From: a virus | DNA length: 64,000 bases | IMG/VR virus record: IMGVR_UViG_3300044691_000566 | Coordinates: 32,001-96,000 of that record | Strand: one strand, 5' to 3' | Shown: in pieces, positions 1 to 64,000 of the stretch | How positions within the stretch are numbered: position 1 is the stretch's first letter | How the letters are laid out: each line of letters begins with the position of its first letter | Notes under the pieces: model-generated | What the model was told of the DNA's origin: nothing | The model's database searches: none | The model's input: the letters and a program-made list of their open reading frames with translations, nothing else | Translations under genes and position numbers: made by a program

Positions 1-11
1 TACCCCTGTGG

Positions 12-260
12 GTGACGGATATGCCGACTCTGGCGCCGGAGGACGCCCCCACGGTCATCCAGGCCGCATACCGGGTTCAGCCGCTGCCCGGTCTCCCCAA
101 TGCCCTCTTGGGGTTGCCGGAGGACCTCTCGCCGATCCTGGACCGCGACCCGCCGGAGCGTGCGCGGCCGTATGCCAAGGAGTTCCTCGCGCAGGACCCG
201 CAGGAGACGCAGCCCATGATGCTGCCCCCGCTGCCCGAGGACCACCCCTCGGCGTTGTAG
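12..260 (+). CDS. hypothetical protein (start uncertain, at window edge)
   Basis: ORF with phage-like codon usage. Confidence 0.45.
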   Translation: MTDMPTLAPEDAPTVIQAAYRVQPLPGLPNALLGLPEDLSPILDRDPPERARPYAKEFLAQDPQETQPMMLPPLPEDHPSAL

Positions 261-311
261 TACACCTCTGATACGATCATCACCCCCGCCAGAGATCCCG
301 AGGAGTCGCCC

Positions 312-1160
312 ATGACCTCGATCCTGTTCCACTTCGACGACGGGGAGACCTGTCAGGTCTCCGGCCCCGAAAGAGCCCACTTCGCCATCCTGGCGGAGCA
401 GTTCTCCAAGGGGATCATCGGATTGGTGCCGACCTACTTCCCGTCGTCCAGGCTGCACGAGCACCTCGGCCCGTTCCTCAACCCGGAGAACAGGCTCGCC
501 CAGCAGACCCCGGGGACCCCGGAATGGGACTCCGTCCTCGGCGGCACGCTGAACACCATGGGCTTCCGGAACGGTCCTCCCCCCTTCGCCTGGAAGGGGA
601 AGGAGATCGGCACTCTATCCCTGATCTGCAACACCGTACTGGCCGCCGGGTCGGACCCCATGCGGCTCGCCGTGAAGATCCAGTTCACCTGCGAGCACCA
701 CGGCTACGTCATGGGCTTCCACCGTAAGTGGCTGGCCGACCTCATCGACGAGGGCATGGAGGAGGGCATCTACCGCAAGACCATGGGCTGGCCGGACCTG
801 GTCGCCAAGCTACGGTCGGGACGCTCCGGCCCCGTGGTGATGTCGTTCTCCGGTAGCGACCCTTTCCCGGACAGTGACATCGGGTCCTGGATGCCGCCAT
901 GGCCTGAGGGCGTTCCCCGGAACCGGGACGAGTTGACCGAGGAGCAGCAGAAGGAGCGGGGGAGCCGTTCGCAGGAGTGGTACGACCAGTCCTTCGACAA
1001 ACAGTGGGCCATCTCGGTCAGGGGCCTGAAGGCCCAGACGTGGAACAAGCCGATCGACCCCACCACGTTGCGGGCGTACCGCTTCACCCACGAGATCTCC
1101 CTGCTCGACCTGTACAACCAGGACTTCGAGCGGGTGGAGAAGGGCCTGGCGCAGCAATGA
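312..1160 (+). CDS. hypothetical protein
   Basis: 282-aa ORF with GAGGAG RBS. Confidence 0.8.
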   Translation: MTSILFHFDDGETCQVSGPERAHFAILAEQFSKGIIGLVPTYFPSSRLHEHLGPFLNPENRLAQQTPGTPEWDSVLGGTLNTMGFRNGPPPFAWKGKEIGTLSLICNTVLAAGSDPMRLAVKIQFTCEHHGYVMGFHRKWLADLIDEGMEEGIYRKTMGWPDLVAKLRSGRSGPVVMSFSGSDPFPDSDIGSWMPPWPEGVPRNRDELTEEQQKERGSRSQEWYDQSFDKQWAISVRGLKAQTWNKPIDPTTLRAYRFTHEISLLDLYNQDFERVEKGLAQQ

Positions 1161-1540
1161 GCGAGATCGCCGAGGAGTACCAGAAGTACCAGGTGAACGT
1201 GATGGCCTATTCCTTCCCGTACATCGACACGGAGTACGAGTACCGCGATCTCAGGGTGGAGCGCCGGGGACGGCTCAGTGAAGACCGCTGGGCCATCGTG
1301 GACATGGGGTCCTGCTACCAGCCCAGGGGCCGTCGCTGGGCGTACGAACGCAGCAACTCCGGCCGGACCGACAAGTTCATGAGGGCCAGCCGGATGCCCT
1401 TGGAGCAGGCCCTGCCGCTGGCCGAGCGGCTCGCCAAGAGCAAGGCCAAGTACTGGCAGGAGCGTCTTGCCCGCATGATCCTGCGCCAGGAGGCCCAGGA
1501 GGCCGCCAGAGCCGCCGAGAAAGCCCGGGAGGGCGCATGA
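1157..1540 (+). CDS. hypothetical protein
   Basis: ATGA overlaps with both neighbours. Confidence 0.75.
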   Translation: MSEIAEEYQKYQVNVMAYSFPYIDTEYEYRDLRVERRGRLSEDRWAIVDMGSCYQPRGRRWAYERSNSGRTDKFMRASRMPLEQALPLAERLAKSKAKYWQERLARMILRQEAQEAARAAEKAREGA

Positions 1541-2235
1541 GGACCATCTTGCAGGGCATCGTCGGATCGACCGCCTACGGGCTGCACACGCCCGCCTCGG
1601 ACATCGACCGCATGGGGGTGTTCGTCGTCCCCACGCCGGAAGTGGTCGGCCTGGGCCGACCGAGGGAATCGGTCGTCACCACCAAGCCGGACATCACCCA
1701 GCACGAGATCAAGAAGTTCCTCCGGCTCGTGCTCAACGGCAACCCCTCGGTCAACGAGCTGCTGTGGTTGGAGGACTACGAAGTCGTCAGCTACGAGTGG
1801 GGCGCCGGTCTGCTCGCGCTGCGCCAGTCCTTCCTGTCGGCCAGACGCGTCAGGGACGCCTACCTCGGGTATGCCACCCAGCAGTTCAGGGACCTGGAGC
1901 GGCGCGACGGCACGTTCGGGCCGGATCTGCGGAAGCGGACGGAGAAGCACGCCCGGCATCTGCGGCGGCTGGTGGACCAGGGCTATGACCTGTACACCAC
2001 GGGTACGCTCCTGATCCGGGTGCAGGACCCCGAGGCCGTCCACGAGTTCGGCCGCCAGGTGGCCGCTGAGGTCCAGCGCGAGGACCCCGACCAGCGCTTC
2101 CGTACGGCCACCGCGTTCATGGAGGAGGCCAAGACGCGGTTCGACCTCGCCACGACGGTGCTCCCCGAGCACCCGGACACCGACCGTGTCAACCGCTGGC
2201 TCGTCCAGCTCCGCAAGGCCCACTGGGAGATCTGA
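1537..2235 (+). CDS. Pol-beta superfamily nucleotidyltransferase, RlaP/YcgL-like
   Basis: GSTAYGLHTPASDID = GS...DxD motif; NGNPSVNELLW and KHARHLRRL are typical of the family. Confidence 0.85.
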   Translation: MRTILQGIVGSTAYGLHTPASDIDRMGVFVVPTPEVVGLGRPRESVVTTKPDITQHEIKKFLRLVLNGNPSVNELLWLEDYEVVSYEWGAGLLALRQSFLSARRVRDAYLGYATQQFRDLERRDGTFGPDLRKRTEKHARHLRRLVDQGYDLYTTGTLLIRVQDPEAVHEFGRQVAAEVQREDPDQRFRTATAFMEEAKTRFDLATTVLPEHPDTDRVNRWLVQLRKAHWEI

Positions 2236-2490
2236 ATGGAACGCTACAGTTTCCGGCTGGTGCTCGACCGACCGATGACGCAGGCGGATGAGGACACTTT
2301 TGATCATTCGCCTCACTTCACCGACGGCAAGGTATCCCTGCTGATGTCGGAGGCTGGGCAGCCCACCGTGCTCGAATGTGACGACGTCCTTGCCGTCAGC
2401 AAGAACGCAGCCATGACCGACGTGATCCGGCGTATTGGTCTGATCAACAACCTGCGGGTGACCGAATGTCTGCCTGCGGAGGAGATTTAA
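2236..2490 (+). CDS. hypothetical protein
   Basis: ORF abutting both neighbours. Confidence 0.6.
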   Translation: MERYSFRLVLDRPMTQADEDTFDHSPHFTDGKVSLLMSEAGQPTVLECDDVLAVSKNAAMTDVIRRIGLINNLRVTECLPAEEI

Positions 2491-2739
2491 GTGCCCGAGC
2501 GTCCGACGGCCAGCACCATAACCGACGACCAGTTGGACGCTCTGTGGGACTGCCTGGACCAGGTCGATGCCCTCCACCGCGAGGCGCCCCTGTACAGCGA
2601 CCTGGGACCGCCGGACCCCTCCGGTTACTGCGTCTGCGGCGAATCGGGCCCCTGCACCACCATGAAGATCATTTCCCGCCAGAGATCGATAGCCCTGGAG
2701 TCCCCATACCTACCGGAGACCGCAGACCGAGAAGACTGA
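2491..2739 (+). CDS. hypothetical protein with CxxC...PCxT motif
   Basis: GGAG RBS, GTG start. Confidence 0.6.
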   Translation: MPERPTASTITDDQLDALWDCLDQVDALHREAPLYSDLGPPDPSGYCVCGESGPCTTMKIISRQRSIALESPYLPETADRED

Positions 2740-3038
2740 CCGACCTGGAGATCAAAGTCCTGCGTGCCCTGCGCCAGTACCACGTGAACAGGTTCGGCGC
2801 CGGGGCGGTGAACGACCGCTACCTGGCCTCCCTGGCCCAGGTGGCGGTCGACACCCTGACCACCGGCTCGTTCAACGACCGCCGCCGGGTCACCGACCGG
2901 ATACAGCACTACGCCGACCCCGGCTGCACCCCGGACAGCCTCCGCAAGCTCGCCCGACACATCGAGGGCTCGTTCCATACGATGCCCAACGGCTGGGTGA
3001 GCGCCGATCCCCAGAAAGGACGGATCGCCGATGAGTGA
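2736..3038 (+). CDS. hypothetical protein, possible CTG start
   Basis: Coding-like frame beginning at a CTGA overlap with the upstream stop. Confidence 0.45.
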   Translation: MTDLEIKVLRALRQYHVNRFGAGAVNDRYLASLAQVAVDTLTTGSFNDRRRVTDRIQHYADPGCTPDSLRKLARHIEGSFHTMPNGWVSADPQKGRIADE

Positions 3039-3585
3039 GCCGCCGACCCCGAAGAAGCCGATCACCTGGCCTGAGGTCCCCTGCGACGGGGAGTCGATGA
3101 GCCGGATGACCAGGGAGATGTTCGACAAGCGCGGCGGTCTGTACCCGGTCGTTCAGGAGAATCGCGAGGATCGCTGGCGGACCCTGGTGCTGGCCTACGA
3201 GGCCAACCCCGACTTCTACAATGCCTGGCGCTGGATCAACGAGCACCCGTTGTTCTACCGGTTCAACCGCGAGATCCACGAGCGCGGCCTCATGGAGAAC
3301 CGGGCCGTCGTGGACGGCGGCATGGGCGGCATCGAGATCATTCCCGTCATGGTCAACCCGGCCGATGACACACATTCTCAGGACCCCCGGCTGAACACCA
3401 AGCTGGCGTTCTGGGTGGAGGTCTTCCCCAGGGCCTGGGAGATCGAGCCTGCCAAATCCCTGCACGCGTACGAGCAGGACACCGGGGGCGACACGTACGA
3501 GGAGGCCATCGTCAACGTCGCGGCCGGGATCTACGAGTACTACGGCAATGACCGGGCCCGCCTGGACGAGGAGTGGAAGCAGTGA
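3031..3585 (+). CDS. hypothetical protein
   Basis: 184-aa ORF, overlap coupling. Confidence 0.8.
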   Translation: MSEPPTPKKPITWPEVPCDGESMSRMTREMFDKRGGLYPVVQENREDRWRTLVLAYEANPDFYNAWRWINEHPLFYRFNREIHERGLMENRAVVDGGMGGIEIIPVMVNPADDTHSQDPRLNTKLAFWVEVFPRAWEIEPAKSLHAYEQDTGGDTYEEAIVNVAAGIYEYYGNDRARLDEEWKQ

Positions 3586-3766
3586 ACGTGTCCCTGGACG
3601 ATTTCCAGCCCGTCGAGCCCCTGGTGGGCAAGACCCTGGTCCTGGAGACCACCAGGACCTATCCCTGCGGGAGTGGCCTGGGGACCATGCCGAAGCGGTC
3701 TATCACCCGCAGGGGCACACGGTGACCGAGACCGTGGAGTACAAGGTCGTCGAGGTGAAGCCGTGA
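3582..3766 (+). pseudogene. small ORF with apparent frameshift near 3662
   Basis: MNVSLDDFQPVEPLVGKTLVLETTRTY continues with coding-like sequence in another frame (LREWPGDHAEAVYHPQGHTVTETVEYKVVEVKP). Confidence 0.4.
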
Positions 3767-4059
3767 TGCACCGCAGGCCCCACGAGATCGAGCTGACCCT
3801 GCCGTACGGCGTGCTGGTGAGCGCCCTGTCCCAGTTGGAGAAGATGGAGCTTCTCGGCTTGATCGAGGACGTGGAGGATCAGATCTGCGACTGGGACCTG
3901 ATCGTGCGGCTCAAGAAATGGGTCGACCGGCGGCACAGGCAACTGGCCAAGGAGCGGGCCGAAGAGGAGTCCCGGCGGACGCGCTGCTGTGTCCAGTCGA
4001 CCGAGTATTCCGACCTCAGGGTTCACGCCAGCCCGCACGTGAATTGCATCCTGCGGTGA
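3766..4059 (+). CDS. hypothetical protein
   Basis: TGATG overlap, GAGGTG RBS. Confidence 0.7.
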   Translation: MHRRPHEIELTLPYGVLVSALSQLEKMELLGLIEDVEDQICDWDLIVRLKKWVDRRHRQLAKERAEEESRRTRCCVQSTEYSDLRVHASPHVNCILR

Positions 4060-4271
4060 AGATACCCATCGAGAAGCACCTCATCGCCCGGTTCACCCAG
4101 CCGATCGAGACCCTGGAGTGGCTGCGGCAGCGGGGATACCGAGGGGTGGCCACGCTCGTGCCGGGGATCTCGGGCGGAGGGCTGATATTCAGCAAGAAGA
4201 ACGAACCGGCCTACCTGGCCAATGTGGGGGACACATTGATATGGGACGGCGAGAAGGTCGTCATCCAGTAG
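4056..4271 (+). CDS. hypothetical protein
   Basis: GTGA overlap. Confidence 0.65.
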   Translation: MKIPIEKHLIARFTQPIETLEWLRQRGYRGVATLVPGISGGGLIFSKKNEPAYLANVGDTLIWDGEKVVIQ

Positions 4272-4283
4272 TCGAGGAGCACA

Positions 4284-4823
4284 GTGTCGTCGAGCAATCT
4301 CAGTTTCCGTACCCCTGCCGAACTGATGGGCAAGTTCCGGATCCGGGACATCAAGGGCGTGAAAAACCCGGGCGCCATCGCCAAGCGGGACGTCGAGCGC
4401 TGGTACTCGATGCTGGACGCGTGCCGGAAGCAAGTGCGGCTCCAACCCGCCGAGGCCGTGGTGATGATCTATGCCGCCAACTGGTGGCTCAGCGCCATGA
4501 GCGGGGAGTCGCTCTTGGCGCTGCCCCAGCAGTTGCGCCGGGATCTGAGGATGGACCCCTTCTACCGCGACGCCCAGGACTCGCTGGGCGAGCTGGTCAC
4601 GGAGTGGCCCCTGGGGACGCGTGCGGCCATATGGGACGCCGCTGAGCGCTACGACGTCCTGGCCCACCACCACCCCGACACCACCTTCGGGGCCGCCCTG
4701 CACCAGGTGGGCCTGCACTCCTACAGGCTGGCGCCCGAGGAGCTGGCCGTGGTGGAGACCCTCTCCGCCGTAGAGGCCGACAATTTGCCTGCCGCCTATA
4801 TGCAGGCCGTAAACGAAAGGTGA
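4284..4823 (+). CDS. hypothetical protein
   Basis: GAGGAG RBS, 179 aa. Confidence 0.8.
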   Translation: MSSSNLSFRTPAELMGKFRIRDIKGVKNPGAIAKRDVERWYSMLDACRKQVRLQPAEAVVMIYAANWWLSAMSGESLLALPQQLRRDLRMDPFYRDAQDSLGELVTEWPLGTRAAIWDAAERYDVLAHHHPDTTFGAALHQVGLHSYRLAPEELAVVETLSAVEADNLPAAYMQAVNER

Positions 4824-4829
4824 TCCACC

Positions 4830-5573
4830 ATGGCGTTTGAAACAGAGGTCTACGACCAGTTGCACGGGGAGGGCTATCCGGAGTACAAAGACCATCTTCG
4901 GTCCCTTTACCAAGGTTACGGCGGACGGGAGCAGCGCCTGAGCACCTATGTCTCATCCACCTCCTCCCCCGTCACGAAGCAGTATTACTTCCAGCTTGCC
5001 CTCATGGGCTACCCGGCGAACGCCCAGCAGATTTCTATGGATCTGGAGATCCCGGCAGACCGCGTTATGGACAACGTGCTGGTACGTATCTATCGGGAGG
5101 TGCAGGAGCAGTTCACCTTCAGACTGAGCCCGTACGGGCCGCAGACGATTGAGCACGTGGTCCACTATGAGGTGCTGGTGAGGCTTAGGCAGCGCCTGCT
5201 GGGTGCGGTGAGAGTATCTGTACCCGAGGAGTACGAGGGGGTCGCCGAGGGGAACTTCTCCATGGCGAGCTGCAACAACCTCATCTTCAAGAGGTACCTC
5301 CAGGGCGTCCTGGAGAAGAACACCATGATCGTGGTCTCGCCCGCCCGGCCGGATGAGGCATTGCTGCGCATGGGAGGGCCGTGGACGTTCGGTGCCGACC
5401 CTTCTCGTGCCGACGGCTACGTTTCGAAGCTCATCGGGCGCGCTCCGTCCGAGAAGGGTTCGCAGCTCCAGGACGTGGCCCAGCGCAGCCCGCTGAGCGC
5501 CCAGGACGTGGCGACCAGGAGGCCGACTGCCGCCCGAGAGGTCTTCGAGGGTGCCACGGAGCTGGACCTGTGA
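4830..5573 (+). CDS. hypothetical protein
   Basis: AAGGTG RBS, 247 aa. Confidence 0.75.
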   Translation: MAFETEVYDQLHGEGYPEYKDHLRSLYQGYGGREQRLSTYVSSTSSPVTKQYYFQLALMGYPANAQQISMDLEIPADRVMDNVLVRIYREVQEQFTFRLSPYGPQTIEHVVHYEVLVRLRQRLLGAVRVSVPEEYEGVAEGNFSMASCNNLIFKRYLQGVLEKNTMIVVSPARPDEALLRMGGPWTFGADPSRADGYVSKLIGRAPSEKGSQLQDVAQRSPLSAQDVATRRPTAAREVFEGATELDL

Positions 5574-5755
5574 GCGAAGAGCTGGAGGGCTTCTTCGACC
5601 TGGAGGACGACGACGTCCCGATCCGCTGGTTCGACGCGGCGTACGAGTCGGAGTGCCCCGGCTGCGGGGCGACGATCTTCCCCGGGGATCGGGCCGGGTA
5701 CGTCGGCCACGACGACCAGGCCAGTTGTGCGGGGTGCTGTCTCCAGGCGTCGTAG
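5570..5755 (+). CDS. small Zn-ribbon protein
   Basis: CPGC...I.PGD...CAGC. Confidence 0.65.
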   Translation: MSEELEGFFDLEDDDVPIRWFDAAYESECPGCGATIFPGDRAGYVGHDDQASCAGCCLQAS

Positions 5756-5793
5756 CTGGCGTACAGTGCTGTCGAGAGTTGGACGAGGAAGAG

Positions 5794-5819
5794 GCCCCAG
5801 GATTTTAAAATCCTGGGGC
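5794..5819. terminator. perfect 26-bp palindrome (hairpin) with GATTTTAAAATC core
   Basis: GCCCCAGGATTTTAAAATCCTGGGGC is its own reverse complement. Confidence 0.75.
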
Positions 5820-5827
5820 TTCCCGTC

Positions 5828-5857
5828 TTACCGCTCCAAGGATCCTTGGTGTAGAGT
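5828..5857 (+). promoter_or_regulatory. early promoter, repeated family (variant)
   Basis: TTACCG-CTCCAAGGATCCTTGGTG-TAGAGT. Confidence 0.7.
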
Positions 5858-5897
5858 CGAGATGTCCCGCCAGCGACACCGACTCCACGGAGGCACC

Positions 5898-6197
5898 ATG
5901 AAGCACCAGGTCGCCCGATACGAGGCCCACCGTCCCGCAGGGATGGAGACGAACGACTTCATACTCCTCTTGATGAGCCCCGAAGAGCGCGAGATCTACA
6001 CCGAAGCCATGGTCCGCGCCGGTACCAGCGGCCCCATCCTGGTCAACGGCAAGATCGTCCTCATCTCCGGAGTCCGCATGGACGAGATCTTCCGGGTGGC
6101 CAAGGACAAGGGCGGGCGCCCTTGCTATGAGGACGAGGAGACCGGCTACGTCCACGTGGGCCACTTCGTCTTCGTTCCGGCCCCTGAGGAGAGCTGA
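5898..6197 (+). CDS. hypothetical protein
   Basis: GGAGG RBS; C-terminal PCY.DE.TG.V..G.F.FVP motif shared with the next gene. Confidence 0.75.
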   Translation: MKHQVARYEAHRPAGMETNDFILLLMSPEEREIYTEAMVRAGTSGPILVNGKIVLISGVRMDEIFRVAKDKGGRPCYEDEETGYVHVGHFVFVPAPEES

Positions 6198-6487
6198 TGC
6201 GCTTCCAGCACGTCGTCTACGAGATACACAGGCCCGTCCACCGGCAGATGCCCCAGGCCATGGACGAACTGAGCCCTTACCAGGCCAAACTCTATGTGCA
6301 GGCCAAGGACCGTGCGGTGACGGGCGGTCCGCTCATGGTGGACGGCCGAGTGGCCACGGTGATGCAGGGGGACCTGGACCGCATCATGCGCGGCGTGTTC
6401 CGGAGTCATATCCAGCCGTGCTGGAAGGACGAGGCCACGGGCCACGTCTACGCGGGGGCCTTCATCTACGTACCGCGAAGGGGTTGA
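6197..6487 (+). CDS. hypothetical protein, paralogue of upstream gene
   Basis: PCWKDEATGHVYAGAFIYVP vs PCYEDEETGYVHVGHFVFVP. Confidence 0.75.
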   Translation: MRFQHVVYEIHRPVHRQMPQAMDELSPYQAKLYVQAKDRAVTGGPLMVDGRVATVMQGDLDRIMRGVFRSHIQPCWKDEATGHVYAGAFIYVPRRG

Positions 6488-6525
6488 CTCTCCAACAATC
6501 CTTGGAGTAATGTTGACCACGTCAA
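6484..6525 (+). promoter_or_regulatory. early promoter with palindromic spacer and TTGAC-N3-GTCAA box
   Basis: TTGACT-CTCCAACAATCCTTGGAG-TAATGT, then TGACCACGTCAA. Confidence 0.85.
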
Positions 6526-6553
6526 GGCGACACCGACTCCCCTGGAGGGTCAC

Positions 6554-7474
6554 ATGACCGAAGCCAAGAAGATCTCCGCCCCCGTCATCTCCCGCATCCT
6601 CAACAACGCGGGCCTCAAGAGGGCCCTCACCGGGACGAACTCCTGGAGCAGAGGCTTCGCGGTCACCGACTTCGGCCGCTACGTGAAGGTCGCCTACACC
6701 GCCGTCAACACGGAGCAGGCGGTCGAGATCCTCGGCGAGATCGCTGAAATCATCAACAACCGGGCCGACAAGAAGTACTTCGCCACGCTGGTCCGCGAGA
6801 CCTACGGCTTCGAAGTCCAGGTCGTCGCCCACGACGAGACGGACCCCGAGCAGAACGAGGCCCGCAGGGCCATCGAGCTGGAGAAGCTGGCCGCCCTCCA
6901 CCCGGCCGCGCCGGAGATCAAGGACGTCCGCAAGGCGCTCCTCGGCTACGGCGGCAGCGAGTTCGTGCCGAACCAGGTCTCGGGCTTCCACATCGAGCGC
7001 AAGTCCGACGACACCCGGCTGGTGCGCGTCACCTGGCGCGAGACCTCCTTCACCTCCTACGGGAAGAACAACACCCCGGAGGAGAAGGAGAGCATCATCC
7101 ACGACACCCTGGAGAACTTCGGTCACCGGCTGGTGAAGGCGGGCTTCGACGTTCAGGTGGACTACGACGACGACTGGTGCCTGATCGTGGGCATGCCGGG
7201 GGAGTTCACCCCGGTCGAGGAGGAGACCCCGGAGGAGGTCCGCGAGGCCCTGCTGAAGCTGCGGGAGGCCGTGGAGGACGACGACTCGCTCTACAGCACC
7301 CGCCGGGCCGGGGACTACTCGGTCTTCGTCCGCAGGGGCATCCAGCGCCTGGAGGTCTTCTACGGCCAGGGCGAGTACCGCTCCAAGGGGTTTCTGGGCC
7401 GGGGGGAGACCGTCCGCTTCACCAAGCTGGACGCGAAGCTCCTGAACTTCATCCGGGACGAACTGATCGGCTGA
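6554..7474 (+). CDS. hypothetical protein
   Basis: 306 aa, GGAGG RBS. Confidence 0.85.
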   Translation: MTEAKKISAPVISRILNNAGLKRALTGTNSWSRGFAVTDFGRYVKVAYTAVNTEQAVEILGEIAEIINNRADKKYFATLVRETYGFEVQVVAHDETDPEQNEARRAIELEKLAALHPAAPEIKDVRKALLGYGGSEFVPNQVSGFHIERKSDDTRLVRVTWRETSFTSYGKNNTPEEKESIIHDTLENFGHRLVKAGFDVQVDYDDDWCLIVGMPGEFTPVEEETPEEVREALLKLREAVEDDDSLYSTRRAGDYSVFVRRGIQRLEVFYGQGEYRSKGFLGRGETVRFTKLDAKLLNFIRDELIG

Positions 7475-7487
7475 CCCGAACCATTTC

Positions 7488-7546
7488 GGCCGCCCTCTTC
7501 GGAGGGCGGCCCTGGGGTTGCACTCCAACAATCCTTGTAGTAATGT
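7488..7546 (+). promoter_or_regulatory. UUCG hairpin followed by early promoter
   Basis: GGCCGCCCTC-TTCG-GAGGGCGGCC; GTTGCA-CTCCAACAATCCTTGTAG-TAATGT. Confidence 0.8.
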
Positions 7547-7585
7547 CTTCTTTGTCAGCAGGAATCGACTCCCCAGGAGGCCACT

Positions 7586-8626
7586 ATGGCGCTCTCCCCG
7601 CAGGCCCGCAGCGAAGCCGTCTCCCTGATGTCCAGCGAGAGCAACTTCGAGCGCAGCGGCATCTCCGGCCAGCGAGCCAGCAAGTCCTCGCTTCCCCCTC
7701 GTCAGGGCGAGCTGCCCGAGGACGTCTATCGCGACCTGGTGGAGACCATCAGCCGGGACGACGTGTCCTACGTGATCTTCTCCTACCAGACCCCGATCGC
7801 CTGGGTGCACCGCAACGGCGCCGTGACGATGCCGGAGATCGGGTACTCCGCGACCACGAGCCAGCACCGGAAGATGGTCCGCGAGGCGTTCCCCGACCTG
7901 GTGAACGTGCGCGACATGCTGGCGGAGAGCCGGGCCGCCGCGTCGGTCACGGCCCCCTCGGCCAGCCAGTACGCCGAGCTGGGTGAGGACGACCTGATCG
8001 AGCTGGCCTCGGGGCTGGGTTCGCGGCTGAGCGAGATTCGTAGCGAGATGATCCGCCAGGACACCACGCTGGAACTGGTAGCCGTGGTCGAGGCCCTGAA
8101 GGCCCGGCGTGACGCCACCGCCAAGGCCCGGCACCGGATCGGCGAGTACCTGCGCCACCAGGGCCTCCTGGAGGCCAAGTACCAGGCGGCCCAGGCCAGT
8201 ACCTCGGACCACGCCAAGCGCACGGACAAGCAGCCCGATGAGGTTGTGAGCGAGGTCCGGGCCGATGAGTACACGGTTGCGGCCAAGCTCCTGCTGAGCG
8301 ACCTGAACCGCGTGGTGGGCCTGACCGTCCGCGACTCCAAGGCGGAGTTCTACGCTGAGCAGGAGGCCCGGCTGGCGCACTACCTGGAGCACCAGGGCAC
8401 CAAGCTGCCGGAGAAGCAGCGGGTGCTGCTGGCGTGCATCGCCAAGGGACACATCACCGCGTACAGCACCGAAGGCTACCGCCAGGCCTACGACACGAAG
8501 TGCGACACCTGCCAGCGCCCCGACGGCCGCACCGTGGGCGCCTTGGAGCGGAAGGGCTTCCTGGGGTCTCGCAGGGGTCTGGGCTGGAACTCCGGCTCCA
8601 CGCTGTGCCTGAAGAAGCCCAGTTGA
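7586..8626 (+). CDS. hypothetical protein with conserved actinophage N-terminal domain
   Basis: YVIFSYQTPIAW...YSATTSQH motif; GGAGG RBS. Confidence 0.8.
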   Translation: MALSPQARSEAVSLMSSESNFERSGISGQRASKSSLPPRQGELPEDVYRDLVETISRDDVSYVIFSYQTPIAWVHRNGAVTMPEIGYSATTSQHRKMVREAFPDLVNVRDMLAESRAAASVTAPSASQYAELGEDDLIELASGLGSRLSEIRSEMIRQDTTLELVAVVEALKARRDATAKARHRIGEYLRHQGLLEAKYQAAQASTSDHAKRTDKQPDEVVSEVRADEYTVAAKLLLSDLNRVVGLTVRDSKAEFYAEQEARLAHYLEHQGTKLPEKQRVLLACIAKGHITAYSTEGYRQAYDTKCDTCQRPDGRTVGALERKGFLGSRRGLGWNSGSTLCLKKPS

Positions 8627-8791
8627 TAATCCCCGACCGGCTGGCGGAGATCCAGGAGGATCTCCGCCGGTTAGCCGTCGATCCGACCAGCGAGGGCATT
8701 CAGCAGGTCCTGGAGGACTGGGACGAGCGCCAGCAGATGTACGACAACACCACAACCGGCTGGAGCCGGGCCTCAAGCCAAGGAGACACCC

Positions 8792-9175
8792 ATGCAGGAT
8801 GAGCTGGACCAGACCCCCGAGTCGGCATTCAAGGTCGAGGTCAATGCCGAGGGGTTCGTGGAGGTGACGATGCCCCGCGATGTGTTTTTCGCCGGGGAGT
8901 CGCTTCCCGGGGACAACACGGTCCGGCTGTTCCTCAATGAGAAGCAGGCGAAGGAGCTGTCCCGCGCGCAGTCGGACTACTTCCTGACCACCGTGGTGGA
9001 GGCGGCCGAGAAGGCCGTCAGGAACCTCCCCAAGGACAGCGTGCGCCGGGATCTGGGCCGCGCCGGGATCAAGCTCCTGCGGCGCTTCCACGAGGGTTTC
9101 ACGGACCGGGCGAAGATGGCCGAGCACCTGGGGCACGCCCAGGAGGTCTTCGACAAGCACGTCCCGAAGAGCTGA
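8792..9175 (+). CDS. hypothetical protein
   Basis: AGGAG RBS. Confidence 0.75.
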   Translation: MQDELDQTPESAFKVEVNAEGFVEVTMPRDVFFAGESLPGDNTVRLFLNEKQAKELSRAQSDYFLTTVVEAAEKAVRNLPKDSVRRDLGRAGIKLLRRFHEGFTDRAKMAEHLGHAQEVFDKHVPKS

Positions 9176-9190
9176 CTCCGTCATGAGCGT

Positions 9191-9284
9191 GTGAGGCTCC
9201 GCAGATCCACGGCGGGGCCTCACGACTTTTTAAAATCCCCCCTTGACGCTCCAACAATCCTGGGTGTAGAGTTGACTTTGTCAA
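9191..9284 (+). promoter_or_regulatory. hairpin + TTTTAAAATC + early promoter + box
   Basis: TTGACG(9243)-CTCCAACAATCCTGGGTG-TAGAGT-TGACTTTGTCAA. Confidence 0.85.
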
Positions 9285-9309
9285 GACGACGACTCCTCGG
9301 GAGGCCCAC

Positions 9310-9624
9310 ATGGCCGCTACTGCCACCGCGAACGTGATCAGCCGGTTCCTCGGCAAGCAGGGCTTCAAGCGCAGCGCGTACTCCACCACCCGCGTGCGGG
9401 GTTGGGGCCGCTGGAGCGAGGGCTACGAGGTCAGGACCATCAACGACCAGGTCCGGGTGGAGTGGAACCTGTCGAGCAGCCACCGGTTCGGCAACGAGAA
9501 TCCGACCGAGGCCAAGTTGGACGCCATGGAGAAGGCCCTCAACGAGCGCTACACGGTCACCCGCGACAAGGTCGGCATCTCGGACCGCGTGGTCCTGATC
9601 GTCACCCCGAAGGAGGCGCTGTGA
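9310..9624 (+). CDS. hypothetical protein
   Basis: GGAGG RBS after promoter. Confidence 0.8.
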   Translation: MAATATANVISRFLGKQGFKRSAYSTTRVRGWGRWSEGYEVRTINDQVRVEWNLSSSHRFGNENPTEAKLDAMEKALNERYTVTRDKVGISDRVVLIVTPKEAL

Positions 9625-10079
9625 CCACTCGACTCGGCAAAGGCCAGCGCTGGGTGCTGGAGGAACTGGACAGCGGCGACGGCTGCTGGACCCGCAAGTC
9701 GCGCTGGGTGCTGCACACCTGTGGCGGCACGATCCGTACGCTGGACGCTCTCGCCGCACGCGGCCTGGTGACCTGCCTCGACCGTCGTGCGGGCACGGAG
9801 AGGTACGAGATCACCGACGCGGGCCGGGCGATAAACCAGCAGCCCACCTCGGCCCAACTGGACTCGCTCCTGGTCATGATGGCCGAGGAGGACTTCGAGT
9901 GGCGCGACGCCGAGGGCGGCTGGTGGTGGCGCAGCCGGGACTTCACCCGTACGTGCATGGAGCTGCTGGTCCGGCAGGGCCTGGTCGGCAAGCACGGCAA
10001 GATCTACGGCCTGGGCCACAAGGGCCTGGAGCGCGCCAAGGCCAAGGGCTATGACCCCAGCGTCATTTACGAGGACTGA
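9621..10079 (+). CDS. putative tandem winged-helix DNA-binding protein
   Basis: Two L..RGLV...Y.IT..G-type wing motifs. Confidence 0.5.
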   Translation: MTTRLGKGQRWVLEELDSGDGCWTRKSRWVLHTCGGTIRTLDALAARGLVTCLDRRAGTERYEITDAGRAINQQPTSAQLDSLLVMMAEEDFEWRDAEGGWWWRSRDFTRTCMELLVRQGLVGKHGKIYGLGHKGLERAKAKGYDPSVIYED

Positions 10080-10106
10080 GCTGCGACAACGCCTGAGGAG
10101 GCCGCC

Positions 10107-10427
10107 ATGACCAAGATCGATGCCGCCGAGAACACCACCGCCCAGAACGAGTTCGCTGCCGGTCTGCTCACCCAGTGGATCGCTCAGCAGGCCGAGGTGA
10201 ACGCGGGTACGCGGCCCGAGTTCGAGTTCCGTGGCCTGACGGGCATGGACTACAACGGCTGGATCGAGCACCGCCACGGCTGGCCGCTCACGCCCGAGGG
10301 GCTGTGCGGGGTCTCCCTCAGCTCGTGGTGCTGTGACGAGCACGACGACGGTGAGGAGGTGCCGTGGCAGGAGTGCCCGACGTGCTCGGTCATCGTGAAG
10401 TGGTTCGAGGAGGAGCAGGGCAAGTAG
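10107..10427 (+). CDS. hypothetical protein
   Basis: GGAGG RBS. Confidence 0.75.
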   Translation: MTKIDAAENTTAQNEFAAGLLTQWIAQQAEVNAGTRPEFEFRGLTGMDYNGWIEHRHGWPLTPEGLCGVSLSSWCCDEHDDGEEVPWQECPTCSVIVKWFEEEQGK

Positions 10428-10430
10428 GGC

Positions 10431-10505
10431 GCCAAATGGCCGGAGATTCCGGCCATTTGGCAGTTGACGCTCCAACAATCCTTAGAGTAGTCTTGACTCT
10501 GTCAG
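10431..10505 (+). promoter_or_regulatory. hairpin + early promoter + box
   Basis: GCCAAATGGCCGGA/TCCGGCCATTTGGC; TTGACG(10464)-N18-TAGTCT-TGACTCTGTCAG. Confidence 0.85.
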
Positions 10506-10534
10506 GACGGAACACCGACTCCCCGGAGGCCCAC

Positions 10535-10960
10535 ATGGCGAAGCGGAACTACACGCGGGAACTGCTCCAGAAGCGCGCGAAGGGCATGACCATCGTGATC
10601 TCCCTTCAGCCCCATGAGGGCATCGAGGCCCGCTACGAGCCCCGCACCTCCCGGGACCCGATGCCCTGGACCGCCGACCTGCCCTACCGCTTCTCCGGCC
10701 GTGAGTGCCACGCCGTCCAGGACAAGCCGGTGGGCCGGTACAACCAGGACCGCGTCCTGGTGCTGATGGCGCGCAACGAGGCCCCCTACAGCTACGAGGC
10801 CGGGCAGCACGACTTCGGTTTCGACTACACCGACGCGGAACTGACCGCCATACTGCGCGCCATGGTGCGGGACGGCCTGGTGACACTGGAGGGCGCCTGC
10901 TTCACGCTCACCGTGGACGGCCTGGCCCGCCTGAAGGACACCCTCGGCGAGGCGGCCTGA
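10535..10960 (+). CDS. hypothetical protein with C-terminal wHTH-like motif
   Basis: L..MVRDGLV....FTLT.DG. Confidence 0.7.
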   Translation: MAKRNYTRELLQKRAKGMTIVISLQPHEGIEARYEPRTSRDPMPWTADLPYRFSGRECHAVQDKPVGRYNQDRVLVLMARNEAPYSYEAGQHDFGFDYTDAELTAILRAMVRDGLVTLEGACFTLTVDGLARLKDTLGEAA

Positions 10961-11655
10961 TGAGCACAGCGTTCTGGATCGCAGACGGTCTGACGTTGTG
11001 GCTGAGCGGGCGCTCGATCACCGGCGCTTTCCTGAACTGGCGCGGCATCCAGAGGGAGCTGTGGCCCGTGACCCTCGTGGTCCGGGCCGCAGTCCGTGAC
11101 CCCTTCAAGGACCCCGAGCCGGTCAAGCCCGACTACGACAGGATCTTCGAGCTGGAGCGGAAGCTGGGGATCGCGCCCCTCAGCCAGGTGGCCTCCGATG
11201 AGCGCCTCCAGGACGACGAGGAGCCCGATCAGCCCTCTTATCTGATAATCACCGAGGCGGACGTCATCAACTCGCTCGTGTGGTGTTCGGCGGCCTTGGC
11301 GTACCAGTACCGCACGGTCCCCCAGATGGTGGGCTGGGGCCGCGATGTGTACATGCTTACGCCCCACTCCCCGAAGACCGCGTGGGCCGTCCTGCGGGAC
11401 ATGCAGGTGTATGCGGGCCTGCACAATCCCCGGGGCTTTGAGGACTTCCAGTCCGAGCACGAGCTGTACGAGCGCTACGACGAGCTGCGGGCGGCCGTGT
11501 GGCTGTCCCAGGAGCGCGGCGACGCCCTGATGCTCGCCAACGCCCTCAGCCGCCTTACGGATTACTGCGCACGCCACCACAACATGCCGATGGGCCGGAA
11601 CTTCCCGTACCCCGGCGCCCCCAACTACGTCCCCTGGAAACCTGGGAGCCGCTGA
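10960..11655 (+). CDS. hypothetical protein
   Basis: TGATG overlap. Confidence 0.7.
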   Translation: MSTAFWIADGLTLWLSGRSITGAFLNWRGIQRELWPVTLVVRAAVRDPFKDPEPVKPDYDRIFELERKLGIAPLSQVASDERLQDDEEPDQPSYLIITEADVINSLVWCSAALAYQYRTVPQMVGWGRDVYMLTPHSPKTAWAVLRDMQVYAGLHNPRGFEDFQSEHELYERYDELRAAVWLSQERGDALMLANALSRLTDYCARHHNMPMGRNFPYPGAPNYVPWKPGSR

Positions 11656-11657
11656 CT

Positions 11658-11981
11658 ATGATCCCGCCAGAGATCCCGCCAGAGCCCGACCAGCCCGATG
11701 ACCTCCACGGTGACCACGACCCCTTCGTCACCGCCGCCCGGGTGTGGGCCGACCTGGAGGAGCTGCGCAAGGAGGGCTTCCCCGAGGAGTACATAGCCCA
11801 GGTCCGCACGACGCTGGACGATTTGATGTGCCGACATCGCCGGGTGCTCGTTAAGCAGTACATGCTGTCCCCCCTCCCGGCCCATCAGGACCCTCCGGCA
11901 CTGTCCCGGCGACTGGGCCTGTCCCATTGGGAGGACGGGGAGCGGCTGGCGGCCAACGACCCTGACAGGAGAAGCACATGA
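11658..11981 (+). CDS. hypothetical protein
   Basis: ORF within operon. Confidence 0.6.
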   Translation: MIPPEIPPEPDQPDDLHGDHDPFVTAARVWADLEELRKEGFPEEYIAQVRTTLDDLMCRHRRVLVKQYMLSPLPAHQDPPALSRRLGLSHWEDGERLAANDPDRRST

Positions 11982-12307
11982 CCGATACGAAGGCGCTGAT
12001 CACTCCCGTGGAACGGGTGGATGCCGAGCTGAAGGAAGGCCTCACGGACGTGTTGAGCGATCTGGCCCAGGCCACTGTCCTCAGCGAGGAGGAGTGGGCG
12101 GAGCTGAACGGCAACCTGGTGAAGGTGGTCGAGGCGGCACAGGCCGTGATCATCGCCCGGCTCAAGACCCGGGCGTACGCGGTGAGCGAGAGCTACCGCA
12201 ACTCCGGCGCCGACGACACCCCGGACCAGGACGCCTGGGAGGACGCCGTGCAGGTGGCCGACCCCGCAGCTTACGACCCCATGTGGGTGCGGGGGTGGGG
12301 TCGGTGA
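11978..12307 (+). CDS. hypothetical protein
   Basis: AGGAG RBS, ATGA overlap. Confidence 0.75.
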   Translation: MTDTKALITPVERVDAELKEGLTDVLSDLAQATVLSEEEWAELNGNLVKVVEAAQAVIIARLKTRAYAVSESYRNSGADDTPDQDAWEDAVQVADPAAYDPMWVRGWGR

Positions 12308-12729
12308 GCGAGCCGGATCCCGGGCCCCCGCTGGTGCTGCCACCGGAGCAGCAGGACCTGTACGACCATCTGGTGCGGGTGCTGGAGATGTACCAGTCGT
12401 ATCTGCGGAGGAATGTGCCGACCGGTGATCTGGTGGAGGAGGCCGGTCAGGCGTTTCTCGCACTGGACGAGCTGGTGGCGCCGCTGAGGATGCCGGAGTT
12501 CGACACGGACACGGCGCAGGGTCGGCTGATGGCTGCGGTGGCCCGGATCAACCGGGAGATGCCGGGGGTGGCGCTGCGGACCCTGTGGAGGGTGCACGAG
12601 TATCTGAGCACCAGTGACGACGACGGCGTGGTGACCCGGGAGCGGGCGCTGGGCATCATTCAGGATCTGGGGCTGAAGGGGGACGGGGTGTCGTCCACCC
12701 GGCTGCCGGTGTTCCCTCCGCTGCCGTAG
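12304..12729 (+). CDS. hypothetical protein
   Basis: GTGA overlap. Confidence 0.7.
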   Translation: MSEPDPGPPLVLPPEQQDLYDHLVRVLEMYQSYLRRNVPTGDLVEEAGQAFLALDELVAPLRMPEFDTDTAQGRLMAAVARINREMPGVALRTLWRVHEYLSTSDDDGVVTRERALGIIQDLGLKGDGVSSTRLPVFPPLP

Positions 12730-12757
12730 GTGCCGTAGGTGTATGCCCCCTTGTGAA

Positions 12758-12787
12758 TTGACTCCCCAGGAATCCTTTGAGTAGGGT
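12758..12787 (+). promoter_or_regulatory. early promoter (variant)
   Basis: TTGACT-CCCCAGGAATCCTTTGAG-TAGGGT. Confidence 0.7.
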
Positions 12788-13260
12788 CTTGATGGAGTCA
12801 ATGGCATGGGGCGTGTCCCGTGTTCCGTCCCCATTAATCCCTCCGAGAGGAGTCCGGATGGCCGAGGAGAAGAAGCCCCCGCCCGTACCGCCCAAGAGCC
12901 CCACCAAGTGCTCGTGCACGCTCAAGGGCCAGTCGTGCCCTGCCTGCACCCCCTGACCAGCACCACACACAACCCTGTGAGACCGAGGAGAGACCCGTGG
13001 CCCTGAGAGGCGACGAGCACGAGCCCGTACTGGACGACCAGAGCAGTGACGAGGACGCGTCGGCCGGTACCCAGCCCGACCATCAGGACCCTGCCCCGTC
13101 CACGGATGAGACCCCGAGGCGGCACTGATGACCCAGGAGCCCGAGCCGGAGCACGGTGAGACGGATGACCAGGCTCCGCCCCAGTGGGACGCTGAGCCCC
13201 ATCGGGAGGGATCTCACGGCTAGTTGAGCTGCTGCTCACACCGAGCCCTCTGTACGACGT

Positions 13261-13339
13261 GAATGCCCCGGCCCTCGGTAGGGTCGGGGCATTCTCCTTG
13301 ACACTCCAACAATCCTATGAGTAGTCTTGACTCTGTCAG
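13261..13339 (+). promoter_or_regulatory. hairpin + early promoter + box
   Basis: GAATGCCCCGGCCCT/AGGGTCGGGGCATTC; TTGACA(13298)-N18-TAGTCT-TGACTCTGTCAG. Confidence 0.85.
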
Positions 13340-13364
13340 GACGAACCGACCCCTGGAGGCCCAC

Positions 13365-13730
13365 ATGGCGGAAGAGATCAGCGACAAGGACCGCATGGAG
13401 AAGGGCTACGACGAGCTGCGGGCGCAGGCGGTAGAGAGCCCGACCGAGGCGCGGAACCCGGTCGAGGAGTACCAGGCCAACCTGGAGCGCCGGGAGACCC
13501 AGGCCATGGACCTCACGTTCCGCATGAAGGCCCTGGAGGCCGCCGCGCACTTCGCCACCAACCCCACCTGGACGGGCGCCATGCACGGCAAGGTGGACCA
13601 CCTGGACGCCCTCAACGTGATCGCCATGGCCGACGTCTTCGAGGACTACCTCCGCAACGGCCGGAAGGGGCCCAACCCCCTGGAGGCCGCAGCCCGCAAG
13701 CGTCAGCCGTCGCTGTTCCAGGAACTCTGA
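13365..13730 (+). CDS. hypothetical protein
   Basis: GGAGG RBS; R..AL.AA...V...A..FE.YL motif also at the C-terminus of 24787..25866. Confidence 0.8.
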   Translation: MAEEISDKDRMEKGYDELRAQAVESPTEARNPVEEYQANLERRETQAMDLTFRMKALEAAAHFATNPTWTGAMHGKVDHLDALNVIAMADVFEDYLRNGRKGPNPLEAAARKRQPSLFQEL

Positions 13731-13740
13731 GGAGACCGAG

Positions 13741-14193
13741 ATGAACAAGACCGCACTGACCATTGCCGCCACCCTGGCGTCCACGCTGGGCGGCATAGCT
13801 CTGGCGCCCCAGGCGCACGCCATGACCACCACGCTGGAGTCCAGGGCTTTCGGCGTGGCCCTGAGCAAACAGGGCGACCCGTACGTCTACGGGGCTGCGG
13901 GACCCAACGCCTTCGACTGCTCGGGCCTGACCTCGTACTCCTACAAGCGGGCGGGCAAGGCCATCCTGCGTACGGCGCAGGCCCAGTTCAACCACGTGCG
14001 GCACATCTTCTACAACCAGATGCGGCCGGGGGACCTGGTGTTCTTCGGGGGCGTGCGCTCGATATACCACGTGGGCCTCTACGCGGGCGGTGGCAAGATC
14101 ATCAACGCCAACACCGGCCACTACCGGGGGCGCAGGGTCGTGATCGCCCCCATCTCCGAGTACACCGGCACCCGCCACTACGGCCGGGTCTGA
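13741..14193 (+). CDS. secreted NlpC/P60 (C40) peptidoglycan peptidase
   Basis: Signal peptide ending AHA; GDPYVYGAAGPNAFDCSGL, PGDLVFF, HVGLY. Confidence 0.92.
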   Translation: MNKTALTIAATLASTLGGIALAPQAHAMTTTLESRAFGVALSKQGDPYVYGAAGPNAFDCSGLTSYSYKRAGKAILRTAQAQFNHVRHIFYNQMRPGDLVFFGGVRSIYHVGLYAGGGKIINANTGHYRGRRVVIAPISEYTGTRHYGRV

Positions 14194-14214
14194 CAAGAAG
14201 GACGGTCCTGCCAG

Positions 14215-14508
14215 ATGAATCAGAAGAAGACGAGTGCGGCGGAGCAACTCGCCAAGCTCTTCCACGACTCCTACGAGGAGCTGGCGCCCTCCCACGGTTA
14301 CGAGACCCGCGAGGCGTCCCGCAAGCCGTGGGAGGGCGTCCCCGAGAACAACAGGTCCCTGATGGTCGCGGTGGCCCAGAAGATCCTGGACTCCCAGGAG
14401 GACTCCGAGGACCTCCGCAAGCTCCGGGCCCTGGAGACCGCCGGGGTGGACAACTGGGACGGCTACGCGTACGCCATGTCGATCATGGACGGGGATGACG
14501 AGTTCTGA
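14215..14508 (+). CDS. hypothetical protein
   Basis: C-terminal L.ALE.AGVDNWDGY..A motif common in phage proteins. Confidence 0.75.
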   Translation: MNQKKTSAAEQLAKLFHDSYEELAPSHGYETREASRKPWEGVPENNRSLMVAVAQKILDSQEDSEDLRKLRALETAGVDNWDGYAYAMSIMDGDDEF

Positions 14509-14693
14509 TGGCGACGCCCAACATGCCCGCCGAGGAGTGGCCCGACCTGTCCGGCGACGAGCTGCGGCAGGTCGGGGAGGTCCTGAGGGGCGCCGACTAC
14601 ATGCAGGCCCACGAGGACGACGGGACGCCGGTCCCCGATCCCCCCCAAGTAGCCCACAACCCGCCAGAGATCACCCGGGAGGGTGCCGTATGA
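14508..14693 (+). CDS. hypothetical protein
   Basis: Overlap coupling. Confidence 0.6.
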   Translation: MATPNMPAEEWPDLSGDELRQVGEVLRGADYMQAHEDDGTPVPDPPQVAHNPPEITREGAV

Positions 14694-15466
14694 CGATCAT
14701 GGACAAGTTCGTGGAGCTGAACTCCGCCACCAAGTACCCGAGCATCGAGACGTACCACGTGCTGGGGGAGCGGGGCGCCCTGACCGAGGACGTGGGCCCG
14801 TTCGCCGGATACGAGGGCGATGCGCTCTTCACCGAGAAGGTGAACGGCACCAACGGCCGCATAGTCCTCTTCCCCGACGGTGATTTCCTCATCGGCTCCC
14901 GCGAGGAGCTGTGGTACGCCGACGGCGACCGGATCATCAATCCCTCGTTCCGTCTCGTGGAGACGCTCAAGCCGGTGGCCGAGGGTCTGACGGGTGACGG
15001 CACTCAGCACATCTCCGTGTTCTTCTTCGAGGTCTACGGCCACCAGATCGGCTCGGCCGCCAAGCAGTACACGGGCGAGGGCAACGTGGGCTACCGCCTG
15101 TTCGACCTGGCGTACGTGCCCCTGGAGGTCCTGGAGCTGGACCGCGCGAGGATCGCCTCATGGCGGCAGCACGGCGGTCAGCAGTGGGCCACGGAGCCGG
15201 TGCTCCAGCGGGTGGTCCAGGCGGAGGGCCTGACCCTTGCGCCGCGTCTGGGGACTGTACAGGCCGATTCCCTGCCGACCTCCGTGGCGGGCATGTCCAA
15301 GTGGCTGGAGCAGGTGTCCCAGTCCCTGGTGGGCCTGGACGCCAAGGCGAAGGGTCGTTCGGAGGGCGTGGTGCTGCGGTCCCCGCAGCGCACGGTCATC
15401 GCCAAGGCCCGCTTCGAGGACTACGAGCGCACCCTGAACCCCCAGCCGCAGCGCAAGCAGCGGTAG
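14690..15466 (+). CDS. ATP-dependent RNA ligase family protein
   Basis: Motif I TEKVNGTN; FEVYG; RLFD; EGVVLR; IAKARFEDY. Confidence 0.8.
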   Translation: MTIMDKFVELNSATKYPSIETYHVLGERGALTEDVGPFAGYEGDALFTEKVNGTNGRIVLFPDGDFLIGSREELWYADGDRIINPSFRLVETLKPVAEGLTGDGTQHISVFFFEVYGHQIGSAAKQYTGEGNVGYRLFDLAYVPLEVLELDRARIASWRQHGGQQWATEPVLQRVVQAEGLTLAPRLGTVQADSLPTSVAGMSKWLEQVSQSLVGLDAKAKGRSEGVVLRSPQRTVIAKARFEDYERTLNPQPQRKQR

Positions 15467-15480
15467 CCGTCCCCGCCCCA

Positions 15481-15563
15481 CAGAGCCCCCAAGGGATTTT
15501 TAAATCCTTGGGGGCTCTGGTCTTGCGCTCCAACAATCCTGTGAGTAGTGTTGACTCTGTCAG
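15481..15563 (+). promoter_or_regulatory. hairpin with TTTTTAAA centre + early promoter + box
   Basis: CAGAGCCCCCAAGG.../CCTTGGGGGCTCTG; CTTGCG-CTCCAACAATCCTGTGAG-TAGTGT-TGACTCTGTCAG. Confidence 0.85.
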
Positions 15564-15591
15564 CACGGCAACGACTCCCCCGGAGGCCACC

Positions 15592-15849
15592 ATGGCGATT
15601 GAACTCGCGCACAAGCCCGAGAACTCCAACCCCCAGAACCCGTACATCGTGATCAAGCACGTGGGGTCGGAGCTTCCCGAGTACATCGCGAGGGCGCCGT
15701 ACGGCATCTGGATCCGCACCGGCCGGGAGACCGCTCGTCCCCTCGGCTCCGGCCGGGGCATTGCGGACCTGGAGAGCGCCATCCGTGACGCCCAGTACCG
15801 CAACGCGAACTTCAACGCCCCCTCGGAGTCCGGCCAGATGTACGCCTGA
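15592..15849 (+). CDS. hypothetical protein
   Basis: GGAGG RBS. Confidence 0.75.
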   Translation: MAIELAHKPENSNPQNPYIVIKHVGSELPEYIARAPYGIWIRTGRETARPLGSGRGIADLESAIRDAQYRNANFNAPSESGQMYA

Positions 15850-15920
15850 TCCTCCCGAGCCCCCGGCGAACAACCGGGGGCCGCTCCTGCTCCGCCCAAC
15901 TGACTCCCCAGGAGGCCCAC

Positions 15921-16106
15921 ATGGCCGGTACCGCTCGCTCCACGGTCAAGTCCCAGCGCGGCAAGCTCGCCCGCTTCTCCGCCAACAAGGTCTTCATGTC
16001 GGCCAAGCCGTCCAGCAAGAAGATCTACATGCCGCCGCCGTCGGCCAGGGTGAGCGTCTTCCCCAGTGGCGTCGTGCGTGCCGGATCCTGCCTGGTGAAC
16101 CGATGA
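15921..16106 (+). CDS. small basic protein
   Basis: Conserved leader GACTCCCCAGGAGGCCCACATG. Confidence 0.7.
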   Translation: MAGTARSTVKSQRGKLARFSANKVFMSAKPSSKKIYMPPPSARVSVFPSGVVRAGSCLVNR

Positions 16107-16549
16107 CCGTCTACCGCGTCGTCCTGACGGCCATAACGGCCGCTGGCCGCCCTCTGCCGGACGAGTACCCCTTCGAGGTGGAAGTCGAGCAGTCCCCGCG
16201 ACACTGGCGCGAGGGGGACATGGTGACCGAGGCCATCACCCAGGCCGACAAGCTCTTCTACGCCCGTACCTCGTTCGTGTGCGGCGTGAAGCTGGGCGTG
16301 CGCCGGGTGGAGCGCCAGTGGGAGTCCGGCAAGGGCTGGACCGAGCTGGTCACCGCCTACCGGGCCACGCCGGGCACCTGGATCAAGCTGGAGTCCGTCT
16401 ACGACGGCCAGCCCTGGTGGGGATGGCGCTGTGTGGCCCGCTGGGAGCCCACGGGCGACGGCACGTGCCGTCTGATCACCACCCACGCCAGGAACCCGCA
16501 GGGGGGCGTCTACGGGCGTGACGACGTTTTCGAGAAGAGGAGGGTCTGA
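16103..16549 (+). CDS. hypothetical protein
   Basis: ATGA overlap. Confidence 0.7.
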   Translation: MTVYRVVLTAITAAGRPLPDEYPFEVEVEQSPRHWREGDMVTEAITQADKLFYARTSFVCGVKLGVRRVERQWESGKGWTELVTAYRATPGTWIKLESVYDGQPWWGWRCVARWEPTGDGTCRLITTHARNPQGGVYGRDDVFEKRRV

Positions 16550-16551
16550 CC

Positions 16552-16788
16552 ATGGTGGACACGATGTGGCTGGGCAACGCCGACGGTGAATACGTCGGCG
16601 TCGGCGAAGACCTGGACACGGTGATGGACGTGCTCAAGGCGGCCTTCGCCGAGGAGAAGGAGATGACGGACGAGGAGGCCGAGAAGCGCCTGGGCCAGGA
16701 CCTGAAGCTCCAGGACTATTTCGTCACCCTGGACGGGGTCCGGCAGCGCGACTACAGCGCAATTCGGGTGAACGTGCTGGGGAGTTGA
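16552..16788 (+). CDS. hypothetical protein
   Basis: GGAGG RBS. Confidence 0.75.
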   Translation: MVDTMWLGNADGEYVGVGEDLDTVMDVLKAAFAEEKEMTDEEAEKRLGQDLKLQDYFVTLDGVRQRDYSAIRVNVLGS

Positions 16789-16811
16789 CACTTCAAGGAT
16801 TGGAGAATGCA

Positions 16812-16970
16812 GTGAAGAAGCCCAAGCATGCGGCCGACCGCTGCTACCGCATCTACGACCGCGACAATTCCGCGCCCCAGCACTGCTCCGAGCCCGAGGG
16901 CCATGACGGCCTGTGCGGGACCAACTGGGAGTGGTGCGACCGGTACAACGACGGTTCGTGTTTGCTGTAG
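16812..16970 (+). CDS. small Cys/His protein
   Basis: HC..PEGHDG.C motif. Confidence 0.55.
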   Translation: MKKPKHAADRCYRIYDRDNSAPQHCSEPEGHDGLCGTNWEWCDRYNDGSCLL

Positions 16971-16974
16971 GGGG

Positions 16975-17016
16975 TTGACGCTCCAACAATCCTTGTAGTA
17001 GTCTTGACCCTGTCAG
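16975..17016 (+). promoter_or_regulatory. early promoter + box
   Basis: TTGACG-CTCCAACAATCCTTGTAG-TAGTCT-TGACCCTGTCAG. Confidence 0.85.
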
Positions 17017-17043
17017 CACCGAACGACTCCCCTGGAGGCCCAT

Positions 17044-17361
17044 ATGGCGCTCAAGCCCCTCTCCCGCAAGCTCGCCGAGCAGGCCCTCACCGCCGTCAAG
17101 GGCCAGTACAAGAGCTACATGGCGGACGGCGAGGAGTACGGCCCGAAGCTGGTCGAGGCGTGGGACGGCACCCACTGGGCGATCTGCTGGGACGAGGGCC
17201 CGTTCGAGTGGACGCTCAGCAGCCCCGAGGGCGGCATCGACAAGGACCTGTCGGCGATGATGGACCAGCTCGTGGAGACCCCCGCCGCTGAGGGCTTCCC
17301 CGAGGAGGTCTTCGCGGAGCCCTACTGTGGCTCGGTGCTGTGCCTGTACCCCAGCTCCTGA
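17044..17361 (+). CDS. hypothetical protein
   Basis: I.W..GPFEW...VFAEPY...L.LYP. Confidence 0.8.
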   Translation: MALKPLSRKLAEQALTAVKGQYKSYMADGEEYGPKLVEAWDGTHWAICWDEGPFEWTLSSPEGGIDKDLSAMMDQLVETPAAEGFPEEVFAEPYCGSVLCLYPSS

Positions 17362-17399
17362 GCACCACAGCCCGCCGGAGCTGCGATCCCGGCACCCAA

Positions 17400-17480
17400 T
17401 TCCCGGTCGTCTACTTGGTGAAGACGCTCCGTCGGGCCGCACCCGGGGGAGGGACGCTGGTTCGACTCCGGCACGGGAAG
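17400..17480 (+). ncRNA. tRNA-like RNA (Gln-type body) with extended, non-canonical anticodon arm
   Basis: Acceptor TTCCCG/CGGGAA; D arm GTCT-ACTTGGTGA-AGAC; T arm GCTGG-TTCGACT-CCGGC; long stem closed by CCGCA in place of the anticodon arm. Confidence 0.75.
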
Positions 17481-17512
17481 CGCCAGAGAACACCCGAGCA
17501 CAGGGAGCCCAT

Positions 17513-17830
17513 ATGCCCATGTTCAAGATCCAGCCCGCCTCGCGGATCGACAACCTCACGGCCCACGGCGATGTGGGGCTCCAGCGTCCGTACCCCGTCT
17601 ACGCCGACAACAAGGGCAACGTGGAGTTCCAGCGCTCCTTCCGGGGCCGGGTGACCCGCGTCGTGGGCTTCCAGAAGGACCTGGCCGTCCAGCAGATCGA
17701 CCTGTCGTGGAGCGAGGCCCAGAAGAACCCGGACAAGGTCGTGGGCATGTACCTGGTCACGGCCGACAGCAAGGGTGACCTCGGCGTGCACGACACCGCC
17801 GTGGAGACCTTCGAGGAGGTGGTGCTGTGA
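17513..17830 (+). CDS. hypothetical protein
   Basis: GGGAG RBS directly after the tRNA-like element. Confidence 0.8.
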   Translation: MPMFKIQPASRIDNLTAHGDVGLQRPYPVYADNKGNVEFQRSFRGRVTRVVGFQKDLAVQQIDLSWSEAQKNPDKVVGMYLVTADSKGDLGVHDTAVETFEEVVL

Positions 17831-18342
17831 GCATCGACAGAGTCCAGGTCGGCCGGATCTTCCGGCACAAGGCGGACGGCCGCCGCTACGTGCGAATCGA
17901 CCGCCTCTTCGATTCGCTCGATCAGCCGCCGGTCCCGGGCGTCTCGTTCGCCATCTGGGATCTCCGGGAGGGGGTGAGAGCGAAGTGGGAGGAGTTCTCC
18001 GTCCTGCCGGTTGCCATGTTCAATGAGCAGTACCGGTACGCGGCGCAGTTCTTCGAGAACCAGCAGGCCGAGATGGCCGAGGCCACCGCGATGCGCGAGA
18101 AGCTCCAGGCGGACATCGAAGCCGCCCTGGAGGCCGTCGGAGCCCAGGACCCGGCCGCCGTGGCCGGGCTGTTCGTCCGCCTGGTGCAGAACGAGTGCGC
18201 CCACCGTATCTACACCCACGACGGGTTCAAGGAGGGGTGTGCCGCAGGCTGCTGCGACTCCACCACGGACGACGCGGCCGAAGTGATCGAGGTGGAGATC
18301 ACCGACGCGGAGCGCGAGGAGCTGCTCGGGGAGAGCGCTTGA
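17827..18342 (+). CDS. hypothetical protein
   Basis: GTGA overlap. Confidence 0.75.
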   Translation: MSIDRVQVGRIFRHKADGRRYVRIDRLFDSLDQPPVPGVSFAIWDLREGVRAKWEEFSVLPVAMFNEQYRYAAQFFENQQAEMAEATAMREKLQADIEAALEAVGAQDPAAVAGLFVRLVQNECAHRIYTHDGFKEGCAAGCCDSTTDDAAEVIEVEITDAEREELLGESA

Positions 18343-18380
18343 CGCTCCAACAATCCTTGTAGTAGTCTTGACTCTGTCAG
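18339..18380 (+). promoter_or_regulatory. early promoter + box
   Basis: TTGACG-CTCCAACAATCCTTGTAG-TAGTCT-TGACTCTGTCAG. Confidence 0.85.
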
Positions 18381-18408
18381 CACGACGACGACTCCTCAGG
18401 AGGCCCAC

Positions 18409-19266
18409 ATGGCCCGTACCCGCGAAGACCTCATCGCCCAGGTGCTCAAGCTCAACGAGATGGCCAACCGCTCCAGCGAGGCCGACGATGCCGACGACGA
18501 CAACGGTGTGGCCCACGCCGAGATCGTGGACAACGCGACCCGCAAGGCGGCCAAGATCATGCGGCGCCACCAGATCACCGAGGCCGAGATCGGCCAGGCG
18601 CAGGCCGCCAAGGACGAGGAGTTCGTCCACTTCACGTTCTCGGTGCGCAACACCTACGGGCTGGGCAAGGAGCGCTCCACCGCCCTCCACCACGCCGTGA
18701 TCGTCCCCTTCGGCGGCAACTCGATGCGGACCGTCTACAAGTCGGCCAAGTCCGACACGGAGATGACCGTTTTCGCCCCGGCCAGCATCGCCGAGATGCT
18801 CAAGTCGCTGCTGTACAGCATCTCCCTCCAGATGGAGGAGGGCCTGAGGTCGGCGAGCAAGGGCGAGCGCCAGCGGATCGACGAGTCGGTCTTCTCCTGG
18901 ACCCAGGCGGAGATCAACAAGCAGGTCCTGCTCTTCCGCCGGGGCTACCTGCGGGGCTTCGCCTCCACGGTGGGCTCGCGCATCAAGGCCGCCCAGGACG
19001 AGGCCATGGAGGAGATCAAGCGGGAGCTGGAGGCCGAGGGCCGCTCGGTGTCGGCGGGCACGGAGATCGCCCTGTACGACTCCAGCAGGAAGGCGGGCGA
19101 CTTCATGAACGCCTGGTACACCGGTACCAGCGGCGGCGGGAAGCTCCGCAAGACGTCCAACCGCGCCCGGTCGTCGAGCAAGGGCATCGAGGCCGGGGCG
19201 CGGGACGGCCGCCGGGCCGACATCACCCCGCCCAGGACCGACCCGAACCGCCGCTCGTTGGTCTGA
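18409..19266 (+). CDS. DUF2786-like domain protein
   Basis: N-terminal I..V.KL..MA...A..KA.KIM.RH.I; FRRGYL.GFA..V..R. Confidence 0.7.
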   Translation: MARTREDLIAQVLKLNEMANRSSEADDADDDNGVAHAEIVDNATRKAAKIMRRHQITEAEIGQAQAAKDEEFVHFTFSVRNTYGLGKERSTALHHAVIVPFGGNSMRTVYKSAKSDTEMTVFAPASIAEMLKSLLYSISLQMEEGLRSASKGERQRIDESVFSWTQAEINKQVLLFRRGYLRGFASTVGSRIKAAQDEAMEEIKRELEAEGRSVSAGTEIALYDSSRKAGDFMNAWYTGTSGGGKLRKTSNRARSSSKGIEAGARDGRRADITPPRTDPNRRSLV

Positions 19267-19305
19267 TGGAGGACGGCCCGCCGGGAGCCGTAATCCCGGC
19301 ACCAT

Positions 19306-19384
19306 GCCCCTGTAGCTCAATAGGCAGAGCGACCGACGCCCTCGGGCAGTCGGGACGATGCGGGTTCGAGTCCCGTCGAGGGCA
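19306..19384 (+). ncRNA. tRNA-like RNA (Phe-type body) with anticodon loop replaced by a hairpin
   Basis: GCCCCTG-TA-GCTC-AATAGGCA-GAGC...CCGAC-GCCCTCGGGC-A-GTCGG...GCGGG-TTCGAGT-CCCGT-CGAGGGC-A. Confidence 0.8.
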
Positions 19385-19413
19385 CGCCAGAGAATCAACC
19401 CGAGGAGGACCGT

Positions 19414-19767
19414 ATGGGACGGATCAAGCCGAGCAGGTCCAGGCGCATTCGCCCGCAGGACGTCGAGACGGTGGAGGATCTGTACGCGGGGCTCAACCAG
19501 GTCGCGGAACAGGCCCTGGACAAGCTCTCCGGGCGCCTGCTGGCCGCCGGGGCGTCCCCGGAGGACGTGGCGGCCCACTACGACGCCGTGAGGGCGCAGG
19601 CGGCCATGTACGTGCTCCAGATGGACCTGATGTCGTTCATCGACACGCGGCCCGACGCCGGGATCCAGCAGATCATCTTCGACGAGCTGATGAAGGACAT
19701 CAATCCGGTGGAGGCGCTGGCCATCGGTCTGCCGGACGCCGAGGACAACCCGACGGAAGAGGTCTGA
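19414..19767 (+). CDS. hypothetical protein
   Basis: GAGGAGG RBS directly after the tRNA-like element. Confidence 0.75.
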   Translation: MGRIKPSRSRRIRPQDVETVEDLYAGLNQVAEQALDKLSGRLLAAGASPEDVAAHYDAVRAQAAMYVLQMDLMSFIDTRPDAGIQQIIFDELMKDINPVEALAIGLPDAEDNPTEEV

Positions 19768-19768
19768 C

Positions 19769-20212
19769 ATGGGTGCATGGGGTACCGCCGTCTTCGACAA
19801 CGACAACGCCGCCGACTTTGCGGGGTCCCTGGAGTACTGCTCCACGACCGAAGCCCGCACCGACCTGCTGACCGCAACGCTGCGGGCGCTCATCGAGCTG
19901 GAGGACACGGAGCGCTGGCTCATGGCCGGGGACTTCGAGTTCCCCTACGAGATCGAGCACGCGCTGGCCGCTGCGGCCTTTGTGGCCGACCGCAAGAACG
20001 GCCGGGAGGAGTTCATCAACGTCTCCTACGCGCAGGGCCACGACAGGGAGACGGACACCTGGTACACCATCCCCCTGGACGAGCCCACCCCGACCCTGAT
20101 CAACGACGCCCTGACCGCCGTGGAGAAGATCCTGCGGCAGATGGAGGCCGACAAGGTCGAGGACGAGTGGCAGGCGAGCGCCCGTAAGATCTTCGCGGCT
20201 CTCCTCGCATAA
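19769..20212 (+). CDS. DUF4259-like protein
   Basis: MGAWG...FDND.A.DF N-terminal signature. Confidence 0.75.
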   Translation: MGAWGTAVFDNDNAADFAGSLEYCSTTEARTDLLTATLRALIELEDTERWLMAGDFEFPYEIEHALAAAAFVADRKNGREEFINVSYAQGHDRETDTWYTIPLDEPTPTLINDALTAVEKILRQMEADKVEDEWQASARKIFAALLA

Positions 20213-20216
20213 CCCC

Positions 20217-20258
20217 TTGACACTCCAACAATCCTTGGGGTAGTGTTGACCTTGTCAA
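20217..20258 (+). promoter_or_regulatory. early promoter + box driving the RNA cluster
   Basis: TTGACA-CTCCAACAATCCTTGGGG-TAGTGT-TGACCTTGTCAA. Confidence 0.85.
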
Positions 20259-20373
20259 GACGACGCGGTAGCGTCACTCAGCTCGTCCGAGAGACATCCG
20301 TGAACGAGCGGGGCGGAGGACGGGAGTGGGGGGACTGATCATCCCCCGATCCCTCTTCGCGGCCCTAGTACGG

Positions 20374-20447
20374 TCCTCCATAGCTCAGTTGGCCAGAGCA
20401 GTGCACTGTTAATGCACGGGTCGCAGGTTCGAGTCCTGCTGGAGGAG
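20374..20447 (+). tRNA. tRNA-Asn(GTT)
   Basis: Full cloverleaf; anticodon arm GTGCA-CTGTTAA-TGCAC. Confidence 0.95.
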
Positions 20448-20539
20448 CGGGGTACTGCGCAGTAACCGGCTGCTGGCCGGAAGTACCTTAGCCGGGTCTG
20501 TCCGTCATCCCGGGTGCACGAAAGACGGATGCACGATGG

Positions 20540-20608
20540 TCCTCCGTAGCTCAGTGGCCAGAGCGGGCCCGAAGGGGATGCGCGCGGGTTCAACTCCCGC
20601 CGGAGGAT
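20540..20608 (+). ncRNA. tRNA-like RNA (Asn-type body) with truncated anticodon arm
   Basis: Intact acceptor TCCTCCG/CGGAGGA, D arm and T arm; anticodon arm reduced to CCC-GAA-GGG. Confidence 0.75.
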
Positions 20609-20674
20609 CTTGCACGGCCCTGGGTAGGGGCTACCGAACCGGTTTGACCCACCGTACGTGCGAAACGGGTCGCT

Positions 20675-20749
20675 GCCCCTGTAGCTCAGTTTGGCAAGAG
20701 CGCTCGTCTGAAACACGAGAGGTCGCTGGTTCGATTCCAGCCGGGGGCA
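20675..20749 (+). tRNA. tRNA-Phe(GAA)
   Basis: Full cloverleaf; CTCGT-CTGAAAC-ACGAG. Confidence 0.95.
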
Positions 20750-20880
20750 CGCTAGGGACCCACCAGCTTGGTTATCGGATGGGCGCAGATAGAGAGTTGC
20801 CGTCAGATGAAGGTCGGCATCCACTCGCTGCCCGATGTGGGAGCAGAACGGCTAATCACCGTGGACAAGACCAAGCACAT

Positions 20881-20953
20881 GCCCCCGTAGCCCAACGGCT
20901 GAGGCCCCGGCTTCAAACACCGGAAGATGTGGGTTCGAATCCCACCGGGGGTA
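20881..20953 (+). tRNA. tRNA-Leu(CAA), short variable arm
   Basis: Cloverleaf; CCGGC-TTCAAAC-ACCGG with a C31-A39 mismatch; discriminator A. Confidence 0.75.
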
Positions 20954-20959
20954 CGCAAG

Positions 20960-21112
20960 TTCGAGGACTGAGTGGTGAGCGTAGGCCGGTTCAACTCCGG
21001 CCGTCCCGAGGGCTCGGGTGTGGGGTTCGATTCCCCTTGACCATGGTGGCGAACAGGGATCGCGGCGTCAGTGCCGTGCCCGCGCAGAGGGGTTCGACTC
21101 CCTTCCGGTCCA
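20960..21112 (+). ncRNA. degenerate tRNA-like modules (three T arms)
   Basis: GCCGG-TTCAACT-CCGGC, GGGG-TTCGATT-CCCC and AGGGG-TTCGACT-CCCTT without canonical anticodon arms. Confidence 0.6.
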
Positions 21113-21268
21113 CGGCGGTGCCAGTGGAGACGACAGCCGACTCCACACGGGTACGGAGAGGCCAACTGGGGTGATCCGCGTGGCGGCGCTCCCCCAGCAA
21201 GATCTCCGTGCGGACGAGGCCATACGTCCCCCGCACCTTTTTAAAATCTCGACTCCCCAGGAGGCGCC

Positions 21269-21484
21269 ATGGTTGTACCGACCCCCGAACGCGGCGAGTA
21301 CACGGAGCTGGCCGAACGGCTCATCGAGGAGATCGAGATGGCGACCGTCGCCGAGGTGGTGCTGCTCCGCAAGCGCATCGACGGAGCCCTGGCCTACCTG
21401 GACGAGGTGGTCACGCCCAACCAGATCACGCTGCGGCACATTCGTCGGCACCTGGACGGCGGCTACGACGGGATGCCGGGCTGA
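21269..21484 (+). CDS. hypothetical protein
   Basis: Conserved GACTCCCCAGGAGG leader. Confidence 0.75.
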   Translation: MVVPTPERGEYTELAERLIEEIEMATVAEVVLLRKRIDGALAYLDEVVTPNQITLRHIRRHLDGGYDGMPG

Positions 21485-21690
21485 TACCCCGCCACAACCC
21501 CACCGCCTTCTGGATTCTGCTGGCGGTGGGGCTCGACATCATGCTGGCCCTGCTGATCTGGGAGATCGTGCGATGACCACTGAATTACCTGAGCCCACCG
21601 ACCCCGATGAGGGCATTTCGACCACCTGGGACCACCACCCGGTCACCGGGTGGGAGCAGGTCGGCACCTTCGACCCCGACGAGGAGACCG

Positions 21691-21864
21691 ATGGTGGGAC
21701 GCCGTAGGCGCATATATCTGCGGGTGCTGCGGGTGATCCGCAAGCCCTTCTGGTACCCGCGCTGCCTCCACCTGTCCCACCGGCTGCTTCTGCCGTGCTG
21801 GCGTGCGCAGATCTGGGATTCCTACTGCCCCCACCACAACGACACCTGCTGGGGGAGATGCTGA
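21691..21864 (+). CDS. small Cys/His protein
   Basis: C.HLSHRL.LPCWR motif repeated in the next gene. Confidence 0.6.
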   Translation: MVGRRRRIYLRVLRVIRKPFWYPRCLHLSHRLLLPCWRAQIWDSYCPHHNDTCWGRC

Positions 21865-22256
21865 TGAAGACCGCCGTCGTCAAGGACCACTGGTTCCGCG
21901 CCGAATACGCGGATGACCCGTGCGGGTACAGCGGCTGCGGACGGCCCCAGGCCGAACACGTGGAGTCGGTAGGGGAGTGGATGGAGGCGCGGCACCTGTT
22001 CCTGCCGTCCCTGCCCTCCATCCGGTGCGTGCGCTGCGCGCGGTACTGGTCGCACTCCACCCACCACGGCAGCCGGAAGAACCGTCGGCTGTACTGGCGC
22101 GACTGGTTCTTCCTGTTGCGGCAGCGGCTGCTGCACCGTAACGACTTGTGCTGGCACCTGTCGCACCGGCTCAAACTGCCGTGCTGGCGCCGCGTGGACT
22201 CCACGTGCTCCATGCTCTGCGGACGCCACTACGACTCCTGCCGGGAGGGATGCTGA
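21864..22256 (+). CDS. Cys/His-rich protein
   Basis: CGR...EH, CxxC...H and C.HLSHRL.LPCWR modules. Confidence 0.7.
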   Translation: MKTAVVKDHWFRAEYADDPCGYSGCGRPQAEHVESVGEWMEARHLFLPSLPSIRCVRCARYWSHSTHHGSRKNRRLYWRDWFFLLRQRLLHRNDLCWHLSHRLKLPCWRRVDSTCSMLCGRHYDSCREGC

Positions 22257-22573
22257 TGATCGTGATCACCACCAGCAAGTTGGTCCGGGACAAGATCCAT
22301 GACCTGTATCCGGAGTACGGCTACCACACAGCGGCTCCGGAGCAGCGTCTGGATCTGCTGCAAGCCAAGCTCTTCGAGGAGAGCGCCGAGGTGTCGGTCG
22401 CCCGTGACGGCTTCGAGGCGCTCCAGGAGCTGGCCGACCTGGAGGAGATCGTCCGGGCCTACACCAGGGCCCTGGGGTACTCCCTGGAGGATCTGGAGGC
22501 CCAGCGGCTGCGGAAGTTCAGGGAGCGCGGCGGCTTCGAGGAGGGCTGGGTGCTGACCCGGCAGATGCCCTGA
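22256..22573 (+). CDS. MazG/HisE-like NTP pyrophosphohydrolase
   Basis: KLVRDKI...KL.EE..E...ELADL.E...K..ERGGF. Confidence 0.85.
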   Translation: MIVITTSKLVRDKIHDLYPEYGYHTAAPEQRLDLLQAKLFEESAEVSVARDGFEALQELADLEEIVRAYTRALGYSLEDLEAQRLRKFRERGGFEEGWVLTRQMP

Positions 22574-22586
22574 GAGGAGGGGACTG

Positions 22587-22991
22587 ATGATCAAGCGGGG
22601 GGATCTGCCCAACCATCCGGTGTCGGCGCTGGACTACCTGTTCCAGCGCGGCTGGATACCCCGTCCGGTGTGTGTGGGGCAGCCCCTGAGATCCACCGGT
22701 CAGGAATACGCTCTGGTGCTCGAAGTGGAAGGCTACGGTTTCGAGGCCGTCGCCGGGGCGACCAAGAACGAGGCCAAGCGCGAAGCCGCAGAGGCGCTCC
22801 TGGGGCGCGTGCTGGCCATGATGTGCCCGCACCCCACCAAGATGCGTTACGCGACCGACGAGGTGGCGTACGGGACGGCGGAGCGCCATCAGAACATCGG
22901 GAAGACCGGGATTCGGCGTGCGTACCTGTGCCGGTGCGGCTGGTGGCATATGACCAGCCAGCCGGACAACAACGTGAGGAGCGTGTCGTGA
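22587..22991 (+). CDS. double-stranded RNA-binding domain fused to a Zn module
   Basis: HPVSAL...Q...LEVEG....G.TKNEAKREAAEALL (dsRBD); CP..K.RY...RAYLC.CG.WH.TS. Confidence 0.7.
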   Translation: MIKRGDLPNHPVSALDYLFQRGWIPRPVCVGQPLRSTGQEYALVLEVEGYGFEAVAGATKNEAKREAAEALLGRVLAMMCPHPTKMRYATDEVAYGTAERHQNIGKTGIRRAYLCRCGWWHMTSQPDNNVRSVS

Positions 22992-23060
22992 GCGTTCGCT
23001 GGTGGACCTCTACGGACCTACCTCGGCCCCAGGGCGGGGCGAGGTCCGAAAGGGGCCCAG

Positions 23061-23252
23061 ATGGTCAAGCAGAGCCCGCACACCCGCTGGAGGGGGTGCT
23101 GCCTCATGTGCTCCAGCGGTGGAGGGTGGGGAGCCGCCCACAACGCGGTGCACAAGCAGAAGGGCGACGGGGAGCGCACGCCGTTCTCGGCGCTCCGCAA
23201 GATCGGTGTGAAGCGCCGGTACAGCAGGAACCGGGCATACGGCGACGACTGA
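23061..23252 (+). CDS. small basic CxxC protein
   Basis: ORF ending before the terminator. Confidence 0.55.
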   Translation: MVKQSPHTRWRGCCLMCSSGGGWGAAHNAVHKQKGDGERTPFSALRKIGVKRRYSRNRAYGDD

Positions 23253-23263
23253 CACCAGCTACG

Positions 23264-23298
23264 AATCGAAGGCCAGACTCCCAGTCTGGCCTTCGATT
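23264..23298. terminator. bidirectional terminator
   Basis: 16-bp perfect stem AATCGAAGGCCAGACT/AGTCTGGCCTTCGATT between convergent genes. Confidence 0.85.
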
Positions 23299-23343
23299 GT
23301 TGAAAATCTTCCAGAGCCCAGACACCCACATTCGAAGGTTGGA

Positions 23344-23709
23344 TCACCGTGGAGGGCTAGTCCTTTCCCAGATGGTCGCGGCGTGGTCGACGTTCCCGGG
23401 GCAGTCGATGTTGGTGCACTCGGCGGACTGGTCGGGGTATACGGTGTGGAGCCCGGCGCAGGAGAACATGGGGTCGTTCCCGGTCTCCTGCGCCCACCGC
23501 TCGTCGTACGCCCGCACGCTGGCCATGCAGGCGGGCCGCATGTGGAACAGGGCGCTGTCGTCCCCCAGGTCGGGCCGGAGCAGGTTGGGCCCGGGGAAGA
23601 CCACCGACGCCTGCCGCAGGGAGACGGGCCTGCGGCAGGCGTGGCACACCCCGGGGCCGATGCGGCGTCTGGTGGGCCACCAGTCCTCGTACCGGATGCG
23701 GATGAGCAT
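23344..23709 (-). CDS. hypothetical Cys-containing protein (only convincing minus-strand gene)
   Basis: GAGGAGGG RBS on minus strand; ends near the bidirectional terminator. Confidence 0.7.
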   Translation of the reverse strand: MLIRIRYEDWWPTRRRIGPGVCHACRRPVSLRQASVVFPGPNLLRPDLGDDSALFHMRPACMASVRAYDERWAQETGNDPMFSCAGLHTVYPDQSAECTNIDCPGNVDHAATIWERTSPPR

Positions 23710-23723
23710 CTACCCTCCTCGGC

Positions 23724-24008
23724 ATGATGACTTTCAGTGAGGCCATGGAGCGGGTCAAAATACGCGGTACCCGGATCAGTCGGGACGGATGGAACGGCCC
23801 GGGACAATACGTGGTGTACCAGCGGGGGTACCCGAACGGCATCGCGATCAACGCCAACACCGCCGAGGCCACGGGCATCCCAGAGGGCACGCTCATGGCC
23901 TTCAAGCCCTATCTGATGCTCTGCACGGTCGACGGGGAGTTCGTTCCGTGGGTCATCACCCAAACGGATGCCCTCTCGGACGACTGGACTGTCGTACACA
24001 TGAGCTAA
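23724..24008 (+). CDS. DUF2829 family protein, Tad2-like anti-Thoeris/CBASS nucleotide sponge
   Basis: F.EA....K.G.RI.R.GWNG..Q...PYL.....G..VPW..TQTD.L.DDW. Confidence 0.8.
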   Translation: MMTFSEAMERVKIRGTRISRDGWNGPGQYVVYQRGYPNGIAINANTAEATGIPEGTLMAFKPYLMLCTVDGEFVPWVITQTDALSDDWTVVHMS

Positions 24009-24011
24009 GCC

Positions 24012-24125
24012 CTGATAGAGTCAGGACTGCGTGGCTCGGCATGGCATGGTAAGGCTAGGCGGGGCCTGGCAAGGCGCGGCAGGGCAGGGGAACGGCCCCA
24101 ATTCCTACGGGAGTTGGGGCCTTCA
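24012..24125 (-). repeat. hairpin-(NNGCC)12-CTGACTCTATCAG element, copy 1 (inverted)
   Basis: Pentamer array flanked by a hairpin and the box; same layout as the three + strand copies. Confidence 0.85.
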
Positions 24126-24127
24126 TC

Positions 24128-24157
24128 TTGCCACTCCAAGGATTCCTGGGGTAGGGT
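24128..24157 (+). promoter_or_regulatory. early promoter (variant)
   Basis: TTGCCA-CTCCAAGGATTCCTGGGG-TAGGGT. Confidence 0.75.
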
Positions 24158-24195
24158 GAGGTTCCGCCAGAGATACCGAACTCCCAGGAGGCCCC

Positions 24196-24477
24196 GTGGT
24201 TTTCCATACGCTCGCGTTCGCGTTGCAGGTGGCGGCTCTCGCCCTCATGCTCACCGCGCTGGCGCTGCGCATCTCCAAGATCATGCACACCGATTGCACG
24301 ATCCTGTCGGTGGCCTTCGGCTTCGTCCTGCTGAGCTGCTCGGCCATCGTCACCCGTCAGATCACGGCCGCCGGGCTGCTCTTCACCCTCTTCGTGGGCA
24401 ACACGATGATCTTCCACGGTGTCCGCCACGACCTGCGTCCGGCGCGGGCCTACCACAGGATGCGGGGGCGCTCCTGA
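24196..24477 (+). CDS. membrane protein
   Basis: Three hydrophobic segments. Confidence 0.7.
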   Translation: MVFHTLAFALQVAALALMLTALALRISKIMHTDCTILSVAFGFVLLSCSAIVTRQITAAGLLFTLFVGNTMIFHGVRHDLRPARAYHRMRGRS

Positions 24478-24776
24478 TGGCGGAACTCCTGTACTGGGGC
24501 GGCTGGGGACTGTGGATCTGCTCCTTCGGATTCTTCATCCTCCGCAAGGTCGACGGTCGGCGGCACGATCTGCTGATGGCGATCTCCTGGCTGCTGATCT
24601 GTGCCGGTGAGGCCATCCGCCACCGCCAGGGATCGGCCTCCATCGACGCCGCGTTCGCGGGGTTCTACCTCTGGCACTGGTGGACCAACGGCGGGGACGA
24701 CGACACCAAGAGGCGCCTGCGCAAGCTGGCCAAGAAGTTCCAGGGGCGCCGCCGTACGGCCCCCGCGACCGCCTAG
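24477..24776 (+). CDS. membrane protein
   Basis: Hydrophobic segments, then WW..GGDDD.KRR. Confidence 0.7.
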   Translation: MAELLYWGGWGLWICSFGFFILRKVDGRRHDLLMAISWLLICAGEAIRHRQGSASIDAAFAGFYLWHWWTNGGDDDTKRRLRKLAKKFQGRRRTAPATA

Positions 24777-24786
24777 GAGGCGACGG

Positions 24787-25866
24787 ATGGACGAGCAGAT
24801 CGAGAATCCGCATGTGGTGCTGTACGTGGACCAGGAGGGCGACGAGCAGATCACCCCGGTCATGTCGGAGGCTGCGGCCAAACAGCGCGCCTGGTCCATG
24901 CAGGCAACCGGCATCAACGTGCTGAGCGTGGTGTCGGAGGCGTACGGCAAGGAGTACACCGGCTCGTTCTTCGTGCGCTACACGGACGGCTTCCAGCAGC
25001 AGCAGGAGACCGGGATCTTCCCCTCCCGCGAACGCGCCGTCCGGGAATGCGACGAGATCACGGAGGACACCAACAACAGCAACATCGAGATCCTCCCGGC
25101 CAAGATGCACTCCTCGCGCACCACCGAGGAGCAGGTGCAGAAGACGCCGGAAATTCCCTCCGAACCGACGCAGTGGGAGGCCGAATCGACATGGTGGGAG
25201 GTGGTGTACCGCAATCCCAACCTTCCCGACCCGGCGTTCACGGCGCAGTCCACGCTGCCCATGACGGCCGATGAGGCGTCGGCGGCGATGCATCGCCTGA
25301 TCCAGCGGGGCATGACGGAGTGCTCCCTCCGGCGGGTGCCGCGTGACGAGCTGAGCCAGGTCCTCTATCTCGTCCGTTCCGACGACTGGCGGGACAAGAG
25401 CACCGACGTGGAGCGGTACACCGCGCCGGAGCCCCCGCACCTGGCCAAGGATCGTGCCGCCGAGATGAAAGAGCAGGACTACCGGGTCATAGCCATCCTC
25501 ACCGTCAAGGCCGTCGATCAGCGCAGGACCGCCTCCCGGGACGTGGAGGCCGAGACCAACGAGATTCTCGACGTCCAGACGTGGCCGGAATACAAGGACT
25601 TCCAGGAGCCCACCGAGGAGCAGTACGCGGAGGTGGAGCAGGCCCCGCACCAGGATGAGGCCAATGCCGCTCTGCGGGATGCGGCCTCGCGGGCCAAGGG
25701 CCTGATCTCCCGGGACCCGGGGCATCGGGATCTGCGGGACCGGGACCGCGCCCTGAAGCTGGCCCTGAAGTTGGCCAAGATCGGACGACCCAGCAAGATC
25801 TCGGCTGCCACCCTTGTCGCCCACGCCGAGACGATCTTGAAGTTCCTGTACCCCGAGGAGAAGTAG
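24787..25866 (+). CDS. hypothetical protein
   Basis: AGGAGG RBS. Confidence 0.8.
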   Translation: MDEQIENPHVVLYVDQEGDEQITPVMSEAAAKQRAWSMQATGINVLSVVSEAYGKEYTGSFFVRYTDGFQQQQETGIFPSRERAVRECDEITEDTNNSNIEILPAKMHSSRTTEEQVQKTPEIPSEPTQWEAESTWWEVVYRNPNLPDPAFTAQSTLPMTADEASAAMHRLIQRGMTECSLRRVPRDELSQVLYLVRSDDWRDKSTDVERYTAPEPPHLAKDRAAEMKEQDYRVIAILTVKAVDQRRTASRDVEAETNEILDVQTWPEYKDFQEPTEEQYAEVEQAPHQDEANAALRDAASRAKGLISRDPGHRDLRDRDRALKLALKLAKIGRPSKISAATLVAHAETILKFLYPEEK

Positions 25867-25876
25867 AGAGATCCCC

Positions 25877-26563
25877 ATGGACGACAAGACCCTGGAACTG
25901 CCGGTCGTGCCCGATCCCGACACGGTGGCGACGCAGGAGATCCGGGTCGTCCCCGAGCATCTGGTCGGCGACCCGATACTCACCATGGATGCTCCCCGCC
26001 TGCGCTTCTTCTCGCTGTTCGACTACTACTACGGAGACCGGCCGGTCTTCGTGCCGCCACCTCCCAGACAGGTGCATCACAGAGTGCCGAAGACTCATGA
26101 CCGGGTGTTGATAGGACTGGCCGCCACGCTGGCGGCCCTGACCGTGCTGACGTACGTGGAGGTCGCGTCGGGCTGGCATTCGGGAGCGTCCCGGATGCAG
26201 CCCCCGGTGGTCGCCAGCAGCCCGCTGGCCGTCCCGAGTGTGCTGCCGGGCACCAGCGTCCCCGTGCCTTCCCCCGAGCCCGCCAGGACCGCTCAGGTGC
26301 TGGCGGACGTCCAGACGTCGCCCTCCCGCATTCCGGCCGCCGTACGCCCCCGCCGGACCGTGGTGGTGCCCGTGACGCCTTCTGTGCCGCCGCCGGTCAC
26401 CGTGAGCCCCATGCCGTCACCGAGTCCGTCGCCCAGCCCCACCGCGCCGTCTCTCTCTCCGTCGCCCCCGCTGATCGTTGTACCGGTCGGGTCGCCGTCG
26501 GCCCCGGTGGATCCGGGCAGTAGTACATCGTCGACCCCCACCATCACGAGGAGCAGTCCATGA
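25877..26563 (+). CDS. membrane-anchored Pro/Ser-rich protein
   Basis: One TM segment, PS repeats. Confidence 0.65.
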   Translation: MDDKTLELPVVPDPDTVATQEIRVVPEHLVGDPILTMDAPRLRFFSLFDYYYGDRPVFVPPPPRQVHHRVPKTHDRVLIGLAATLAALTVLTYVEVASGWHSGASRMQPPVVASSPLAVPSVLPGTSVPVPSPEPARTAQVLADVQTSPSRIPAAVRPRRTVVVPVTPSVPPPVTVSPMPSPSPSPSPTAPSLSPSPPLIVVPVGSPSAPVDPGSSTSSTPTITRSSP

Positions 26564-26862
26564 CGCAGATGACACCCGAGCAGCGCGAAGAGCGCCTCAT
26601 CCAGACCCTGATGACCACCTGGGCCCGTGACCGGCAGCATGCCGAGGGCATCCTGGCCGGGTACGTGGCCAACGAACTGGCCAAGGCATCCAAGGAGTTC
26701 GATGACCTGGAAAACCCCTACCGCCGCAACAGCTCCCGCCTGAAGTGGAGCACGGGGGTGGTGATGGTGACCTCGATGCTGTTCCGGCGGGAGATGCGGC
26801 TGTGGGCCAAGATGTCCCGGGCGGACGCCGGGCACCCGGAGCGCACGGCCCCGCGTACCTGA
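26560..26862 (+). CDS. hypothetical protein
   Basis: ATGA overlap. Confidence 0.65.
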   Translation: MTQMTPEQREERLIQTLMTTWARDRQHAEGILAGYVANELAKASKEFDDLENPYRRNSSRLKWSTGVVMVTSMLFRREMRLWAKMSRADAGHPERTAPRT

Positions 26863-26886
26863 CAAGTCCCGGGGTATACGGGGGAC

Positions 26887-27072
26887 ATGAATCCGTTGTA
26901 TTTGGTGCTGTACGTGGTCGCGGCGCTGCTGTTCTTCGCCGCTGGTGCCCTCGGGTGGGGATGGGGTGCCCCCGGGGCTGCTCCCCGGTACGCGGGCTGG
27001 AGCAACCTGGTGGCGTTCGGACTTCTGTTCTGGGTGCTGGTGCCGCTCATCGCGCTGGCCCGCACCATGTAG
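26887..27072 (+). CDS. small 2-TM membrane protein
   Basis: Two hydrophobic helices. Confidence 0.7.
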   Translation: MNPLYLVLYVVAALLFFAAGALGWGWGAPGAAPRYAGWSNLVAFGLLFWVLVPLIALARTM

Positions 27073-27101
27073 GGTCTTCCTGTCACGCGCTCCACGCCTG
27101 A

Positions 27102-27183
27102 GGCCCCTCCCCACCATTCCGGGGGAGGGGCTTCGGAATTTTAAAATCCCTCCTTGACACTCCAAGGATTGTTGGAGAGGATG
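27102..27183 (+). promoter_or_regulatory. hairpin + TTTTAAAATC + promoter with inverted spacer
   Basis: TTGACA(27154)-CTCCAAGGATTGTTGGAG, the reverse complement of the usual spacer. Confidence 0.75.
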
Positions 27184-27215
27184 GGGTCAACGCCAGAGAC
27201 CCCGAGGAGGCCCAC

Positions 27216-27974
27216 ATGGGCACACCCGAGATTCCGTCCCTGAAGGACGGCGAGTACCTCCACTTCGAGTACGTGCAGGGCCAGCGCGACGACGAGGACG
27301 GCCCGGTCACCTACTTCTCCAACATGGTCGACCTCGCCAACACCCGCGAGAAGGCCATCCGGGACGTCACCGAGCTGATCGCCAACGAGGACGTGTGGGC
27401 GATCCACGTGCGCCGGGTCGAGCAGCCCGAGCAGGGCGTCCACCTGTACGACGAGTCGCAGCCCCTGGCCGTGGCCCAGAGCGAGGCCCACCAGTACCGG
27501 ACGGCCTACGAGGAGCTGGCCCAGGGGTTCATGAAGCTGGAGGACGCCAAGACCTCCATGCAGGCCGAGTACGAGCGGCAGGCCGACCACTGGCAGATCG
27601 GTCTCAGGGCGCAGGCCGCCGTGATCGAGATGCTCAAGGCCAAGTTGGTGCTGATTCAGGGCCGTGCCCAGCGTGCTCAGCGGGACGCCTATCTGATGGA
27701 GCCCCAGGACGTCTTCCAGGACGCCAAGGTCGACGTGCAGGCGGAGCTGGAGAGCGCCAAGCGCAAGGCCAAGGCGCACCAGGAGGACCGCAAGACACAG
27801 GAACTGGCCGAGCGTACGGGCCTGGTGCGCCTGACCGAGGACGGCACGGGCCTGTCCGAGGACCGGTGCGTCTGCGGTCACCCCCGCCACGTGCACCGCA
27901 AGGGGGACTGCGAGATGTGCCCCAGTGGCAAGGAGCGTTCCTGGCGCCACGAGTTCAACCCGGAGGTGAATTGA
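27216..27974 (+). CDS. coiled-coil protein with C-terminal CxCGH...H module
   Basis: GAGGAGG RBS. Confidence 0.8.
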   Translation: MGTPEIPSLKDGEYLHFEYVQGQRDDEDGPVTYFSNMVDLANTREKAIRDVTELIANEDVWAIHVRRVEQPEQGVHLYDESQPLAVAQSEAHQYRTAYEELAQGFMKLEDAKTSMQAEYERQADHWQIGLRAQAAVIEMLKAKLVLIQGRAQRAQRDAYLMEPQDVFQDAKVDVQAELESAKRKAKAHQEDRKTQELAERTGLVRLTEDGTGLSEDRCVCGHPRHVHRKGDCEMCPSGKERSWRHEFNPEVN

Positions 27975-28222
27975 TGGAGGGCTCCCGTCCGGAGTACTTC
28001 ATCCTCGACGAGGTCGGGGGTACCGCCGAGGCGATCGACAACACTGCCGACACCGTGCAGGCGGAGGACTGCTGCACGGTGCCCGGCTGCGGGCACTGGG
28101 AGTCCCAGCACGAGCGCAACCACTGCCGGGTGTGCCACACCGAGGACACCGGGCTGGGGCGCCCCGAGGACCGCAAGTGCCAGCACTACTTCTTCCCGCC
28201 GCTGGGAAAGGACAAGGACTGA
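27974..28222 (+). CDS. small Cys/His protein
   Basis: CGH...QH..HCRVC. Confidence 0.65.
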   Translation: MEGSRPEYFILDEVGGTAEAIDNTADTVQAEDCCTVPGCGHWESQHERNHCRVCHTEDTGLGRPEDRKCQHYFFPPLGKDKD

Positions 28223-28890
28223 TGGCCGAGAAGAAGCGCCGCTGCGGGGCCAGCCTGCCGGACCGGGACGCCGAGGAGAACCAGCACTACTGCTACCACC
28301 CGGCCGGTCACGCGGGGTGGCACGAGGACGACGTGTGCATATGGAAGGACGGGGACACGGTGAGCGTCCACACCGTGGAGGAGCTGCCCGCCGTGTCCCA
28401 CCACACCCACGACTTCGTGGGCGACGAGGACACCTGCGTGAGCGTTGTGGCCTGCCCGCTCACCTGGGGGCAGTTCACGGCGCAGCAGCGCGAGTGGGAG
28501 GCCGAGCAGGCCGACACCTGCTCGTTCTGCGGCCACGCCGAGCACTGCCACACCTTCGAGGCGCGGGACGAGGGCGGCAGGGACTACCGCACCGAGTGCG
28601 GGGGCGCCAAGGAGTTCCACTCCTTCAACGAGGAGCCCAAGGCCGTCGTCCCGAGCCGTGAGCGCCTCCTGGAGTTCGTGCGGAGCATGCTGGGGCCCGA
28701 TGCCTCCCCCGAGCACGTAGAGCGCGTTGCGCACCGCGTACAGCTCGTCGTGGGGCCCCTCGCCACGGAGTCCGCCCCTGCGGCCCAGCCCGCTCTCCGT
28801 GGCCCGCGCGGTCCCGGCAGCGGCCCGGTGATCATGGACGAGGTTGCCCAGGTGCAGGACGCGTTGAAGGAGACCAGAACTGATGGCTGA
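28222..28890 (+). CDS. Cys/His-rich protein
   Basis: C.HPAGH.GWH and CSFCGH modules. Confidence 0.7.
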   Translation: MAEKKRRCGASLPDRDAEENQHYCYHPAGHAGWHEDDVCIWKDGDTVSVHTVEELPAVSHHTHDFVGDEDTCVSVVACPLTWGQFTAQQREWEAEQADTCSFCGHAEHCHTFEARDEGGRDYRTECGGAKEFHSFNEEPKAVVPSRERLLEFVRSMLGPDASPEHVERVAHRVQLVVGPLATESAPAAQPALRGPRGPGSGPVIMDEVAQVQDALKETRTDG

Positions 28891-29563
28891 GCTGAGCAGC
28901 CGGGGCTTCGAGCAGTACGGCGAGATCGAGACCACGTACGGGCACACGGTGCGCGTGTACGAGTCGTCGGCCGCCAGTGGCCCGCACCTGTGGCTGAAGA
29001 CCAAGCTCGTCGCCGAGCGGTCGACGCACGCCCTTCCGCCGGAGGAGGCCACGGCACACCTGGATCTGCTCCAGGCCATAACGGTGCGTGCCCTCCTGGA
29101 CGAGTTCATTGAGGGTGTGCCCGAGCGATGGGCGAATGGCACCTCTCTGCTCCTCAAGGCCGACAAGGCGTGGCGGGAGGCCAATCCGGAGTTGGTGCTG
29201 GAGCAGACCCGCAGGAACTGCCAGTGCTGCGCGTCCGGCAACCACGACTTCCGGTGCACCTGCGACGGTGAGGGGTGCTGCCACCCGGGTCACCACGCGC
29301 CCGCCCAGGACGTCCCGGATCAGCCGGAGCCCGAGGCCCCTGAGATCCAGGCCCTGAAGCCCCCGGTGGGCTCGTACGTGGCGACGGTGTTCCGAGTGGA
29401 CGGGTACGACCCGGACTGCGGGGAGACCCCGGAGACGGCCAGCATGGCCCGCCTGAGCGCCGTGGACGTGGATGGCGAGATCATGGGGTGGACGCAGAAC
29501 TGCATCGGTCTGTACAACACGACCGACAAGGTGATCGACCATCCCGGGGACGTGCTGGGGTGA
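28883..29563 (+). CDS. hypothetical protein
   Basis: RGF..Y......YG..VRVYESSAA.GPHLW motif. Confidence 0.75.
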   Translation: MAELSSRGFEQYGEIETTYGHTVRVYESSAASGPHLWLKTKLVAERSTHALPPEEATAHLDLLQAITVRALLDEFIEGVPERWANGTSLLLKADKAWREANPELVLEQTRRNCQCCASGNHDFRCTCDGEGCCHPGHHAPAQDVPDQPEPEAPEIQALKPPVGSYVATVFRVDGYDPDCGETPETASMARLSAVDVDGEIMGWTQNCIGLYNTTDKVIDHPGDVLG

Positions 29564-29607
29564 GCGGGGGTTGACCCTGACTCTGTCCTTCGGCTAGCGT
29601 GAGCAGC

Positions 29608-29681
29608 CGCGCGGTGGAGCAGCTCGGTAGCTCGTTGGGCTCATAACCCAGAGGTCGCAGGTTCAAATCCTGTCTGCGCTA
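29608..29681 (+). tRNA. initiator tRNA-fMet(CAT)
   Basis: C1-T72 mismatch, GGG/CCC anticodon stem, CTCATAA loop; own promoter TTGACC(29571)...TAGCGT and downstream terminator. Confidence 0.95.
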
Positions 29682-29831
29682 CAACACGGAAGGCCCGGGA
29701 CCTCGGTTCCGGGCCTTCTTCGTATGTGAGATGAGCAACAGACCGGGTTTGTAGGCCAGTTGAGTGGCGCTCCGGCAATGCTTGGAGTACTCTGGTGCTT
29801 CGCCAGAGATTCCGAGACCGTGGAGGTCCCC

Positions 29832-30182
29832 ATGAACAAGGCTCGCTTGATCGAAAAGGTGTCCGAGACCCTGGGCAGTCGTGCCCTGGCCGTGGAGGCC
29901 GTGGAACTCGTGCTCGACACGATGGTGCGGGAGATCGCCAGTGGCGGCCGGGTGGCCATCACCGGCTTCGGCACGCTGGACAGCGTGGCCGTCAGTGCCC
30001 GTCAGGCGCGCAACCCCGCGACGGGGGAGACGGTGCAGCTCGCCGCCACGCGTCGGGTGCGCTTCCGTGCGGGCCGCAACCTCGCCGACCTGGTGACCGG
30101 CGCCAAGAAGCTGCCGACGGACGTGAGCGCGATCAAGAAGGCGCCCAAGGGTTCGGTCGGCAAGGGCGCCAGCCAGGGCTGA
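29832..30182 (+). CDS. hup: HU family DNA-binding protein
   Basis: MNK..LI...GGRVAITGFGT...ARNPATGETV...FRAG; Streptomyces-like KKLP...KKAPKGS tail. Confidence 0.92.
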   Translation: MNKARLIEKVSETLGSRALAVEAVELVLDTMVREIASGGRVAITGFGTLDSVAVSARQARNPATGETVQLAATRRVRFRAGRNLADLVTGAKKLPTDVSAIKKAPKGSVGKGASQG

Positions 30183-30257
30183 TCCCCGTACGAGGCCCCC
30201 GTCGTCCCTGCGGATGGCGGGGGCCTAGTCTTGCCTCCGTCAACCCCGTCATCCCTC

Positions 30258-30299
30258 TTGACACTCCAACAATCCTTGGGGTAGTCTTGACATTGTCAA
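30258..30299 (+). promoter_or_regulatory. early promoter + box
   Basis: TTGACA-CTCCAACAATCCTTGGGG-TAGTCT-TGACATTGTCAA. Confidence 0.85.
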
Positions 30300-30312
30300 G
30301 GAGCGCACCACC

Positions 30313-30528
30313 GTGAACCACCCGCCCGCCCTGCGACTCCGCAGGGACCGGCAGCCCCGCCTGATCGGCAACGTCCTGGCCATCGCGATCTTCGCGACGA
30401 TAGCCGCGACCGTCCTCGCCAGGGGTGTCATGCCAGGGCCGACCGACCTACCGCAGGCGCCCGGGGTTGCCGTAGTCAACCCCGGGCCGTGCACCCCTGA
30501 CCCCGTCCTGCCTGATCCGTCCTGCTGA
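30313..30528 (+). CDS. small membrane protein
   Basis: One TM segment. Confidence 0.6.
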   Translation: MNHPPALRLRRDRQPRLIGNVLAIAIFATIAATVLARGVMPGPTDLPQAPGVAVVNPGPCTPDPVLPDPSC

Positions 30529-30537
30529 GGAGACCAC

Positions 30538-31152
30538 ATGGAAAGCGACGAGTTCCCCTGGCTGTCCAGCCTGCCCGAGAACGAGGCCCACAACTTCGTC
30601 CTGAAGCTGGGCAGCGCTCTGCACCAAGGCGACTACGTCTACGAGGACGAGGAGGTCGAGCGCTCCTGGGAGGACGTCCTGGCCGACGTGGACAAGGTGA
30701 TCCGCACCTACCGGAACCTCGTCCTGGAGGTCGACGACGTCACCGAGGGCGAGCCCGTGCCGGTGCTGCGGTACACCCTGGAAGAGCGCTCCCAGTGCAA
30801 GTTCGTCTACAACCTGGAACAGGCTCCGGAGTCCATCGCCAACCCCAACTTTCCCGGCCTGACCGTCCAGCCCAAGACCCTGCTGATCCTTCTCGCGCCC
30901 GGCGAGGACGGGAACTGGGAGGCCGGTCTCGTGAGCGTGAGCGGCCCGTTCTTCCTGAAGGATGACCGGCCGGGCAGGCGCGTCGAGAGCGTCCCCTTCA
31001 CGAACCCCATGGACGAGGACAGCGGGGCGCCGGAGTGGGTGCGCCTGATCGTCCAGGACCACCTGGACACCCTCAACCACGAGTACTCCCACCGCACGAC
31101 TATGCAGAGCCGGAGCCTGGTCGCCCACAGCGAGACGATCCCGGAGGGATGA
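30538..31152 (+). CDS. antitoxin-C-terminal-like domain fusion, paralogue 1
   Basis: FPWLSSLPENEAHNFV.KL. Confidence 0.6.
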   Translation: MESDEFPWLSSLPENEAHNFVLKLGSALHQGDYVYEDEEVERSWEDVLADVDKVIRTYRNLVLEVDDVTEGEPVPVLRYTLEERSQCKFVYNLEQAPESIANPNFPGLTVQPKTLLILLAPGEDGNWEAGLVSVSGPFFLKDDRPGRRVESVPFTNPMDEDSGAPEWVRLIVQDHLDTLNHEYSHRTTMQSRSLVAHSETIPEG

Positions 31153-31487
31153 CCATGGAGGCCCCCGCGTTCCCCCGGGTCGGGGACCTGCCCGAGAGCG
31201 AGCAGCGCTCCTTCTGGAACGGGCTGTGCGTCGCCCTGCACAACACCAAAGCCTCCCTGTCGAAGCCCACCGCGCACGACTTCGAGGCGGAGAGTGCGCC
31301 CGTCATCGCCATGTGGAAGGAAAGGGCGCAGATGTACGCGGCCATGTCCCTGGAGGAGCGCCAGCAGGAGGCCGCGCGCACGACGGCTCGGGAGCTGTTC
31401 ACCGTGCTGATGCCGGGTAACACCGGGATCAGCACGGCCGACGAGGTGGCGGACACGATCCTCGCCGCGATCCGAAAGGTGGTCTGA
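31149..31487 (+). CDS. antitoxin-C-terminal-like protein, paralogue 2
   Basis: AFPRVGDLPESEQRSF..GL...PVIAMWKERAQMYA. Confidence 0.6.
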   Translation: MTMEAPAFPRVGDLPESEQRSFWNGLCVALHNTKASLSKPTAHDFEAESAPVIAMWKERAQMYAAMSLEERQQEAARTTARELFTVLMPGNTGISTADEVADTILAAIRKVV

Positions 31488-31489
31488 CC

Positions 31490-32344
31490 ATGGACAGCAT
31501 CGCGTTCCCCTGGCTCAAGCATCTGCCCGACGACGAACAGGTCGAGTGCCTGCGCGAGCTGAAGAAGATCCTGTCCCAGGGCAGCGGCTCCTGGGAGTTC
31601 CGCCTGAACTCCCTGGACGAAGCTCTGATCTCGTGGAAGTCCACGGCCGAGGTGTATGCCGATTCGGAGACGCTGGCGGCCCTCACCGCCAAGGTTCGTC
31701 AGGACGTGCTGACCGCCTTCGAGGTGGACGAGAACTACGCCTCCACGAGGTCGACGGCCCTCACCCCGTCCGAGGAGGCGCAGACCAAGACGGAGATCAC
31801 CGAATACCTGGAGCGCATGTACGGCGTCGGCGAGATGCCGCTCACCGTGGGTCCCGCGCCCCGGTTGCTCGACTGCGGCCTGTGCTACGAGGAGGACGGC
31901 GAGGAGGTCCACCCGCATCCGGAGTGCACCTGGGAGATCCCCTGTCCCCGCTGCGGCAAGCGCGTGGAAACGTGGTTCGACCGCTCGCTGTGCCCCGAGC
32001 CCTGCGGCTCGATGCACAACCGGTGCACCGACTGCGGCAACATCGTGGACCACTGCCCCATCGAGAGCGCCAGGGCGCAGGCCCGCTACAAGCCCGGCTC
32101 CGTCATCACCCAGGGCATCGGGCCCGGTTCGTGGCGCTGGGAAGTCGTCGATGTGCTCAACACCTGCTACCGGGTGCGTACGCTGACGGGTTCGACCTCG
32201 GGCTCGCCCACCTACTCCACCTGGGAGTTCGGCCTGTGCGAGGACGCCACCGTGCTGGAGTGGCAGAAGGACGGCCGTGAGGGCGTCATCGACGCCGAGG
32301 GCAACTCCAGCATCCCGGAGGAGGCGAAGACCGATGGCGACTGA
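31490..32344 (+). CDS. antitoxin-C-terminal-like domain + Zn fingers, paralogue 3
   Basis: AFPWLKHLPDDEQ..CL.EL...WKSTAEVYAD.E.LAAL. Confidence 0.65.
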   Translation: MDSIAFPWLKHLPDDEQVECLRELKKILSQGSGSWEFRLNSLDEALISWKSTAEVYADSETLAALTAKVRQDVLTAFEVDENYASTRSTALTPSEEAQTKTEITEYLERMYGVGEMPLTVGPAPRLLDCGLCYEEDGEEVHPHPECTWEIPCPRCGKRVETWFDRSLCPEPCGSMHNRCTDCGNIVDHCPIESARAQARYKPGSVITQGIGPGSWRWEVVDVLNTCYRVRTLTGSTSGSPTYSTWEFGLCEDATVLEWQKDGREGVIDAEGNSSIPEEAKTDGD

Positions 32345-32681
32345 GGACAAGGCCGTGACGCCCTACGAACGGGTGCGGCTGTACACGGAGCTACACACGG
32401 GTTGCAGTCTGGGCGACGAGATCCTCTTCGACAGGCGCTTCAAGACCGCGCCGTGGCCCCGGACGGGGTACGCCCTGGAGCAGGCCGACGTGGTCGCGGT
32501 CCTGGACGAGCTGGTCCTGCTGCGGGAGGAGCTGGCCAGGGCCAAGGAGGTGAGTGCGGAGGTCGGGGAGAAGGTGCAGCGCATGGTGGCGTTGCACAAC
32601 GAGTACGTGGCCACCGCTGAGCGGGAGATCGAGGGCCTCGAAGCGCAGGTACGAGAAGGAGGTGGCCTCAATGACGACTGA
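32334..32681 (+). CDS. coiled-coil protein
   Basis: GGAGG RBS; N-terminal TPY.R...Y shared with the next gene. Confidence 0.7.
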   Translation: MATEDKAVTPYERVRLYTELHTGCSLGDEILFDRRFKTAPWPRTGYALEQADVVAVLDELVLLREELARAKEVSAEVGEKVQRMVALHNEYVATAEREIEGLEAQVREGGGLNDD

Positions 32682-33300
32682 GCGGACCCCGTACGGACGG
32701 CTGAGCGCCTACCTGGACGTCCTGCCCCAGGGGACGATGTGCGCCGGGGATCCGATCATCGTGGGCGGCGACTCGATGAATCCCCTGCGGGTCTACCGGG
32801 GTGACCTGGCGAGTGTGCTGTACGAACTGAACACGCTGCGGCAGGACCACAAGGACCCGGCGCTGGGCTGGGAGACGGCTGCGATAGAGGCGCAACTGTA
32901 TGAGCAGGCCAACGACAAGCTCTGGGCTCTGGAGGACCTGGTCAAGAAGCTGGGCTCCGAGAAGCTGCGCGACAAGGTGGAGGAGCTGCTGGAGACGCCT
33001 CCGGCCGACGGCCCCACCAAGCGTGAGGGCGTCGTGGAGGAGCTGCGCAAGGCCCTGGAGGAGCTGGCCGTCCAGCGTCAGGACATCGAGGACCTCACCA
33101 ACGAGCGGGACGATCTCAAAGACGAGGTCGAGTACCTGAGGGGGACGGAGGCGGTGTCCGTGGAGAAGGCCGTGGAGGCCGTCAGGCTCCGCCTGGAGGC
33201 GTTCTTGCAGGACGGCACGCTGATGGGTGGCCTGGCGGCCCGCAACGCCGCCCTGGACCTGCTGAGGGGCCTGCCGGGCATCCCCGAGTCCAGGGGCTGA
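32671..33300 (+). CDS. coiled-coil protein
   Basis: GGAGG RBS. Confidence 0.75.
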   Translation: MTTERTPYGRLSAYLDVLPQGTMCAGDPIIVGGDSMNPLRVYRGDLASVLYELNTLRQDHKDPALGWETAAIEAQLYEQANDKLWALEDLVKKLGSEKLRDKVEELLETPPADGPTKREGVVEELRKALEELAVQRQDIEDLTNERDDLKDEVEYLRGTEAVSVEKAVEAVRLRLEAFLQDGTLMGGLAARNAALDLLRGLPGIPESRG

Positions 33301-33503
33301 ACGGATGAGATGGACCATGCGTATCTGGGCGCGTGCCGGGTGCGGTCGGCATCATGCGCCGTGGTGGAGGACTGTTCCTCCGCCGTCCTGCGGGAGGAGG
33401 TGATTTTCATGTCCTGCGCCAACCCTGACTGTCGTCGTGGCGGCTGTACCACCGGCCCCAAGCCATCGGAGGGCTCCGGCCCCAAGCGCTAACCTATGGC
33501 GCG

Positions 33504-33565
33504 AGCCCCCCTTCCTCGGGAGGGGGGCTTTCCCCTTGACTCCCCAACAATCCTTGTAGTAGTCT
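33504..33565 (+). promoter_or_regulatory. hairpin + early promoter
   Basis: TTGACT(33536)-CCCCAACAATCCTTGTAG-TAGTCT. Confidence 0.8.
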
Positions 33566-33604
33566 CAGACCCATCAACCCGCCAGAGAATCCCGGGAGTT
33601 ACCT

Positions 33605-33832
33605 ATGACCAAGACCGTGCGCGCCCTCACCCTCACCGCCGCCACCGGCATGCTCGCCCTCACCGCCGCCTGCGGCTCGCACCACACCCACACCCACGGG
33701 GTCCCGGTGGTCGCGGTGCACCACTACTCCAGCCACCCGGCCCCCACCACCCACGTGATCGTGCACCACGTGCACCACGTCGTCGTGCACCCGGCGGCCC
33801 CCAAGACCTCCTCCAAGTTCCGCAAGCACTAG
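33605..33832 (+). CDS. His-rich lipoprotein
   Basis: Signal peptide with lipobox LTAAC; H/V-rich mature part. Confidence 0.75.
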   Translation: MTKTVRALTLTAATGMLALTAACGSHHTHTHGVPVVAVHHYSSHPAPTTHVIVHHVHHVVVHPAAPKTSSKFRKH

Positions 33833-33900
33833 TCCCGTCCCCGGCGGCCCGGTCTCCTCTCCCCAGGGGGCCGGGCCTTCGCCGTATCGAGAGGAGCCCT

Positions 33901-34089
33901 GTGGCCCAGACCCGAGAACGACGTATGTATCTGTACTGGAAGGCACTCAAGAAGGATCGGGAGTACCAGCGCGGGTACCGCCGTGAGGGCTGTTATCCCA
34001 AGCCGCTGATGATGGTCGCCATCAAGTTCAGCACCCCCATCCGCGAGGTCCGCGAAATCCTCGACATGCAGAAGGGAGAGCCCCGATGA
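33901..34089 (+). CDS. small basic protein
   Basis: GAGGAG RBS. Confidence 0.6.
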   Translation: MAQTRERRMYLYWKALKKDREYQRGYRREGCYPKPLMMVAIKFSTPIREVREILDMQKGEPR

Positions 34090-34907
34090 CGACTGATCCC
34101 CTCCTGGAGTATGTGGCGCGGGCTCTTGCCCGGCACGACATGGTGAACCTGGTCGGCCTGGAGCCGCACCAGGAGCTGCCCGAGCCCGACCACGAGTTCT
34201 GGGCCGTGTGGCGGGCCACGGCCCGTGTGGCCATCCGCGCCGTACGCGAGGCCGACGGTACGCGGACGATGGCGCTGGGCCCGGACCTGTCGGACTGGGA
34301 CAGTGCGGAGGATTCCGTCCACGACGAGCACGGCATGGAACCGGTCGACGAGGCGCCCCACCGCTGCCCGTTCTGTAGCACCGAGACCGTGTACCAGACG
34401 TTCTCCGGCGGCAAGGAGTGGTACTGCCCGGGGTGCGACGCCAGCGACTCGTACGAGAGCGGTCAGGCTCCTCGCCGTGTCGCGATGCTGACCACCCCCG
34501 AGGGCAGGACAGCCTTGCGCAAGGAGATGCGCGAGCACCTCGCCCCCGAGGATCCGGCCCCCGTGGACGCCGTCCCGCCCAACCCCTGCACCGCCACCTT
34601 CCCGGCCGTCAATCTCCGGGGGGAGGAGATAGGGATGATCCGGTGCGCCCTGGTCGCCGGGCACTATGACCGGTCTGTGATACCCGGAGCGGAGGATCCC
34701 GGCGGCTGGCACGAGGGTTCGGGCGTGCGGGTGCGCTCCGTCGTCTGGAGCGACGACGCCCGGGGTGCGGTGCCGCACGACGGCCGCTCGTACGAGGAGA
34801 AGATCAGCGCGCCCATGTCCCCGGCGAGCATCCAGGCACTGGCCAAAAAGCTCGCCGACGGCACTGTCGCCCGCCGCAAGATCAAGATGCCCAAGGAGCC
34901 GGAGTGA
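34086..34907 (+). CDS. hypothetical protein with Zn ribbon
   Basis: CPFC...WYCPGC. Confidence 0.75.
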   Translation: MTTDPLLEYVARALARHDMVNLVGLEPHQELPEPDHEFWAVWRATARVAIRAVREADGTRTMALGPDLSDWDSAEDSVHDEHGMEPVDEAPHRCPFCSTETVYQTFSGGKEWYCPGCDASDSYESGQAPRRVAMLTTPEGRTALRKEMREHLAPEDPAPVDAVPPNPCTATFPAVNLRGEEIGMIRCALVAGHYDRSVIPGAEDPGGWHEGSGVRVRSVVWSDDARGAVPHDGRSYEEKISAPMSPASIQALAKKLADGTVARRKIKMPKEPE

Positions 34908-35338
34908 CCGACGAAGAGCGCGACGACACGGCCCGGCTGGCGTTCGTCCAGCGCGTCATGGAGATCTTCTGGCATGCCGACGTCTGCACCGAACTGATGT
35001 GGTACGTCGAGGACGGAGTGCTGTGCCTGTCGGCGGACGTCTCCGACATCTTCGCGTGGGGCAGCGCCGACTCCGAGGAGATCACCCCGCAGACCCTGCC
35101 GGTCCTGGAGGAGGCGTTCAGGGAACTGAAGGCCCTCGGCTCGCCGCCGTGGGGCCGCGCCGAGTGGCTGCCGGAGCTGTACGCGGCCCGTGTGCGCGGC
35201 ATGAGGCCCCAGGGCGCCGCGTACCCCGAGGGGGCTGCCGACGGCGCTGTGGCGGCTCTCCTGGATGCCTGCGGGCCCGCGCGGGAGACCGGCCTCGGCA
35301 ACCCCAAGAAGCGCCCGGTGTACGAAGGAGAGTCGTGA
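34904..35338 (+). CDS. conserved phage protein
   Basis: SD.F.WG.AD.E.ITP...LY.AR.R.MRPQGA.Y...L.DACGP.R..G.GNP. Confidence 0.8.
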   Translation: MTDEERDDTARLAFVQRVMEIFWHADVCTELMWYVEDGVLCLSADVSDIFAWGSADSEEITPQTLPVLEEAFRELKALGSPPWGRAEWLPELYAARVRGMRPQGAAYPEGAADGAVAALLDACGPARETGLGNPKKRPVYEGES

Positions 35339-35913
35339 ACGACCTGTACTTCTGCCCGACGGCGGGGGAGATCGAGTCGGCCGGGCACGGCGGTTTCAAG
35401 AACGGCGTGTGCTGCAAGCACCCGTGGCTGCACGTGCCGGTGGAGGACTCCCCGGCGGTCCAGAAGATATCCCTGTACCTCAGCGACATGCGCCGGGAGT
35501 GGTACGCCGAGGAGAAGGTGGGTGAGATCTTCCGGCGGCGGCTGACCGAGTACGTCAGGGAGCTGGAGGGGAGGAGCGACCGGATCAGCACGGTAAAGGT
35601 CCGGCAGCGGCTGACCCTGATCCTGGCCATGTCGGGGACGCCGGACCCCTCGGAGCACCAGGACCGGGTGCTGAACGACCCGGAGGGTCTGTGGGGGTCC
35701 ACGCCGGGCTGGCGGTGCTGGGTGGGCCGCCATGCCCAGTGCGAGCCGCTGGGGGCCGACGAGCACTGCACGTGCGCGTGCGGGCTGGGGGAGCGGGGTC
35801 ACGGCCTGGAGCAGAACGGCGTGAAGACCCCGGGCTGCGACTGCGGCCATGAGGGCATGGGCATCACCTGGCATGCCCAGACGTGTGCGTGGAGGGAGAG
35901 CCGTCGTGGATGA
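35335..35913 (+). CDS. Cys/His-rich protein
   Basis: GTGA overlap. Confidence 0.65.
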   Translation: MNDLYFCPTAGEIESAGHGGFKNGVCCKHPWLHVPVEDSPAVQKISLYLSDMRREWYAEEKVGEIFRRRLTEYVRELEGRSDRISTVKVRQRLTLILAMSGTPDPSEHQDRVLNDPEGLWGSTPGWRCWVGRHAQCEPLGADEHCTCACGLGERGHGLEQNGVKTPGCDCGHEGMGITWHAQTCAWRESRRG

Positions 35914-36175
35914 CATGTTCAATCGGGAGCAGATCGGCAAGTTCCGGCTGTATCCGCCGGACAGGCCCGGCGGCGGCTGGCAGATCTCGTACGACGAGGT
36001 GTGGCTGCCGGTGAGCCTGGCCGACCGGGACTCCTGCCTGGTCATTGCGGGCATGGTTCTCGCCGGGGTGGACGACGGGGTGCTGGAGGCGATGCAGGAC
36101 CGCGTCAACCGTGCGCAGTCGTCGCGGAACGTCACCCACGATGTGATCGAAGACCTCATGCGGAAGATGCCCTGA
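35906..36175 (+). CDS. hypothetical protein
   Basis: GGAG RBS. Confidence 0.6.
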   Translation: MDDMFNREQIGKFRLYPPDRPGGGWQISYDEVWLPVSLADRDSCLVIAGMVLAGVDDGVLEAMQDRVNRAQSSRNVTHDVIEDLMRKMP

Positions 36176-36184
36176 CATAGTCAG
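36172..36184. promoter_or_regulatory. perfect CTGAC-N3-GTCAG box upstream of the Thg1-like gene
   Basis: CTGACATAGTCAG. Confidence 0.65.
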
Positions 36185-36237
36185 CCCCTTGTGTAGTACA
36201 GTCCCGACCTATCCCGCCAGAAACCGAGGAGCTGCCC

Positions 36238-37194
36238 GTGAAAGACGAGTTCGGCACCCGCATGAAGCTGTACGAGAAGGTCACCCGGATGGTGCTGCCG
36301 CCGCGCACCTTCACGATTATCCGGGTGGACGGCAGGACCTTCCACACGTACCTGAAGAAGGCCGACAAGCCCTTCGACCAGAAGGTGGTCTTCGGCATGG
36401 ACTACGCGGCGAGGCGGCTGTGCGAGGAGATATCCGGCGCGGTCTTCGCCTACGCCCAGTCCGACGAGATCAGCATCCTGCTGACCGACCTGGGCCCCAG
36501 GACCGAGCCGTGGTTCGGCGGCTCGGTGCAGAAGATGGCCTCGGTGGCCGCTTCGATCGCTACGGCCGCCTTCAACGAGGTCTACCTGCCCAGTCCCGAG
36601 GAGGACCAGGAGCGCAGGCCGGGCAGCGCCACCTTCGACGCCCGGGTGTACACGATCCCCTCCCGCATCGAGGTGGCCAACTACTTTCTGTGGCGGCAGA
36701 AGGACGCGATCCGCAACGCGGTGAGCATGGCGGCGCACGCGAACTTCGAAAACTACGAACTGGGCGGTCTGAACCTGGCCCGGCAACAGGAGCTGCTGTT
36801 CCGGAAGCGGGGGATCAACTTCAAGACCGCGTACACCGACCGGGACCGGCGCGGGGGAGTGGTGGTCTACGAGAGTTACATGCTCCACCGCGCCAGCACC
36901 CAGCACCTCCTCCCGGACCGCGCCGTCCGGGAGGGACCCAAGCTGTCCCCCGTGGAGCGCCACCAGTGGACCGCCAGGGCCGCCCCGGACTTCACCCTGG
37001 ACAACGGGGGCTTCCTGGCCCTCCAGATCCCGCAGGAGCCCTCCGACGCCCTCCAGCCGATGGTCCCCGAGTGCATCCACGAGGCGTGGGAGGAGGGGCA
37101 CGGGGGTACCCCCTATCAGTGCACCGACTGCGACCACGTCTTCACTCCGGCAGAGATCGACGCACGCAAGTGGAACACCAGGGACGGGGTCTGA
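36238..37194 (+). CDS. tRNA(His) guanylyltransferase / Thg1-like protein
   Basis: RVDGRTFH, KPFD, YAQSDEIS, QKMAS, FDARV, YF.WRQ.D..RN. Confidence 0.92.
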   Translation: MKDEFGTRMKLYEKVTRMVLPPRTFTIIRVDGRTFHTYLKKADKPFDQKVVFGMDYAARRLCEEISGAVFAYAQSDEISILLTDLGPRTEPWFGGSVQKMASVAASIATAAFNEVYLPSPEEDQERRPGSATFDARVYTIPSRIEVANYFLWRQKDAIRNAVSMAAHANFENYELGGLNLARQQELLFRKRGINFKTAYTDRDRRGGVVVYESYMLHRASTQHLLPDRAVREGPKLSPVERHQWTARAAPDFTLDNGGFLALQIPQEPSDALQPMVPECIHEAWEEGHGGTPYQCTDCDHVFTPAEIDARKWNTRDGV

Positions 37195-37196
37195 CG

Positions 37197-37445
37197 ATGG
37201 CTGAGCAGCAGACGATGGAGGAATTGCTGAGCGACCGCCTGGCCGCCCTCATCAAGCCCCGGGAGGCGGCCACGGTCCGGGAGGTCTTCCGGATCCTCGG
37301 TGACGACGACATAGCCAGGGCCTGGATCATCGGCATGAACTCCTTCCTGGACGACGAGTCCCCGCTGGTGTGCATCATCCGGGGCGAGAGCGAGAAGGTC
37401 CTGCGGGCCGCCCGCGCCCAGGACGAGGGCACGGTGAGCGCGTGA
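37197..37445 (+). CDS. MbcA/ParS/Xre antitoxin C-terminal-like domain
   Basis: ARAWIIGMN.FLDD.SPL..I..G...VL.AA. Confidence 0.6.
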   Translation: MAEQQTMEELLSDRLAALIKPREAATVREVFRILGDDDIARAWIIGMNSFLDDESPLVCIIRGESEKVLRAARAQDEGTVSA

Positions 37446-38155
37446 CCAGTCTGGGCGACCAACTCGCCAAGAGCCGCAAGAGGTTCGAGACCGAGATCCG
37501 TGGTCACACGATGGAGGTGCTCAGGAACGACGACGTCTACCGGCACCTGCGGTTCCGGAACCGCAAGGACAGCGCCTACTGGTTCGAGATCCACACCGGC
37601 CCCAACTTCCTGCTGTTCCGGGGCGACGGCGACTCCTATGTCTTCTCCAACGGCGACAGCGACATGTTCCGGTCCTTCCGGCACAGCATCTACAAGGACG
37701 GGTCCCTGCACCCGGATCCCGGGTACTGGACGCAGAAGCTGTCCTCCTCCGAGCAGGCCGAGAAGTGGGACACCGACGTCTTCCAGGAGGACCTGGAGAA
37801 GCAGATCGCCGACCTGGTCGAGCAGGAGATCCTCCCCGAGCGGCACGAGAAGCGCTTCCGTGAGGACGTGGAGGCGCACCTGATGTACGAGGACCTGTAC
37901 TCCGCCGACCTGGTCATCAAGTGCCTGATGGAGTTCGACTTCTACTTCGACAAGGCTGACCGCTTCGACCCCAAGCACGAGCCGGACCTGGACTTCGACG
38001 AGTGCTGGGAATGGGTCACCAAGTGCACCGAGTACGACTGGTGGTACCTGTGGGCGCTGCACGGCATCTGCTGGGGTGTCCACCAGTTCGACAAGAAGTT
38101 CGGCCGCCCCGGGGTCGCGGTGGACCTGGCCATGGCCGGAGCTGAGGTCGGATGA
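37442..38155 (+). CDS. conserved phage protein
   Basis: H.M.V...D.VYRHLRF...T.P..L...GD...YVF...DMF..FR...YW..KL. Confidence 0.8.
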   Translation: MTSLGDQLAKSRKRFETEIRGHTMEVLRNDDVYRHLRFRNRKDSAYWFEIHTGPNFLLFRGDGDSYVFSNGDSDMFRSFRHSIYKDGSLHPDPGYWTQKLSSSEQAEKWDTDVFQEDLEKQIADLVEQEILPERHEKRFREDVEAHLMYEDLYSADLVIKCLMEFDFYFDKADRFDPKHEPDLDFDECWEWVTKCTEYDWWYLWALHGICWGVHQFDKKFGRPGVAVDLAMAGAEVG

Positions 38156-38604
38156 TCGAGTACGAGCCGAGGGACACCGACCGGGAGTGGCCGGTGGCGC
38201 TGCTCCCGGGCGCGGCGGTGCGGCAGCTCAACTGGATGGTGCATGAAGGCCATATCGGTGAGGAGGCGGCTCAGAAGGTGTGGGACATGCTGGTGGCGCC
38301 GCTGTACGACACCCGGCAGGCTGGCCGTGACTGGCCGCGCCAGCAATGCCGGGTGTGCCAGGCCCTGCACCCGTCCCACCGGGACTACGAGCGGTCCGTC
38401 TACCGGCGGGCCCATCAGATGCGTTGCCCCAAGTACGTCGGTCCGCTGGAGCACCGACGCAACCGTTCCGACGTGATGTTCATGGGACACATCAACATCG
38501 AATGCACGTGCGGGACGCGTTACAACGAGCTGGACACCGAGGACAGTCCGCAGAACTGTCCGGACGCGGCTGTCGACTGGCGGGGTCCGCGCCCCGTACA
38601 GTGA
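38152..38604 (+). CDS. Cys-containing protein
   Basis: ATGA overlap. Confidence 0.7.
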   Translation: MIEYEPRDTDREWPVALLPGAAVRQLNWMVHEGHIGEEAAQKVWDMLVAPLYDTRQAGRDWPRQQCRVCQALHPSHRDYERSVYRRAHQMRCPKYVGPLEHRRNRSDVMFMGHINIECTCGTRYNELDTEDSPQNCPDAAVDWRGPRPVQ

Positions 38605-38702
38605 GCACGCCACTTGTTGTTGCTCCACTACACCCCCTTCCGGCCTCGCCGTGAGGGGGTGTAGTGCTTTACCCTGCACTTTGGCCGCACCTGAGGAGAT
38701 CA

Positions 38703-39278
38703 GTGGACGACGAGATAGAGTCTGCGCTTGTGGAGGGGTGGGACGAGAGCATTCACGAGGCCCAACTTCGTCTCGCGTCGCTGGATCAGGCGTTCCGCAT
38801 TGTCCGGGAGCATCCGCACCAGAACGAGGTCTTGCTCCGTGCCGACATGTGGCGGCTCGCGGGCGAGATCGTGGCGTGGGCCTCCCGGCGCACCCCGGCT
38901 CATATCAGGATCGTCACCATCGGTGACGTCACGACGCAACAGGAGAAGGCACCGATGCAGATCCATGACAACGAGCAGTTCACCGTGACCATCGAGGTCG
39001 ACGATGCCAAGGGTGCCCCGATCACGGGTGACGCGGTCACCGTGACCAGCGCCGACACCACCGTGGCCACCGTCGTGGCCGAGGCCGACGGCGTGACCTA
39101 CACGGTCGTGGCGGGCCTGCCGGGCTCCACCGTCGTGACCTTCGACGCGGGCCTCGACGCCAACGGCAACGCGGTCACCGCGACCGAGGCCGTGGACGTC
39201 GTCGCGGGCGGTGTCGCCACCGTCAAGATCACCGAGGGTGCCGTCGTCCCGCAGCCCCCGGCCACTCCGGCCGCCTGA
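38703..39278 (+). CDS. protein with C-terminal Ig-like domain; likely internal start at 38955
   Basis: T/V-rich beta region (TSADTTVATV); internal RBS AGGAGAAGG before ATG 38955. Confidence 0.65.
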   Translation: MDDEIESALVEGWDESIHEAQLRLASLDQAFRIVREHPHQNEVLLRADMWRLAGEIVAWASRRTPAHIRIVTIGDVTTQQEKAPMQIHDNEQFTVTIEVDDAKGAPITGDAVTVTSADTTVATVVAEADGVTYTVVAGLPGSTVVTFDAGLDANGNAVTATEAVDVVAGGVATVKITEGAVVPQPPATPAA

Positions 39279-39293
39279 CGCTCCTGGCAGACG

Positions 39294-39399
39294 CACGAAG
39301 GCCCCCACCCGATATGGGTGGGGGCCTTCGTGTTGTTCCCCTGCCGTGCCCTGCCATGCCCAGCCTTGCCGCGCCGTGCCGAGGACTTGACTGTATCAG
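39294..39399 (+). repeat. hairpin-(NNGCC)8-TTGACTGTATCAG element, copy 2
   Basis: Direct inspection. Confidence 0.85.
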
Positions 39400-39470
39400 G
39401 GGCAGAGGGGATTTGCTGGCGCTTCCGGCCCAACTGCCTGACCCGGATGGGGTATTCCTTCCCAAAAGTC

Positions 39471-39500
39471 TTGTCCTACCAAGAATAGTTGGAGTAGGGT
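39471..39500 (+). promoter_or_regulatory. promoter (variant)
   Basis: TTGTCC-TACCAAGAATAGTTGGAG-TAGGGT. Confidence 0.6.
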
Positions 39501-39529
39501 CAGGGGATCCCGCCATCCCGGAGGTACCG

Positions 39530-39712
39530 ATGGACACTGACGTCCCGCTGAGCGCCCTCCTCCAGAAGATCGATGCCGTTCTGCTCTCCCAGGGCACCGA
39601 CCCCGCGTCCATCTCCGACACCGACAAAATCATGCTCGCCGTGCAGTACGTGGAGATCGCCTTCTCCCGGGGACTCACCGTCGCGGCCCACCTGGAGATG
39701 TACCGCCTATGA
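39530..39712 (+). CDS. hypothetical protein
   Basis: GGAGG RBS. Confidence 0.65.
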   Translation: MDTDVPLSALLQKIDAVLLSQGTDPASISDTDKIMLAVQYVEIAFSRGLTVAAHLEMYRL

Positions 39713-39915
39713 TCTGCGAATCCGTACACCCGCTCCGTCCGGACATGTTCTGCGACAAGGAGACCCCCTGCACCGGCTACCACGCCAACGCCGGGCACGG
39801 CCTGGTGTGGCCCCACGAAAAGGGCCTGCCGTCGGTCTCCCCGCCGCCGCAGAAGAAGGGGGCGGCCACCCGCAAGGTGCAGCTCGTCCAGATCGCCCGG
39901 CGCGCCCAGCGCTGA
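39709..39915 (+). CDS. small Cys/His protein
   Basis: ATGA overlap. Confidence 0.6.
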   Translation: MICESVHPLRPDMFCDKETPCTGYHANAGHGLVWPHEKGLPSVSPPPQKKGAATRKVQLVQIARRAQR

Positions 39916-39939
39916 ACTCCCGCCAGAGAGGTTTTTAAA

Positions 39940-40521
39940 ATGCTCGCAGACTTCCAGATACGCAAAGCCGTCGAAGACTGCTGGATCAGCGTCAAGCCCT
40001 TCCGCGAGGAGCACCTCAACCCCGTCTCGCTCGACCTGACCCTCGGCAATACCGTCCGGACCGTCCGGCGCGATGTCCAGATCATCGACACCGCGATGGC
40101 CGACGTCGAGCCCAACACCACCTACTACGGATGCGTCCCCTCCTGGCACCCCCACACCGACGAGGGGGTCATCCACGCCGACGGCTACCACCTGCGCCCC
40201 CGCGAGTTCATCCTGGCCAGCACCGCCGAGCGCATCGAGCTGTCCTCGTTCATCGCCGCCCGGGTGGAGGGCAAGTCCTCCCTGGGCCGCCTGGGACTGC
40301 TGGTGCACGTGACCGCCGGATTCGTCGACCCCGGCTTCGAGGGCGAACTGACCCTGGAGATCGCCAATCTCTCCGACGTCACGCTTGTCCTGTACGCGGG
40401 CATGCGGGTCTGCCAGCTCACGTTCGAGACCGTCGAACCGCCCGAGCAGGACTACCGGCACACGGGCCGCTACCAGGGCCAGACCGGACCCACCGAGTCC
40501 CGGTACCGCCACATTCGCTGA
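39940..40521 (+). CDS. dcd: dCTP deaminase
   Basis: NPVSLDLTL, EGKSSLGRLGL.VH.TAGFVDPGF.G.LTLE, GRYQGQ. Confidence 0.95.
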   Translation: MLADFQIRKAVEDCWISVKPFREEHLNPVSLDLTLGNTVRTVRRDVQIIDTAMADVEPNTTYYGCVPSWHPHTDEGVIHADGYHLRPREFILASTAERIELSSFIAARVEGKSSLGRLGLLVHVTAGFVDPGFEGELTLEIANLSDVTLVLYAGMRVCQLTFETVEPPEQDYRHTGRYQGQTGPTESRYRHIR

Positions 40522-40553
40522 ACGCACGACGTCCTGCGCCGAGCGCACACGAC

Positions 40554-40650
40554 GAAGCCCCCTCCGGTGATCCGGAGGGGGCTTCTCCCTGCCATGCCCT
40601 GCGCTGCCATGCCGCGCCTCGCCATGCCGTGCAAGACCTGACTTTATCAG
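40554..40650 (+). repeat. hairpin-(NNGCC)9-CTGACTTTATCAG element, copy 3
   Basis: Direct inspection. Confidence 0.85.
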
Positions 40651-40679
40651 TCCCATGGTTCTCCGATCGCCGCCGAATG

Positions 40680-40713
40680 CTGTCCTCCGGCACCCTCGGC
40701 CCCGGAAGAGGTG
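40680..40713 (+). promoter_or_regulatory. candidate late promoter
   Basis: CTGTC-N20-GAAGAGGTG. Confidence 0.7.
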
Positions 40714-40723
40714 GAGGACACAC

Positions 40724-42994
40724 GTGGACGAGGACGACGAGGGCTTCGAGCTGTGGCCGCAGGGCTGGCAGCCCGACACCCCTGTCCGCGAAACCATGCG
40801 GGAGCACCAGAAGGTGCACCGCAGTCCTTCACCGAGTGACCTCAAAGTCCGGCGGCGCAACCGCCGGACGACTGCTGGAGGAGACGTGCAGACACGCGCC
40901 CAACTCGTCCGCGCTCTGGGCAAGGCCGCGAGCCTGGCCGAGCAGGCGCGAATCGCCGACGAGATTGCCAAGATCGACAACGGCCTGCGCACCCAGGCCG
41001 CCCAGGACCGGGACCTGGATCTCGCCGACACCGTGGTCCGCGACACCCTCACCCCCGTGCGGGTCCACGAGCACCACACCGCCGCCACCGACTGGATGGG
41101 TGACGAGACCGCCCCCGACCCCCAGTGGCAGGCCAAGGTCGTCGCCGAGGCCGCCCTCTGGTACGGCCGCGTCCCCGACATGGTCAAGGAGGACCCGGAG
41201 GAGTACGCCATCCAGGCGCAGGGCATGGCCCGCCGCGTCGCCGGACCCTACGGCCTCCAGGCCGAGGCCGCCAAGACCGCGTTCTTGAGCTACGCCGCGT
41301 TCCTCCACCAGGGCGCCTCCGGCCTGGACCAGATCCAGCAGACCGTCGACCCCAGCAACGCACCGAAGACCACCCCGCTGCCGCCCGAGGTCTTCGACAA
41401 TTTTGCCCCCGAGGTCGACCCGATCAACGCGGGCGTCTCCGGCACCGAGACCTCCGAGCGCAACCCTCTCCTCCAGGAGATCGTCAACGGCGGCTCCGGC
41501 ATGGACGGCGGCGCCCCCGAAAAGCCCGGCGGCCACTCCGAGGGCAACGAGCTGTCCTGGAACCCCCCGTCCGGCATGCAGGCCGACACCGCCCCCGGCT
41601 GGTCCGACGGCGACCCCGGCGCCCCCGAGCAGGGCGGCAACCGCCCCGACTACACCAAGGCCGCCTCGCTCCGCTTCGTCCCCGGCATGGCCATCCAGCA
41701 CACGATGACCATGGACCAGTACCTCGCCGAACAGGCCAGCACCGCCCGCACTGCGAGCAAGGCCGCCAGCCTGGGAAAATGCGTCGGCTGCGGGACTGAC
41801 CTGTCGGTCGGGAACGCGGCCGACCGCGAGGGCAAGGTCTGCAAGGGTTGCGCCAAGACCGCCTCCAGGCGGCAGGCGGCCTCCGGGCTGCCGCAGATCC
41901 AGCAGACCGTGGACGCCGACAACCAGCCCTCCACCACCCCGCTGCCCCCGGAGGTCGCCTTCCCGCTGGACGACACCATGCAGCAGGAGTGGACCACCAA
42001 CGGCACCGGCAACGCGGCGCCCGGCGCCCCGCAGACCGCGCCCAAGGCCGCCAGGCGCAAGCAGGCCGACATGTGGGGCAACTCCGACGCCCCGCACGCC
42101 GTGGTCCAGCCCGACGTGGCCAACAACCCCACCACCACCCCGCCGACGGCCGCAGGCGCCGGGGGAGCGGCAGCGGGGAAGGCCGACGCCAACAGCGGGC
42201 AGGCCCCCACCTTTGCCGACAACTCCTCCTCCATCCCGGCCCCGGCCCAGCAGTACGCCGAGGGCTTCAGCGGCGTCGACCAGACCGCCAAAGCCCCCGC
42301 CGCCGACGTCCCCGCCTCCATGGCCGGACCCGGCAACGGCGTCACCCACGCGGGCACCAAGGTCTCCTCCCTGATCACCACCGCCGCCGAACGCGCCAAC
42401 ACCGACTTCAAGAAGGGCTACGGCTACGCCTCCCGGTGGACCCCGGGCACCCGCCTGGTCTCCACCGGCTCCAGCGAATTCGAAGCCGGACTGTACGCGG
42501 GCATCTCTGATAACCCCGGTTATCAGAAGGCGTTCGTGGAAGCCCACCGCGACGCGTCCACCGCCTTCCCCAAGATCGCCGCCCGCGTCGACCAGCACAA
42601 GCGCGTCACCGCCCGCGTCGTGGCCAACAACGAGGTCCCCTCCAACGGCCTCTATCTGCTGGCGTCCACCTCCATGGACCTCAACACCACCGCGCCCAAC
42701 ACCACCCCGGCCGCCGACGGCTCCACCCCCATCAACGGCCCCGGCCAGCCCGGCCCGCTCGCGGGGGAGCAGAACGCCGCAGCCCCCGGCGGACCGGCCC
42801 CCTACAACGGCGCCGAGCCCTACGGCACGCCGGTCGTCCCCGGCGCAGGACAGGCCCCTCAGGCGCCCAACCCGGCCGACGCCCTGGTCGGCGGTGGGGG
42901 AATGTCCACCGAGCAGCAGGTGATGGCGTCCCAGACCCTGGCCTTCCGCAAGCGCGTGCAGGCAACCCTGCTGGCCGAACGCCAGGGGAAGTGA
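40724..42994 (+). CDS. putative virion head/internal protein (alternative start 40886)
   Basis: First gene of the late cluster; internal duplication; many [KRH]-x-A motifs. Confidence 0.7.
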   Translation: MDEDDEGFELWPQGWQPDTPVRETMREHQKVHRSPSPSDLKVRRRNRRTTAGGDVQTRAQLVRALGKAASLAEQARIADEIAKIDNGLRTQAAQDRDLDLADTVVRDTLTPVRVHEHHTAATDWMGDETAPDPQWQAKVVAEAALWYGRVPDMVKEDPEEYAIQAQGMARRVAGPYGLQAEAAKTAFLSYAAFLHQGASGLDQIQQTVDPSNAPKTTPLPPEVFDNFAPEVDPINAGVSGTETSERNPLLQEIVNGGSGMDGGAPEKPGGHSEGNELSWNPPSGMQADTAPGWSDGDPGAPEQGGNRPDYTKAASLRFVPGMAIQHTMTMDQYLAEQASTARTASKAASLGKCVGCGTDLSVGNAADREGKVCKGCAKTASRRQAASGLPQIQQTVDADNQPSTTPLPPEVAFPLDDTMQQEWTTNGTGNAAPGAPQTAPKAARRKQADMWGNSDAPHAVVQPDVANNPTTTPPTAAGAGGAAAGKADANSGQAPTFADNSSSIPAPAQQYAEGFSGVDQTAKAPAADVPASMAGPGNGVTHAGTKVSSLITTAAERANTDFKKGYGYASRWTPGTRLVSTGSSEFEAGLYAGISDNPGYQKAFVEAHRDASTAFPKIAARVDQHKRVTARVVANNEVPSNGLYLLASTSMDLNTTAPNTTPAADGSTPINGPGQPGPLAGEQNAAAPGGPAPYNGAEPYGTPVVPGAGQAPQAPNPADALVGGGGMSTEQQVMASQTLAFRKRVQATLLAERQGK

Positions 42995-43004
42995 GGATTT
43001 CAAA

Positions 43005-44387
43005 ATGAGTGATCTGTGGACCGAGGCGTCCTACGACGCCGAGGCCGAATACCGGACCCGGAACCTGGAGATGGCCAAGCAGGCCAGCACCGGCATCTGG
43101 TCCTTCCTTGCCCTCGCCCAGTCCCCGCAGGAGTACGACGACCGGGTGGCCCTGGCCACCGACTCCATCACCGTGGCCGCCCACGCCTTCCAGGTCCCCG
43201 CCGACGACCTCCTGACGGTCTTCGCCCAGCGCTACGCCCTGCTGATGGAGGCCAAGGACAACCCCTTCGCCAACGATTCTCAGGACGACTCCGGGGACGA
43301 CTCCAAAGAATCCAAGGGCGACTCCCATGACGAGGACGACTCCCATGACGACTCTCATGACGACTCTCATGACGACTCCGATGACGACGAGAACGGCGAC
43401 GACACCGGAGACGGCGACGACGAAGACGACGACAAGGGCAACAAGGGCGACGGCGCCGACGACGTAGACGACCAGACCGACCCCGACGACGACGGCGACC
43501 AGGACAACGCCGACAACGACGACAAGGGCCAGTCCCAGGACCCCGACCAGGACGACGACGAGGCCAAGGGCACCACCCAGGGCATCTCCCCCTGGGGGAG
43601 CCGCTACGCCGCCCTGGCCCAGCGCATCGCAGCGGGCGAAAACCCGCTGGAATGGGGTGGTACCCCTTTCGTCGGTAGCCCCGCCCGCAAGCACGCGGCG
43701 GACGGGGCACCCGACACCCAGGCAGGCCCCGAAGGCCCCGCCGGACCCAACGAGCCCGCCCCGCCCGGAGAGCCCGGAACGGAACCCCCCACCGCCCCCG
43801 GCGGACCCGTCACGCCCCCGCAGGAGCCCCTCGTCCCCGGCATGAACGGCGGCATCGCCGAGACCACCAAACCCCGCCAGCTCCCCGCAGACGGCGGCAT
43901 GGACCCCACCACGGGCCCCGGCATGGGCATGGACGGCATCCCCGGCGAATTCAACCCCACCATGAACGGCGGCGACATCGAACAGGGAGCCGACAGCGGC
44001 CCCACCGCACCCGACGAAGCCCGCACCGCCAAACTCCGCACCATCACCGCCGAGGTCAAGCACTACAACCCCGCCCTCACCCCGGCCCAGTGCCACAACG
44101 TCGCCGTACGCGTCTACGAGCGGTACCTCCACAAGCACGCCGAGGACGTCAACCCGCTCCTGTACGGAGACCGGGGCCCCGTACCCGACGGGCCCCTCAC
44201 CGACGCCGTCAAAAAGTGGTCCCCCACCGACATGAAACCCCCCAAGACCACCCCCGGCATGCCCGGCGCAGCCCCCGGCGGATCAAGCACCCCCGGACTG
44301 CCCTCCGGAGGCGCGGGCGGAGGAGCAGGCGAACTGGCCGCCGGGGAAGGCACCGCCGCCGAACTCCTCCCCCTCCTGGCCCTGTAG
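43005..44387 (+). CDS. putative virion protein with Asp-rich tract
   Basis: D-rich and P/G-rich linkers; KQA, KHA and RTA motifs. Confidence 0.7.
   Translation: MSDLWTEASYDAEAEYRTRNLEMAKQASTGIWSFLALAQSPQEYDDRVALATDSITVAAHAFQVPADDLLTVFAQRYALLMEAKDNPFANDSQDDSGDDSKESKGDSHDEDDSHDDSHDDSHDDSDDDENGDDTGDGDDEDDDKGNKGDGADDVDDQTDPDDDGDQDNADNDDKGQSQDPDQDDDEAKGTTQGISPWGSRYAALAQRIAAGENPLEWGGTPFVGSPARKHAADGAPDTQAGPEGPAGPNEPAPPGEPGTEPPTAPGGPVTPPQEPLVPGMNGGIAETTKPRQLPADGGMDPTTGPGMGMDGIPGEFNPTMNGGDIEQGADSGPTAPDEARTAKLRTITAEVKHYNPALTPAQCHNVAVRVYERYLHKHAEDVNPLLYGDRGPVPDGPLTDAVKKWSPTDMKPPKTTPGMPGAAPGGSSTPGLPSGGAGGGAGELAAGEGTAAELLPLLAL
43320..43385 (+). repeat. 12-bp coding tandem repeat (DSHD)
   Basis: GACTC(C/T)CATGAC units. 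Confidence 0.7.
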
Positions 44388-44391
44388 AGCC

Positions 44392-44880
44392 GTGATCAAC
44401 GACGGCTCCCGGGTCCGCTACACCGGCCACGAGGACGGCCCCCTGATTCGTGGGGACCAGGGCTCCGTCCTCGTGGCCTCCGGCCACGCCGCCCACGTCC
44501 AGTGGCGCACAGGAGCCCTCGCCGGACAGGTCACCCTCCACGACACCGACACCGACGACATCGAACCCCTCACCCCCCGCCAGGGCGCCGTGGAAGACGC
44601 CCTCGACGACTCCCTGGACGTCGAGGGCCTCGGCACCTTCACCGCCCGCCAGATCTACGACGAAGGCGGCTCAGAAGCCCTCCTCAACGCCATGGCCGAC
44701 GCCGGACGCCTCGCCGCCTTCCAGGAAATAGCCGAAGACGCCCTCGCCCTGGTCGCCGAACGCATACGCACCTCCGCCGCCTTCACCACCGTGGCCGTCC
44801 ACCTGGACGAAGACGAAGCCGACGAGATGGTCCGCCTGGCCGCCGCAGCCCTCATCCGGGACGCCTACCACACCCCCTGA
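44392..44880 (+). CDS. hypothetical late protein
   Basis: ORF in late operon; SH3-like N-terminus. Confidence 0.7.
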   Translation: MINDGSRVRYTGHEDGPLIRGDQGSVLVASGHAAHVQWRTGALAGQVTLHDTDTDDIEPLTPRQGAVEDALDDSLDVEGLGTFTARQIYDEGGSEALLNAMADAGRLAAFQEIAEDALALVAERIRTSAAFTTVAVHLDEDEADEMVRLAAAALIRDAYHTP

Positions 44881-44913
44881 TGTCCACCACGCCCGATCTC
44901 CGCCGAAAGGTTG
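44880..44913 (+). promoter_or_regulatory. candidate late promoter (variant)
   Basis: ATGTC-N20-GAAAGGTTG. Confidence 0.6.
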
Positions 44914-44923
44914 GAGGTGGACA

Positions 44924-46822
44924 GTGGCCAAGATCAGACTGTGTGACCGCTGCGGAGGAAGATCATCCCCGCACATTCCCCGGGAGCGCGTGGGCGACCA
45001 GATGCTCTGCCAGGGCTGCGCACACGCCGTCGCCCGCCAGCGCACCGCCACCACCCCCACCACCGACTTCTGGCCCGGCGAACACACCCCCGAGGGAACC
45101 CACCCCCTCCTCGCCCCGCTGCCCCCCTCCGTCTGGCGCCGCTACCACAGCACCCAGCACACCGCAGCCCCCGACGCCCCCGGCTACCCCAACCCGCACC
45201 ACCAGGAGATGCACGGCCCCGACAGCCCAGCCGCCCACGAGTGGTACCACGGCACCAGCACGTCCTTCGAAGGACCCCCCAAAAGCGCCACCGAACTCAT
45301 GAACGACCACCAGTACTGGGGCAACTTCGGAGCAGGCGACTGGAACAACCACATCGGCTCCCACTGGACGTCCCTCCACGGCATGGCCAAGGGCTTCCTC
45401 GCCGCCAGCAGCGCAGGCAACCGCGTCATCCACGCCAAGCTCCACATGAAAAACCCCGTCAAATACAACTCCCTGGACCACATGACGCACGACGCCTACG
45501 AGCGCCTGTCCGCCTCCGGGGACATGCAAGACGGCGGAGAACACGTCGGCAAACACCAGGACGACGCAGGAGACCACTCCTGCTGCTCCGGAGCCCTCCT
45601 GCGCTACGCCAAGGGCGAGCACCGCTCAGACGGCAAATACGGCCTGGAACGCTACCGCGACTCCCTGCGCGCCTCCGGCCACGACGGCATCCTCATGCGC
45701 AACAACACCGACGACCCGATCGGCCACTGGAACGCCATCCCCCTGTCCGCCGACCACATACAGATCACCAACAGCGGCTGCAACCGCCCCCACCACGACC
45801 CCCGCGACCACGACGACACCGAATTCGAAGACCACCGCAGCAAGCTCCTCGGGAACTGGCAGGAAGAAAAGCCCTACCACCCCGCCCAGTACACCCACGG
45901 CAAGCCCCTGCCCGGCCCCGGAACCGTCGACCACGCACACACGCAGAAGAAGGCCGACACCTTCCCCCACCTCCAGCCCCACCAGAACCGTCCAGACGCC
46001 GACCCCCACACCCACGGCGAAAACCTGGACGAACTGCACGAGGAGAACGAACCCTCCTTCGGCGGCGAATACTGCGCGCACTGCGACGACCTCACCGACC
46101 ACACCACCGAGCAGCACGGCAAAGAACACGACCTACGGCACCTGGAAACCGAACACGGCTACGGACCCGACCACTACCTGCACCACGCACTCCAGGAAAT
46201 GAGCCCGCAGGAAGTGGCCGACCACCACGAACACGAACACACCACCGACTTCCCCAGCGGCGACTTCCCCACCCATACGCACTTCCCGAAGGAGGCCCGT
46301 ATGGCCGGGGCCATGAACAAAACCGCCCACGACAGCGGCGACGGCGCCACCATCTTCCACTGCCCCTTCTGCGGCTCCGGCCAGGTCATCGCCCGCAGCG
46401 ACCGCACCACCGAGTGCGAGTACTGCCACGCCTGCTTCACCGTCCAGGTCCAGCCCCAATTCCCCGCATTCCCCCAGACCATCGACGGAATGCCCATGCA
46501 GGTCCCCGGCATGCCCGGCCAGATCGGCGGACCCCCCGCAGCACCCCCCGGCGCCGACGGCACCATGCCCCCCGGCCAGGACCCCATGGCCGACCCCATG
46601 AACGGCGGCATGCCCGGCGAAGAAGACCCCGCAGCCCAGGACGAGCAGGACCCCGCCGCCGAAGAAGACAGCGCACCCCCCTTCGCCAAGGGCTCCATGC
46701 TCCGCACCGCCAGCGGCACCCCCCTGGACTGGGACAACTACCTCCGCCACCTCGCCATCAGGCACGCCGACAACGACCAGCGAGACGCCGTGATCGAACG
46801 CGTCCGGGGAGAACGACGATGA
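44924..46822 (+). CDS. multidomain protein with ART-PolyVal-like ADP-ribosyltransferase and Zn ribbons
   Basis: WYHGT...G.HWTS...A..F...V.HAKL.MKNP...LRASGHDGI; CxxC at both ends. Confidence 0.7.
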   Translation: MAKIRLCDRCGGRSSPHIPRERVGDQMLCQGCAHAVARQRTATTPTTDFWPGEHTPEGTHPLLAPLPPSVWRRYHSTQHTAAPDAPGYPNPHHQEMHGPDSPAAHEWYHGTSTSFEGPPKSATELMNDHQYWGNFGAGDWNNHIGSHWTSLHGMAKGFLAASSAGNRVIHAKLHMKNPVKYNSLDHMTHDAYERLSASGDMQDGGEHVGKHQDDAGDHSCCSGALLRYAKGEHRSDGKYGLERYRDSLRASGHDGILMRNNTDDPIGHWNAIPLSADHIQITNSGCNRPHHDPRDHDDTEFEDHRSKLLGNWQEEKPYHPAQYTHGKPLPGPGTVDHAHTQKKADTFPHLQPHQNRPDADPHTHGENLDELHEENEPSFGGEYCAHCDDLTDHTTEQHGKEHDLRHLETEHGYGPDHYLHHALQEMSPQEVADHHEHEHTTDFPSGDFPTHTHFPKEARMAGAMNKTAHDSGDGATIFHCPFCGSGQVIARSDRTTECEYCHACFTVQVQPQFPAFPQTIDGMPMQVPGMPGQIGGPPAAPPGADGTMPPGQDPMADPMNGGMPGEEDPAAQDEQDPAAEEDSAPPFAKGSMLRTASGTPLDWDNYLRHLAIRHADNDQRDAVIERVRGERR

Positions 46823-47022
46823 CCGACACCCGCACCCTCTACGTCCTCGTGAACTACACCGACCACGCCGCCACCCACCAGCGCGGCGAATCCGTCCAGT
46901 TCACCACCGACGACCGCGAAGCCGACGAACTCCTGCGACGCGGCGTCCTCACCACCCACCCCGTACGCCGCCAAGCCGGAGAAAACTCCGCCCGCACCGA
47001 GCCGAAGGCCGACCAGACATGA
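46819..47022 (+). CDS. small late protein
   Basis: ATGA overlaps. Confidence 0.65.
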   Translation: MTDTRTLYVLVNYTDHAATHQRGESVQFTTDDREADELLRRGVLTTHPVRRQAGENSARTEPKADQT

Positions 47023-47327
47023 TCGCCAGGGAGGTCCTCGCCCTGATCGAGGGCACTCCCTCGATCACCCTGCCCGGCATCCCCGCCAACGGCATCAACT
47101 GCCAGGGATCCAGATTCCACTCCCCGCGCCCCATGCTCCTCCACCGCGTGGAACTGCCCCACAACCCCGGACAGCCCATCTACCTCTGCGGCACCTGCGC
47201 AGACAACTACCACCTCCTGCACGCCCTGGAACAGCCCCGAAAGGTGCCCTGGCCCGTCCGACGGTGCTTCGGAAACATGATCCGGGCCCTCGTGCCCCCC
47301 AACACCCAGGAGCACGACCGTGCCTGA
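47019..47327 (+). CDS. Zn-binding late protein
   Basis: C...H...LCGTC. Confidence 0.65.
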   Translation: MIAREVLALIEGTPSITLPGIPANGINCQGSRFHSPRPMLLHRVELPHNPGQPIYLCGTCADNYHLLHALEQPRKVPWPVRRCFGNMIRALVPPNTQEHDRA

Positions 47328-49425
47328 GACGCCCCCCACCCCGGACGAATGGAAGCAGGCCGTCTTCCAGCGCCTCGGCAAGGCCATGATCCGAGGAGGA
47401 GCAGCCCGGACCGACGGCACCCCCGAAGCCGCCCAGATGAAGGCCAACCGCCGCGTCGCCATGAAGAAGACCGGCGCCGCCACCCCCGCGACCGCCTTCG
47501 CCACCGGCCGCCCCCGCGACCCCCTCTTCTACTGGAAGCAGAACAACCTCCCCTACGAGGTCGACGACGAAACCCAGCTCCGGCAGCTCCGCATGTACTG
47601 CCGCCTCCTCTACCAGACCCACCCCGTCATCGCCTCATGCATCGACATCTACACCAAATACCCCCTCCTCGGCATGGAACTGCGCTGCAAAGACGAGCAG
47701 ATAACCCAGTTCTACGAAGACCTCTTCTTCACCGAGGACGGCCTCAACTACGACGAATTCCTCCTCGACGTCGGCCGTGAATACTGGACCGTCGGCGAAG
47801 CATGGCCCTTCGCCACCTTCAATGAATCCCTCGGCATCTGGGACGACGAAGAACTCCTCAACCCCGACGACGTCTCCGTACAACGCTCTGCATTCCTCAA
47901 AGAACCCCGCTTCCTCATCCGCCTCCCCGAAACCATCCGCGAAATCATGCAGAAGCGCTCCCCCGCCTGGGAGTACGAGAAGCTCATGCAGGTCTACCCC
48001 GAACTGTCCCAGTACGGCGGCGCCGACGACATGATGCCCGTCTCCAACATTCTGCTCCGCCAGATGAAATTCAAAGCCGACACCTTCTCCAAACGCGGCA
48101 TCCCCATCCTCATGCGCGCCATGCGAGCCGTCATGCAGGAAGAAATGCTCAACGCCGCCCAGGACGCCATTGCCGACCGCCTCTACACCCCCCTCGTCCT
48201 GGTCAAACTCGGCGCCAGCGCCACCGACCTGGGCACCGAAGTCCCCTGGATCCCCACCCCGGACGACCTCGAAGAGTTCATGGAGTCCCTGGACGCCGCC
48301 CTCGCCGCCGACTTCCGCGCCCTGGTGCACAACTTCGCCGTCACCATGGAACCCGTCTTCGGCCGCGAAAACATGCCCGACATGACCCCCGACTTCGAAC
48401 GCCTGGAAGACCGCATACTCCAGTCCTTCGGCATGTCCAAAACCATGCTCAACGGCGCCTCCTCCGGCGAGACCTACGCCGCCGACGCCCTCAACCGCGA
48501 CCTCGTCTCGCAGCTCCTCACCACCTATCAGGACATGATCAAGCGCCACTTCCACCAGCGCGCCCTCGTCGTCGCGGAGGCCCAGGAGCACTACGACTAC
48601 GACGAGCGCAACGGCAAGCGCTTCGTCAAAATGGAAGAAATCCTGGAAATCGACGAGGAAACCGGCGAAGAACGCATCGTCGAACAACCCAAACTCCTCG
48701 TCCCCGAACTGGTCATGCAGACCATGTCCCTCAGCGACGAATCCGCCGAACGCGAATTCTTCGAAGCCCTCCGCGCCGCCGGAGTCCCCATCTCGATGAA
48801 GACCCGCCTCATGGCCTCCGGCATCGACTTCGAAGACGAGGTGGAGCGCACCCAGGACGAGCAGGTCCAGCTCGCCATCGCCGAGCAGGAGACCCGCAAG
48901 AAGATCTACCAGGGCCTGAAGGACAAGGGCCTCCCCATCCCGGCGGACATGAAGATCGACTTCCAGCCCGCCGCCGAGCAGGCCCAGCCCCCGGCCATGC
49001 CCATGCCACCCATGCGCGCACCCATGCTCGGCACCGACGACATCACCCCCACCCCCAATCTGGCCCCCACCCAGATGGACCTCATGGCCGACGAGCCCGC
49101 CGGAGGCGTCCCCATGCCCGGCATGGACGCCCAACCCGTGGATGGCTCGGAGACCGGCGGCGAAGCCCCCGCCGAAGGCGCCCAGCGCCCGCCCGAGAGC
49201 GACGAGCAGCGCGGCGGCATGCCCAAGCCCGCCGCCCTCTTCCGGCAGTCCGAGCGCACCCGCAAGCTCGCCCGGGAGCTGTACCGGCCCCGCGAGAAGC
49301 CCGACGACGTACCGCTCAGCGAATGGGACCCCATCGGCAAGTTCAGCCAGCCCAAGGTGGTCGGCGTCCGTCGCCACATCGAGGTCGACCCGAAGACGTT
49401 CTACGAGGAGGCAGTAAATGCCTAA
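47320..49425 (+). CDS. putative portal protein
   Basis: 701 aa; R.YCR..Y..HPVI..CIDIY..YP, GEAWP, LLNPD.V, RG.P.L.R, PL.L.KLG pattern of large-phage portals. Confidence 0.7.
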   Translation: MPETPPTPDEWKQAVFQRLGKAMIRGGAARTDGTPEAAQMKANRRVAMKKTGAATPATAFATGRPRDPLFYWKQNNLPYEVDDETQLRQLRMYCRLLYQTHPVIASCIDIYTKYPLLGMELRCKDEQITQFYEDLFFTEDGLNYDEFLLDVGREYWTVGEAWPFATFNESLGIWDDEELLNPDDVSVQRSAFLKEPRFLIRLPETIREIMQKRSPAWEYEKLMQVYPELSQYGGADDMMPVSNILLRQMKFKADTFSKRGIPILMRAMRAVMQEEMLNAAQDAIADRLYTPLVLVKLGASATDLGTEVPWIPTPDDLEEFMESLDAALAADFRALVHNFAVTMEPVFGRENMPDMTPDFERLEDRILQSFGMSKTMLNGASSGETYAADALNRDLVSQLLTTYQDMIKRHFHQRALVVAEAQEHYDYDERNGKRFVKMEEILEIDEETGEERIVEQPKLLVPELVMQTMSLSDESAEREFFEALRAAGVPISMKTRLMASGIDFEDEVERTQDEQVQLAIAEQETRKKIYQGLKDKGLPIPADMKIDFQPAAEQAQPPAMPMPPMRAPMLGTDDITPTPNLAPTQMDLMADEPAGGVPMPGMDAQPVDGSETGGEAPAEGAQRPPESDEQRGGMPKPAALFRQSERTRKLARELYRPREKPDDVPLSEWDPIGKFSQPKVVGVRRHIEVDPKTFYEEAVNA

Positions 49426-52400
49426 GCACCTGACGGTCAACGACGAGTCCGCATTTATCACCGCTGGCCAGATCGGCGTGGCCAATGGGGTCGCGGGGCT
49501 GGGGTCGGACGGGAAGGTGCCGACGGCTCAGCTCCCCACGTCGGTGACCGGCTCGGTCATCTCTGTCGACGGCCTGATCGGCAACGTCGACCTGACCAGT
49601 CGGTATGCGCTGCTGAGCACCTCCTCGCGGGTGGACTGGATCAGTCCGCTGAACTACGAGGCGGTGGCCGACGGCACGACCGATGATCATGTCGCGATCC
49701 AGGCCGCGCTGAACGCGGCTCCGGCGGGTGGCGTGGTGTTCCTGGGCTCGCGGAAGTACGGGCTCGGCGCGAAGATCACGGTGCCGCCGTACGTGACGCT
49801 GCTGGGCGGTTTCGCCGACCGGGACGGTGCGGGAGACCCTGAGGCGGCTCTGATTCCGCTGCCCGGGTTTTCCAGCCCGATGGTGGTTGAGCTGGTCGAT
49901 CAGGTGACCGGTGCGTACGGCACGGTGAGCCGGGATGCGGTGCTGGCGAACTTCACCATTGACGGGCGGCTGCTGACGACGGAGTCCGTCAATGGTGTCC
50001 AGGCCAGTGGCCTTGTGCACGGCGTGCAGATGCAGAATGTGTCGGTTCACAAGGTGCGCGGGCACGCGGTGAGCCTGGTGAGCAACAGCAGCGGCAATCC
50101 GTACTCCTGGCACCTGAGCAACGTGCAGGTCTCCGGCAGCGGGTCGGTGACGACCTGGGACGGGTTCCACTTCATCGGTACGGATCACGTGTTCGTGGAC
50201 TGCCGTACGGAGGGGGTGCGGGGCAACGGTTTCTACCTCCAGGGGTGCCCGAACTCGTCGCTGACGGGGTGCCGTGCCGAGTGGTCGGCCCTCAACGGTT
50301 TCTACATCACCGGCTCGTACGGATCGGTGCAGGGCTCGGGCAGCATCCTGCTGTCCGGCTGCTCCACCGACCGCAGCTCACAGTACGGCGTGCTGATCGA
50401 CTCCACCGGTACCGGGCACGTCATCCTCAGCGGCCTGATGGCCCGCAGGGACGGCCGCAACGGTTTCCCGGGTACGGGCGGCGGCGGGTACGCGGCGGTG
50501 CGGGTGAGCAGCGCCACCACGCCGGTCCTGGTGACGGGTCTGTCGTGCTTCCCCGGGGTCGGCGACGACGGCCTGGGGGTGAACAGTCCCGAGCGCGGAA
50601 TCAGCGTGGCCAACAGCACGTACTGCATGGTGACGGGCTCCTACCTGCACGCGGATCTCACTCCGTATCACGACGGTGGCGGAAACGGGCAGTTCTACCG
50701 GGGACCGAACGTGGCCACGGCCACGGGGATCACCAGCGCGCCCGTCCGCTCGACGACGGAGCCCGCTGCCCTGTCCGGGCCGCTGACCCTCACGCAGGGC
50801 GGCTTCCTCGGCGTGCGGGGGGCGAGCGGCAATACGCTGCTGAACGGGCAGGTCACCGGGGACACCAACAACCGGGTGAACATCTCGGCTGGCGGAACGG
50901 TGACGTGGGGGTCGGGCGGTGCGGCCCCGGATACGACGCTGGCCCGGTCGGGGGTCAACCGGCTCGCGCTGTCCGGGGACGTGAGCCTGTTCGGGGTGGC
51001 CACCACCCCGCTGGGGTGGCTGAACGTCAAGGGCCCGGCGTACGGGGCGCTGGGTGACGGGACCACCGACGACACGGTGGCCATCCAGGCCGCCATCGAC
51101 GCGGCTGCGGCTGCCGGTGGCGGCACGGTGTACTTCCCCTACGGCGTCTACCGGACCTCGAACGCCCTGGTCCTCAAGACCGGCGTGACCCTGCGGGGGG
51201 TCCACTCCACGGCGTGGGCCAACCGCTTCACCACGGCGCTGTGCTCGCTGAAGGCGACGGCGTCGTTTGCGGGCGAATGCCTGATTTCGATGCTGGGGTC
51301 GGACATCACCGGGTCCGGGCACAACGAGGGCAATTGTCGGATCTTCGACCTGGAGCTGGACGGCTCCGCCATGAGTACCGGGTCGGTGTCCGGGATCCAT
51401 GCGCAGGGTGAGGTGCTGGACGTGATGCTCCAGCGCGTGATGGTCCGGAACATGACGCACAACGGTATCCATACGAATGTGGGGACGGGTACGAAAGCTC
51501 CGCACGACTGGAGCTTTGACAGCGTCGTCGCCTACCAGAACGCCCAGTTCGGCTTCTCCATGTCCATGACGGACGGCTACGTGCGCAACTGCGTGGCCAC
51601 CACCAACGGCAGCGACGGGTGGTTCCTCGGGCCGTTCGGGAGTCTCACCATGGACTCCTGCCAGGCGTTGTGGAACACCAACCACGGTCTGACCATCGGG
51701 GGCGGCAGCCAGGTCGGCAACCTGACCGTCAACAGCTTCCTGACCGACCGCAATGGTCACGACGGGATCCACCTGGGGCCGAGTTCCGGTTCGGGTTCTC
51801 CGCCGTTCGTGCTGACCGGCATAACGCTGAACCGGGACGGCCGGAACAGCAAGGCCGGTGGCGCCGGGTACGCGGGCCTGCGGATCGACGGGTGCGCCAA
51901 CCCGGTGATCATCAACGGGCTCAACGTCAACACGGGCGTGGACGACGACGCGACGGGCGTCAACAGCCCGCAGTACGGGATCCGGCTCACCGCCACCAAC
52001 GCCTACGTGCAGGTCAACGGCGGTTATGTGCACGGGGACACGCTGGGCTGGAACGACGACGGGACCAGCACCATCGTCCGTCGCTTCAACGTGGACGAGG
52101 CCACCGGGCTCAGGACCGCTCCGGTCTTCGCCTACGGCAACAGCGTCTCCACGTACGGCAGCTCCCTCGATGTCCCCGGTCACGCGATGGGGCTGCCGAG
52201 CCCCCGGGAGCACGGCGCCATCGCCTGGTCGGTCAACCCCCGGTCGGTCCGGTCCGACAAGCTCACTACCAGCGGCACCCTCTACCTGGCTGCACTGTAC
52301 GTTCCGCGCCCGGCGACGGCCGTGAAGCTCTTCTGGGGCATCAACACGGCCGGGGTGACCCCCACGGCCGGGCAGAACTTCGTCGGGCTCTACAGCGCCG

Positions 52401-52702
52401 CCGGGACGCAGCTCGCCAGCGTCGGCGTGGACGCCCGGGTGACCACGACCGGTCCGTTCCCCGAGGCCATCAGCACCGCGCTGGTGCCCGGCATGTACTG
52501 GGCGGCCTTCCTCTTCAACGCGGCCACCCCGCCGCGCCTGTATGTCGGCAGTGACCTCAACCCGCTGCTGATCAATTTCAACCTCGCCGGGGCCACGCTG
52601 GCCTTCGCCACCAACGGCACCGGCTTGACGGCCCTCCCCGCCTCCTTCTCCCCGTCCAGCAACGTCAGCTCCCAGTTCTGCCTTTTCTCCGCGCTCGCCT
52701 GA
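49418..52702 (+). CDS. virion spike/fibre with two pectate-lyase-like beta-helix modules
   Basis: ANGVAGL..DGKVP.AQLP anchor; two [A/G]DGTTDD..AIQAA motifs; G/S/T/N-rich. Confidence 0.8.
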   Translation: MPKHLTVNDESAFITAGQIGVANGVAGLGSDGKVPTAQLPTSVTGSVISVDGLIGNVDLTSRYALLSTSSRVDWISPLNYEAVADGTTDDHVAIQAALNAAPAGGVVFLGSRKYGLGAKITVPPYVTLLGGFADRDGAGDPEAALIPLPGFSSPMVVELVDQVTGAYGTVSRDAVLANFTIDGRLLTTESVNGVQASGLVHGVQMQNVSVHKVRGHAVSLVSNSSGNPYSWHLSNVQVSGSGSVTTWDGFHFIGTDHVFVDCRTEGVRGNGFYLQGCPNSSLTGCRAEWSALNGFYITGSYGSVQGSGSILLSGCSTDRSSQYGVLIDSTGTGHVILSGLMARRDGRNGFPGTGGGGYAAVRVSSATTPVLVTGLSCFPGVGDDGLGVNSPERGISVANSTYCMVTGSYLHADLTPYHDGGGNGQFYRGPNVATATGITSAPVRSTTEPAALSGPLTLTQGGFLGVRGASGNTLLNGQVTGDTNNRVNISAGGTVTWGSGGAAPDTTLARSGVNRLALSGDVSLFGVATTPLGWLNVKGPAYGALGDGTTDDTVAIQAAIDAAAAAGGGTVYFPYGVYRTSNALVLKTGVTLRGVHSTAWANRFTTALCSLKATASFAGECLISMLGSDITGSGHNEGNCRIFDLELDGSAMSTGSVSGIHAQGEVLDVMLQRVMVRNMTHNGIHTNVGTGTKAPHDWSFDSVVAYQNAQFGFSMSMTDGYVRNCVATTNGSDGWFLGPFGSLTMDSCQALWNTNHGLTIGGGSQVGNLTVNSFLTDRNGHDGIHLGPSSGSGSPPFVLTGITLNRDGRNSKAGGAGYAGLRIDGCANPVIINGLNVNTGVDDDATGVNSPQYGIRLTATNAYVQVNGGYVHGDTLGWNDDGTSTIVRRFNVDEATGLRTAPVFAYGNSVSTYGSSLDVPGHAMGLPSPREHGAIAWSVNPRSVRSDKLTTSGTLYLAALYVPRPATAVKLFWGINTAGVTPTAGQNFVGLYSAAGTQLASVGVDARVTTTGPFPEAISTALVPGMYWAAFLFNAATPPRLYVGSDLNPLLINFNLAGATLAFATNGTGLTALPASFSPSSNVSSQFCLFSALA

Positions 52703-52717
52703 CCGTTCGAGCATCTG

Positions 52718-52751
52718 CTGTCACCCCTTCCGCCAGCGCGCGGAAGGGGTG
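52718..52751 (+). promoter_or_regulatory. candidate late promoter
   Basis: CTGTC-N20-GAAGGGGTG. Confidence 0.75.
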
Positions 52752-52768
52752 AAAGCACAGGAGGACGC

Positions 52769-55700
52769 ATGGGGCTGGGACGCCGCGAGGCCGCACACGA
52801 CACCGCGCTGTCGCGCAAGCAGGCCGGGGACTATCCCACCGACTACTCGGTGGGCCAGAAGGTCATGACGGTCGACGGCATCCCGGGCCGTGTGGAGGAG
52901 GTCATCTTCTCCCCGGCCATGGGGGAGGAGTACGACGTCGTCCTGGACGATGGGGCCGGGCGCGGGACGTATGCGCCCTCCCAGCTCTCCCCGTACGCCA
53001 CCAGCACCCACCAGGCCACCGGGACGCACCTGGCCTCGGACGACTACGAAGAACTTACGGACGTCTTGCGCGACAGGCCCGACATCGCCGTGCCGGTGCG
53101 GTTGGGGTCCCTCCAGGTGCAGGCGTCCACGGAGCCCCTGCCGGGATACGGCACGCCGGGGCCGCGTCCCGAGCCGGAGCAGCCGGATGACGACGAGCAC
53201 TACGACCCGCCGTGCGCCTACCCGCACGAGGGGCCGTGCCCGGTGTGGCCCGAACCCCACGACCACCACACGTCGTCCGTGCACCTCGCGATGCCCCCCA
53301 AGTCGGGGAAGCCCCCCGTGGGCGAGTACTCGTACAAGGTGCATCCCTCCAGCGGCCTGTTGACCGGCTACATCAACGGCGAAGAAGCCGGGTACATCAA
53401 CCACACCCCGTACCGGAACGAGGACGAGTACGGCCACTACGAGGACTACGGCGACGGGGACGACAACCACGAGCACCACCCGTTCAGTGCCGGTCACAAG
53501 GCGGGCGCCGTCAAGGTCCACATGCTGCACACCAACCCCGCGCACCGGGGATCCGGTGTCGCCTCGGCGATGATGGACTCGCTCTACCACCACTACCCGA
53601 ACGCCTGGATCAACCACGGCTACCGGACGGACAATGGGTCGACGTGGTGGAACAAGTACGACGAACCGGACCCCGGTCGCAACGTCCACAACGTGAGCCC
53701 CGACGACCACTCGCACCGGCTGAAGAAGCACTGGACGAGCCACTTCGATGTCGACGACGTGGTCAGCGACATGGACTCCCTCTCCCGCACCAACGAGGAG
53801 CAGGGTCACGAGGGCAACGCGCACCGGCAGTGGGATCAGACCGAGCACGGCGGGACCGGCGCCAGTCCTTCCTGTGAAGACTGTGACTCCGACAGGGACC
53901 ACTACTGCCACGACTGCGAAAAGTACTACCCGCACCGGTACGAGGGCGACACACACGGCGATGATTGCCCGAAGCGGTGCGAGGAGTGCGACTCCGACGG
54001 CGAGCACGAGTGCCCCACGTGCAAAGAGTGGGTCCATCACGACGACCTGGAGCAGCACGAGCAGGACCACCAGGACGAGCATGCGGCCGACGACGAGCAC
54101 GACCCCGTCCAGGTCGGCCTGCACAACTCCGTCACGGTCCCCCTCACCCGCAAAGAGCACGACTTCGTGCACAATCCGGCCATCCCGGCGGACAAGCGGG
54201 CCCACCACCTGCTGAACCGGATCGGGCGGGGCGCCATGCCCAGCCACGACTGGGACGTCGACCCCAAGACCTCGCACGAGATCGAGCACGACTCCCACGA
54301 GCAGACCCCCTACTCTCGGGGCCTGCACACGACGGTGACCCTGCATGCCCACCCGCTGAACGAGCACGAGGCCCAGGACGGTTTCGGCAACGACAGCTAC
54401 ACCCGTGAAGGCGAGCGGTCGCACTTCGACGCCGTCCCCACCAAGTTTCGGCTGAAGGGCATGTCCTGGGGTGACGGCCCCCGGGAGGCGGAACATCACC
54501 ACGAGTTCCCCGGCCACGGCCAGCGGGTGGCCACCGCGCCCAGCACGTACAACAGCCAGCCCGGGAACTACCCCCGCAGCCTCAAGCCCCTCCTGCGCCA
54601 GCCGGGCCACGAGCGCCCGGCCCCCGAGGTCCACCCCGAGCAGGGCAAACTCTTCGCCCGGAAGACGGCCGCGACCCGTGCCGACTTCCAGTTCGAGCAC
54701 GAGGACACCGACATCCGTGGCATCAAGCACGGCTACAAGAACCACCTGCGGGCCATCCACCCGGAGACGGGGGAGCACGCCGGGACGCTGACATACTTCG
54801 CGCCCACGCGTAAGGGTGCCCCGGTGATCGTGGACGATCTGACGACGTCGCACCCGGGCGCGGGCTCCGCGCTGATGGACGAGGTGGAATCCCGGCACCC
54901 GGGCAGCCGGATTCAGCACGGCGTGGACAAGCCCATGAGCAAGGGCAAGCCGCACTACGACCACTCGGACTATGGCAAGGCCACCGACTGGTCCGCCCAC
55001 TACCCGAACCTGCCGGAGCAGGTCCACCGGGGCCTGAACGTGCGCCTGGAGGGTTCCGACGCCCGAGCGGTGACGCGCGGGGAGGGGTCGGCCGCCGACC
55101 ATGCCCAGATCCTGCACAGCGCCTTGCGCGATGGCGGACCTCTCGGCATGCACTGGTCGTCGGACGAGGAGACCAGCCGGAACTTCGCACACCGCAACAT
55201 TCGGGACCCCCGTAAGGACGTGCCGGTAATCCTGCACGCCGACCGGCCCGCCCAGAAAGACCTCGAAACCCGGCCGAACGTGCTCAAGAACAACGGGGTG
55301 TGGATGCACGACTACGAGCACGGCGACGCCGAGGTGCCGGTGCGCCGGGGCCGGTCGGTGAACCTCCGGGGGATCTCCTGGAAGCCGGACGCCCCGCACT
55401 CGGAGGCCGACGCCAGCGGCTGGGTGCACCACACCTTCGGCGAGGGCAGTCAGCACACTGCCGCTCTGTACGCGGCCGTCGGGGGCGAACCGGTCTACCG
55501 GGGCTTGAACCTCGGGCTGGCGAGCGACGAGGACGTGGAGCATCTGCACCGGGACCCGGTGGGGTACCTGAACCAGAAGGGCTTCCGGCCCCACGAGGCG
55601 GGCATCCACTGGTCCACTGACCCGTACACCGCGCACAACTTCGCCCTGGCCCACGATGAGGACGACGACGACGCCACTCCGCACACCCACGGGGTGATCC

Positions 55701-57871
55701 TGCACGGCCGGGCCGAGCCTCAGCACGTTGTGCAGCACGGTACCCCGGAGTGGGACGACTACGCCGATCAGTACGAGATCCACGGGGAGAACAGTCCCGA
55801 GCAGGAGCGCACCGTACGCACGGGTGCCCCCGTGCAGATCACCCACGCCACGGCGGTCTCCAAGCCGGTATGGGGCGACGAGGGCCGTGAGACCGAGGTG
55901 CCCTGGGGGAGCCAGGTCACCGCCAACCAGCAGGACGGCTTCCTCGCCGACACCGCCGACGAGGCCCCCGAGGAGGAGATCGTCTCCCAGGGCGCCTTCG
56001 ACCCGTACGCCATCCTCACCACCGCTGCCGCCGATCCGGAATTCCGCTTCCACGTCACGGCCGCCTGGGCCGACGTCCGCCGCAAGGCGAAGCGGATCCG
56101 CTCCGAGGGCGGCGTACGCATCACCCTGGCCACCGACGGCGTGGTCTTCGGCGAGGTCAAGGGCGACCACCACGTCTACGAGACCGGCGTACAGCGCTTC
56201 CCCGGCACCAAGCACTCCGTGGCCACCTACACCTGCGGCTGCAAGTGGGGCGCCTACCACTGGGGCGCCCCTGACGACTTCAGCCACTTCGCCGGACGTA
56301 TGTGCTCCCACGCCCTCGCCCTCCAGTACGAGGCCCAGTCCCGGGGCATGTTCGGCCGGGACGTGGAGGTCGACTCCACCAAGCCCGAGTGGGTCCCGAA
56401 GAAGGTCGTCCTCCGCTACGACATCGACGACGGCACCAACCGGATGGTGCGCTCCAGCACGAAGACGGCAGCAGCAGAGCCCAATCCGCACGGTCTGTAC
56501 CTGCGTTTCGGCAGGTGGCCCCACGACGAGCGCTCCACCAACAACATCACGGGTGCGAAGGAAGACGGGGTCAGCGTCTACGACCTCGATCATCACGGCC
56601 GCCCCATGGACCCGGACCCGGACGACAGTCGGACCAACATCGACGACGGGGACCGCAACTGGCCCAAGGAGGAGATGCACGGCCGGGTGGGCAAGGCCGA
56701 GCGCGACCGCAAGTGGGGCAATGACCATCCTGACCGTCAGGCCCACATCGTGAGGGGCGACATCGCAGGCTTCGGTCACGACAATGAGCCGCTGCTCAAC
56801 AACGTCGAGCGGATCGGCGACTGGATCGATCACCGGCATCTGTTCTTCAGCGGCAAGCCGCATCCCCTCGCCCGCAGTGAGGACCACGACGACTATGAGC
56901 CGCCGGAGGAGGAGCCCCAGCACCGTACGGCTGCCCTGGAGGTCACCCCGCTGGTGGCCCTCGCGCAGTGGTCCCGTGCGCAGGGCGACGACCCGGAGGA
57001 GTTCGCGTTCCTCCTGGGCATGCACGGCCTGACGGCCGCGATCAGCTCCCCCTGGGGCGAGCCGCAGGCCCCGGCCGCCAACTACACCCCGGGACCGACC
57101 AAGCCCCGCAACCCCGCCGAAAACCCCGGATCCACCGGCTGGGCCACCCAGTCCGACCCCGACAACTGGGATTCGATCAACCCCAACGACCTGGGGGACC
57201 GCGTCGCGGCCCTGGACGAGTTCCTGTTCGAGGGTGCCATCCCGCAGGAGATCGCCCAGTCCGACGACCCGATGGCCTCCTCCCCGGGCACTGAGGACAC
57301 CCCCCTGGAGAACGGCGTGACGGCGTACTGGCGGCACATGGAGGACGTGGCGATGACCACGGAGGCCATCTCGATGCTGGGGGAGCAGGACGGCCCCCTC
57401 TGGCCGTCCGGGCCCAAGGGCGGCCGGGGCGGTCCGATGCCGCCGGGACACGCGCAGATGCCGGAGCACGAGGAGCTGACCCCCGGAGCCGAGGCGGATC
57501 TGCATGTGCAGCCGGAGGGGGCGCTTCCGTACACCGACGGCGACGGCCCGGACCTGACCGACGACGAGTCCCTCACCCCGTCCCGGACCGCCTCCCTGGG
57601 CAGCAGCATCCTGGAACAGTTCCAGGCCACCGCCTCCCACTTGGCCCCCGGCGGCTCCACCAGACCCTCCGGACGCGGGGGTGTCGCGGCGGAGATCGCC
57701 GCCCAGGCCCGGGAAACCCTCAGCAAGATCGCGCTGAAGGACTACAGCCCCGCAGAGCAGGCTGCGATCATCAATGAGGGTGTCAACGTCAGGGCCTCCA
57801 ACCTGGACCGCCTGGACGTGACCGGCACGCACTACGAGTCTCAAGAAGACGAGGACGGGATATGGCCGTAA
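52769..57871 (+). CDS. 1700-aa polyvalent protein: SH3-like, 2 GNAT, Zn cluster, 2-3 ADP-ribosyltransferase-like domains, SWIM
   Basis: [11 protein letters not shown] and HPGAGSALM (GNAT); VHRG..HWSSD..AEV and VYRG..HWSTD..EQE (R-S-E ART); CGC...CSH (SWIM). Confidence 0.75.
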
Positions 57872-58269
57872 CCACCGCCAAGGACGAGCCGGAGGACGGC
57901 GTCCCGCAGGGGATGCTCACGCCGCCCGAGGAGGGCACCGTCCCCTACGGCGGCAAGGGCCTCACCCTGAATGCAACCGGGGACGTCCACCCCTACCAGC
58001 TCATCGAAGAGATCTACCAGCGCCTGGGCGAGCGCGGCGACTACGAAGTGGTCGTCACCGAGTCCCACGACGGCAAACAGCGCTCCGTGCACGTCCTGGG
58101 CGATGCCGACCGGGCCGTCGTGCAGGGCGTCATCGACTCCCACGACCCCGACCCCGACTACGGCCTCAGCGCCGAGGAGCGCCGCATCCAGGACCTGAAG
58201 CACCAGTTGAAGAGCGGCGCCGACCTGTCCCCCCAGGACTTGAACACCCTGATGCGCGCCATGCTCTGA
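57862..58269 (+). CDS. hypothetical late protein
   Basis: Overlap coupling. Confidence 0.7.
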
Positions 58270-58273
58270 CGAC

Positions 58274-58380
58274 GAAGGGGGCGGCCGGAGCCGCCCCCTT
58301 CTCCCTGCCATGCCCAGCCATGCCGCGCCATGCCTCACCTTGCCGTGCCAGGCCATGCCCCGAGGACTTGACTATATCAG
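58274..58380 (+). repeat. hairpin-(NNGCC)11-TTGACTATATCAG element, copy 4
   Basis: Direct inspection. Confidence 0.85.
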
Positions 58381-58382
58381 GT

Positions 58383-58412
58383 CTTGCTCTCCAACAATCC
58401 TTGGAGTACTCT
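58383..58412 (+). promoter_or_regulatory. early-type promoter inside the late region
   Basis: CTTGCT-CTCCAACAATCCTTGGAG-TACTCT. Confidence 0.8.
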
Positions 58413-58444
58413 GGGGGCAGTAACCGACTCCTCTGGAGGCCAAT

Positions 58445-58654
58445 GTGGCATTCTTCCTCGACCCCGAACTGGCCCGTCTCGTCGAGGGCAGTTCCTCCGG
58501 CGCCCCCGCGAAGACCGCTCCGGCCAGCGGGACCCGTCGGCCCAACAAGTTCGGGAAGAAGTGCCACGGCTGCGGGACCTGGGTCAAGCCCCAGGAGGGC
58601 TATCTCGGCAAGGACGGGGGAGCCTGGGTCGTGTACTGCACCACGTGCCCCTAG
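58445..58654 (+). CDS. small Zn-ribbon protein
   Basis: RPNKF..KCHGC..WV...G...YCTTC. Confidence 0.7.
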   Translation: MAFFLDPELARLVEGSSSGAPAKTAPASGTRRPNKFGKKCHGCGTWVKPQEGYLGKDGGAWVVYCTTCP

Positions 58655-58662
58655 GAGGACCC

Positions 58663-58908
58663 ATGGTCACCGGACCGATCGACAACCACCTGTCCCGCAA
58701 CATTCCGCACGTCCACTCCGACGCCGAGCCGGAGGTGGTGCCGGACGAACTGCGCTCCCACCTGATCAAGTACCACGGGTGGGCCCTGTGGATGCTCCGC
58801 AAGCGCGGCGGCGACACCCCGGAGGGGACGGCCTATATCCGTTCGTGGCACGGGGGCGCCCACAAGGGCATTCAGGACGCCTCCGGGCACACCGCCGTGG
58901 AGTGGTGA
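58663..58908 (+). CDS. hypothetical protein
   Basis: AGGAGG RBS; L.SHL..YHG...H..AH. Confidence 0.7.
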   Translation: MVTGPIDNHLSRNIPHVHSDAEPEVVPDELRSHLIKYHGWALWMLRKRGGDTPEGTAYIRSWHGGAHKGIQDASGHTAVEW

Positions 58909-59114
58909 TGGCCACCTGGGTCGTCCGCGAGGACAAGGGCAAGTGGCGAGTGAGCTGCGGCCGGATATCCAAAGAGTTCGGCACGGAGGCCGACGCCATC
59001 CAGTACCTCCGCCAGGAACGCACCTGGAGCGACAAGATCGTCCTGGAGGAGGCCGACGGCTACCGGACCCCGGTGACCAGGCGGTATACCCGGCGGCGGC
59101 ACTGGCGCGGTTGA
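58908..59114 (+). CDS. hypothetical protein
   Basis: TGATG overlap. Confidence 0.65.
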   Translation: MATWVVREDKGKWRVSCGRISKEFGTEADAIQYLRQERTWSDKIVLEEADGYRTPVTRRYTRRRHWRG

Positions 59115-59339
59115 ATCAGGGACCAACGATTCCCCGAGTAACTCCACCACAGGATTTTAAAATCCCGCCGCCTCCACGGAGGGGGACACCGACTCACAAC
59201 GCGTCACACGGGTAACACTCCGCCCGGGGAGTCGCTTGGTGACGCTGGCCCCATCGCCCTCGGATTCCTTGCCAGGGCCCCGGGTACCGGGGCTACAGTG
59301 GCAGCAGCTCCGGTGATCTCTGGCAGGACACCGCACAGA

Positions 59340-59412
59340 CGAGGCCCCCGCACTGCAAGGTGCGGGGGCCTCGTTGTGCTGTCGGGCGGGATTCCAGGGC
59401 CCAGAAGGGGTG
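59340..59412 (+). promoter_or_regulatory. terminator + candidate late promoter
   Basis: CGAGGCCCCCGCAC/GTGCGGGGGCCTCG; CTGTC(59379)-N20-GAAGGGGTG. Confidence 0.75.
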
Positions 59413-59447
59413 AGGGGCCACCGTTTAGACCGATGGGGAGGGGCACC

Positions 59448-59786
59448 GTGTCGACAGATCCGTTGAACAAAGACGACTTCAACCGATACGTCGATCGCCA
59501 CGACACCCAGCATTCCAATCTGGACGGACGCCTCGCGCGGGACATGGTCCCCACAGCGCTCTACATGGCCGACCAGCGGGCCAACGAGAGGCGTCTGACC
59601 GAGCTGGAGCGGGACCTCGCCGACAAGGCCACCAAAGCTGAACACAACACCCTGGCGGGCCGTATGACCTCGCTGGAAGGCCGTCCGGCCAACATGCGGA
59701 ACTATCTGATCGCCCTGGCTGGACTGGGACTGACTCTTCTGGGCATCGTCGTGTCCGCCTACTTCTCTTCCAAGGGCGGTACATGA
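59448..59786 (+). CDS. coiled-coil membrane protein (lysis cassette)
   Basis: C-terminal TM segment. Confidence 0.7.
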   Translation: MSTDPLNKDDFNRYVDRHDTQHSNLDGRLARDMVPTALYMADQRANERRLTELERDLADKATKAEHNTLAGRMTSLEGRPANMRNYLIALAGLGLTLLGIVVSAYFSSKGGT

Positions 59787-59787
59787 G

Positions 59788-60627
59788 ATGCACAAGGCGG
59801 GATGGTTCGACCGAAACCAGATGAAGGTGCTGAAGGCCAGCATCCTGCTGGTTTTTGCGATATTGCTGCTGGGCGGCGTCTACATCTCGCACGAGATCCG
59901 GGCCGCCACCCAGCGGGCCGATGTCGCCACCCAGCGGGCCAACAACAGCGCCCGACAGGCCAATGACAGCGCCCGAGCGGTCGTCTCGTTGTCGAAGAAC
60001 CTGGAAACCTCGCGCAAGCAGCTCACCGATCACGGCATCAAACCCTCCGCGCCGTCGGCCAAGACCGTGATCGAACAGGTCGGCGGGATCCCGGGCGCCG
60101 CCGGATCCCCGGGCCGCAACGGCGCTACCGGCAGTTCCGGCCCGTCAGGTCCCCCCGGACCCACGGGGCCCGCAGGAGTGCAAGGACCCCTCGGCCCGCT
60201 GGGACATACCGGTCTCCCCGGACCCACGGGCATACCGGGGATCAACGGGACCAACGGCAGCAACGGAACAGACGGCAAGCCCGGAGAGCCGGGCATTGTC
60301 GGCCCCACCGGACCGGCGGGAGCCGCTGGAGCACAGGGGCCGCAGGGCGACCCGGGGCCCGCTGGACCGACGGGGCCTGCGGGGCCTTCAGGGCCGACAT
60401 GCCCCACCGGGTATTCGATGCAGACCTCGCCCACCGACCCGTATGCGCAGGTGTGCCGACAGGACGGGGCGCCCTCCCCGAGCCCGACCCCCAGTCCTTC
60501 ACCGACCACCGCAGCATCTTCAACACAGTCCCGGCTCCTCTCCGAGGGACCCGCATCCCCCCGCCAGGAGGCACCCGTTCTGATGGCGGGAATGTATGCG
60601 ATCGTCTCCGAGAGAAAACGCCTGTAG
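59788..60627 (+). CDS. membrane-anchored collagen-like protein
   Basis: TM segment, coiled coil, long Gly-X-Y run, CPTGY...VC cap. Confidence 0.85.
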   Translation: MHKAGWFDRNQMKVLKASILLVFAILLLGGVYISHEIRAATQRADVATQRANNSARQANDSARAVVSLSKNLETSRKQLTDHGIKPSAPSAKTVIEQVGGIPGAAGSPGRNGATGSSGPSGPPGPTGPAGVQGPLGPLGHTGLPGPTGIPGINGTNGSNGTDGKPGEPGIVGPTGPAGAAGAQGPQGDPGPAGPTGPAGPSGPTCPTGYSMQTSPTDPYAQVCRQDGAPSPSPTPSPSPTTAASSTQSRLLSEGPASPRQEAPVLMAGMYAIVSERKRL

Positions 60628-60640
60628 GCAGGGGGCCAAC

Positions 60641-60916
60641 ATGGCCGCACCACCCGCCCGCCCGTCGCAGAACACCGGCCTGATCGTCCTGGTCGTCGGC
60701 ATCTTCATGATCATCATTGCGTTCGGCGCGGTGACGTACCTCAACGGGAACGTCAACACCGTCAAACAGAATCAGACCAAGAACTCCCAAGTGGGCCAGA
60801 CCGAACGCACCGCCCTGACCGCTATCACCTGCGCCCTGTGGCATTCCGTCGGCACCCCCACCAGGATCGACACCACCCTGCGCGCCTCCGTGGAAGCCGT
60901 CTGCGGCAAGCCCTAG
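60641..60916 (+). CDS. membrane protein (lysis cassette)
   Basis: One TM segment, two C-terminal Cys. Confidence 0.7.
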   Translation: MAAPPARPSQNTGLIVLVVGIFMIIIAFGAVTYLNGNVNTVKQNQTKNSQVGQTERTALTAITCALWHSVGTPTRIDTTLRASVEAVCGKP

Positions 60917-60918
60917 TC

Positions 60919-60952
60919 CTGTCGCAGACAGCCCGAGCCCTTTAAAGGGGTG
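60919..60952 (+). promoter_or_regulatory. candidate late promoter
   Basis: CTGTC-N20-AAAGGGGTG. Confidence 0.7.
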
Positions 60953-60974
60953 AGGACGACCCCTAGGAGGGCGC

Positions 60975-61811
60975 ATGACCGTCAACGGAATCGACGTCTC
61001 CGCGTACCAGAACAGCACCTACTCCACTGCGGGCCTCGGCTTCGTCATCGTCAAGGCCACCGAGGGCACCAGCTATGTGAACCCCGCGCACGCCGCGCAG
61101 ATCCAGCACGGCCGCGACGCCCACCTGGTTCCCGGCCACTACCACTTCGTCCGGCCGGGCGACATGAAGGCCCAGGCCGACTTCTTCCTCCAGCACGCCG
61201 CCCCCGGGCCCGGTGACGTCCTCGCCTTCGACTGGGAGGACAAGGCCGTCTCCGGCGGCGACAAGGACGTCTGGCTCAAGTACGTGCAGGCCAAGGCGCC
61301 CACGCACCGCGTGCTGCTGTACTGCGACCTGGACTTCTGGACCAACCGCGACCACACCGGTTTCACCGCCGACGGCCTGTGGATCGCCGATCCCAGCTCC
61401 CCGGCCGGGCACCCCGCCGTCAAGCACGCCTGGGTGATGCACCAGTACAGCTCCAGCGGCGGCATCGACCACAACGTGGCCGCGTTCGCCGACACCGCAG
61501 CCCTGCGCACCTGGGCCGCCAAGGGCACCCCCGCCGTCCAGCCGCACCCGCAGCAGCACCAGCCCTTCCCGGGCGCCTCGTGGTTCACCACGGGCCGCAG
61601 GAGCCCGATCGTGGCCGCCATGCACGACCGCCTGGTGGCCGTCGGCTGCAACCACTACACGAGCAACGCCAACAAGGACGTCATCGGCTCCGGCGACGTG
61701 GCCTCCTACCAAGCCTGGCAGCACAAGCTGGGCTACACCGGCCCGGCAGCCGTCTGGCCGCCCGGCCAGACGAGCTGGGACAAACTCCAGATCCCGAAGG
61801 TGGCGCGATGA
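60975..61811 (+). CDS. GH25 endolysin with C-terminal cell-wall-binding domain
   Basis: GIDVSAYQ, KATEG..Y.NP, G.YHF, DWE, HQY, D.N. Confidence 0.92.
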   Translation: MTVNGIDVSAYQNSTYSTAGLGFVIVKATEGTSYVNPAHAAQIQHGRDAHLVPGHYHFVRPGDMKAQADFFLQHAAPGPGDVLAFDWEDKAVSGGDKDVWLKYVQAKAPTHRVLLYCDLDFWTNRDHTGFTADGLWIADPSSPAGHPAVKHAWVMHQYSSSGGIDHNVAAFADTAALRTWAAKGTPAVQPHPQQHQPFPGASWFTTGRRSPIVAAMHDRLVAVGCNHYTSNANKDVIGSGDVASYQAWQHKLGYTGPAAVWPPGQTSWDKLQIPKVAR

Positions 61812-62074
61812 CGATCCCGACCCCGGTCCCGGCTCCCGACCACCGCGCGTCCACCGCGTGGAAAATCGAGGCGAAGGTCATCGCCTCCACGACGGCCACC
61901 TTCGCCGTCTCCCTCGTCCTGGCCGTCCTCAACGCCGTCCAGGGCAACCACGACCTGCTCGGCTCGATGCCCACCGCCCTCCAGACGGTCATCCTGCTCA
62001 TCGTCCCCACCGCCATCACCTTTCTGGGTGGATACCTAGCTCGTCATACGCCCCGGGCACCCGCCGGAAGCTAG
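61808..62074 (+). CDS. holin
   Basis: IEAKV.AST...2 TM...GY.A.HTPR, directly after the endolysin. Confidence 0.8.
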   Translation: MTIPTPVPAPDHRASTAWKIEAKVIASTTATFAVSLVLAVLNAVQGNHDLLGSMPTALQTVILLIVPTAITFLGGYLARHTPRAPAGS

Positions 62075-62083
62075 CGTTCAACA

Positions 62084-62158
62084 CGAAGGACCCCGGGATC
62101 CCCCACGTTCCCCGGGGTCCTTTGCTGTCTGCCCCCCGGCCAGTACCGGGAAGGGGTG
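62084..62158 (+). promoter_or_regulatory. terminator + candidate late promoter
   Basis: AAGGACCCCGGG/CCCGGGGTCCTT; CTGTC(62125)-N20-GAAGGGGTG. Confidence 0.75.
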
Positions 62159-62168
62159 GAGGTGGCGA

Positions 62169-64000
62169 ATGCTCAAGTACGCGAGCGCCCAGATCATGAC
62201 GGCCGTGATGGCCCCGCAGGACGCGGGCCGCCGTGAGCTGCGCCGGTTCAGCCACCGGCACCACTTTTCGTATGAGGTGCGACCCGGGTACCTGTACGTG
62301 CGCTCTCGCGCCATCTCCAGCCGCTGCAACGACAACTTCGACGAATTCCCCGCCGAAGAACTCGAAAAGGGATACCGGACTTTCATCGGCAAGCCGGTCT
62401 TCGTCAATCATTCGAACGAGGACCACCGCCGGGCCCGGGGTGTGATTATCGACGCGGTCCTGCACAAGGACAGCAACCGCGACGGAACGAAAGACTGGTG
62501 GGTCGAAGTCCTCCAGGAGGTCGACGCCCTGCGCTTCCCCCGCCTGGCCGCCGAGATCCTCAACGGCAACATCGCGCGGACTTCGATGGGCACCGACGTG
62601 TCCCACAGCATCTGCTCCGCCTGCGGCAACCGGGCCACCACTCCCGCCGAATACTGCACGCACATTCCGGCATCAAAAGGAATGATGCTCTACCGGACCA
62701 CCGCGTCCGGCCAGAAGGTCGGCGAAGTCATCCGCGAGACCTGCTACGGCCTGAAGTTCTTCGAGAACTCGCTGCTCGTGGAGCCCCCGGCGGATCCGAC
62801 GGCGTATTTCACCGGGGTGGACGACCGGGGCCTGAAGGGCACCGCCATCCAGCGCGACCAGGCATCCCGCGCCGCCGACCCCTTCTTCTATGCCTCCACC
62901 CAGAAGACCGCCGCGCAGGTCCCGGGGCTGTCCTGGGACGAGGTCGGTGAGCGGCACCCCGAGATCTACGGCGACTCGGAGATCCACGGGGAGCGCGCCG
63001 AGGGCGCTGACGGGGAGATGATCGGCTCGGCGGCCAACGACCTGGCCCACTCCACGCCGGACGACCCCGACGCCGAGGCGCACTCGATCCACGACCTGAC
63101 CTTCCACCGCGCGATGATCGACCCGCACGCCATCGACCACAAGCGGAACGGCATCAGCGACGGCCGGGTGGCCTCCGCCATCCAGGGCTACAGGGAGCAC
63201 CCGGAGCAGATGCCGCCGGTCGTGCTCGTGCACCGGCACGGCGTCTTCCAGGTCGCCGACGGCCACCACCGCACCGAGGCCGCCAAGGCTGTGGGAATGA
63301 GCAAGATCCCCGCCTACGTGACCAAGTCGCCCTACCCCCGCACGCCCAGCGGCTGGGATGCCAAGGGCCCCTACCACGGGGCGGAGACGACCCGCTGGAG
63401 CCCGCCGCAGGTCCGGCCCAGGAAGGACCCGGGGCAGACTCCCGAAAGTTCCGGGTACACCCAGGACCGCATGTTCGAGGCCGCGAAGAAGGACCCCCGC
63501 TTCGCCGAAGTCGGCCTGAAGCAGGACGACAAGGGCCACTACGTGACGACGCACCGTGCGCGCTCCGACTCCTACCCGACCCCCGAAGCCATCCCCCAAT
63601 CGGTCGTGGACAAGATCGCCGCCACTGGCTCCCGCACCACCCTGGACGAGCTGATGACCGAGGGCACCAAGCAGGCCGCCCAGCAGTACCCCAACCCAGC
63701 GGACCACCCGTGGTTCAAGGAGGCCGGGCTCAGTCACGAAAACGTCATCCACCACTGGGACCTGGCCTCCCCCGAGGAGAAGGCACAGGGCAAGCGCTGG
63801 TACCCCGACGCGCACCTGGTGGCTCGATCCATTGCCCGACTGGACACCCGCATCAAGACCGACAAGGAGGCCGCCCACAAGGGCGGCGGGGTCCTGAGCG
63901 CGTACAGCCCGCAGCAGAACTGGTGGGCCAACCAGCACAACGCGGCGCGGTCCTTCCACGAGCAGCGGGCCCTGGGCAAGGGCGAAGGCATCATGATCAT
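62169..64000 (+). CDS. prohead maturation protease fused to ParB/Srx-like and further domains (3' truncated; absent from the ORF track)
   Basis: Translated by hand: N.N.D.F...EL...Y.TFIGKPVFVNH...G.I.D...TSMG.....CS.CGN...YC.H...FFE.S..V.PPAD; later PPVVLV...VADGHHR. Confidence 0.8.
   Translation, partial: MLKYASAQIMTAVMAPQDAGRRELRRFSHRHHFSYEVRPGYLYVRSRAISSRCNDNFDEFPAEELEKGYRTFIGKPVFVNHSNEDHRRARGVIIDAVLHKDSNRDGTKDWWVEVLQEVDALRFPRLAAEILNGNIARTSMGTDVSHSICSACGNRATTPAEYCTHIPASKGMMLYRTTASGQKVGEVIRETCYGLKFFENSLLVEPPADPTAYFTGVDDRGLKGTAIQRDQASRAADPFFYASTQKTAAQVPGLSWDEVGERHPEIYGDSEIHGERAEGADGEMIGSAANDLAHSTPDDPDAEAHSIHDLTFHRAMIDPHAIDHKRNGISDGRVASAIQGYREHPEQMPPVVLVHRHGVFQVADGHHRTEAAKAVGMSKIPAYVTKSPYPRTPSGWDAKGPYHGAETTRWSPPQVRPRKDPGQTPESSGYTQDRMFEAAKKDPRFAEVGLKQDDKGHYVTTHRARSDSYPTPEAIPQSVVDKIAATGSRTTLDELMTEGTKQAAQQYPNPADHPWFKEAGLSHENVIHHWDLASPEEKAQGKRWYPDAHLVARSIARLDTRIKTDKEAAHKGGGVLSAYSPQQNWWANQHNAARSFHEQRALGKGEGIMI

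Follow-up and report, generated by a model that had tools for sequence, protein, structure and literature searches.

A short basic-Thr/Ala-Ala motif marks module joints in giant late proteins of an actinobacterial phage, follows the prohead protease domain and recurs in the scaffold tail

The window, the whole stretch of 64,000 nucleotides analyzed here, is part of a phage genome that is complete at 159.7 kb. This 160-kb phage is actinobacterial and belongs to a large uncultured clade of high-GC phages that is distantly akin to the cluster C mycobacteriophages (Bixzunavirus). Among the products of its head-gene block are several giant proteins built of many modules ("polyvalent" proteins) and a serine protease to which a varying series of enzyme-like domains is fused. 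The genes that concern us are the following:

40655..42994, plus strand: P0001, a 779-aa late protein with no family match
43005..44387, plus strand: P0002, a 460-aa late protein with a long acidic tract rich in Asp, His and Ser
44924..46822, plus strand: P0003, a 632-aa late protein of three modules (aa 1-81, 82-about 460 and 466-632)
47320..49425, plus strand: portal protein (phrog_2833, E 4e-156), which sets the candidate proteins in a head-gene block
52769..57871, plus strand: P0004, a 1700-aa polyvalent-type protein
62169..64000, plus strand: protease fusion of 1231 aa, of which the first 610 residues lie in the window; it continues to genome position 97864
62169..62873, plus strand: prohead protease domain of the fusion, aa 1-235 (phrog_18299; BFVD prohead proteases)

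A sixth giant protein, of 1625 aa with GNATs and a 2H phosphoesterase, lies beyond the window (genome 14400-19277).

The pieces of P0004 each match relatives independently, and homology stops at the joints between them, which delimit modules at aa 1-119, 120-634, 635-898, 899-1234, 1235-1388, 1389-1608 and 1609-1700. The joints and the last module are as follows (the bar gives the predicted cut):

53114..53128, plus strand: joint 1, QVQA|S, aa 116-120; relatives have LQTTA|A or LQTMA|A, with a P3 that is not basic
54659..54673, plus strand: joint 2, RKTA|A, aa 631-635; a homology edge against relatives
55451..55465, plus strand: joint 3, QHTA|A, aa 895-899; six relatives have Q/R-H-[T/K/R/E]-A followed by differing sequence
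56459..56473, plus strand: joint 4, TKTA|A, aa 1231-1235; left edge of the inserted module 1235-1388
56921..56935, plus strand: joint 5, HRTA|A, aa 1385-1389; right edge of the same module
57581..57595, plus strand: joint 6, SRTA|S, aa 1605-1609; adjoins the conserved C-terminal module
57593..57868, plus strand: conserved C-terminal module, 92 aa (alignment A3, 18 relatives)

The clearest case is the DUF6098-like insert at aa 1235-1388, which is bordered by two motifs, one on each side, and sits between a SWIM-type (CxC...CxH) region and module 1389-1608. Relatives that lack this insert read uninterrupted through VRSSSLEVTPL at the place of joint 4, while the inserts that other relatives carry end at the place of joint 5 in HHQA|S, HHHA|K or AAHA|S. 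The position of joint 2 is exactly where the gene breaks in two in L004/L005, and both new ends are without the motif. Close relatives have PRAA|S or PHTA|S as joint 6, which distant relatives lack. The C-terminal module beyond it ends in an acidic run plus Trp, Leu and Phe, a tail that resembles the scaffold C-terminus; it may possibly serve as a procapsid anchor.

A preliminary description of this DNA had proposed that [K/R/H]-x-A triplets bound the domains of five late proteins, and every position it gave is correct: in the 1700-aa ORF, KQA at aa 17 (52817), HLA at aa 172, RVA at aa 586, KTA at aa 632 (54662), HTA at aa 896 (55454), KTA at aa 1232 (56462), RTA at aa 1386 (56924) and RTA at aa 1606 (57584), and in the protease ORF, KTA at aa 246 (62904) and KQA at aa 501 (63669). 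However, because P0004 contains 28 such triplets, the eight named there are a selection. Those at 632, 896, 1232, 1386 and 1606 fall exactly on module edges, whereas KQA17, HLA172 and RVA586 found no support, and the edge at aa 119/120, whose QVQA|S has no basic residue, was absent from the list.

As first written, [K/R/H]-x-A is too loose. It occurs 606 times in the proteome and 94 times in the five late proteins, against 69.5 +/- 7.0 in shuffles; the enrichment over early ORFs expected by the preliminary description is weak in this form (1.96% versus 1.37%; Fisher p 0.005). The tight form [KRH]-T-A-[AS] gives a strong enrichment, with 11 occurrences in the same five proteins against 0.6 +/- 0.7 in shuffles, while early ORFs have 2 against 1.3 expected. 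In an unbiased k-mer count, TAA, RTA and RTAS head the list for the giant proteins and not for the remaining proteome. Site residues prefer Thr or Ala at P2 and Ala or Ser at P1'; the recognition rule must nevertheless be loose, since P3 is spread over K, R, H, Q and M and P2 over T, A, Q, H, E and K. At the DNA level, 56 sites comprise 44 distinct 12-mers, so by this variety of codon strings selection acts on the peptide. The codons lean toward rarer ones (CGT/AGG for Arg; ACG for 62% of Thr, versus 27% genome-wide). The short motif, a basic residue, then Thr or Ala, then Ala, with Ala or Ser next, is both sequence-specific and direction-specific.

The other giant proteins carry the same motif to differing degrees. 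In P0003, the joints QHTA|A (45155-45169) and NKTA|H (46316-46330) coincide with the homology edges against relatives, in which its three parts occur within ORFs of 1534-1551 aa or alone; a free-standing 177-aa ORF in G005 matches aa 467-553. P0003 has an extra site, LRTA|S (46700-46714). P0001 contains GKAA|S (40919-40933), HHTA|A (41072-41086), TKAA|S (41654-41668) and RRQA|A (41867-41881) as well as ARTA|S, SKAA|S and AKTA|S, and the type of site at aa 90, 141, 335 and 406 is kept in homologues from 3-4 relatives. P0002, with RKHA|A (43686-43700) and ARTA|K (44019-44033) and only partial homologues in relatives, is the weakest of the set of five. The 1625-aa protein adds four [KRH]TA[AS] sites, and comparison with relatives places the motif at exact module edges in it, as in P0003 and P0004. 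The motif count found no [KRH]TA site in the portal protein (47320..49425). The capsid protein is also without a motif site and appears uncut, which fits the cleavage proposal developed below yet provides no positive control for it.

To relate motifs to module edges more widely, we considered 86 large proteins from 37 related phage contigs. Motifs lay within 8 residues of a homology breakpoint in 42% of cases against 18% expected (z 6.8), although these statistics overstate independence because sites are common to related sequences by descent. Controls were flat (21% with the basic residue removed, 17.5% with the Ala removed); TAA, KTA and RTA were among the top 3-mers close to breakpoints; and Ala near breakpoints was associated with Lys at P3 (OR 2.1, p 2e-7) and Thr at P2 (OR 1.63, p 4e-5). 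The motif marks module joints in several giant late proteins, and modules swap between relatives along with their joints, in line with the earlier suggestion that the motif would allow module exchange. The association has exceptions. In the complete relative G003, the strict motif is not in excess (4 versus 5.8), and some module edges, such as joint 1 of P0004, are without it. The motif alone also cannot suffice, since folded domains carry it too (HYR-[R/K]AAA in DUF7178; RTAS within relatives' protease domain).

The protease fusion consists, in order, of the protease domain, a ParB/Srx-like region, a small THRARS unit, DUF7178, a GNAT-like region, Zn ribbons and a Pro/Gln/Gly-rich tail. In alignment A1, His81 (VNHS, 62403-62414) and Ser139 (TSMG, 62580-62591) are invariant. 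An AF2 model of the protease domain (pLDDT 78.5) matches T4 gp21 (5jbl; Z 10.1 over 126 residues, rmsd 2.4) and herpesvirus assemblins (Z 6.4-9.2), and on the basis of this model the protease has a gp21/assemblin fold. Three places along the fusion are of interest:

62832..62849, plus strand: LKGTAI, the conserved post-protease site place; G-L-x-K-[A/T]-A-[A/S] in relatives, degenerate here
62901..62915, plus strand: QKTA|A, aa 245-249, immediately ahead of the ParB-like module
63666..63680, plus strand: TKQA|A, aa 500-504, immediately ahead of DUF7178; EAA|A or AQA|P at this module start in relatives

The two sites named in the preliminary description do lie at module starts, but the site that relatives keep in position past the protease domain corresponds to LKGTAI and not to the KTA at 62904. 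In an independent sample of the protease family (146 cluster representatives), [KR][TA]A[AS] occurs within 30 residues past the protease domain in 45%, versus 3.5% of control windows. The cargo parts of these representatives contain 108 [KR]TA[AS] against 11.5 +/- 3.5, a 9-fold excess, with control ratios of 1.08 for the reversed motif, 0.79 for Asp/Glu at P3, 0.56 for Gly at P1 and 1.11 for Asp/Glu at P1'. The scaffold, a single unshuffled protein, has V-[T/S]-K-A-A-[A/S] 50 residues and VPR-x-A-[A/S] 36 residues from its C-terminus in nearly all of 27 relatives, and in L020 and mycobacteriophage I3, one ORF joins protease, cargo and a scaffold-like end. The motif marks conserved places in the scaffold tail and follows the protease domain.

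Because the joint peptide also follows the capsid protease and marks the scaffold tail, it is probably this protease that separates the strung modules. On balance, then, we favor a model in which the motif sites are prohead-protease cleavage sites that release the modules of polyvalent proteins. The protease would recognize Lys or Arg (sometimes His) at P3, Thr or Ala (others being tolerated) at P2, Ala at P1 and Ala or Ser at P1', presumably cutting after the P1 Ala. A cut past the protease domain would free the protease from its own passengers, like the herpesvirus release site, and cutting of the scaffold would take off its last 36-50 residues, like the maturation site. Cuts by the prohead protease inside the procapsid would split the giant proteins into separate modules, and the products would be packaged and later injected. 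Since each module brings its own joint, modules could be inserted, lost or moved among carrier proteins without losing processing.

Other explanations account for part of these data. The motif could be an uncut linker or domain-capping peptide that moves with recombining modules and is kept at their ends for folding, spacing or flexibility, the giant proteins remaining intact multi-enzyme chains. Recombination alone could then give the association with homology breakpoints, and the lean toward rarer codons would fit as well, rare codons being sometimes seen at domain linkers. We consider this unlikely, as the motif is also kept in the tail of the unshuffled scaffold protein, holds a fixed place past the protease domain in nearly half of diverse family representatives, and is gone where the gene splits at a joint. 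The DNA at the sites is not conserved, and a flexible linker would not need the strict direction, P1 Ala and basic P3 that the motif requires.

A further alternative is that another enzyme, from the host or an unrecognized phage protease, cuts at the sites, either in the cytoplasm before assembly or after injection in a new cell. Co-occurrence and the assemblin analogy are all that ties the motif to this prohead protease, and processing after delivery has been proposed for polyvalent proteins in some systems (PMC5512222). Even so, this seems quite improbable: a domain search found no zincin-like metallopeptidase (MPTase) domain in the phage genome, a scan of giant proteins brought up no other peptidase family, the motif stands at the two classic self-sites and the scaffold sites of a prohead protease, and it accompanies the protease family across 146 representatives, whose hosts are probably varied. 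A third explanation, in which selective reading and a composition rich in Ala, Thr and Arg would produce the pattern, is already disfavored and can hardly be credited; the loose triplet is common with a small excess, and three of the eight sites first listed in P0004 are unsupported, but the tight motif stands 9-18 times above shuffles here and likewise in 143 proteins of an independent set, controls with the motif mirrored or one residue changed give 0.6-1.1, and the motif heads unbiased k-mer lists.

The proposed cleavage system resembles several known ones. In T4 (gp21), phiKZ (gp175), 201phi2-1 and SPN3US (gp245), a single prohead protease with one short motif processes many head-internal and ejection proteins as well as its own C-terminus (PMC5694885, PMC10052503), own C-terminal cleavage being known for related phage proteases (PMC5694885). 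The likeness lies in the protease fold, with gp21 the best structural match, and in the arrangement proposed here of one protease and one short motif serving many such proteins. Those enzymes cut after Glu (A-X-E, S/A/G-X-E, L/I-X-E), whereas P1 is Ala here; nearly all identified cleavages by SPN3US gp245 take off N-terminal propeptides (PMC10052503), whereas here many internal joints would free a string of separate modules; and here the protease itself is fused to cargo. Their cleavage has been measured, while that in the present phage is predicted.

The herpesvirus pUL26 protease-scaffold precursor (assemblin) shares the fold (Z as above) and a P1 Ala with Ser or Thr next, the pseudorabies virus enzyme cutting after Ala at YLQA-T and VQA-S (PMC4498786). 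Both systems have one site directly past the protease domain and one near the scaffold C-terminus (the M-site of pseudorabies virus takes off 37 C-terminal residues (PMC4498786); the distance is 36 or 50 here), and some relatives (L020, I3) have the protease fused to the scaffold. The present phage, by contrast, encodes its scaffold in a separate gene and has a basic P3 where assemblin sites have an aliphatic one. Unrelated enzyme modules, amounting to as many as about 1000 residues, separate the protease from the scaffold position, and other giant proteins are punctuated by the same motif.

The cluster C mycobacteriophages share the gene order, with I3 gp102-gp105 likewise encoding a giant protein, then the protease fusion, the cement protein and the capsid protein. 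The protease domains are 44% identical, and gp102, the P0004 homologue, has 11 [KRH]xA[AS] against 3.35 +/- 1.72. Unlike the present fusion, that of I3 ends in a scaffold-like tail, and the site directly past its protease domain does not fit G-L-x-K-A-A-S. The I3 gp102-gp105 genes are annotated as "hypothetical protein" in the record.

The proposal that phage proteins of this giant multi-enzyme sort undergo processing and delivery has already been published under the name "polyvalent proteins", for phages and for conjugative elements (Iyer, Burroughs, Anand, de Souza, Aravind 2017; PMC5512222). The likeness extends to giant late-gene products with many unrelated enzyme domains (GNAT, ParB-like, 2H phosphoesterase and Zn ribbons in common), strong mosaicism among relatives, and proposed co-delivery with DNA and cutting into units. 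That account assigns processing to an embedded MPTase, which the present genome lacks by domain search, and in the passages searched it does not describe as a processing signal a defined joint peptide common to prohead protease and scaffold. The system proposed for the present phage would belong with two known kinds, the processing of head proteins of the T4/phiKZ type and the polyvalent proteins.

The source record, of which the window covers positions 32001-96000, is complete (159,746 bp, with direct terminal repeats), has a GC content of ~67%, and carries nearly all of its genes on the + strand. The protease gene lies in a head block, with the portal gene upstream and the genes for a scaffold-like protein, a cement protein and the capsid protein downstream. 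The features discussed here are as follows, with coordinates counted in the window unless marked "genome":

40655-42994, + strand: 779-aa protein without family match
43005-44387, + strand: 460-aa protein without family match
44924-46822, + strand: 632-aa protein without family match
47320-49425: portal (phrog_2833, E 4e-156)
49418-52702: 1094-aa minor tail or fibre protein with a pectate-lyase-like right-handed beta-helix (PF12708, E 2e-21; phrog_11699)
52769-57871, + strand: 1700-aa protein, P0004
60975-61811: 278-aa ORF between P0004 and the protease ORF, starting MTVNGIDVSAYQ
62169 to genome 97864: protease ORF, 1231 aa, whose first 235 residues match phrog_18299, 'head maturation protease'
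genome 98339-99313: scaffold-like protein, 324 aa, the next gene after the protease fusion
after the scaffold-like gene: cement protein (PF23968)
after the cement protein: capsid protein (phrog_2522)

The fibre protein is likely a depolymerase for a host surface polymer; the 278-aa ORF, judged from its sequence, looks like a GH25-type muramidase (lysin). The 460-aa protein contains a tract of ~100 residues, nearly all of them Asp, Ser, His, Gly or Glu (DSHDD repeats), with a Pro/Gly-rich region after it; it may act as a DNA mimic or be an acidic protein of the head interior. Megablast found no match among GenBank phages for the portal and fibre region. The closest cultured relatives are the cluster C mycobacteriophages, among which I3 arranges its genes as gp102 (1266 aa), gp103 (1408 aa), gp104 and gp105, the major head protein; its protease domain lies in gp103 and is 44% identical. 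No usable virion proteomics or N-terminal data for cluster C mycobacteriophages (I3, Bxz1) turned up in the literature searched.

Three proteins combine unrelated enzyme or binding domains in one chain, as do the polyvalent proteins of Iyer et al. 2017: P0004 (DUF6098 and a weakly matching GNAT), the protease fusion (a weak ParB-like region, DUF7178 and a GNAT) and, beyond the window, a sixth giant protein of 1625 aa (genome 14400-19277) with GNATs and a 2H phosphoesterase. For many modules no family matched, and scanning modules one by one against Pfam (E <= 0.5) returned few hits; a putative SWIM finger is read from a CxC...CxH pattern. The MPTase metallopeptidase (PF18818) was absent from a six-frame search of the whole genome. 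A 1308-aa ORF at the genome start, considered as a further giant cargo protein, was dropped as a DnaE-type DNA polymerase, and its single RTAA was taken as chance.

The preliminary description, whose coordinates were all correct on re-check, had proposed [K/R/H]-x-A cleavage sites in five late proteins (the 779-, 460-, 632- and 1700-aa proteins and the protease ORF). Written that loosely, the motif means little: it occurs 606 times in 45,540 proteome residues, 28 of them in the 1700-aa protein alone. An excess in the five proteins was indeed present but small, with 94 occurrences versus 69.5 +/- 7.0 in shuffles and a rate of 1.96% versus 1.37% in early ORFs (p 0.005). The tighter form [KRH]-T-A-[AS], by contrast, is far from chance, occurring 11 times in the five proteins versus 0.6 +/- 0.7 expected, while early ORFs hold 2 versus 1.3; the 1625-aa protein has four further tight motifs. 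An unbiased k-mer count in the giant proteins ranked TAA and RTA as the top 3-mers and RTAS as the top 4-mer, none of which was prominent in the rest of the proteome. I3 gp102 likewise has an excess, of [KRH]xA[AS] (11 versus 3.35 +/- 1.72).

Scanning IMG/VR for the protease domain yielded 37 related loci, mostly on contigs reaching ~155 kb, in which the protease ORF is 563-2013 residues long. We defined module boundaries without reference to the motif, as breakpoints in all-against-all BLAST of 86 proteins of >= 550 aa, and call a motif site at a module edge a joint ("|" marks the proposed cut, after P1 and before P1'). Of the [KRH][TA]A[AS] motifs, 42% lay no more than 8 residues from a breakpoint, versus 18% for random placement (z 6.8), and controls in which the basic residue (21%) or the Ala (17.5%) was dropped gave no excess. 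The 3-mers most enriched near breakpoints include TAA, KTA and RTA. Around Ala residues near breakpoints, Lys was favored at P3 (OR 2.1, p 2e-7), Thr at P2 (OR 1.63) and Leu at P5 (OR 1.65), although p-values at breakpoints are optimistic because related sequences share sites by descent.

When P0004 was cut in silico at aa 121, 634, 898, 1234, 1388 and 1608, each piece matched relatives independently and homology stopped at the cuts. In two related loci (L004 and L005), the P0004 homologue is two overlapping genes (1383-3425 and 3422-5665), with the split falling precisely on RKTA|A (aa 634). The upstream one ends in …LFASRQSDGLGLEDSIG, the downstream one starts with VTYRKVSVVNFDFQH, and the motif is gone from both of these ends. 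The DUF6098-like module at 1235-1388 is an insert between TKTA|A and HRTA|A, and relatives without it read uninterrupted VRSSSLEVTPL; other relatives have other inserts at the same position, flanked by VKEA|G...HHHA|K, ...HHQA|S or ...AAHA|S. Five of the eight P0004 sites that had been claimed to bound domains are exact module edges, while KQA17, HLA172 and RVA586 found no support. One edge missing from that list, QVQA|S at aa 116-120, contains no basic residue; this first joint of P0004 lies two residues before the cut at 121 (P1 Ala is aa 119).

Similar joints occur in the other proteins. The 632-aa protein has three modules, separated at QHTA|A and NKTA|H, and the type of site in the 779-aa protein is preserved in 3-4 relatives. 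Orthologous joints of the 1625-aa protein pair RTA|S with RQA|G, RTA|A with RQA|A, and KTA|T with KEA|A. Within the 779-aa protein, an internal repeat (A-S-G-L-[D/P]-Q-I-Q-Q-T-V-D-x-x-N-x-P-x-T-T-P-L-P-P-E-V, aa ~215-250 and ~405-440) has an x-A-A|S-type site before each copy and is kept in four relatives. The correspondence between motif and edge is incomplete: comparisons of P0004 reveal some module edges without the motif, and the motif is present inside folded domains too. In G003 (L085-L092), a complete relative with homologous protease and scaffold proteins, the strict [KR]TA[AS] is no more frequent than expected (4 versus 5.8), and its joints may use another P2/P3 preference.

The protease is a distinct sequence family of known fold, as neither Pfam protease families, including the S77/S78/S80 type (no match at E <= 1 in 29 of 29 members), nor a PDB sequence-profile search with the domain matched it; its sole curated sequence match is phrog_18299 (E 8e-24). 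An AF2 model built without an alignment was unusable (pLDDT 37), whereas one built with an alignment of 29 domains reached pLDDT 78.5 and shows the seven-stranded barrel fold of gp21 and the assemblins, matching T4 gp21 (5jbl_B) with Z 10.1 and rmsd 2.4 over 126 residues, followed by a run of herpesvirus assemblins (Z 6.4-9.2). In BFVD the model had 161 matches at E <= 0.001, many annotated as prohead proteases, and also matched Bacillus phage G gp19 and proteins of phiRSL1 and PaBG. His81 and Ser139 (in TSMG), the putative catalytic residues, are invariant in the 29 sequences.

Among 1.84 billion cluster representatives, profile searching recovered 3102 members of the family, 595 of them at E <= 1e-30; in the best 150 of the 3102, the domain is always N-terminal, in proteins of 249-2422 residues. 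Relatives have K-A-A-[A/S], K-T-A-[A/S] or similar directly after the domain end (…PPADPTA-x-F-L-G-V-D-x-x-G-L), where our phage has a degenerate LKGTAI, with a full site, QKTA|A, 24 residues further on. Among 146 representatives drawn from the best 150, 45% have [KR][TA]A[AS] within 30 residues past the domain, versus 3.5% of control windows. Their cargo parts (117,685 residues) contain 108 [KR]TA[AS] motifs versus 11.5 +/- 3.5, while control ratios were flat (reversed motif 1.08, P3 Asp/Glu 0.79, P1 Gly 0.56, P1' Asp/Glu 1.11); in the motif logo, P2' additionally favors Arg/Lys and P4 favors Ser/Arg.

Many relatives (loci L003-L008, L013 and L015) also have R-R-T-A-S or H-T-A-S inside the protease domain, at ~aa 173-180, in a loop between two strands (…MLYRRTASGQKVGE…). 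The corresponding place in our phage reads TTAS (62694-62705), with Thr at P3. We take the loop in the relatives to recall the internal cleavage site of cytomegalovirus assemblin.

The scaffold-like protein is unshuffled, and V-[T/S]-K-A-A-[A/S]-R and V-P-R-x-A-[A/S] are kept in almost all of its 27 relatives, 50 and 36 residues before the acidic C-terminal end (…DAESLFD). P1-Ala motifs, as candidate release and maturation sites of the herpesvirus type, lie after the protease (degenerate at that place in our phage) and near the scaffold C terminus. Protease and scaffold are separate genes in our phage; protease, cargo and a scaffold-like C-terminal part form one ORF in the uncultured relative L020 (9863-14515, 1550 aa) and in I3 gp103 (L039, 11950-16176, 1408 aa).

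In both the giant-protein (57593-57868) and the scaffold families, the tails consist of an acidic run and then Trp, Leu or Phe (…DEDGIWP, …EDLF, …DAESLFD), and in some relatives the two are nearly identical. This common tail may be a docking peptide. A complex prediction of the capsid protein with the conserved C-terminal module of P0004 scored 0.00, which counts neither for nor against binding. Scanned for as a possible head-targeting signal, the acidic-aromatic tail proved too unspecific (27 of 750 ORFs match).

The motif could instead be a scar of recombination or a linker, a less likely reading that four observations weaken. The motif is strictly directional, the unshuffled scaffold and the post-protease sites carry it, it vanishes where the gene is split in L004 and L005, and the codons at its sites vary (44 different 12-mers among 56 sites). 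A recombination site acting at the DNA level was rejected because of these many different codon strings. Codon choice at the sites, such as those of P0004 and the 1625-aa protein, does lean toward rarer codons while the 12-mers remain diverse: across five genomes, ACG encodes 25 of 40 Thr residues (27% genome-wide) and CGT encodes 16 of 36 Arg residues (9% genome-wide). This lean may reflect slow translation at joints or the common descent of some of them.

The most far-reaching reading, to which we give slightly less than an even chance, is that of a widespread capsid-protease family with herpesvirus-like specificity and a universal separator peptide for plug-and-play enzyme delivery. The protease, whose family comprises at least 595 clusters (E <= 1e-30) and includes those of cultured cluster C mycobacteriophages, would cut after Ala in a basic-Thr/Ala-Ala | Ala/Ser peptide, and either the protease itself or a carrier protein could take up any enzyme module flanked by that peptide. 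Modules would be loaded into the procapsid, freed at maturation and then injected, delivering host-takeover or anti-defence enzymes. If the capsid protease does cut the joints, the giant 'hypothetical' proteins of a large actinobacterial phage group would become readable as separate enzymes, with predictable mature ends. The same reading would provide a gp21-fold phage protease with the Ala specificity of assemblin, including analogues of the release and maturation sites, a combination that would strengthen the parallel between phage and herpesvirus assembly, and it would account for the processing of polyvalent proteins that lack the metallopeptidase.

Among known systems, Glu always precedes the cuts made by the prohead proteases of T4, phiKZ, 201phi2-1 and SPN3US, which act on many head proteins as well as on their own C terminus (PMC5694885; PMC10052503). 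The recurrent joint here ends in Ala rather than Glu, and Asp/Glu is not enriched at its flanking positions (P3 ratio 0.79, P1' ratio 1.11). Giant phage proteins with many enzyme domains have already been described, under the name of polyvalent proteins, along with the proposal that they are cut and delivered; their processing is assigned to the MPTase domain, which is common but not universal (PMC5512222). Our genome has none. Herpesvirus assemblin, which has the fold predicted for the phage protease, cuts after Ala at two sites: a release site that follows its protease domain and a maturation site close to the scaffold C terminus. Those of pseudorabies virus are YLQA-T and VQA-S, and cutting at VQA-S removes 37 capsid-protein-binding residues (PMC4498786). 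Judged from sequence, the layout of candidate sites here would reproduce this two-site scheme, but with a basic P3, and the single ORFs of L020 and I3 have the arrangement of pUL26, but with passengers in between. The finding therefore fits neither the prohead-processing nor the polyvalent-protein kind in plain form, and it does not open a category of its own.

Follow-up and report, generated by a model that had tools for sequence, protein, structure and literature searches.

A divergent ART-PolyVal-type domain in the variable slot of a zinc-ribbon protein encoded near the portal of an actinobacterial-type phage

In this work, we analyzed a protein of 632 residues encoded by a 160-kb, actinobacterial-type phage, using a window of 64,000 nucleotides (the whole stretch of DNA under analysis, positions 32,001 to 96,000 of the IMG/VR virus record IMGVR_UViG_3300044691_000566). 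Our results support the view that this protein carries, between two zinc ribbons, a divergent member of the ART-PolyVal family of ADP-ribosyltransferases (ARTs) which is undetected by the Pfam model of the family. Since related phages vary the same slot from empty to more than 2,000 residues of enzymes, the locus appears to represent a variant form of an already known kind, the 'polyvalent' effector proteins of phages. The homology of the domain, its predicted fold, the conserved positions of the triad, the variable content of the slot and the fixed synteny are established by the analyses described below.

Architecture of the protein

The gene (44924..46822; this and all other features are on the plus strand) is an open reading frame that has full-length orthologues (63-67% identity) in the same gene order on independent contigs. 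Its GTG start lies 6 nt downstream of a Shine-Dalgarno sequence (GGAGG, 44913..44917), and this long start is supported by the N-terminal ribbon being kept in homologues, whereas the public gene call (P0001, 606 aa) begins at Met27 and cuts the ribbon. The N-terminal zinc ribbon and the start of a helix occupy residues 1-42 (44924..45049; Cys 7, 10, 29 and 32); they were retained across compact, mid-size, fused-giant and split-giant forms, and a model of a compact form showed a confident ribbon plus helix in this region.

Next comes a variable cassette (residues 43-455, 45050..46288) that is missing from compact homologues in the junction alignment. It includes the ART-PolyVal-like domain of ADP-ribosyltransferase fold (residues ~100-300, 45221..45823), the core of which is 71-80% identical between orthologues, compared with 39-56% for the flanking linkers. 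The domain is followed by a His/acidic region (45824..46111) with a CxxC...D-H knuckle at Cys384/387, similar knuckles being repeated in the giant relatives and also present in a 1700-aa protein encoded nearby. The cassette ends in a His-rich unit of ~59 residues (397-455, 46112..46288), which is the sole insert in three forms of 285-299 aa (P0076, P0078 and P0084), and a profile of which matched only the carrier family and the C-terminal parts of giants.

Conservation in the family is highest at the junction together with the C-terminal zinc ribbon (residues 456-520, 46289..46483), with 89-94% identity between orthologues and invariant columns among 68 sequences; in relatives this part is an intein homing site, and the inteins sit at the Cys knuckles. 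It is followed by a Pro/Gly/acidic linker that is predicted to be disordered (residues 521-585, 46484..46678; pLDDT <50 in the compact-form model, 46-58% identity between orthologues) and by a C-terminal mini-domain consisting of a hairpin and two helices (residues 586-632, 46679..46819), which was modeled with a pLDDT of 85-97 in the compact form and is conserved throughout the family.

An earlier note on this DNA, made from the letters alone, had described an ART-like domain in a His-rich protein, placed between two zinc ribbons. Both ribbons were indeed found on the two sides of the ART motifs: the CxxC pairs of the N-terminal ribbon are at 7/29, those of the C-terminal ribbon are at 480/498, and there is one extra at 384. 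Histidine makes up 9.3% of the whole protein, in agreement with that description, and 16% of residues 301-455. The triplets that had been proposed to bound the domain are all literally present (RTA at 40 and HTA at 79; KEA at 456 and KTA at 466), as putative boundaries. The general pattern [KRH][TE]A occurred in five copies versus 1.2 expected from shuffles (P ~0.005, for a pattern picked post hoc), and the fifth copy (594) falls within the conserved C-terminal mini-domain. These triplets might be candidate protease cleavage joints, but the enrichment is modest and one copy is off any boundary.

Homology and predicted fold of the ART domain

Searches with PF18760, the Pfam model of ART-PolyVal, did not match the whole protein (E<=0.1), the isolated domain (E<=5) or the six-frame translated genome (E<=10), and the gathering score of 31.2 bits was not reached; likewise, no ART match was obtained with Pfam and PHROGs for either the protein or the isolated domain. 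The direct HMM check proposed earlier thus misses this clade, but homology could be recovered by profile comparison and through intermediate sequences. A profile of the query clade aligned with Pfam-positive ART-PolyVal segments over 177 columns (hhalign 99.8%, E 2.8e-29). In a phmmer search of 1.8 billion representative proteins, the domain was kept at 40-60% identity in many proteins and was linked to proteins passing or approaching the PF18760 cutoff, which also bear NUDIX, 2H/LigT, GNAT, SprT and ParB_N partners; two that pass the cutoff, P0062 and P0072, matched the query at E 1e-8 and 2e-4, respectively. Moreover, an HMM built from the close clade only matched the Pfam-called ART-PolyVal segments of P0181, P0183, P0174 and P0175 (E 1e-8 to 1e-11), all of which had been found independently via the C-terminal core (C-core). 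Relative to the Pfam model of 140 positions, the domain contains a helical insert of ~65 residues (residues ~184-250). When two family profiles were searched against PDB sequences, nothing relevant was returned.

The absence of a predicted ART fold had been named in the earlier note as grounds for abandoning the ART reading; instead, an ART fold was predicted with good confidence. The AlphaFold model of the domain (pLDDT 84, pTM 0.85) suggested the split beta-sheet fold of ADP-ribosyltransferases. Comparison of this model with the PDB by VIA-align gave 34 best rows that were essentially all members of the ART superfamily (Z 4-7.2, so that individual scores are middling), and Foldseek identified the same ART families. 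The best PDB match was chain B of the A4 pre-ejectosome (Foldseek E 3e-4; VIA Z 7.2). Among viral models in BFVD, 56 matched at E<=1e-3, many of them named PolyVal ART, and these included a capsid protease/MuF fusion and an N4-like virion RNA polymerase. Together with the homology to ART-PolyVal-positive domains, the predicted fold bears out the ART-PolyVal-like reading.

Putative active site

The four ART motifs were located as they had been described (WYHGT at 107-111, HWTS at 147-150, KNP at 176-178 and GHDGI at 252-256). They are not a chance likeness, because their key residues are invariant: H109, G110, H147, G252, D254 and N260 did not vary among 32 aligned relatives. In the predicted model, His109 (codon 45248..45250; WYHGT, strand 107-111) lies on strand 1 and is the first putative active-site residue, the invariant His147 (45362..45364; HWTS, strand 147-148) lies on strand 2, and Asp254 (45683..45685; GHDGI), the putative catalytic acid, lies on strand 5, at the front edge of the modeled strand 255-259. 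By secondary-structure position and spacing, we assigned H109/H147/D254 as the putative triad. On strand 1, H109-G-T also agrees with the H-G-[ST] signature of ART-PolyVal.

PMC5512222 gives an H-x-D layout for the ART-PolyVal family, with Tyr on strand 2 and an aspartate in strand 5. His147 probably corresponds to this Tyr position, judging from spacing and strand assignment, and its distances from H109 and F158 would mirror the H...Y-F-A...Y arrangement of diphtheria toxin and PARP. The family's Tyr is absent not only from the query but from all 32 aligned relatives, Pfam-positive ones included, which have His on strand 2; therefore, the chemistry or the substrate may differ. We also considered the Glu of the family-wide 'N..E.P.GH' motif (Asp263 in the query clade) as the catalytic residue, and rejected it in favor of D254, following the family description in PMC5512222. 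The R-S-E triad of the Alt/VIP2 clade (Arg on strand 1, Ser-x-Ser on strand 2, Glu on strand 5) does not apply here, as strand 1 has His109 instead of Arg and strand 5 has Asp254.

Content of the slot among relatives

Relatives of the carrier fell into 162 clusters, including 63 compact forms (216-272 aa), 20 with ART, 14 with inteins and 40 with other inserts. In the junction alignment, compact forms join '...ARER' straight to 'KEARVA...', and many homologues, 216-247 aa in length, have the ribbons only. Homologues with the flanking ribbons alone, which the earlier note had suggested looking for, are therefore common, and the ART domain is not an invariant core of the family. Its description as an inserted cargo module agrees with these cassette-free homologues, but the trees polarize neither insertion nor loss. 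A FastTree of the C-core had suggested repeated gain of ART-bearing mid-size forms; we did not retain this idea, since a better tree leaves the branching unresolved and is compatible with one origin.

At the other extreme are fused giants of 1,150-2,290 aa with PF18760 ART-PolyVal, Arr-ms, ParB_N and GNAT domains, and split forms, with the giant cargo encoded by one gene and the carrier by another, the two overlapping by GTGA. The query cassette is collinear (~45% identity) with one internal block of ~400 aa in the giants of 1,400-2,000 aa. Two proteins that we had considered as unrelated carriers of the domain, P0006 and P0007, share the C-terminal ending of the giants and lack the N-terminal ribbon; thus, they most likely represent pieces of split giants that are truncated at the 5' end.

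Polyvalent proteins are defined by two to fifteen domains of diverse function within a single polypeptide (Iyer et al. 2017). The query has a single recognizable enzymatic domain, so it is not itself polyvalent, whereas other proteins that share its C-core, including one mapped to this very slot (locus L028), combine ART-PolyVal, Arr-ms, ParB_N and GNAT and do belong to this category. As for the carrier, no PHROG or Pfam family matched it, and the fold search with the compact form retrieved only generic zinc ribbons, the protein atlas giving no lead. No relative of the carrier or of the whole protein was found by tblastn and megablast in 50,697 records of cultured phages, and a scan of about 185,000 prokaryotic genomes did not reveal the carrier.

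Genomic neighborhood

The gene order up779-up460-up162-[slot]-portal was invariant in ~40 viral loci. Thus, the protein is encoded amid the packaging or late genes of the phage, in a fixed slot that runs from head-module genes to the portal; that the carrier gene is a structural gene, as had been proposed, follows from gene order only. The portal gene (47320..49425) was identified by phrog_2833 (E 4e-156), and its product is 41% identical to the portals of Cluster C mycobacteriophages, which are the nearest cultured relatives by this protein. In these nearest cultured phages, the large protein encoded upstream of the portal, Catera gp87, had no similarity to the carrier or the ART domain. The earlier placement upstream of the portal is correct in that the two genes are close, but a conserved gene for a Cys-containing protein of 102 aa (47019..47327; 35-57% identity by tblastn in 27 loci) intervenes, the product of which had no Pfam or PHROG match.

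A motif HW[T/S] had also been said to be shared with the ARTs of the 1700-aa protein. HW[ST] occurs there three times, but the match of the family profile is only local and weak (6.9 bits), so that homology with the ART domain is not demonstrated; as a candidate homologue of the ART-bearing giants, the 1700-aa protein was rejected.

Discussion

The closest known family is ART-PolyVal (PF18760)/Tox-ART-HYD2, described by Iyer et al. (2017, PMC5512222), with which the query domain shares the predicted fold, the strand-1 His and the strand-5 Asp. The query is likewise encoded among phage head genes and its relatives in the same slot are truly multi-enzyme proteins (ParB_N, GNAT, Arr-ms), whereas it differs in belonging to a Pfam-negative clade, in the strand-2 His, in the helical insert and in having one enzymatic domain. 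The head-protein fusions listed in the available part of the same paper (PMC5512222), namely those of MuF, portal and capsid peptidase, do not include its carrier modules.

Comparable arrangements are known from other virion proteins. MuF/SPP1 gp7 minor head proteins are also portal-near, head-module carriers of variable enzymatic cargo, ARTs included; however, cargo of the MuF type is C-terminal, whereas the query cargo lies between two carrier modules and the carrier of its family can be split from the cargo. MuF (PF04233) gave no Pfam match on the query protein, and no PHROG matched its carrier. T4 Alt offers the same proposed logic, in that an ART made late is packaged, delivered with the genome and immediately modifies host targets. 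Alt is targeted to the capsid through a cleavable targeting sequence rather than zinc-ribbon modules; it belongs to the R-S-E (Alt/VIP2) clade, with a triad different from that of the query, and its packaging has been shown, whereas that of the query protein is proposed. Cyanophage A4 gp27 (PDB 9k3a chain B), the best match of solved structure, is a pre-ejectosome protein of more than 1,700 aa and a large internal capsid protein that is ejected on infection (PMC12002296). It resembles the query domain in structure but not in sequence (16% identity, no sequence-profile match), and A4 is a cyanobacterial podophage, in contrast with the mycobacteriophage affinities of the query phage.

The protein is probably a modular carrier with a swappable slot whose ART cargo is packaged, ejected and ADP-ribosylates a host target. 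The carrier would consist of the N-terminal zinc ribbon, the second zinc ribbon, the disordered linker and the small C-terminal helical domain, and the segment between the ribbons would serve as a hot-swappable cargo slot, filled here by one cassette of ~410 residues, with a divergent ART core and then a His-rich tail. The protein would be made late, together with head proteins, placed in the capsid near the portal through its ribbons and C-terminal domain, and ejected along with the DNA. With NAD+ as the substrate, the ART domain might then ADP-ribosylate some host macromolecule as soon as infection begins, as T4 Alt does. We infer the catalysis, the target, the packaging and the ejection, the packaging from context only. 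Head packaging has been predicted in the literature for ARTs that are encoded beside portal genes or are part of polyvalent proteins (PMC5512222, PMC9503650).

Whether the protein enters the head at all is one point on which other explanations diverge. An unpackaged protein might act late in the infected cell, for instance by modifying host or phage proteins while heads are assembled or by countering defenses that sense the portal or terminase. We think this unlikely: although packaging is deduced from gene order only, the same alternative has been raised for ARTs beside packaging genes (PMC9503650) and the carrier is unlike any known virion protein, giant proteins with several enzymes, of the kind typical of polyvalent effectors that are injected, occupy the same slot, the structural relatives include capsid protease/MuF and virion RNA polymerase fusions, and the neighboring genes are of virion type (portal, tailspike and the 1700-aa multi-domain protein). 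A domain kept for its shape, as a structural part that lacks catalysis within an internal capsid or ejection complex, appears more improbable still. The match to the A4 pre-ejectosome chain, the description of gp27 in structural terms only, with no enzymatic role (PMC12002296), and the His in place of the family's Tyr would fit such a role; on the other hand, there is no variation at H109, H147, D254, N260 and several Gly despite an overall identity of only ~25-35%, which is the pattern expected of an active site, relatives co-occur with ADP-ribose-processing partners (NUDIX, 2H), and enzymes of the active Tpt1/KptA clade normally have His on strand 2 (PMC7955679).

That clade is also an argument for an active enzyme that modifies nucleic acids or small molecules rather than proteins, on the models of Tpt1/KptA (RNA phosphates), DarT (DNA) and Arr (rifamycins). 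With His on both strand 1 and strand 2, the domain is reminiscent of the H-H-h clade of Tpt1/KptA (PMC7955679), Tpt1, DarT and Arr structures were among the fold matches, and relatives are fused to 2H/LigT phosphoesterase and Arr-ms domains. However, strand 5 has no hydrophobic residue at this position but a conserved Asp, in agreement with the H-Y-[EDQ] group of protein-modifying enzymes; the top fold scores belonged to diphtheria-toxin and PARP-type enzymes and MbcT; and the describers of ART-PolyVal grouped it with protein-modifying ARTs (PMC5512222), which makes a non-protein substrate unlikely as well. Finally, a fortuitous likeness of motifs within low-complexity His-rich filler that lacks an ART fold could be suspected from the lack of Pfam and PHROG matches and from the His content, but it is hardly credible in view of the confident model matching ART folds, the profile-to-profile alignment and the many proteins in which the domain is kept.

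Beyond the packaged-effector reading, which we prefer, there is a tentative and rather doubtful possibility that the N-terminal ribbon and the C-core form an undescribed, dedicated cargo-loading adaptor of a large clade of uncultured actinobacterial-type phages of ~150-160 kb, analogous but unrelated to MuF. If so, the slot between the ribbons would take from 0 to more than 2,000 residues of exchangeable effector cassettes, ribbon-tagged split giants would join the capsid non-covalently, and the ART subfamily with His for Tyr could have a substrate class new for polyvalent ARTs.

Effectors that phages package in the head are at work within the first seconds of infection, and they represent a major, poorly tested part of the arms race between phages and hosts. 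Because the Pfam model misses proteins such as the one described here and PHROGs do not match them, annotation with these resources leaves them 'hypothetical'. The locus marks a divergent ART subfamily, and its single syntenic slot provides a natural series, from an empty carrier through a carrier with one cassette (this phage) to multi-enzyme fused giants and split giants, which could be used for tests of cargo loading into capsids and of the targets that an ART of the PolyVal type modifies.

The ART domain and its gene

The window spans bases 32001-96000 of a viral record that is 159,746 bp long with direct terminal repeats, and has a G+C content of about 67%. Its ORF at 44924-46822 (+) encodes a 632-aa protein, and a Shine-Dalgarno-type GGAGG lies 6 nt 5' of the GTG start. 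In the public annotation the protein (P0001) has 606 aa and begins only at Met27, within the conserved N-terminal Zn ribbon (window 44924-45001); we preferred the 632-aa start because homologues begin with the same ribbon. A mis-called start of the same type was also seen in the giant homologues P0052-P0054. All of the motifs listed in the earlier note were found in their places in this ORF (WYHGT at 107, HWTS at 147, KNP at 176 and GHDGI at 252), together with CxxC pairs at 7/29 and 480/498 and a His content of 9.3%.

The earlier note had also suggested that the middle of the protein is an ART-PolyVal-like domain. The HMM search it proposed for this purpose gave no hit: Pfam PF18760 matched neither the protein, nor the isolated domain (E<=5), nor any part of the genome in a six-frame search (E<=10). 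With Pfam silent, the assignment of the domain to the ADP-ribosyltransferases (ARTs) was supported by intermediate sequences, profiles and predicted structure. An exhaustive phmmer search with residues 86-399 against 1.8 billion representatives returned ten close relatives, with E between 1e-121 and 1e-38, and eighteen that were more distant (E 1e-10 to 1e-3). Two of the latter, P0062 and P0072, score above the cutoff of PF18760, and four others nearly reach it. Partner domains of the distant relatives were NUDIX, 2H/LigT, GNAT, SprT and ParB_N, which is the usual company of polyvalent-protein ARTs. An HMM built from the close clade only matched Pfam-called ART-PolyVal segments in proteins found independently via the C-terminal core (C-core, residues 456-632), and hhalign aligned the query clade with Pfam-positive segments over 177 columns (probability 99.8%, E 2.8e-29). 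The AlphaFold2 model of residues 86-310, based on a 32-sequence alignment, had a pLDDT of 84 and a pTM of 0.85. Its best Foldseek match in the PDB was chain B of the cyanophage A4 pre-ejectosome (E 3e-4), followed by diphtheria-toxin homologues, tankyrase, ParT, MbcT, SAIP and AcrIF11. In VIA-align, which was carried out separately from Foldseek and covered 48,161 representative chains, the single scores were middling (Z 4-7.2) in a homogeneous list, essentially all of the top 34 rows belonging to the ART superfamily. Among predicted viral structures there were 56 matches at E<=1e-3, many labelled 'PolyVal ADP-ribosyltransferase' or 'ART-PolyVal-like', as well as one capsid protease/MuF fusion and one N4-like virion RNA polymerase. 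Thus, the ART reading of the earlier note holds, although not by the Pfam model.

Within the cargo, conservation was highest in the ART core, where the four full-length orthologues share 71-80% identity, compared with 39-56% in the flanking linkers. For polyvalent-protein ARTs, Iyer et al. (PMC5512222) give a His in strand 1, a Tyr in strand 2 and an Asp in strand 5. The model strands 107-111, 147-148 and 255-259 carry H109, H147 and D254, the last at the front edge of its strand, and these residues, as well as G110, G252 and N260, are invariant in the 32-sequence alignment. With strand-to-residue equivalences assigned by secondary structure and spacing, this putative active site fits the described family in the model, except for His in place of Tyr on strand 2. 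The strand-2 His was present in every aligned relative, Pfam-positive ones included. Because the active Tpt1/KptA clade is marked by a His-His pair on strands 1 and 2 (PMC7955679), the exchange is no argument for inactivity; it may indicate a different substrate.

A variable cargo slot between two Zn-ribbon modules

The conserved parts of the family were the N-ribbon (residues 1-42) and the C-core. A search for short proteins yielded 97 further members, many of them 216-224 aa long, in which '...ARER' is joined directly to 'KEARVA...' and the second ribbon, at the place where the query has residues 43-455. Homologues with only the flanking ribbons are therefore common, and in these sequence comparisons the middle domain behaves as cargo and not as an invariant core. 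Among 162 clusters containing the C-core, compact forms had either a type 1 ribbon (24) or a divergent, longer type 2 ribbon (39), 25 consisted of the C-core only (and may be truncated), 40 had different inserts, ~70-550 aa long and with no Pfam match, 20 carried ART domains and 14 inteins. In three forms of 285-299 aa the sole insert was the His-rich unit of ~59 aa that ends the query cassette.

At the other extreme, a search for longer proteins gave 17 of 1,150-2,290 aa with this C-core at their end. PF18760, Arr-ms, ParB_N, GNAT and an intein are among the Pfam domains precomputed for them, and several also start with the N-ribbon. In a split form (loci L005, L006, L016 and L017), an ORF of 1,534-1,654 aa has the N-ribbon first and the ART domain of the query at ~790-1055. 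In L005 the TGA stop of this cargo gene and the GTG start of a compact carrier of type 2 share the sequence GTGA (9776-9779), with GGAGG just 5' of it, and the genes are arranged in the same way in the other three loci, which suggests that their translation is coupled. The carrier that follows starts with a divergent ribbon of its own (C-x2-H ... C-x2-C). The whole query cassette was collinear with one internal block of ~400 aa in the split giants (about 45% identity). In the C-core tree, fused giants formed one group and close relatives another, and a single origin of the ~630-aa ART form would be compatible with it. Because the deep branches among close relatives are unsupported and the tree is unrooted, we speak of a slot with variable content and not of an insertion. 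The compact forms bear out the cargo part of the earlier proposal of a module inserted into a structural gene; by the tree, cargo may have been gained or lost.

The model of P0077, the compact form nearest to the query, was modular (pLDDT 73, pTM 0.29). A ribbon (1-29) and helix (30-48), both confident, are followed by the second ribbon (64-95), by Pro/Gly/acidic sequence that is disordered and, at the end, by a confident hairpin with two helices; the cargo insertion point falls within helix 30-48. Fold searches with the compact carrier found generic Zn ribbons only, and the protein atlas and PHROGs gave no lead. The stretch at 46289-46400, which leads into the second ribbon and spans it (H-D-S-G-D-G ... 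C-P-F-C-G-S-G-Q), was nearly invariant in 68 aligned sequences, a conservation far exceeding the needs of a plain Zn ribbon. LAGLIDADG-type inteins occupy the C-terminal ribbon in P0008-P0013, P0037, P0040, P0042, P0043, P0046-P0048 and P0187, either directly ahead of the Cys that opens the CPFC knuckle, which is then the +1 residue, or after the second CxxC knuckle (P0048); the query lacks an intein. The presence of inteins at two separate Cys knuckles in relatives suggests that this stretch is functionally critical. The pattern [KRH][TE]A was over-represented in the query, with five copies where 1.2 are expected (P about 0.005); one of them lies inside the C-terminal mini-domain.

Genomic context and distribution

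About 40 IMG/VR loci shared the same order of ~750-aa, ~450-aa acidic and ~160-aa genes, slot gene(s) and portal, followed by tailspike genes in closer relatives and then a 1700-aa-type protein; L028 has a fused giant of 1,551 aa in exactly this slot. In the window, the carrier is separated from the portal (47320-49425; phrog_2833, E 4e-156) by a 102-aa Cys-containing gene (47019-47327, +), conserved in 27 fetched loci (35-57% identity, tblastn) and matching no Pfam or PHROG family; beyond the portal are a beta-helix tailspike and the 1700-aa multi-domain protein. Two genes 5' of the query gene, a 460-aa protein (43005-44387, +) without a family match contains a long acidic/His run of repeated D-S-H-D units, and about half of the related loci that were compared keep it in this position. 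The conserved head-module block is preceded, about 130 nt 5' of its first gene, by a dCTP deaminase/dUTPase-like gene (39940-40521, +; Pfam DCD, E 2e-42). Outside the window, the same phage genome encodes an Arr-ms domain of the rifampin-ADP-ribosyltransferase type (G000:C1:113998-114300, L052; Pfam 31.6 bits, above cutoff). By portal identity (41%), the closest cultured phages were Cluster C mycobacteriophages of ~155 kb. The carrier family had no relative in cultured phage records or about 185,000 prokaryote genomes, and so far belongs to contigs of uncultured phages, ~150-160 kb in size.

The HW[T/S] motif was said to be shared with ARTs of the 1700-aa protein (52769-57871, +). It does occur there three times, but common ancestry was not supported, as the query-family profile gave only a local match of 6.9 bits and BLAST between this protein and giants carrying the ART domain showed no similarity. 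Two segments at residues ~740-1130, each with V-[HY]-R-G-L-N first and then G-[MI]-H-W-S-[ST]-D ... N-F-A, resemble an Arg-type version of the query motifs, but score only 6.9 and 3.7 bits with the family profile. This protein also has a SWIM-like CxC...CxH, as well as CxxC...D-H knuckles of the kind present in the post-ART region of the query.

Implications for phage biology

ARTs encoded beside portal/terminase genes or within polyvalent proteins are predicted, in PMC5512222 and PMC9503650, to be head-packaged and injected after the manner of T4 Alt. The best solved match of the query ART domain belongs to A4 gp27, a protein of >1,700 aa seen inside a capsid, for which the A4 paper discusses no ART-like domain; the likeness is structural only. 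The query protein would carry its ART on a Zn-ribbon carrier from the phage head into the host, and we consider a head-delivered ART most likely, with catalysis, target and packaging that we infer in each case. The kind itself is already known. What is specific here is the carrier family, the position of its cargo between two carrier modules, the series of empty, single-cassette, giant and split forms within one slot, and an ART subfamily with a strand-2 His that the Pfam model misses.

Follow-up and report, generated by a model that had tools for sequence, protein, structure and literature searches.

In the 64,000-nucleotide stretch of viral DNA analysed here (the window), one gene creates a puzzle: Why does a phage encode, among the genes for its head, a single chain of 1700 residues in which unrelated enzyme domains follow one another? 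A sequence-only reading had described this protein, P0001, as an array of effectors containing GNAT-type acetyltransferases, ADP-ribosyltransferases (ARTs) of Alt type and a SWIM finger. Much of this description stood, namely the ART fold, the GNATs, the SWIM finger, a degenerate ART-like unit, and the position in the head block; a relationship with Alt was not supported. The order of the modules was reproduced along one intact gene (table 1), and the sequence motifs that had been named all lie where they had been placed, with VHRG at aa 752, HWSSD at aa 795, and DAEV at aa 853, then VYRG at aa 909, HWSTD at aa 947, and EQE at aa 1011, and finally YLRFG at aa 1244, GVSVY at aa 1267, and EPLL at aa 1340. 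The + strand is the coding one: its high GC falls at codon position 3, whereas in the mirror ORF of the - strand it falls at position 1.

Table 1. Coordinates in the window of P0001, its parts, and neighbouring genes; the arrow marks the candidate cutting position
Feature	Coordinates	Strand	Remarks
Portal gene	47320..49425	+	phrog_2833, E 4e-156
Ribosome-binding site AGGAGG	52759..52764	+	4 nt upstream of the P0001 ATG
P0001, whole gene, 1700 aa	52769..57871	+	intact ORF; GC3 0.91; 226 large relatives
N-terminal frame block, aa 1-119, ends VQA↓S	52769..53125	+	common to 117 relatives
GNAT-type unit 1, aa ~180-330	53306..53758	+	PF00583, 21.0 bits scanned alone
Two zinc-ribbon-like CxxC...CxxC pairs, aa 369-418	53873..54022	+	sequence; faint zinc-ribbon Pfam matches only
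Degenerate ART-like unit (first copy), aa 441-591	54089..54541	+	profile-search link to ART-like family
GNAT-type unit 2, aa 635-738, short form	54671..54982	+	related to unit 1; colinear counterparts match PF00583
ART-like unit 1 (second copy, ART1), aa 739-898, ends HTA↓A	54983..55462	+	sequence, profile search
ART-like unit 2 (third copy, ART2), aa 899-1052, ends VTA↓N	55463..55924	+	AF2 model, fold matches, family alignment
Central frame domain with SWIM finger, aa 1075-1234, ends KTA↓A	55991..56470	+	common to 130 relatives and Bxz1-type phages
DUF6098-like cassette, aa 1235-1388, ends RTA↓A	56471..56932	+	partial PF19593 match
C-terminal frame, aa 1389-1700, partly Pro/Gly-rich	56933..57868	+	conserved; last ~50 aa common to LinStu gp96
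Prohead protease fused to cargo domains	62169..64000, continues to 65864 past the window	+	phrog_18299

The architecture of P0001 is that of a fixed frame, formed by N- and C-terminal blocks with a SWIM domain at the centre, combined with swappable enzyme cassettes: two short GNAT-type units, three ART-like copies, and one DUF6098-like unit. The same frame is present in 226 proteins of 1000-2900 aa encoded on contigs of ~150 kb, the cassettes of which vary and include Arr-ms, ART-PolyVal, NUDIX, ParB, ParE/RelE, and 2H phosphoesterase. Comparing module content across related phages, as had been proposed, indeed found a constant frame and shuffled cassettes in more than 200 relatives. In other phages, the same modules are found as separate, abutting small genes. 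Among the parts of the frame, the N-terminal block, putatively SH3-like in the sequence-only reading, is conserved but has neither a family nor a fold match in Pfam-type searches. The SWIM domain carries the signature C1156-G-C1158, 20 residues, C1179-S-H1181, corresponding to C-x-C-x(n)-C-x-H and kept in the family consensus; it has no Pfam match at E up to 10, PF04434 included, and its top structural match is ZSWIM8 (Z 5.8, rmsd 3.3, 87 aligned; Foldseek probability 0.92-0.99, E 0.1), followed by Shu2 (Z 3.5). In two relatives, P0010 and P0007, inteins lie directly before the zinc-ligand cysteines C1156 and C1179. Signature, fold matches with SWIM proteins, and the position of these inteins together support the SWIM finger, and the conserved frame containing it is the probable carrier of the cassettes.

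The ART-like domain spans ~150 aa, and its fold is best documented for the third copy, ART2, which has an intact set of residues: R911, H-W-S-T 947-950 (S949-T950), and E1011-Q-E1013. The AF2 model of aa 905-1060 (pLDDT 91, pTM 0.86) places the R on strand 1, H-W-S on a strand with a helix after it, and E-x-E where a strand begins, in agreement with the R-S-E placement of Arg on strand 1, the Ser/Thr motif on strand 2, and Glu-x-Glu before strand 5. Searched against the PDB with Foldseek, this model is closest to pertussis toxin S1 (probability 0.98-1.00, E 1.3e-3); next come two Rhs toxins, TreX and TreTu, and then CARDS toxin, EcPltA, and cholera toxin A1. A second structural search, run independently as an all-against-all comparison, gave Z 6.1 for TreX (rmsd 3.8 over 100 aligned residues) and Z 5.5 for pertussis S1 (rmsd 3.8 over 116), nearly all of the 50 matches listed having the ART fold (LT, DT, PARPs, Scabin, Arr, Tpt1, ParT). 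With Z near 6 and a Foldseek E of about 1e-3, these scores are middling; the argument for an ART fold draws on how uniform the matches are and on the correct placement of the catalytic residues. The ART fold with a set of R-S-E type, previously read from motifs, is supported at the level of predicted structure for the third copy, the structural searches with this segment having matched almost only ART structures. The first and second copies are tied to ART2 solely by iterated profile searches, which place the three units in one family. ART1 has R754, H-W-S-S 795-798, and D853-A-E855, its first acid being Asp. The first copy is degenerate, as had been suspected: In sequence alignment, it departs from the R-S-E placement by having N453 in place of the Arg, no Ser/Thr, and a single Glu, and the losses of Arg and Ser/Thr are conserved in 12 relatives. 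The motifs of the family are not due to chance: their R-G, H-W, and E-x-E positions show little or no variation when 40-58 relatives are aligned.

The assignment to the Alt type was not supported by the searches. No Pfam ART family matches the segments of P0001 at E up to 10, including the Alt/VIP2 type, and none (ADPrib_exo_Tox, ART-PolyVal, Arr-ms, and others) matches 40 members of the ART-like family at E up to 1; the Arr-ms and ART-PolyVal matches seen in relatives are located in cassettes other than this domain. Only the wider ART fold class is thus supported. The domain defines a previously unnamed ART-fold family, missed by current domain libraries, with members numbering in the hundreds among metagenomic phage proteins and, judged by fold, also occurring in the cultured phages Myrna, Bigswole, and Stormageddon. 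ART2 is similar to pertussis S1, cholera/LT A1, TreX, and TreTu in its fold and in the order and placement of Arg, Ser strand, and Glu-x-Glu, but it has 15-18% identity with them, forms a much smaller domain, and carries H-W-S/T instead of S-T-S. Unlike these toxins, P0001 comes without delivery subunits, and since it is a phage protein presumed to act on bacteria, the resemblance is at fold level only.

What would such ART-fold units modify? Their substrates might be nucleic acids or small molecules, or they might simply hydrolyse NAD+, so that the cargo would counter immunity based on NAD+ or ADP-ribose and not serve host takeover. The Arr-type (small-molecule) ARTs, NUDIX, and 2H phosphoesterase added in relatives would form an ADP-ribose-processing set of this sort, and the conserved H-W before Ser/Thr differs from the classical S-T-S motif. 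However, the nearest structures are protein-modifying R-S-E toxins (pertussis S1, TreX, TreTu, cholera A1), and E-x-E is a motif typical of protein-targeting ARTs; we regard this explanation as unlikely and continue to favour the early modification of host targets.

The GNAT-type units are real, as had been claimed, but short. Iterated profile searches place both in one family, and their counterparts in relatives reach 32-44 bits on PF00583 (gathering cut-off 20.7 bits), with 31.9 bits for that of unit 1 in P0025 and 36.4 and 43.5 bits for those colinear with unit 2. Unit 1 itself scores 15.8 bits within the whole protein and 21.0 alone; unit 2 has no Pfam match when scanned. The acetyl-CoA loop, Q/R-x-x-G-x-G/A, reads R-G-S-G-V-A in unit 1 (aa 260-265) and S-H-P-G-A-G in unit 2, where both Gly are kept, the Q/R is absent, and a 4-residue deletion precedes the G-x-G loop. 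Being off consensus, GNAT unit 2 and ART1 may be weak or inactive. Four CxxC pairs lie at aa 369-418. The DUF6098-like cassette has conserved R1246, S1269, and E1340; its match with DUF6098 (PF19593) reaches 22.9 bits, below the cut-off of 27.2, and covers only profile positions 87-123 of 141, the same partial match recurring in six relatives at 18-25 bits. Structural searches give faint ART-fold matches for this cassette (Z 2-3), and profile searches give no link with the ART-like family.

With regard to genomic context, P0001 does lie inside a block of head-assembly genes, with the portal upstream and a protease and the major head protein downstream. The gene that follows as protease-cargo encodes a head maturation protease (phrog_18299, E 1e-23, aa 57-206) with further domains, DUF7178 and a weak GNAT, and its product is a candidate processing enzyme for P0001. 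The order portal, P0001, protease-cargo, major head protein recurs in an IMG/VR relative, in the Bxz1-type mycobacteriophage LinStu, and in the Rhodococcus phage Finch, where gp96/gp97 and gp16/gp17, respectively, are the positional counterparts of the P0001/protease-cargo pair. Their large post-portal proteins share the SWIM domain with P0001 (34-39% identity), LinStu gp96 also its C-terminal tip, and the protease-with-cargo gene follows directly (40-45% identity); their cassettes differ from those of P0001 (one is annotated LysM), and the records say hypothetical or LysM only. The source phage is a ~160-kb Bxz1-like myovirus whose host is most likely Streptomyces.

The local context is nevertheless not purely that of a head, because genes for a tail-type protein, a collagen-like fibre, and an endolysin adjoin P0001. 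For the MuF (SPP1 gp7) domain, neither Phage_Mu_F in Pfam nor a MuF family in PHROGs was found in P0001, and the same two libraries gave no known capsid-targeting or ejection domain. P0001 could also be viewed as a structural or assembly part of the head or head-tail region that is not delivered, its enzyme units working late in the cell that makes the phage, perhaps on phage or host proteins as assembly proceeds. The adjoining tail-type and lysis genes and the lack of such domains agree with this, as do the frame blocks, which are far better conserved than the cassettes, and the inteins, which mark the SWIM site as essential. Yet the fast shuffling of conflict-type enzymes (ART, Arr, NUDIX, RelE/ParE, ParB) is the published pattern of delivered polyvalent proteins (PMC5512222, PMC9503650), and three to four ART-like units would be superfluous in a purely structural protein, so that an undelivered role appears quite improbable.

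Polyvalent proteins of phages and conjugative elements were published as a class by Iyer, Burroughs, Anand, de Souza, and Aravind in 2017 (PMC5512222; also PMC9503650), and P0001 belongs to this class, as judged from its sequence by their domain and context criteria: It has several unrelated effector-type domains, joined in one very large polypeptide with ART and GNAT as neighbours, and is encoded among packaging and late structural genes, including head and portal genes, with delivery alongside the DNA predicted. Its relatives carry the Pfam domains ART-PolyVal, Arr-ms, ParB, and NUDIX, like other members. Unlike them, P0001 has its own frame in place of a MuF, zinc peptidase, or DarB-type one, a main ART-like domain without Pfam model, joints with a conserved short motif, and a protease that, instead of forming a C-terminal domain, is the product of another gene in the neighbourhood, which carries cargo of its own. 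Class membership, the shuffling of cassettes on a fixed frame, and the joint motif were all absent from the sequence-only reading. The explanation that we find reasonably probable is that P0001 is a polyvalent head protein that is packaged, cut, and delivered to modify host targets early. It would be built into the prohead via its frame; the neighbouring prohead protease would probably cut it at x-[T/K]-A↓[A/S] into single domains of about 100-180 residues; the pieces would leave the capsid together with the DNA; and early in infection they would ADP-ribosylate (NAD+) and acetylate (acetyl-CoA) host targets. That the protein is packaged in the head and injected, that it serves host takeover, and that its units have the two enzyme activities is proposed here by analogy with T4 Alt and polyvalent proteins.

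The evidence for cutting comes from the joints between cassettes, which are enriched for x-[T/K]-A↓[A/S]. At 1159 similarity breakpoints, TA is the most enriched dipeptide (4.3-fold), and [T/K]A occurs in 41% of joints versus 12% of control windows (odds ratio 4.9 after dereplication, with some shared ancestry remaining). Peaks of such breakpoints fall on the candidate sites that P0001 has at aa 898, 1052, 1234, 1388, and 1423. The motif is probably a protease cutting site, and these short conserved joints hint that P0001 is cut into single enzymes. This candidate motif ends in Ala, unlike the cutting motifs of the prohead proteases of T4 and of the SPN3US/phiKZ type, which end in Glu. Nor does a classical protease substrate confirm it: [T/K]A is entirely absent from the major head protein. 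More specifically, and as a tentative proposal only, the joints may be a code for the neighbouring prohead protease, P0001 being a polyprotein that releases changeable single-domain enzymes in the capsid, including the unnamed R/H-W-S/E-x-E ARTs, with DUF6098 perhaps being another enzyme of ART fold.

Would delivery require any cutting at all? P0001 might be packaged and delivered uncut as a giant multi-enzyme, its joints being inherited domain ends or flexible linkers. Some polyvalent proteins, for example the virion RNA polymerase of N4, are packaged unprocessed (PMC5512222); besides the major head protein without the motif, small stand-alone ART-like proteins of other phages end in x-[K/R/T]-A without needing to be cut, so the tripeptide could be the domain's own C-terminus. 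Yet the same tripeptide ends unrelated domains (ART-like, GNAT, SWIM, DUF6098-like, and pieces of the C-terminal frame), and P1' at the joints is biased to A/S. In two models, moreover, the sites at aa 1052, 1234, and 1388 either close a folded domain or lie where pLDDT drops below 50, and the protease-cargo gene has a similar K-T-A↓A behind its protease domain, again at a similarity breakpoint. Uncut delivery thus seems unlikely, and delivery of cut pieces is the reading retained. A comparable case is T4 Alt, a head-packaged ART that is trimmed by the prohead protease gp21 and injected (PMC9503650). P0001 is likewise an ART of a large myovirus, produced late, for which packaging, cutting by the head protease, and injection are proposed, but it has no detectable sequence relation to the Alt/VIP2 family in Pfam and combines several ART-like copies with GNATs in one chain. 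Giant phages of the SPN3US and phiKZ type are reported to have many head-internal proteins that their prohead protease cuts at a short motif and that then enter the cell by ejection (PMC10052503, PMC7411985), whereas the cutting of P0001 is proposed.

The general concept has already been published, and the gain lies in detail and testability, not in a new principle. The exact candidate cutting sites in P0001 can be checked by virion mass spectrometry, and the existence of cultured relatives (Bxz1 type on M. smegmatis) opens the idea to bench tests. If true, fusion followed by cutting would be a route by which ordinary early enzymes, encoded elsewhere by small genes of their own, enter the virion, and large actinophages would carry in their capsid a ready-made, quickly exchangeable kit of host-modifying enzymes.

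P0001, the 1700-residue protein under study (coordinates in the table), belongs to a family in which a fixed frame, made of an N-terminal block, a SWIM domain and a C-terminal block, carries exchangeable enzyme units, here called cassettes. A large protein search returned 226 relatives of ~940-2900 residues, many of them on ~150-kb contigs; these relatives cover the query highly at aa 1-110, 1075-1225 and 1400-1700 and only at a patchy, low level between these blocks. The BLAST blocks recur at differing places from protein to protein, and profile maps give the order N-terminus, cassettes, SWIM, cassettes, C-terminus in essentially all members. Relatives also carry cassettes that P0001 does not have: Arr-ms, ART-PolyVal, NUDIX, ParB, ParE/RelE, 2H phosphoesterase and inteins. 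The literature describes such an architecture under the name of polyvalent proteins, among which ADP-ribosyltransferases (ARTs) are the commonest modifying enzymes and GNATs are often their neighbours (PMC5512222; PMC9503650). The gene is real and the order of modules that the sequence-only reading had proposed for it holds. The frame is uninterrupted over 1700 codons, with AGGAGG 4 nt ahead of the ATG and a GC content of 0.91 at the third codon position; in the equally long open frame of the opposite strand GC peaks at codon position 1, which marks that frame as the mirror ORF typical of high-GC genes. P0001 has unusually high contents of His (7.3%), Asp and Pro, with frequent H-H or H-x-H runs both inside the modules and between them.

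Features of the window and its genome, with the catalytic positions of the three ART-like units
Feature	Position	Setting or match	Arg position	Ser/Thr motif	Acidic motif
Second multi-cargo frame, ~1650 codons	14304-19274 (+) of the phage's own genome	outside the window, ~12.7-17.7 kb before its start			
632-aa gene	44924-46822				
Portal gene	47320-49425	upstream of P0001; phrog_2833, E 4e-156			
Tail-type protein, 1094 aa		upstream of P0001 gene			
Mirror ORF	52721-57844 (-)				
P0001 gene	52769-57871 (+)				
Composite segment of P0001	aa 120-591 (53126-54541)				
GNAT unit 1	aa ~180-330				
Degenerate unit (first ART-like unit)	aa 441-591		N	none	single E
GNAT unit 2	aa 635-738				
ART1 (second unit)	aa 739-898		R	H-W-S-S	D-A-E
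ART2 (third unit)	aa 899-1052		R	H-W-S-T	E-Q-E
SWIM domain	aa 1075-1234				
DUF6098-like unit	aa 1235-1388				
Two small ORFs, collagen-like fibre gene, endolysin		downstream of P0001 gene			
Protease-cargo gene, 1231 aa	62169-65864, running past window end (64000)	downstream of P0001 gene			
174-aa protein, then 329-aa major head protein		after protease-cargo gene			

Direct searches recognise little of this protein. PDB sequences and NCBIfam gave zero matches to the whole of P0001, while Pfam gave a weak GNAT match at aa 193-277, a sub-threshold DUF6098 match at aa 1319-1356 and nothing else. Scanning ten segments one by one with Pfam brought GNAT unit 1 to 21.0 bits against a cut-off of 20.7, with no gain for the ART-like, SWIM and second GNAT regions. 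PHROGs and phage tblastn recognised only aa ~1088-1197, a stretch common to large proteins of Bxz1-, Finch-, Myrna- and E3-type phages; viral contigs scanned with the whole protein yielded one locus only, and the ESM Atlas had no usable match for aa 1236-1390 or aa 1-125.

The stretch shared among phages falls in the SWIM domain, whose signature in P0001 is C1156-x-C1158 ... C1179-x-H1181. For the first half of a model of residues 1060-1400 (44 rows, mean pLDDT 75.8), the best Foldseek match was ZSWIM8, with a probability of 0.92-0.99 but an E value of 0.1, and an independent scan put two SWIM proteins on top, ZSWIM8 (Z 5.8, with an rmsd of 3.3 for 87 residues) and then Shu2 (Z 3.5). Inteins are usually located at functionally critical sites; that of the relative P0010 (aa ~1411-1807) is inserted exactly ahead of the zinc ligand matching C1156, and that of P0007 (aa ~1287-1686) exactly ahead of the ligand matching C1179, one of the two bearing a LAGLIDADG domain. 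Signature, fold matches and intein positions support the SWIM finger that had been read from the sequence. The two GNATs of the same reading are likewise supported as GNAT-type units: the units, both short (~100-130 residues), are related to one another by pairwise comparison and profile search, and their colinear counterparts in the relatives P0024, P0025 and P0028 score 31.9-43.5 bits, above the PF00583 cut-off. The loop of unit 1 reads R-G-S-G-V-A; unit 2 and its nearest counterparts have a 4-residue deletion directly ahead of the G-x-G, which is kept.

Several ART-like domains had also been proposed. When 1.84 billion representatives were scanned in full by HMMER with aa 740-1075, 181 proteins matched, many of them stand-alone and of 124-200 residues; in the alignment of the ART-like relatives with ART2, G, H, W and E-x-E are invariant and R-G nearly so, and none of 40 family members matched a Pfam ART family. 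Pairwise BLAST already pointed to kinship of the three units of P0001, and iterated profile searches in the collected set join aa 441-591, 740-904 and 907-1046 in one family. The fold was predicted for ART2 by itself, because MAFFT set all relatives on ART2 in a joint alignment with ART1. In the resulting model (58-row alignment, pLDDT 91.1, pTM 0.86) the Arg lies on strand 1, E-x-E at a strand start, and H-W-S on a strand that leads into a helix. Foldseek against the PDB placed pertussis toxin S1 chains on top (probability 0.98-1.00, E 1.3e-3), followed by TreX/TreTu, CARDS, EcPltA, cholera A1 and typhoid toxin, and an independent structural comparison with 48,161 chains gave a Z of 6.1 for TreX and of 5.5 for pertussis S1, nearly all other rows being ART-fold proteins. 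These scores are middling, and it is the uniformity of the match lists together with the placement of the residues that carries the case: the model shows ART2 to have a predicted ART fold with an intact catalytic set. A PDB search with the ART2 family profile gave a single, sub-threshold match, 2kxi (E 1.3), which we rejected since that chain was absent from the fold searches. In a viral structure library, ART2 came closest to uncharacterised small proteins of phages and to segments of multidomain proteins from Myrna, Bigswole, Stubby, Pupper and Stormageddon. The proposal of several ART domains stands on fold and catalytic set for ART2, to which ART1 and the degenerate unit are joined by profile search. 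Since the losses in the degenerate unit are the same in 12 relatives, this unit looks like a retained but probably non-catalytic copy. It always co-occurs in relatives with the spacer, GNAT unit 1 and the zinc ribbons that precede it, and the joint motif described below is absent inside this segment (aa 120-591), which looks like a single composite cassette of ~470 residues.

A lead towards a fourth ART-fold unit comes from the DUF6098-like unit, for which the Pfam match is partial and below cut-off, in P0001 as in six relatives. The sole structural rows covering aa 1236-1383 are ART-fold proteins (Z 2.1-3.0), and the conserved R1246, S1269 and E1340 lie on strands or at strand starts in the model. 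Because a profile-profile comparison with the ART-like family was negative (probability 0.2%), the possible link runs solely through these fold rows of Z 2-3; the high conservation of the three residues says little, since the family is shallow.

The gene lies in a head module whose synteny is conserved. The source of the window is one contig of 159,746 bp, and a 154-kb IMG/VR contig has an identical order, gene by gene. The portal shares 41% identity with the portals of Bxz1-type mycobacteriophages, among which LinStu has a protein, gp96, with the SWIM region and C-terminal tip in common with P0001, and a homologue of the protease-cargo gene, gp97; gp16/gp17 of the Rhodococcus phage Finch form the equivalent pair. 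The protease-cargo protein begins with ~210 residues (domain at aa ~28-213) that match head maturation proteases (phrog_18299, E 1e-23); its cargo portion, ~1000 residues long, comprises DUF7178, a weak GNAT, a D-G-H-H-R ParB-like motif, zinc ribbons and a Pro/Gln/Gly-rich tail. The second frame of similar size elsewhere in the genome encodes a single ART-like unit plus several GNAT-type units, all from the families seen in P0001, which brings the multi-cargo proteins of the phage to at least three. The 632-aa gene has several x-T-A sites, and neither the ART-like profile (E up to 1e-3) nor Pfam found an ART-like unit in it. Streptomyces fits as the host, given that the records of several relatives, on ~150-kb contigs, belong to Streptomyces assemblies. 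A search of the literature found no relevant virion proteomics for phages of the Bxz1, I3 or E3 types.

The joints between the cassettes were located by BLAST similarity breakpoints; few local matches get to the end of the HMM. The [K/T]-A dipeptides of P0001 stand at aa 590, 634, 738, 898, 1052, 1234, 1388 and 1423, and independent breakpoint peaks at 603, 633, 902, 1050, 1234, 1384 and 1423. In 178 long relatives, no dipeptide is more enriched than TA (4.3-fold) within 7 residues of 1159 breakpoints. With similar contexts removed, [T/K]A occurs in 41% of 773 joints vs 12% of 1500 control windows, an odds ratio of 4.9, some shared ancestry being left in these figures. The joint logo has K/H/R at P3, T (84%) or K at P2, A at P1 and A or S at P1', with the variants Q-A, V-A and ...A↓M-P, and nearly all stand-alone ART-like homologues end in x-[K/R/T]-A. 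Site 1052 is the end of the last strand in the ART2 model, and sites 1234 and 1388 lie in stretches of pLDDT <50 in the 1060-1400 model. K-T-A↓A also occurs at aa 248 of the protease-cargo protein, right behind the protease domain, where similarity to its IMG/VR homologue breaks; the major head protein has no [T/K]A dipeptide. Split versions of the fused array exist (L006:6999-8839 and L005:43-920): phage contigs of 94 kb encode GNAT, ART-like and further modules as individual small genes, either abutting or overlapping by a single base, and a short contig has an Arr-like gene that abuts or overlaps an ART-like gene. The split genes of the 94-kb contigs are near ribonucleotide reductase, not head genes. 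Taken together, the enrichment at joints, the logo, the modelled placement of the sites, the K-T-A↓A behind the protease and the split genes suggest that the prohead protease may cut P0001 down to its individual domains. A site of Ala↓Ser type would recall herpesvirus assemblin.

We infer that P0001 would be incorporated into the prohead and cut there at its joints, and that the pieces would be ejected together with the DNA; once delivered, they would ADP-ribosylate and acetylate targets of the host.
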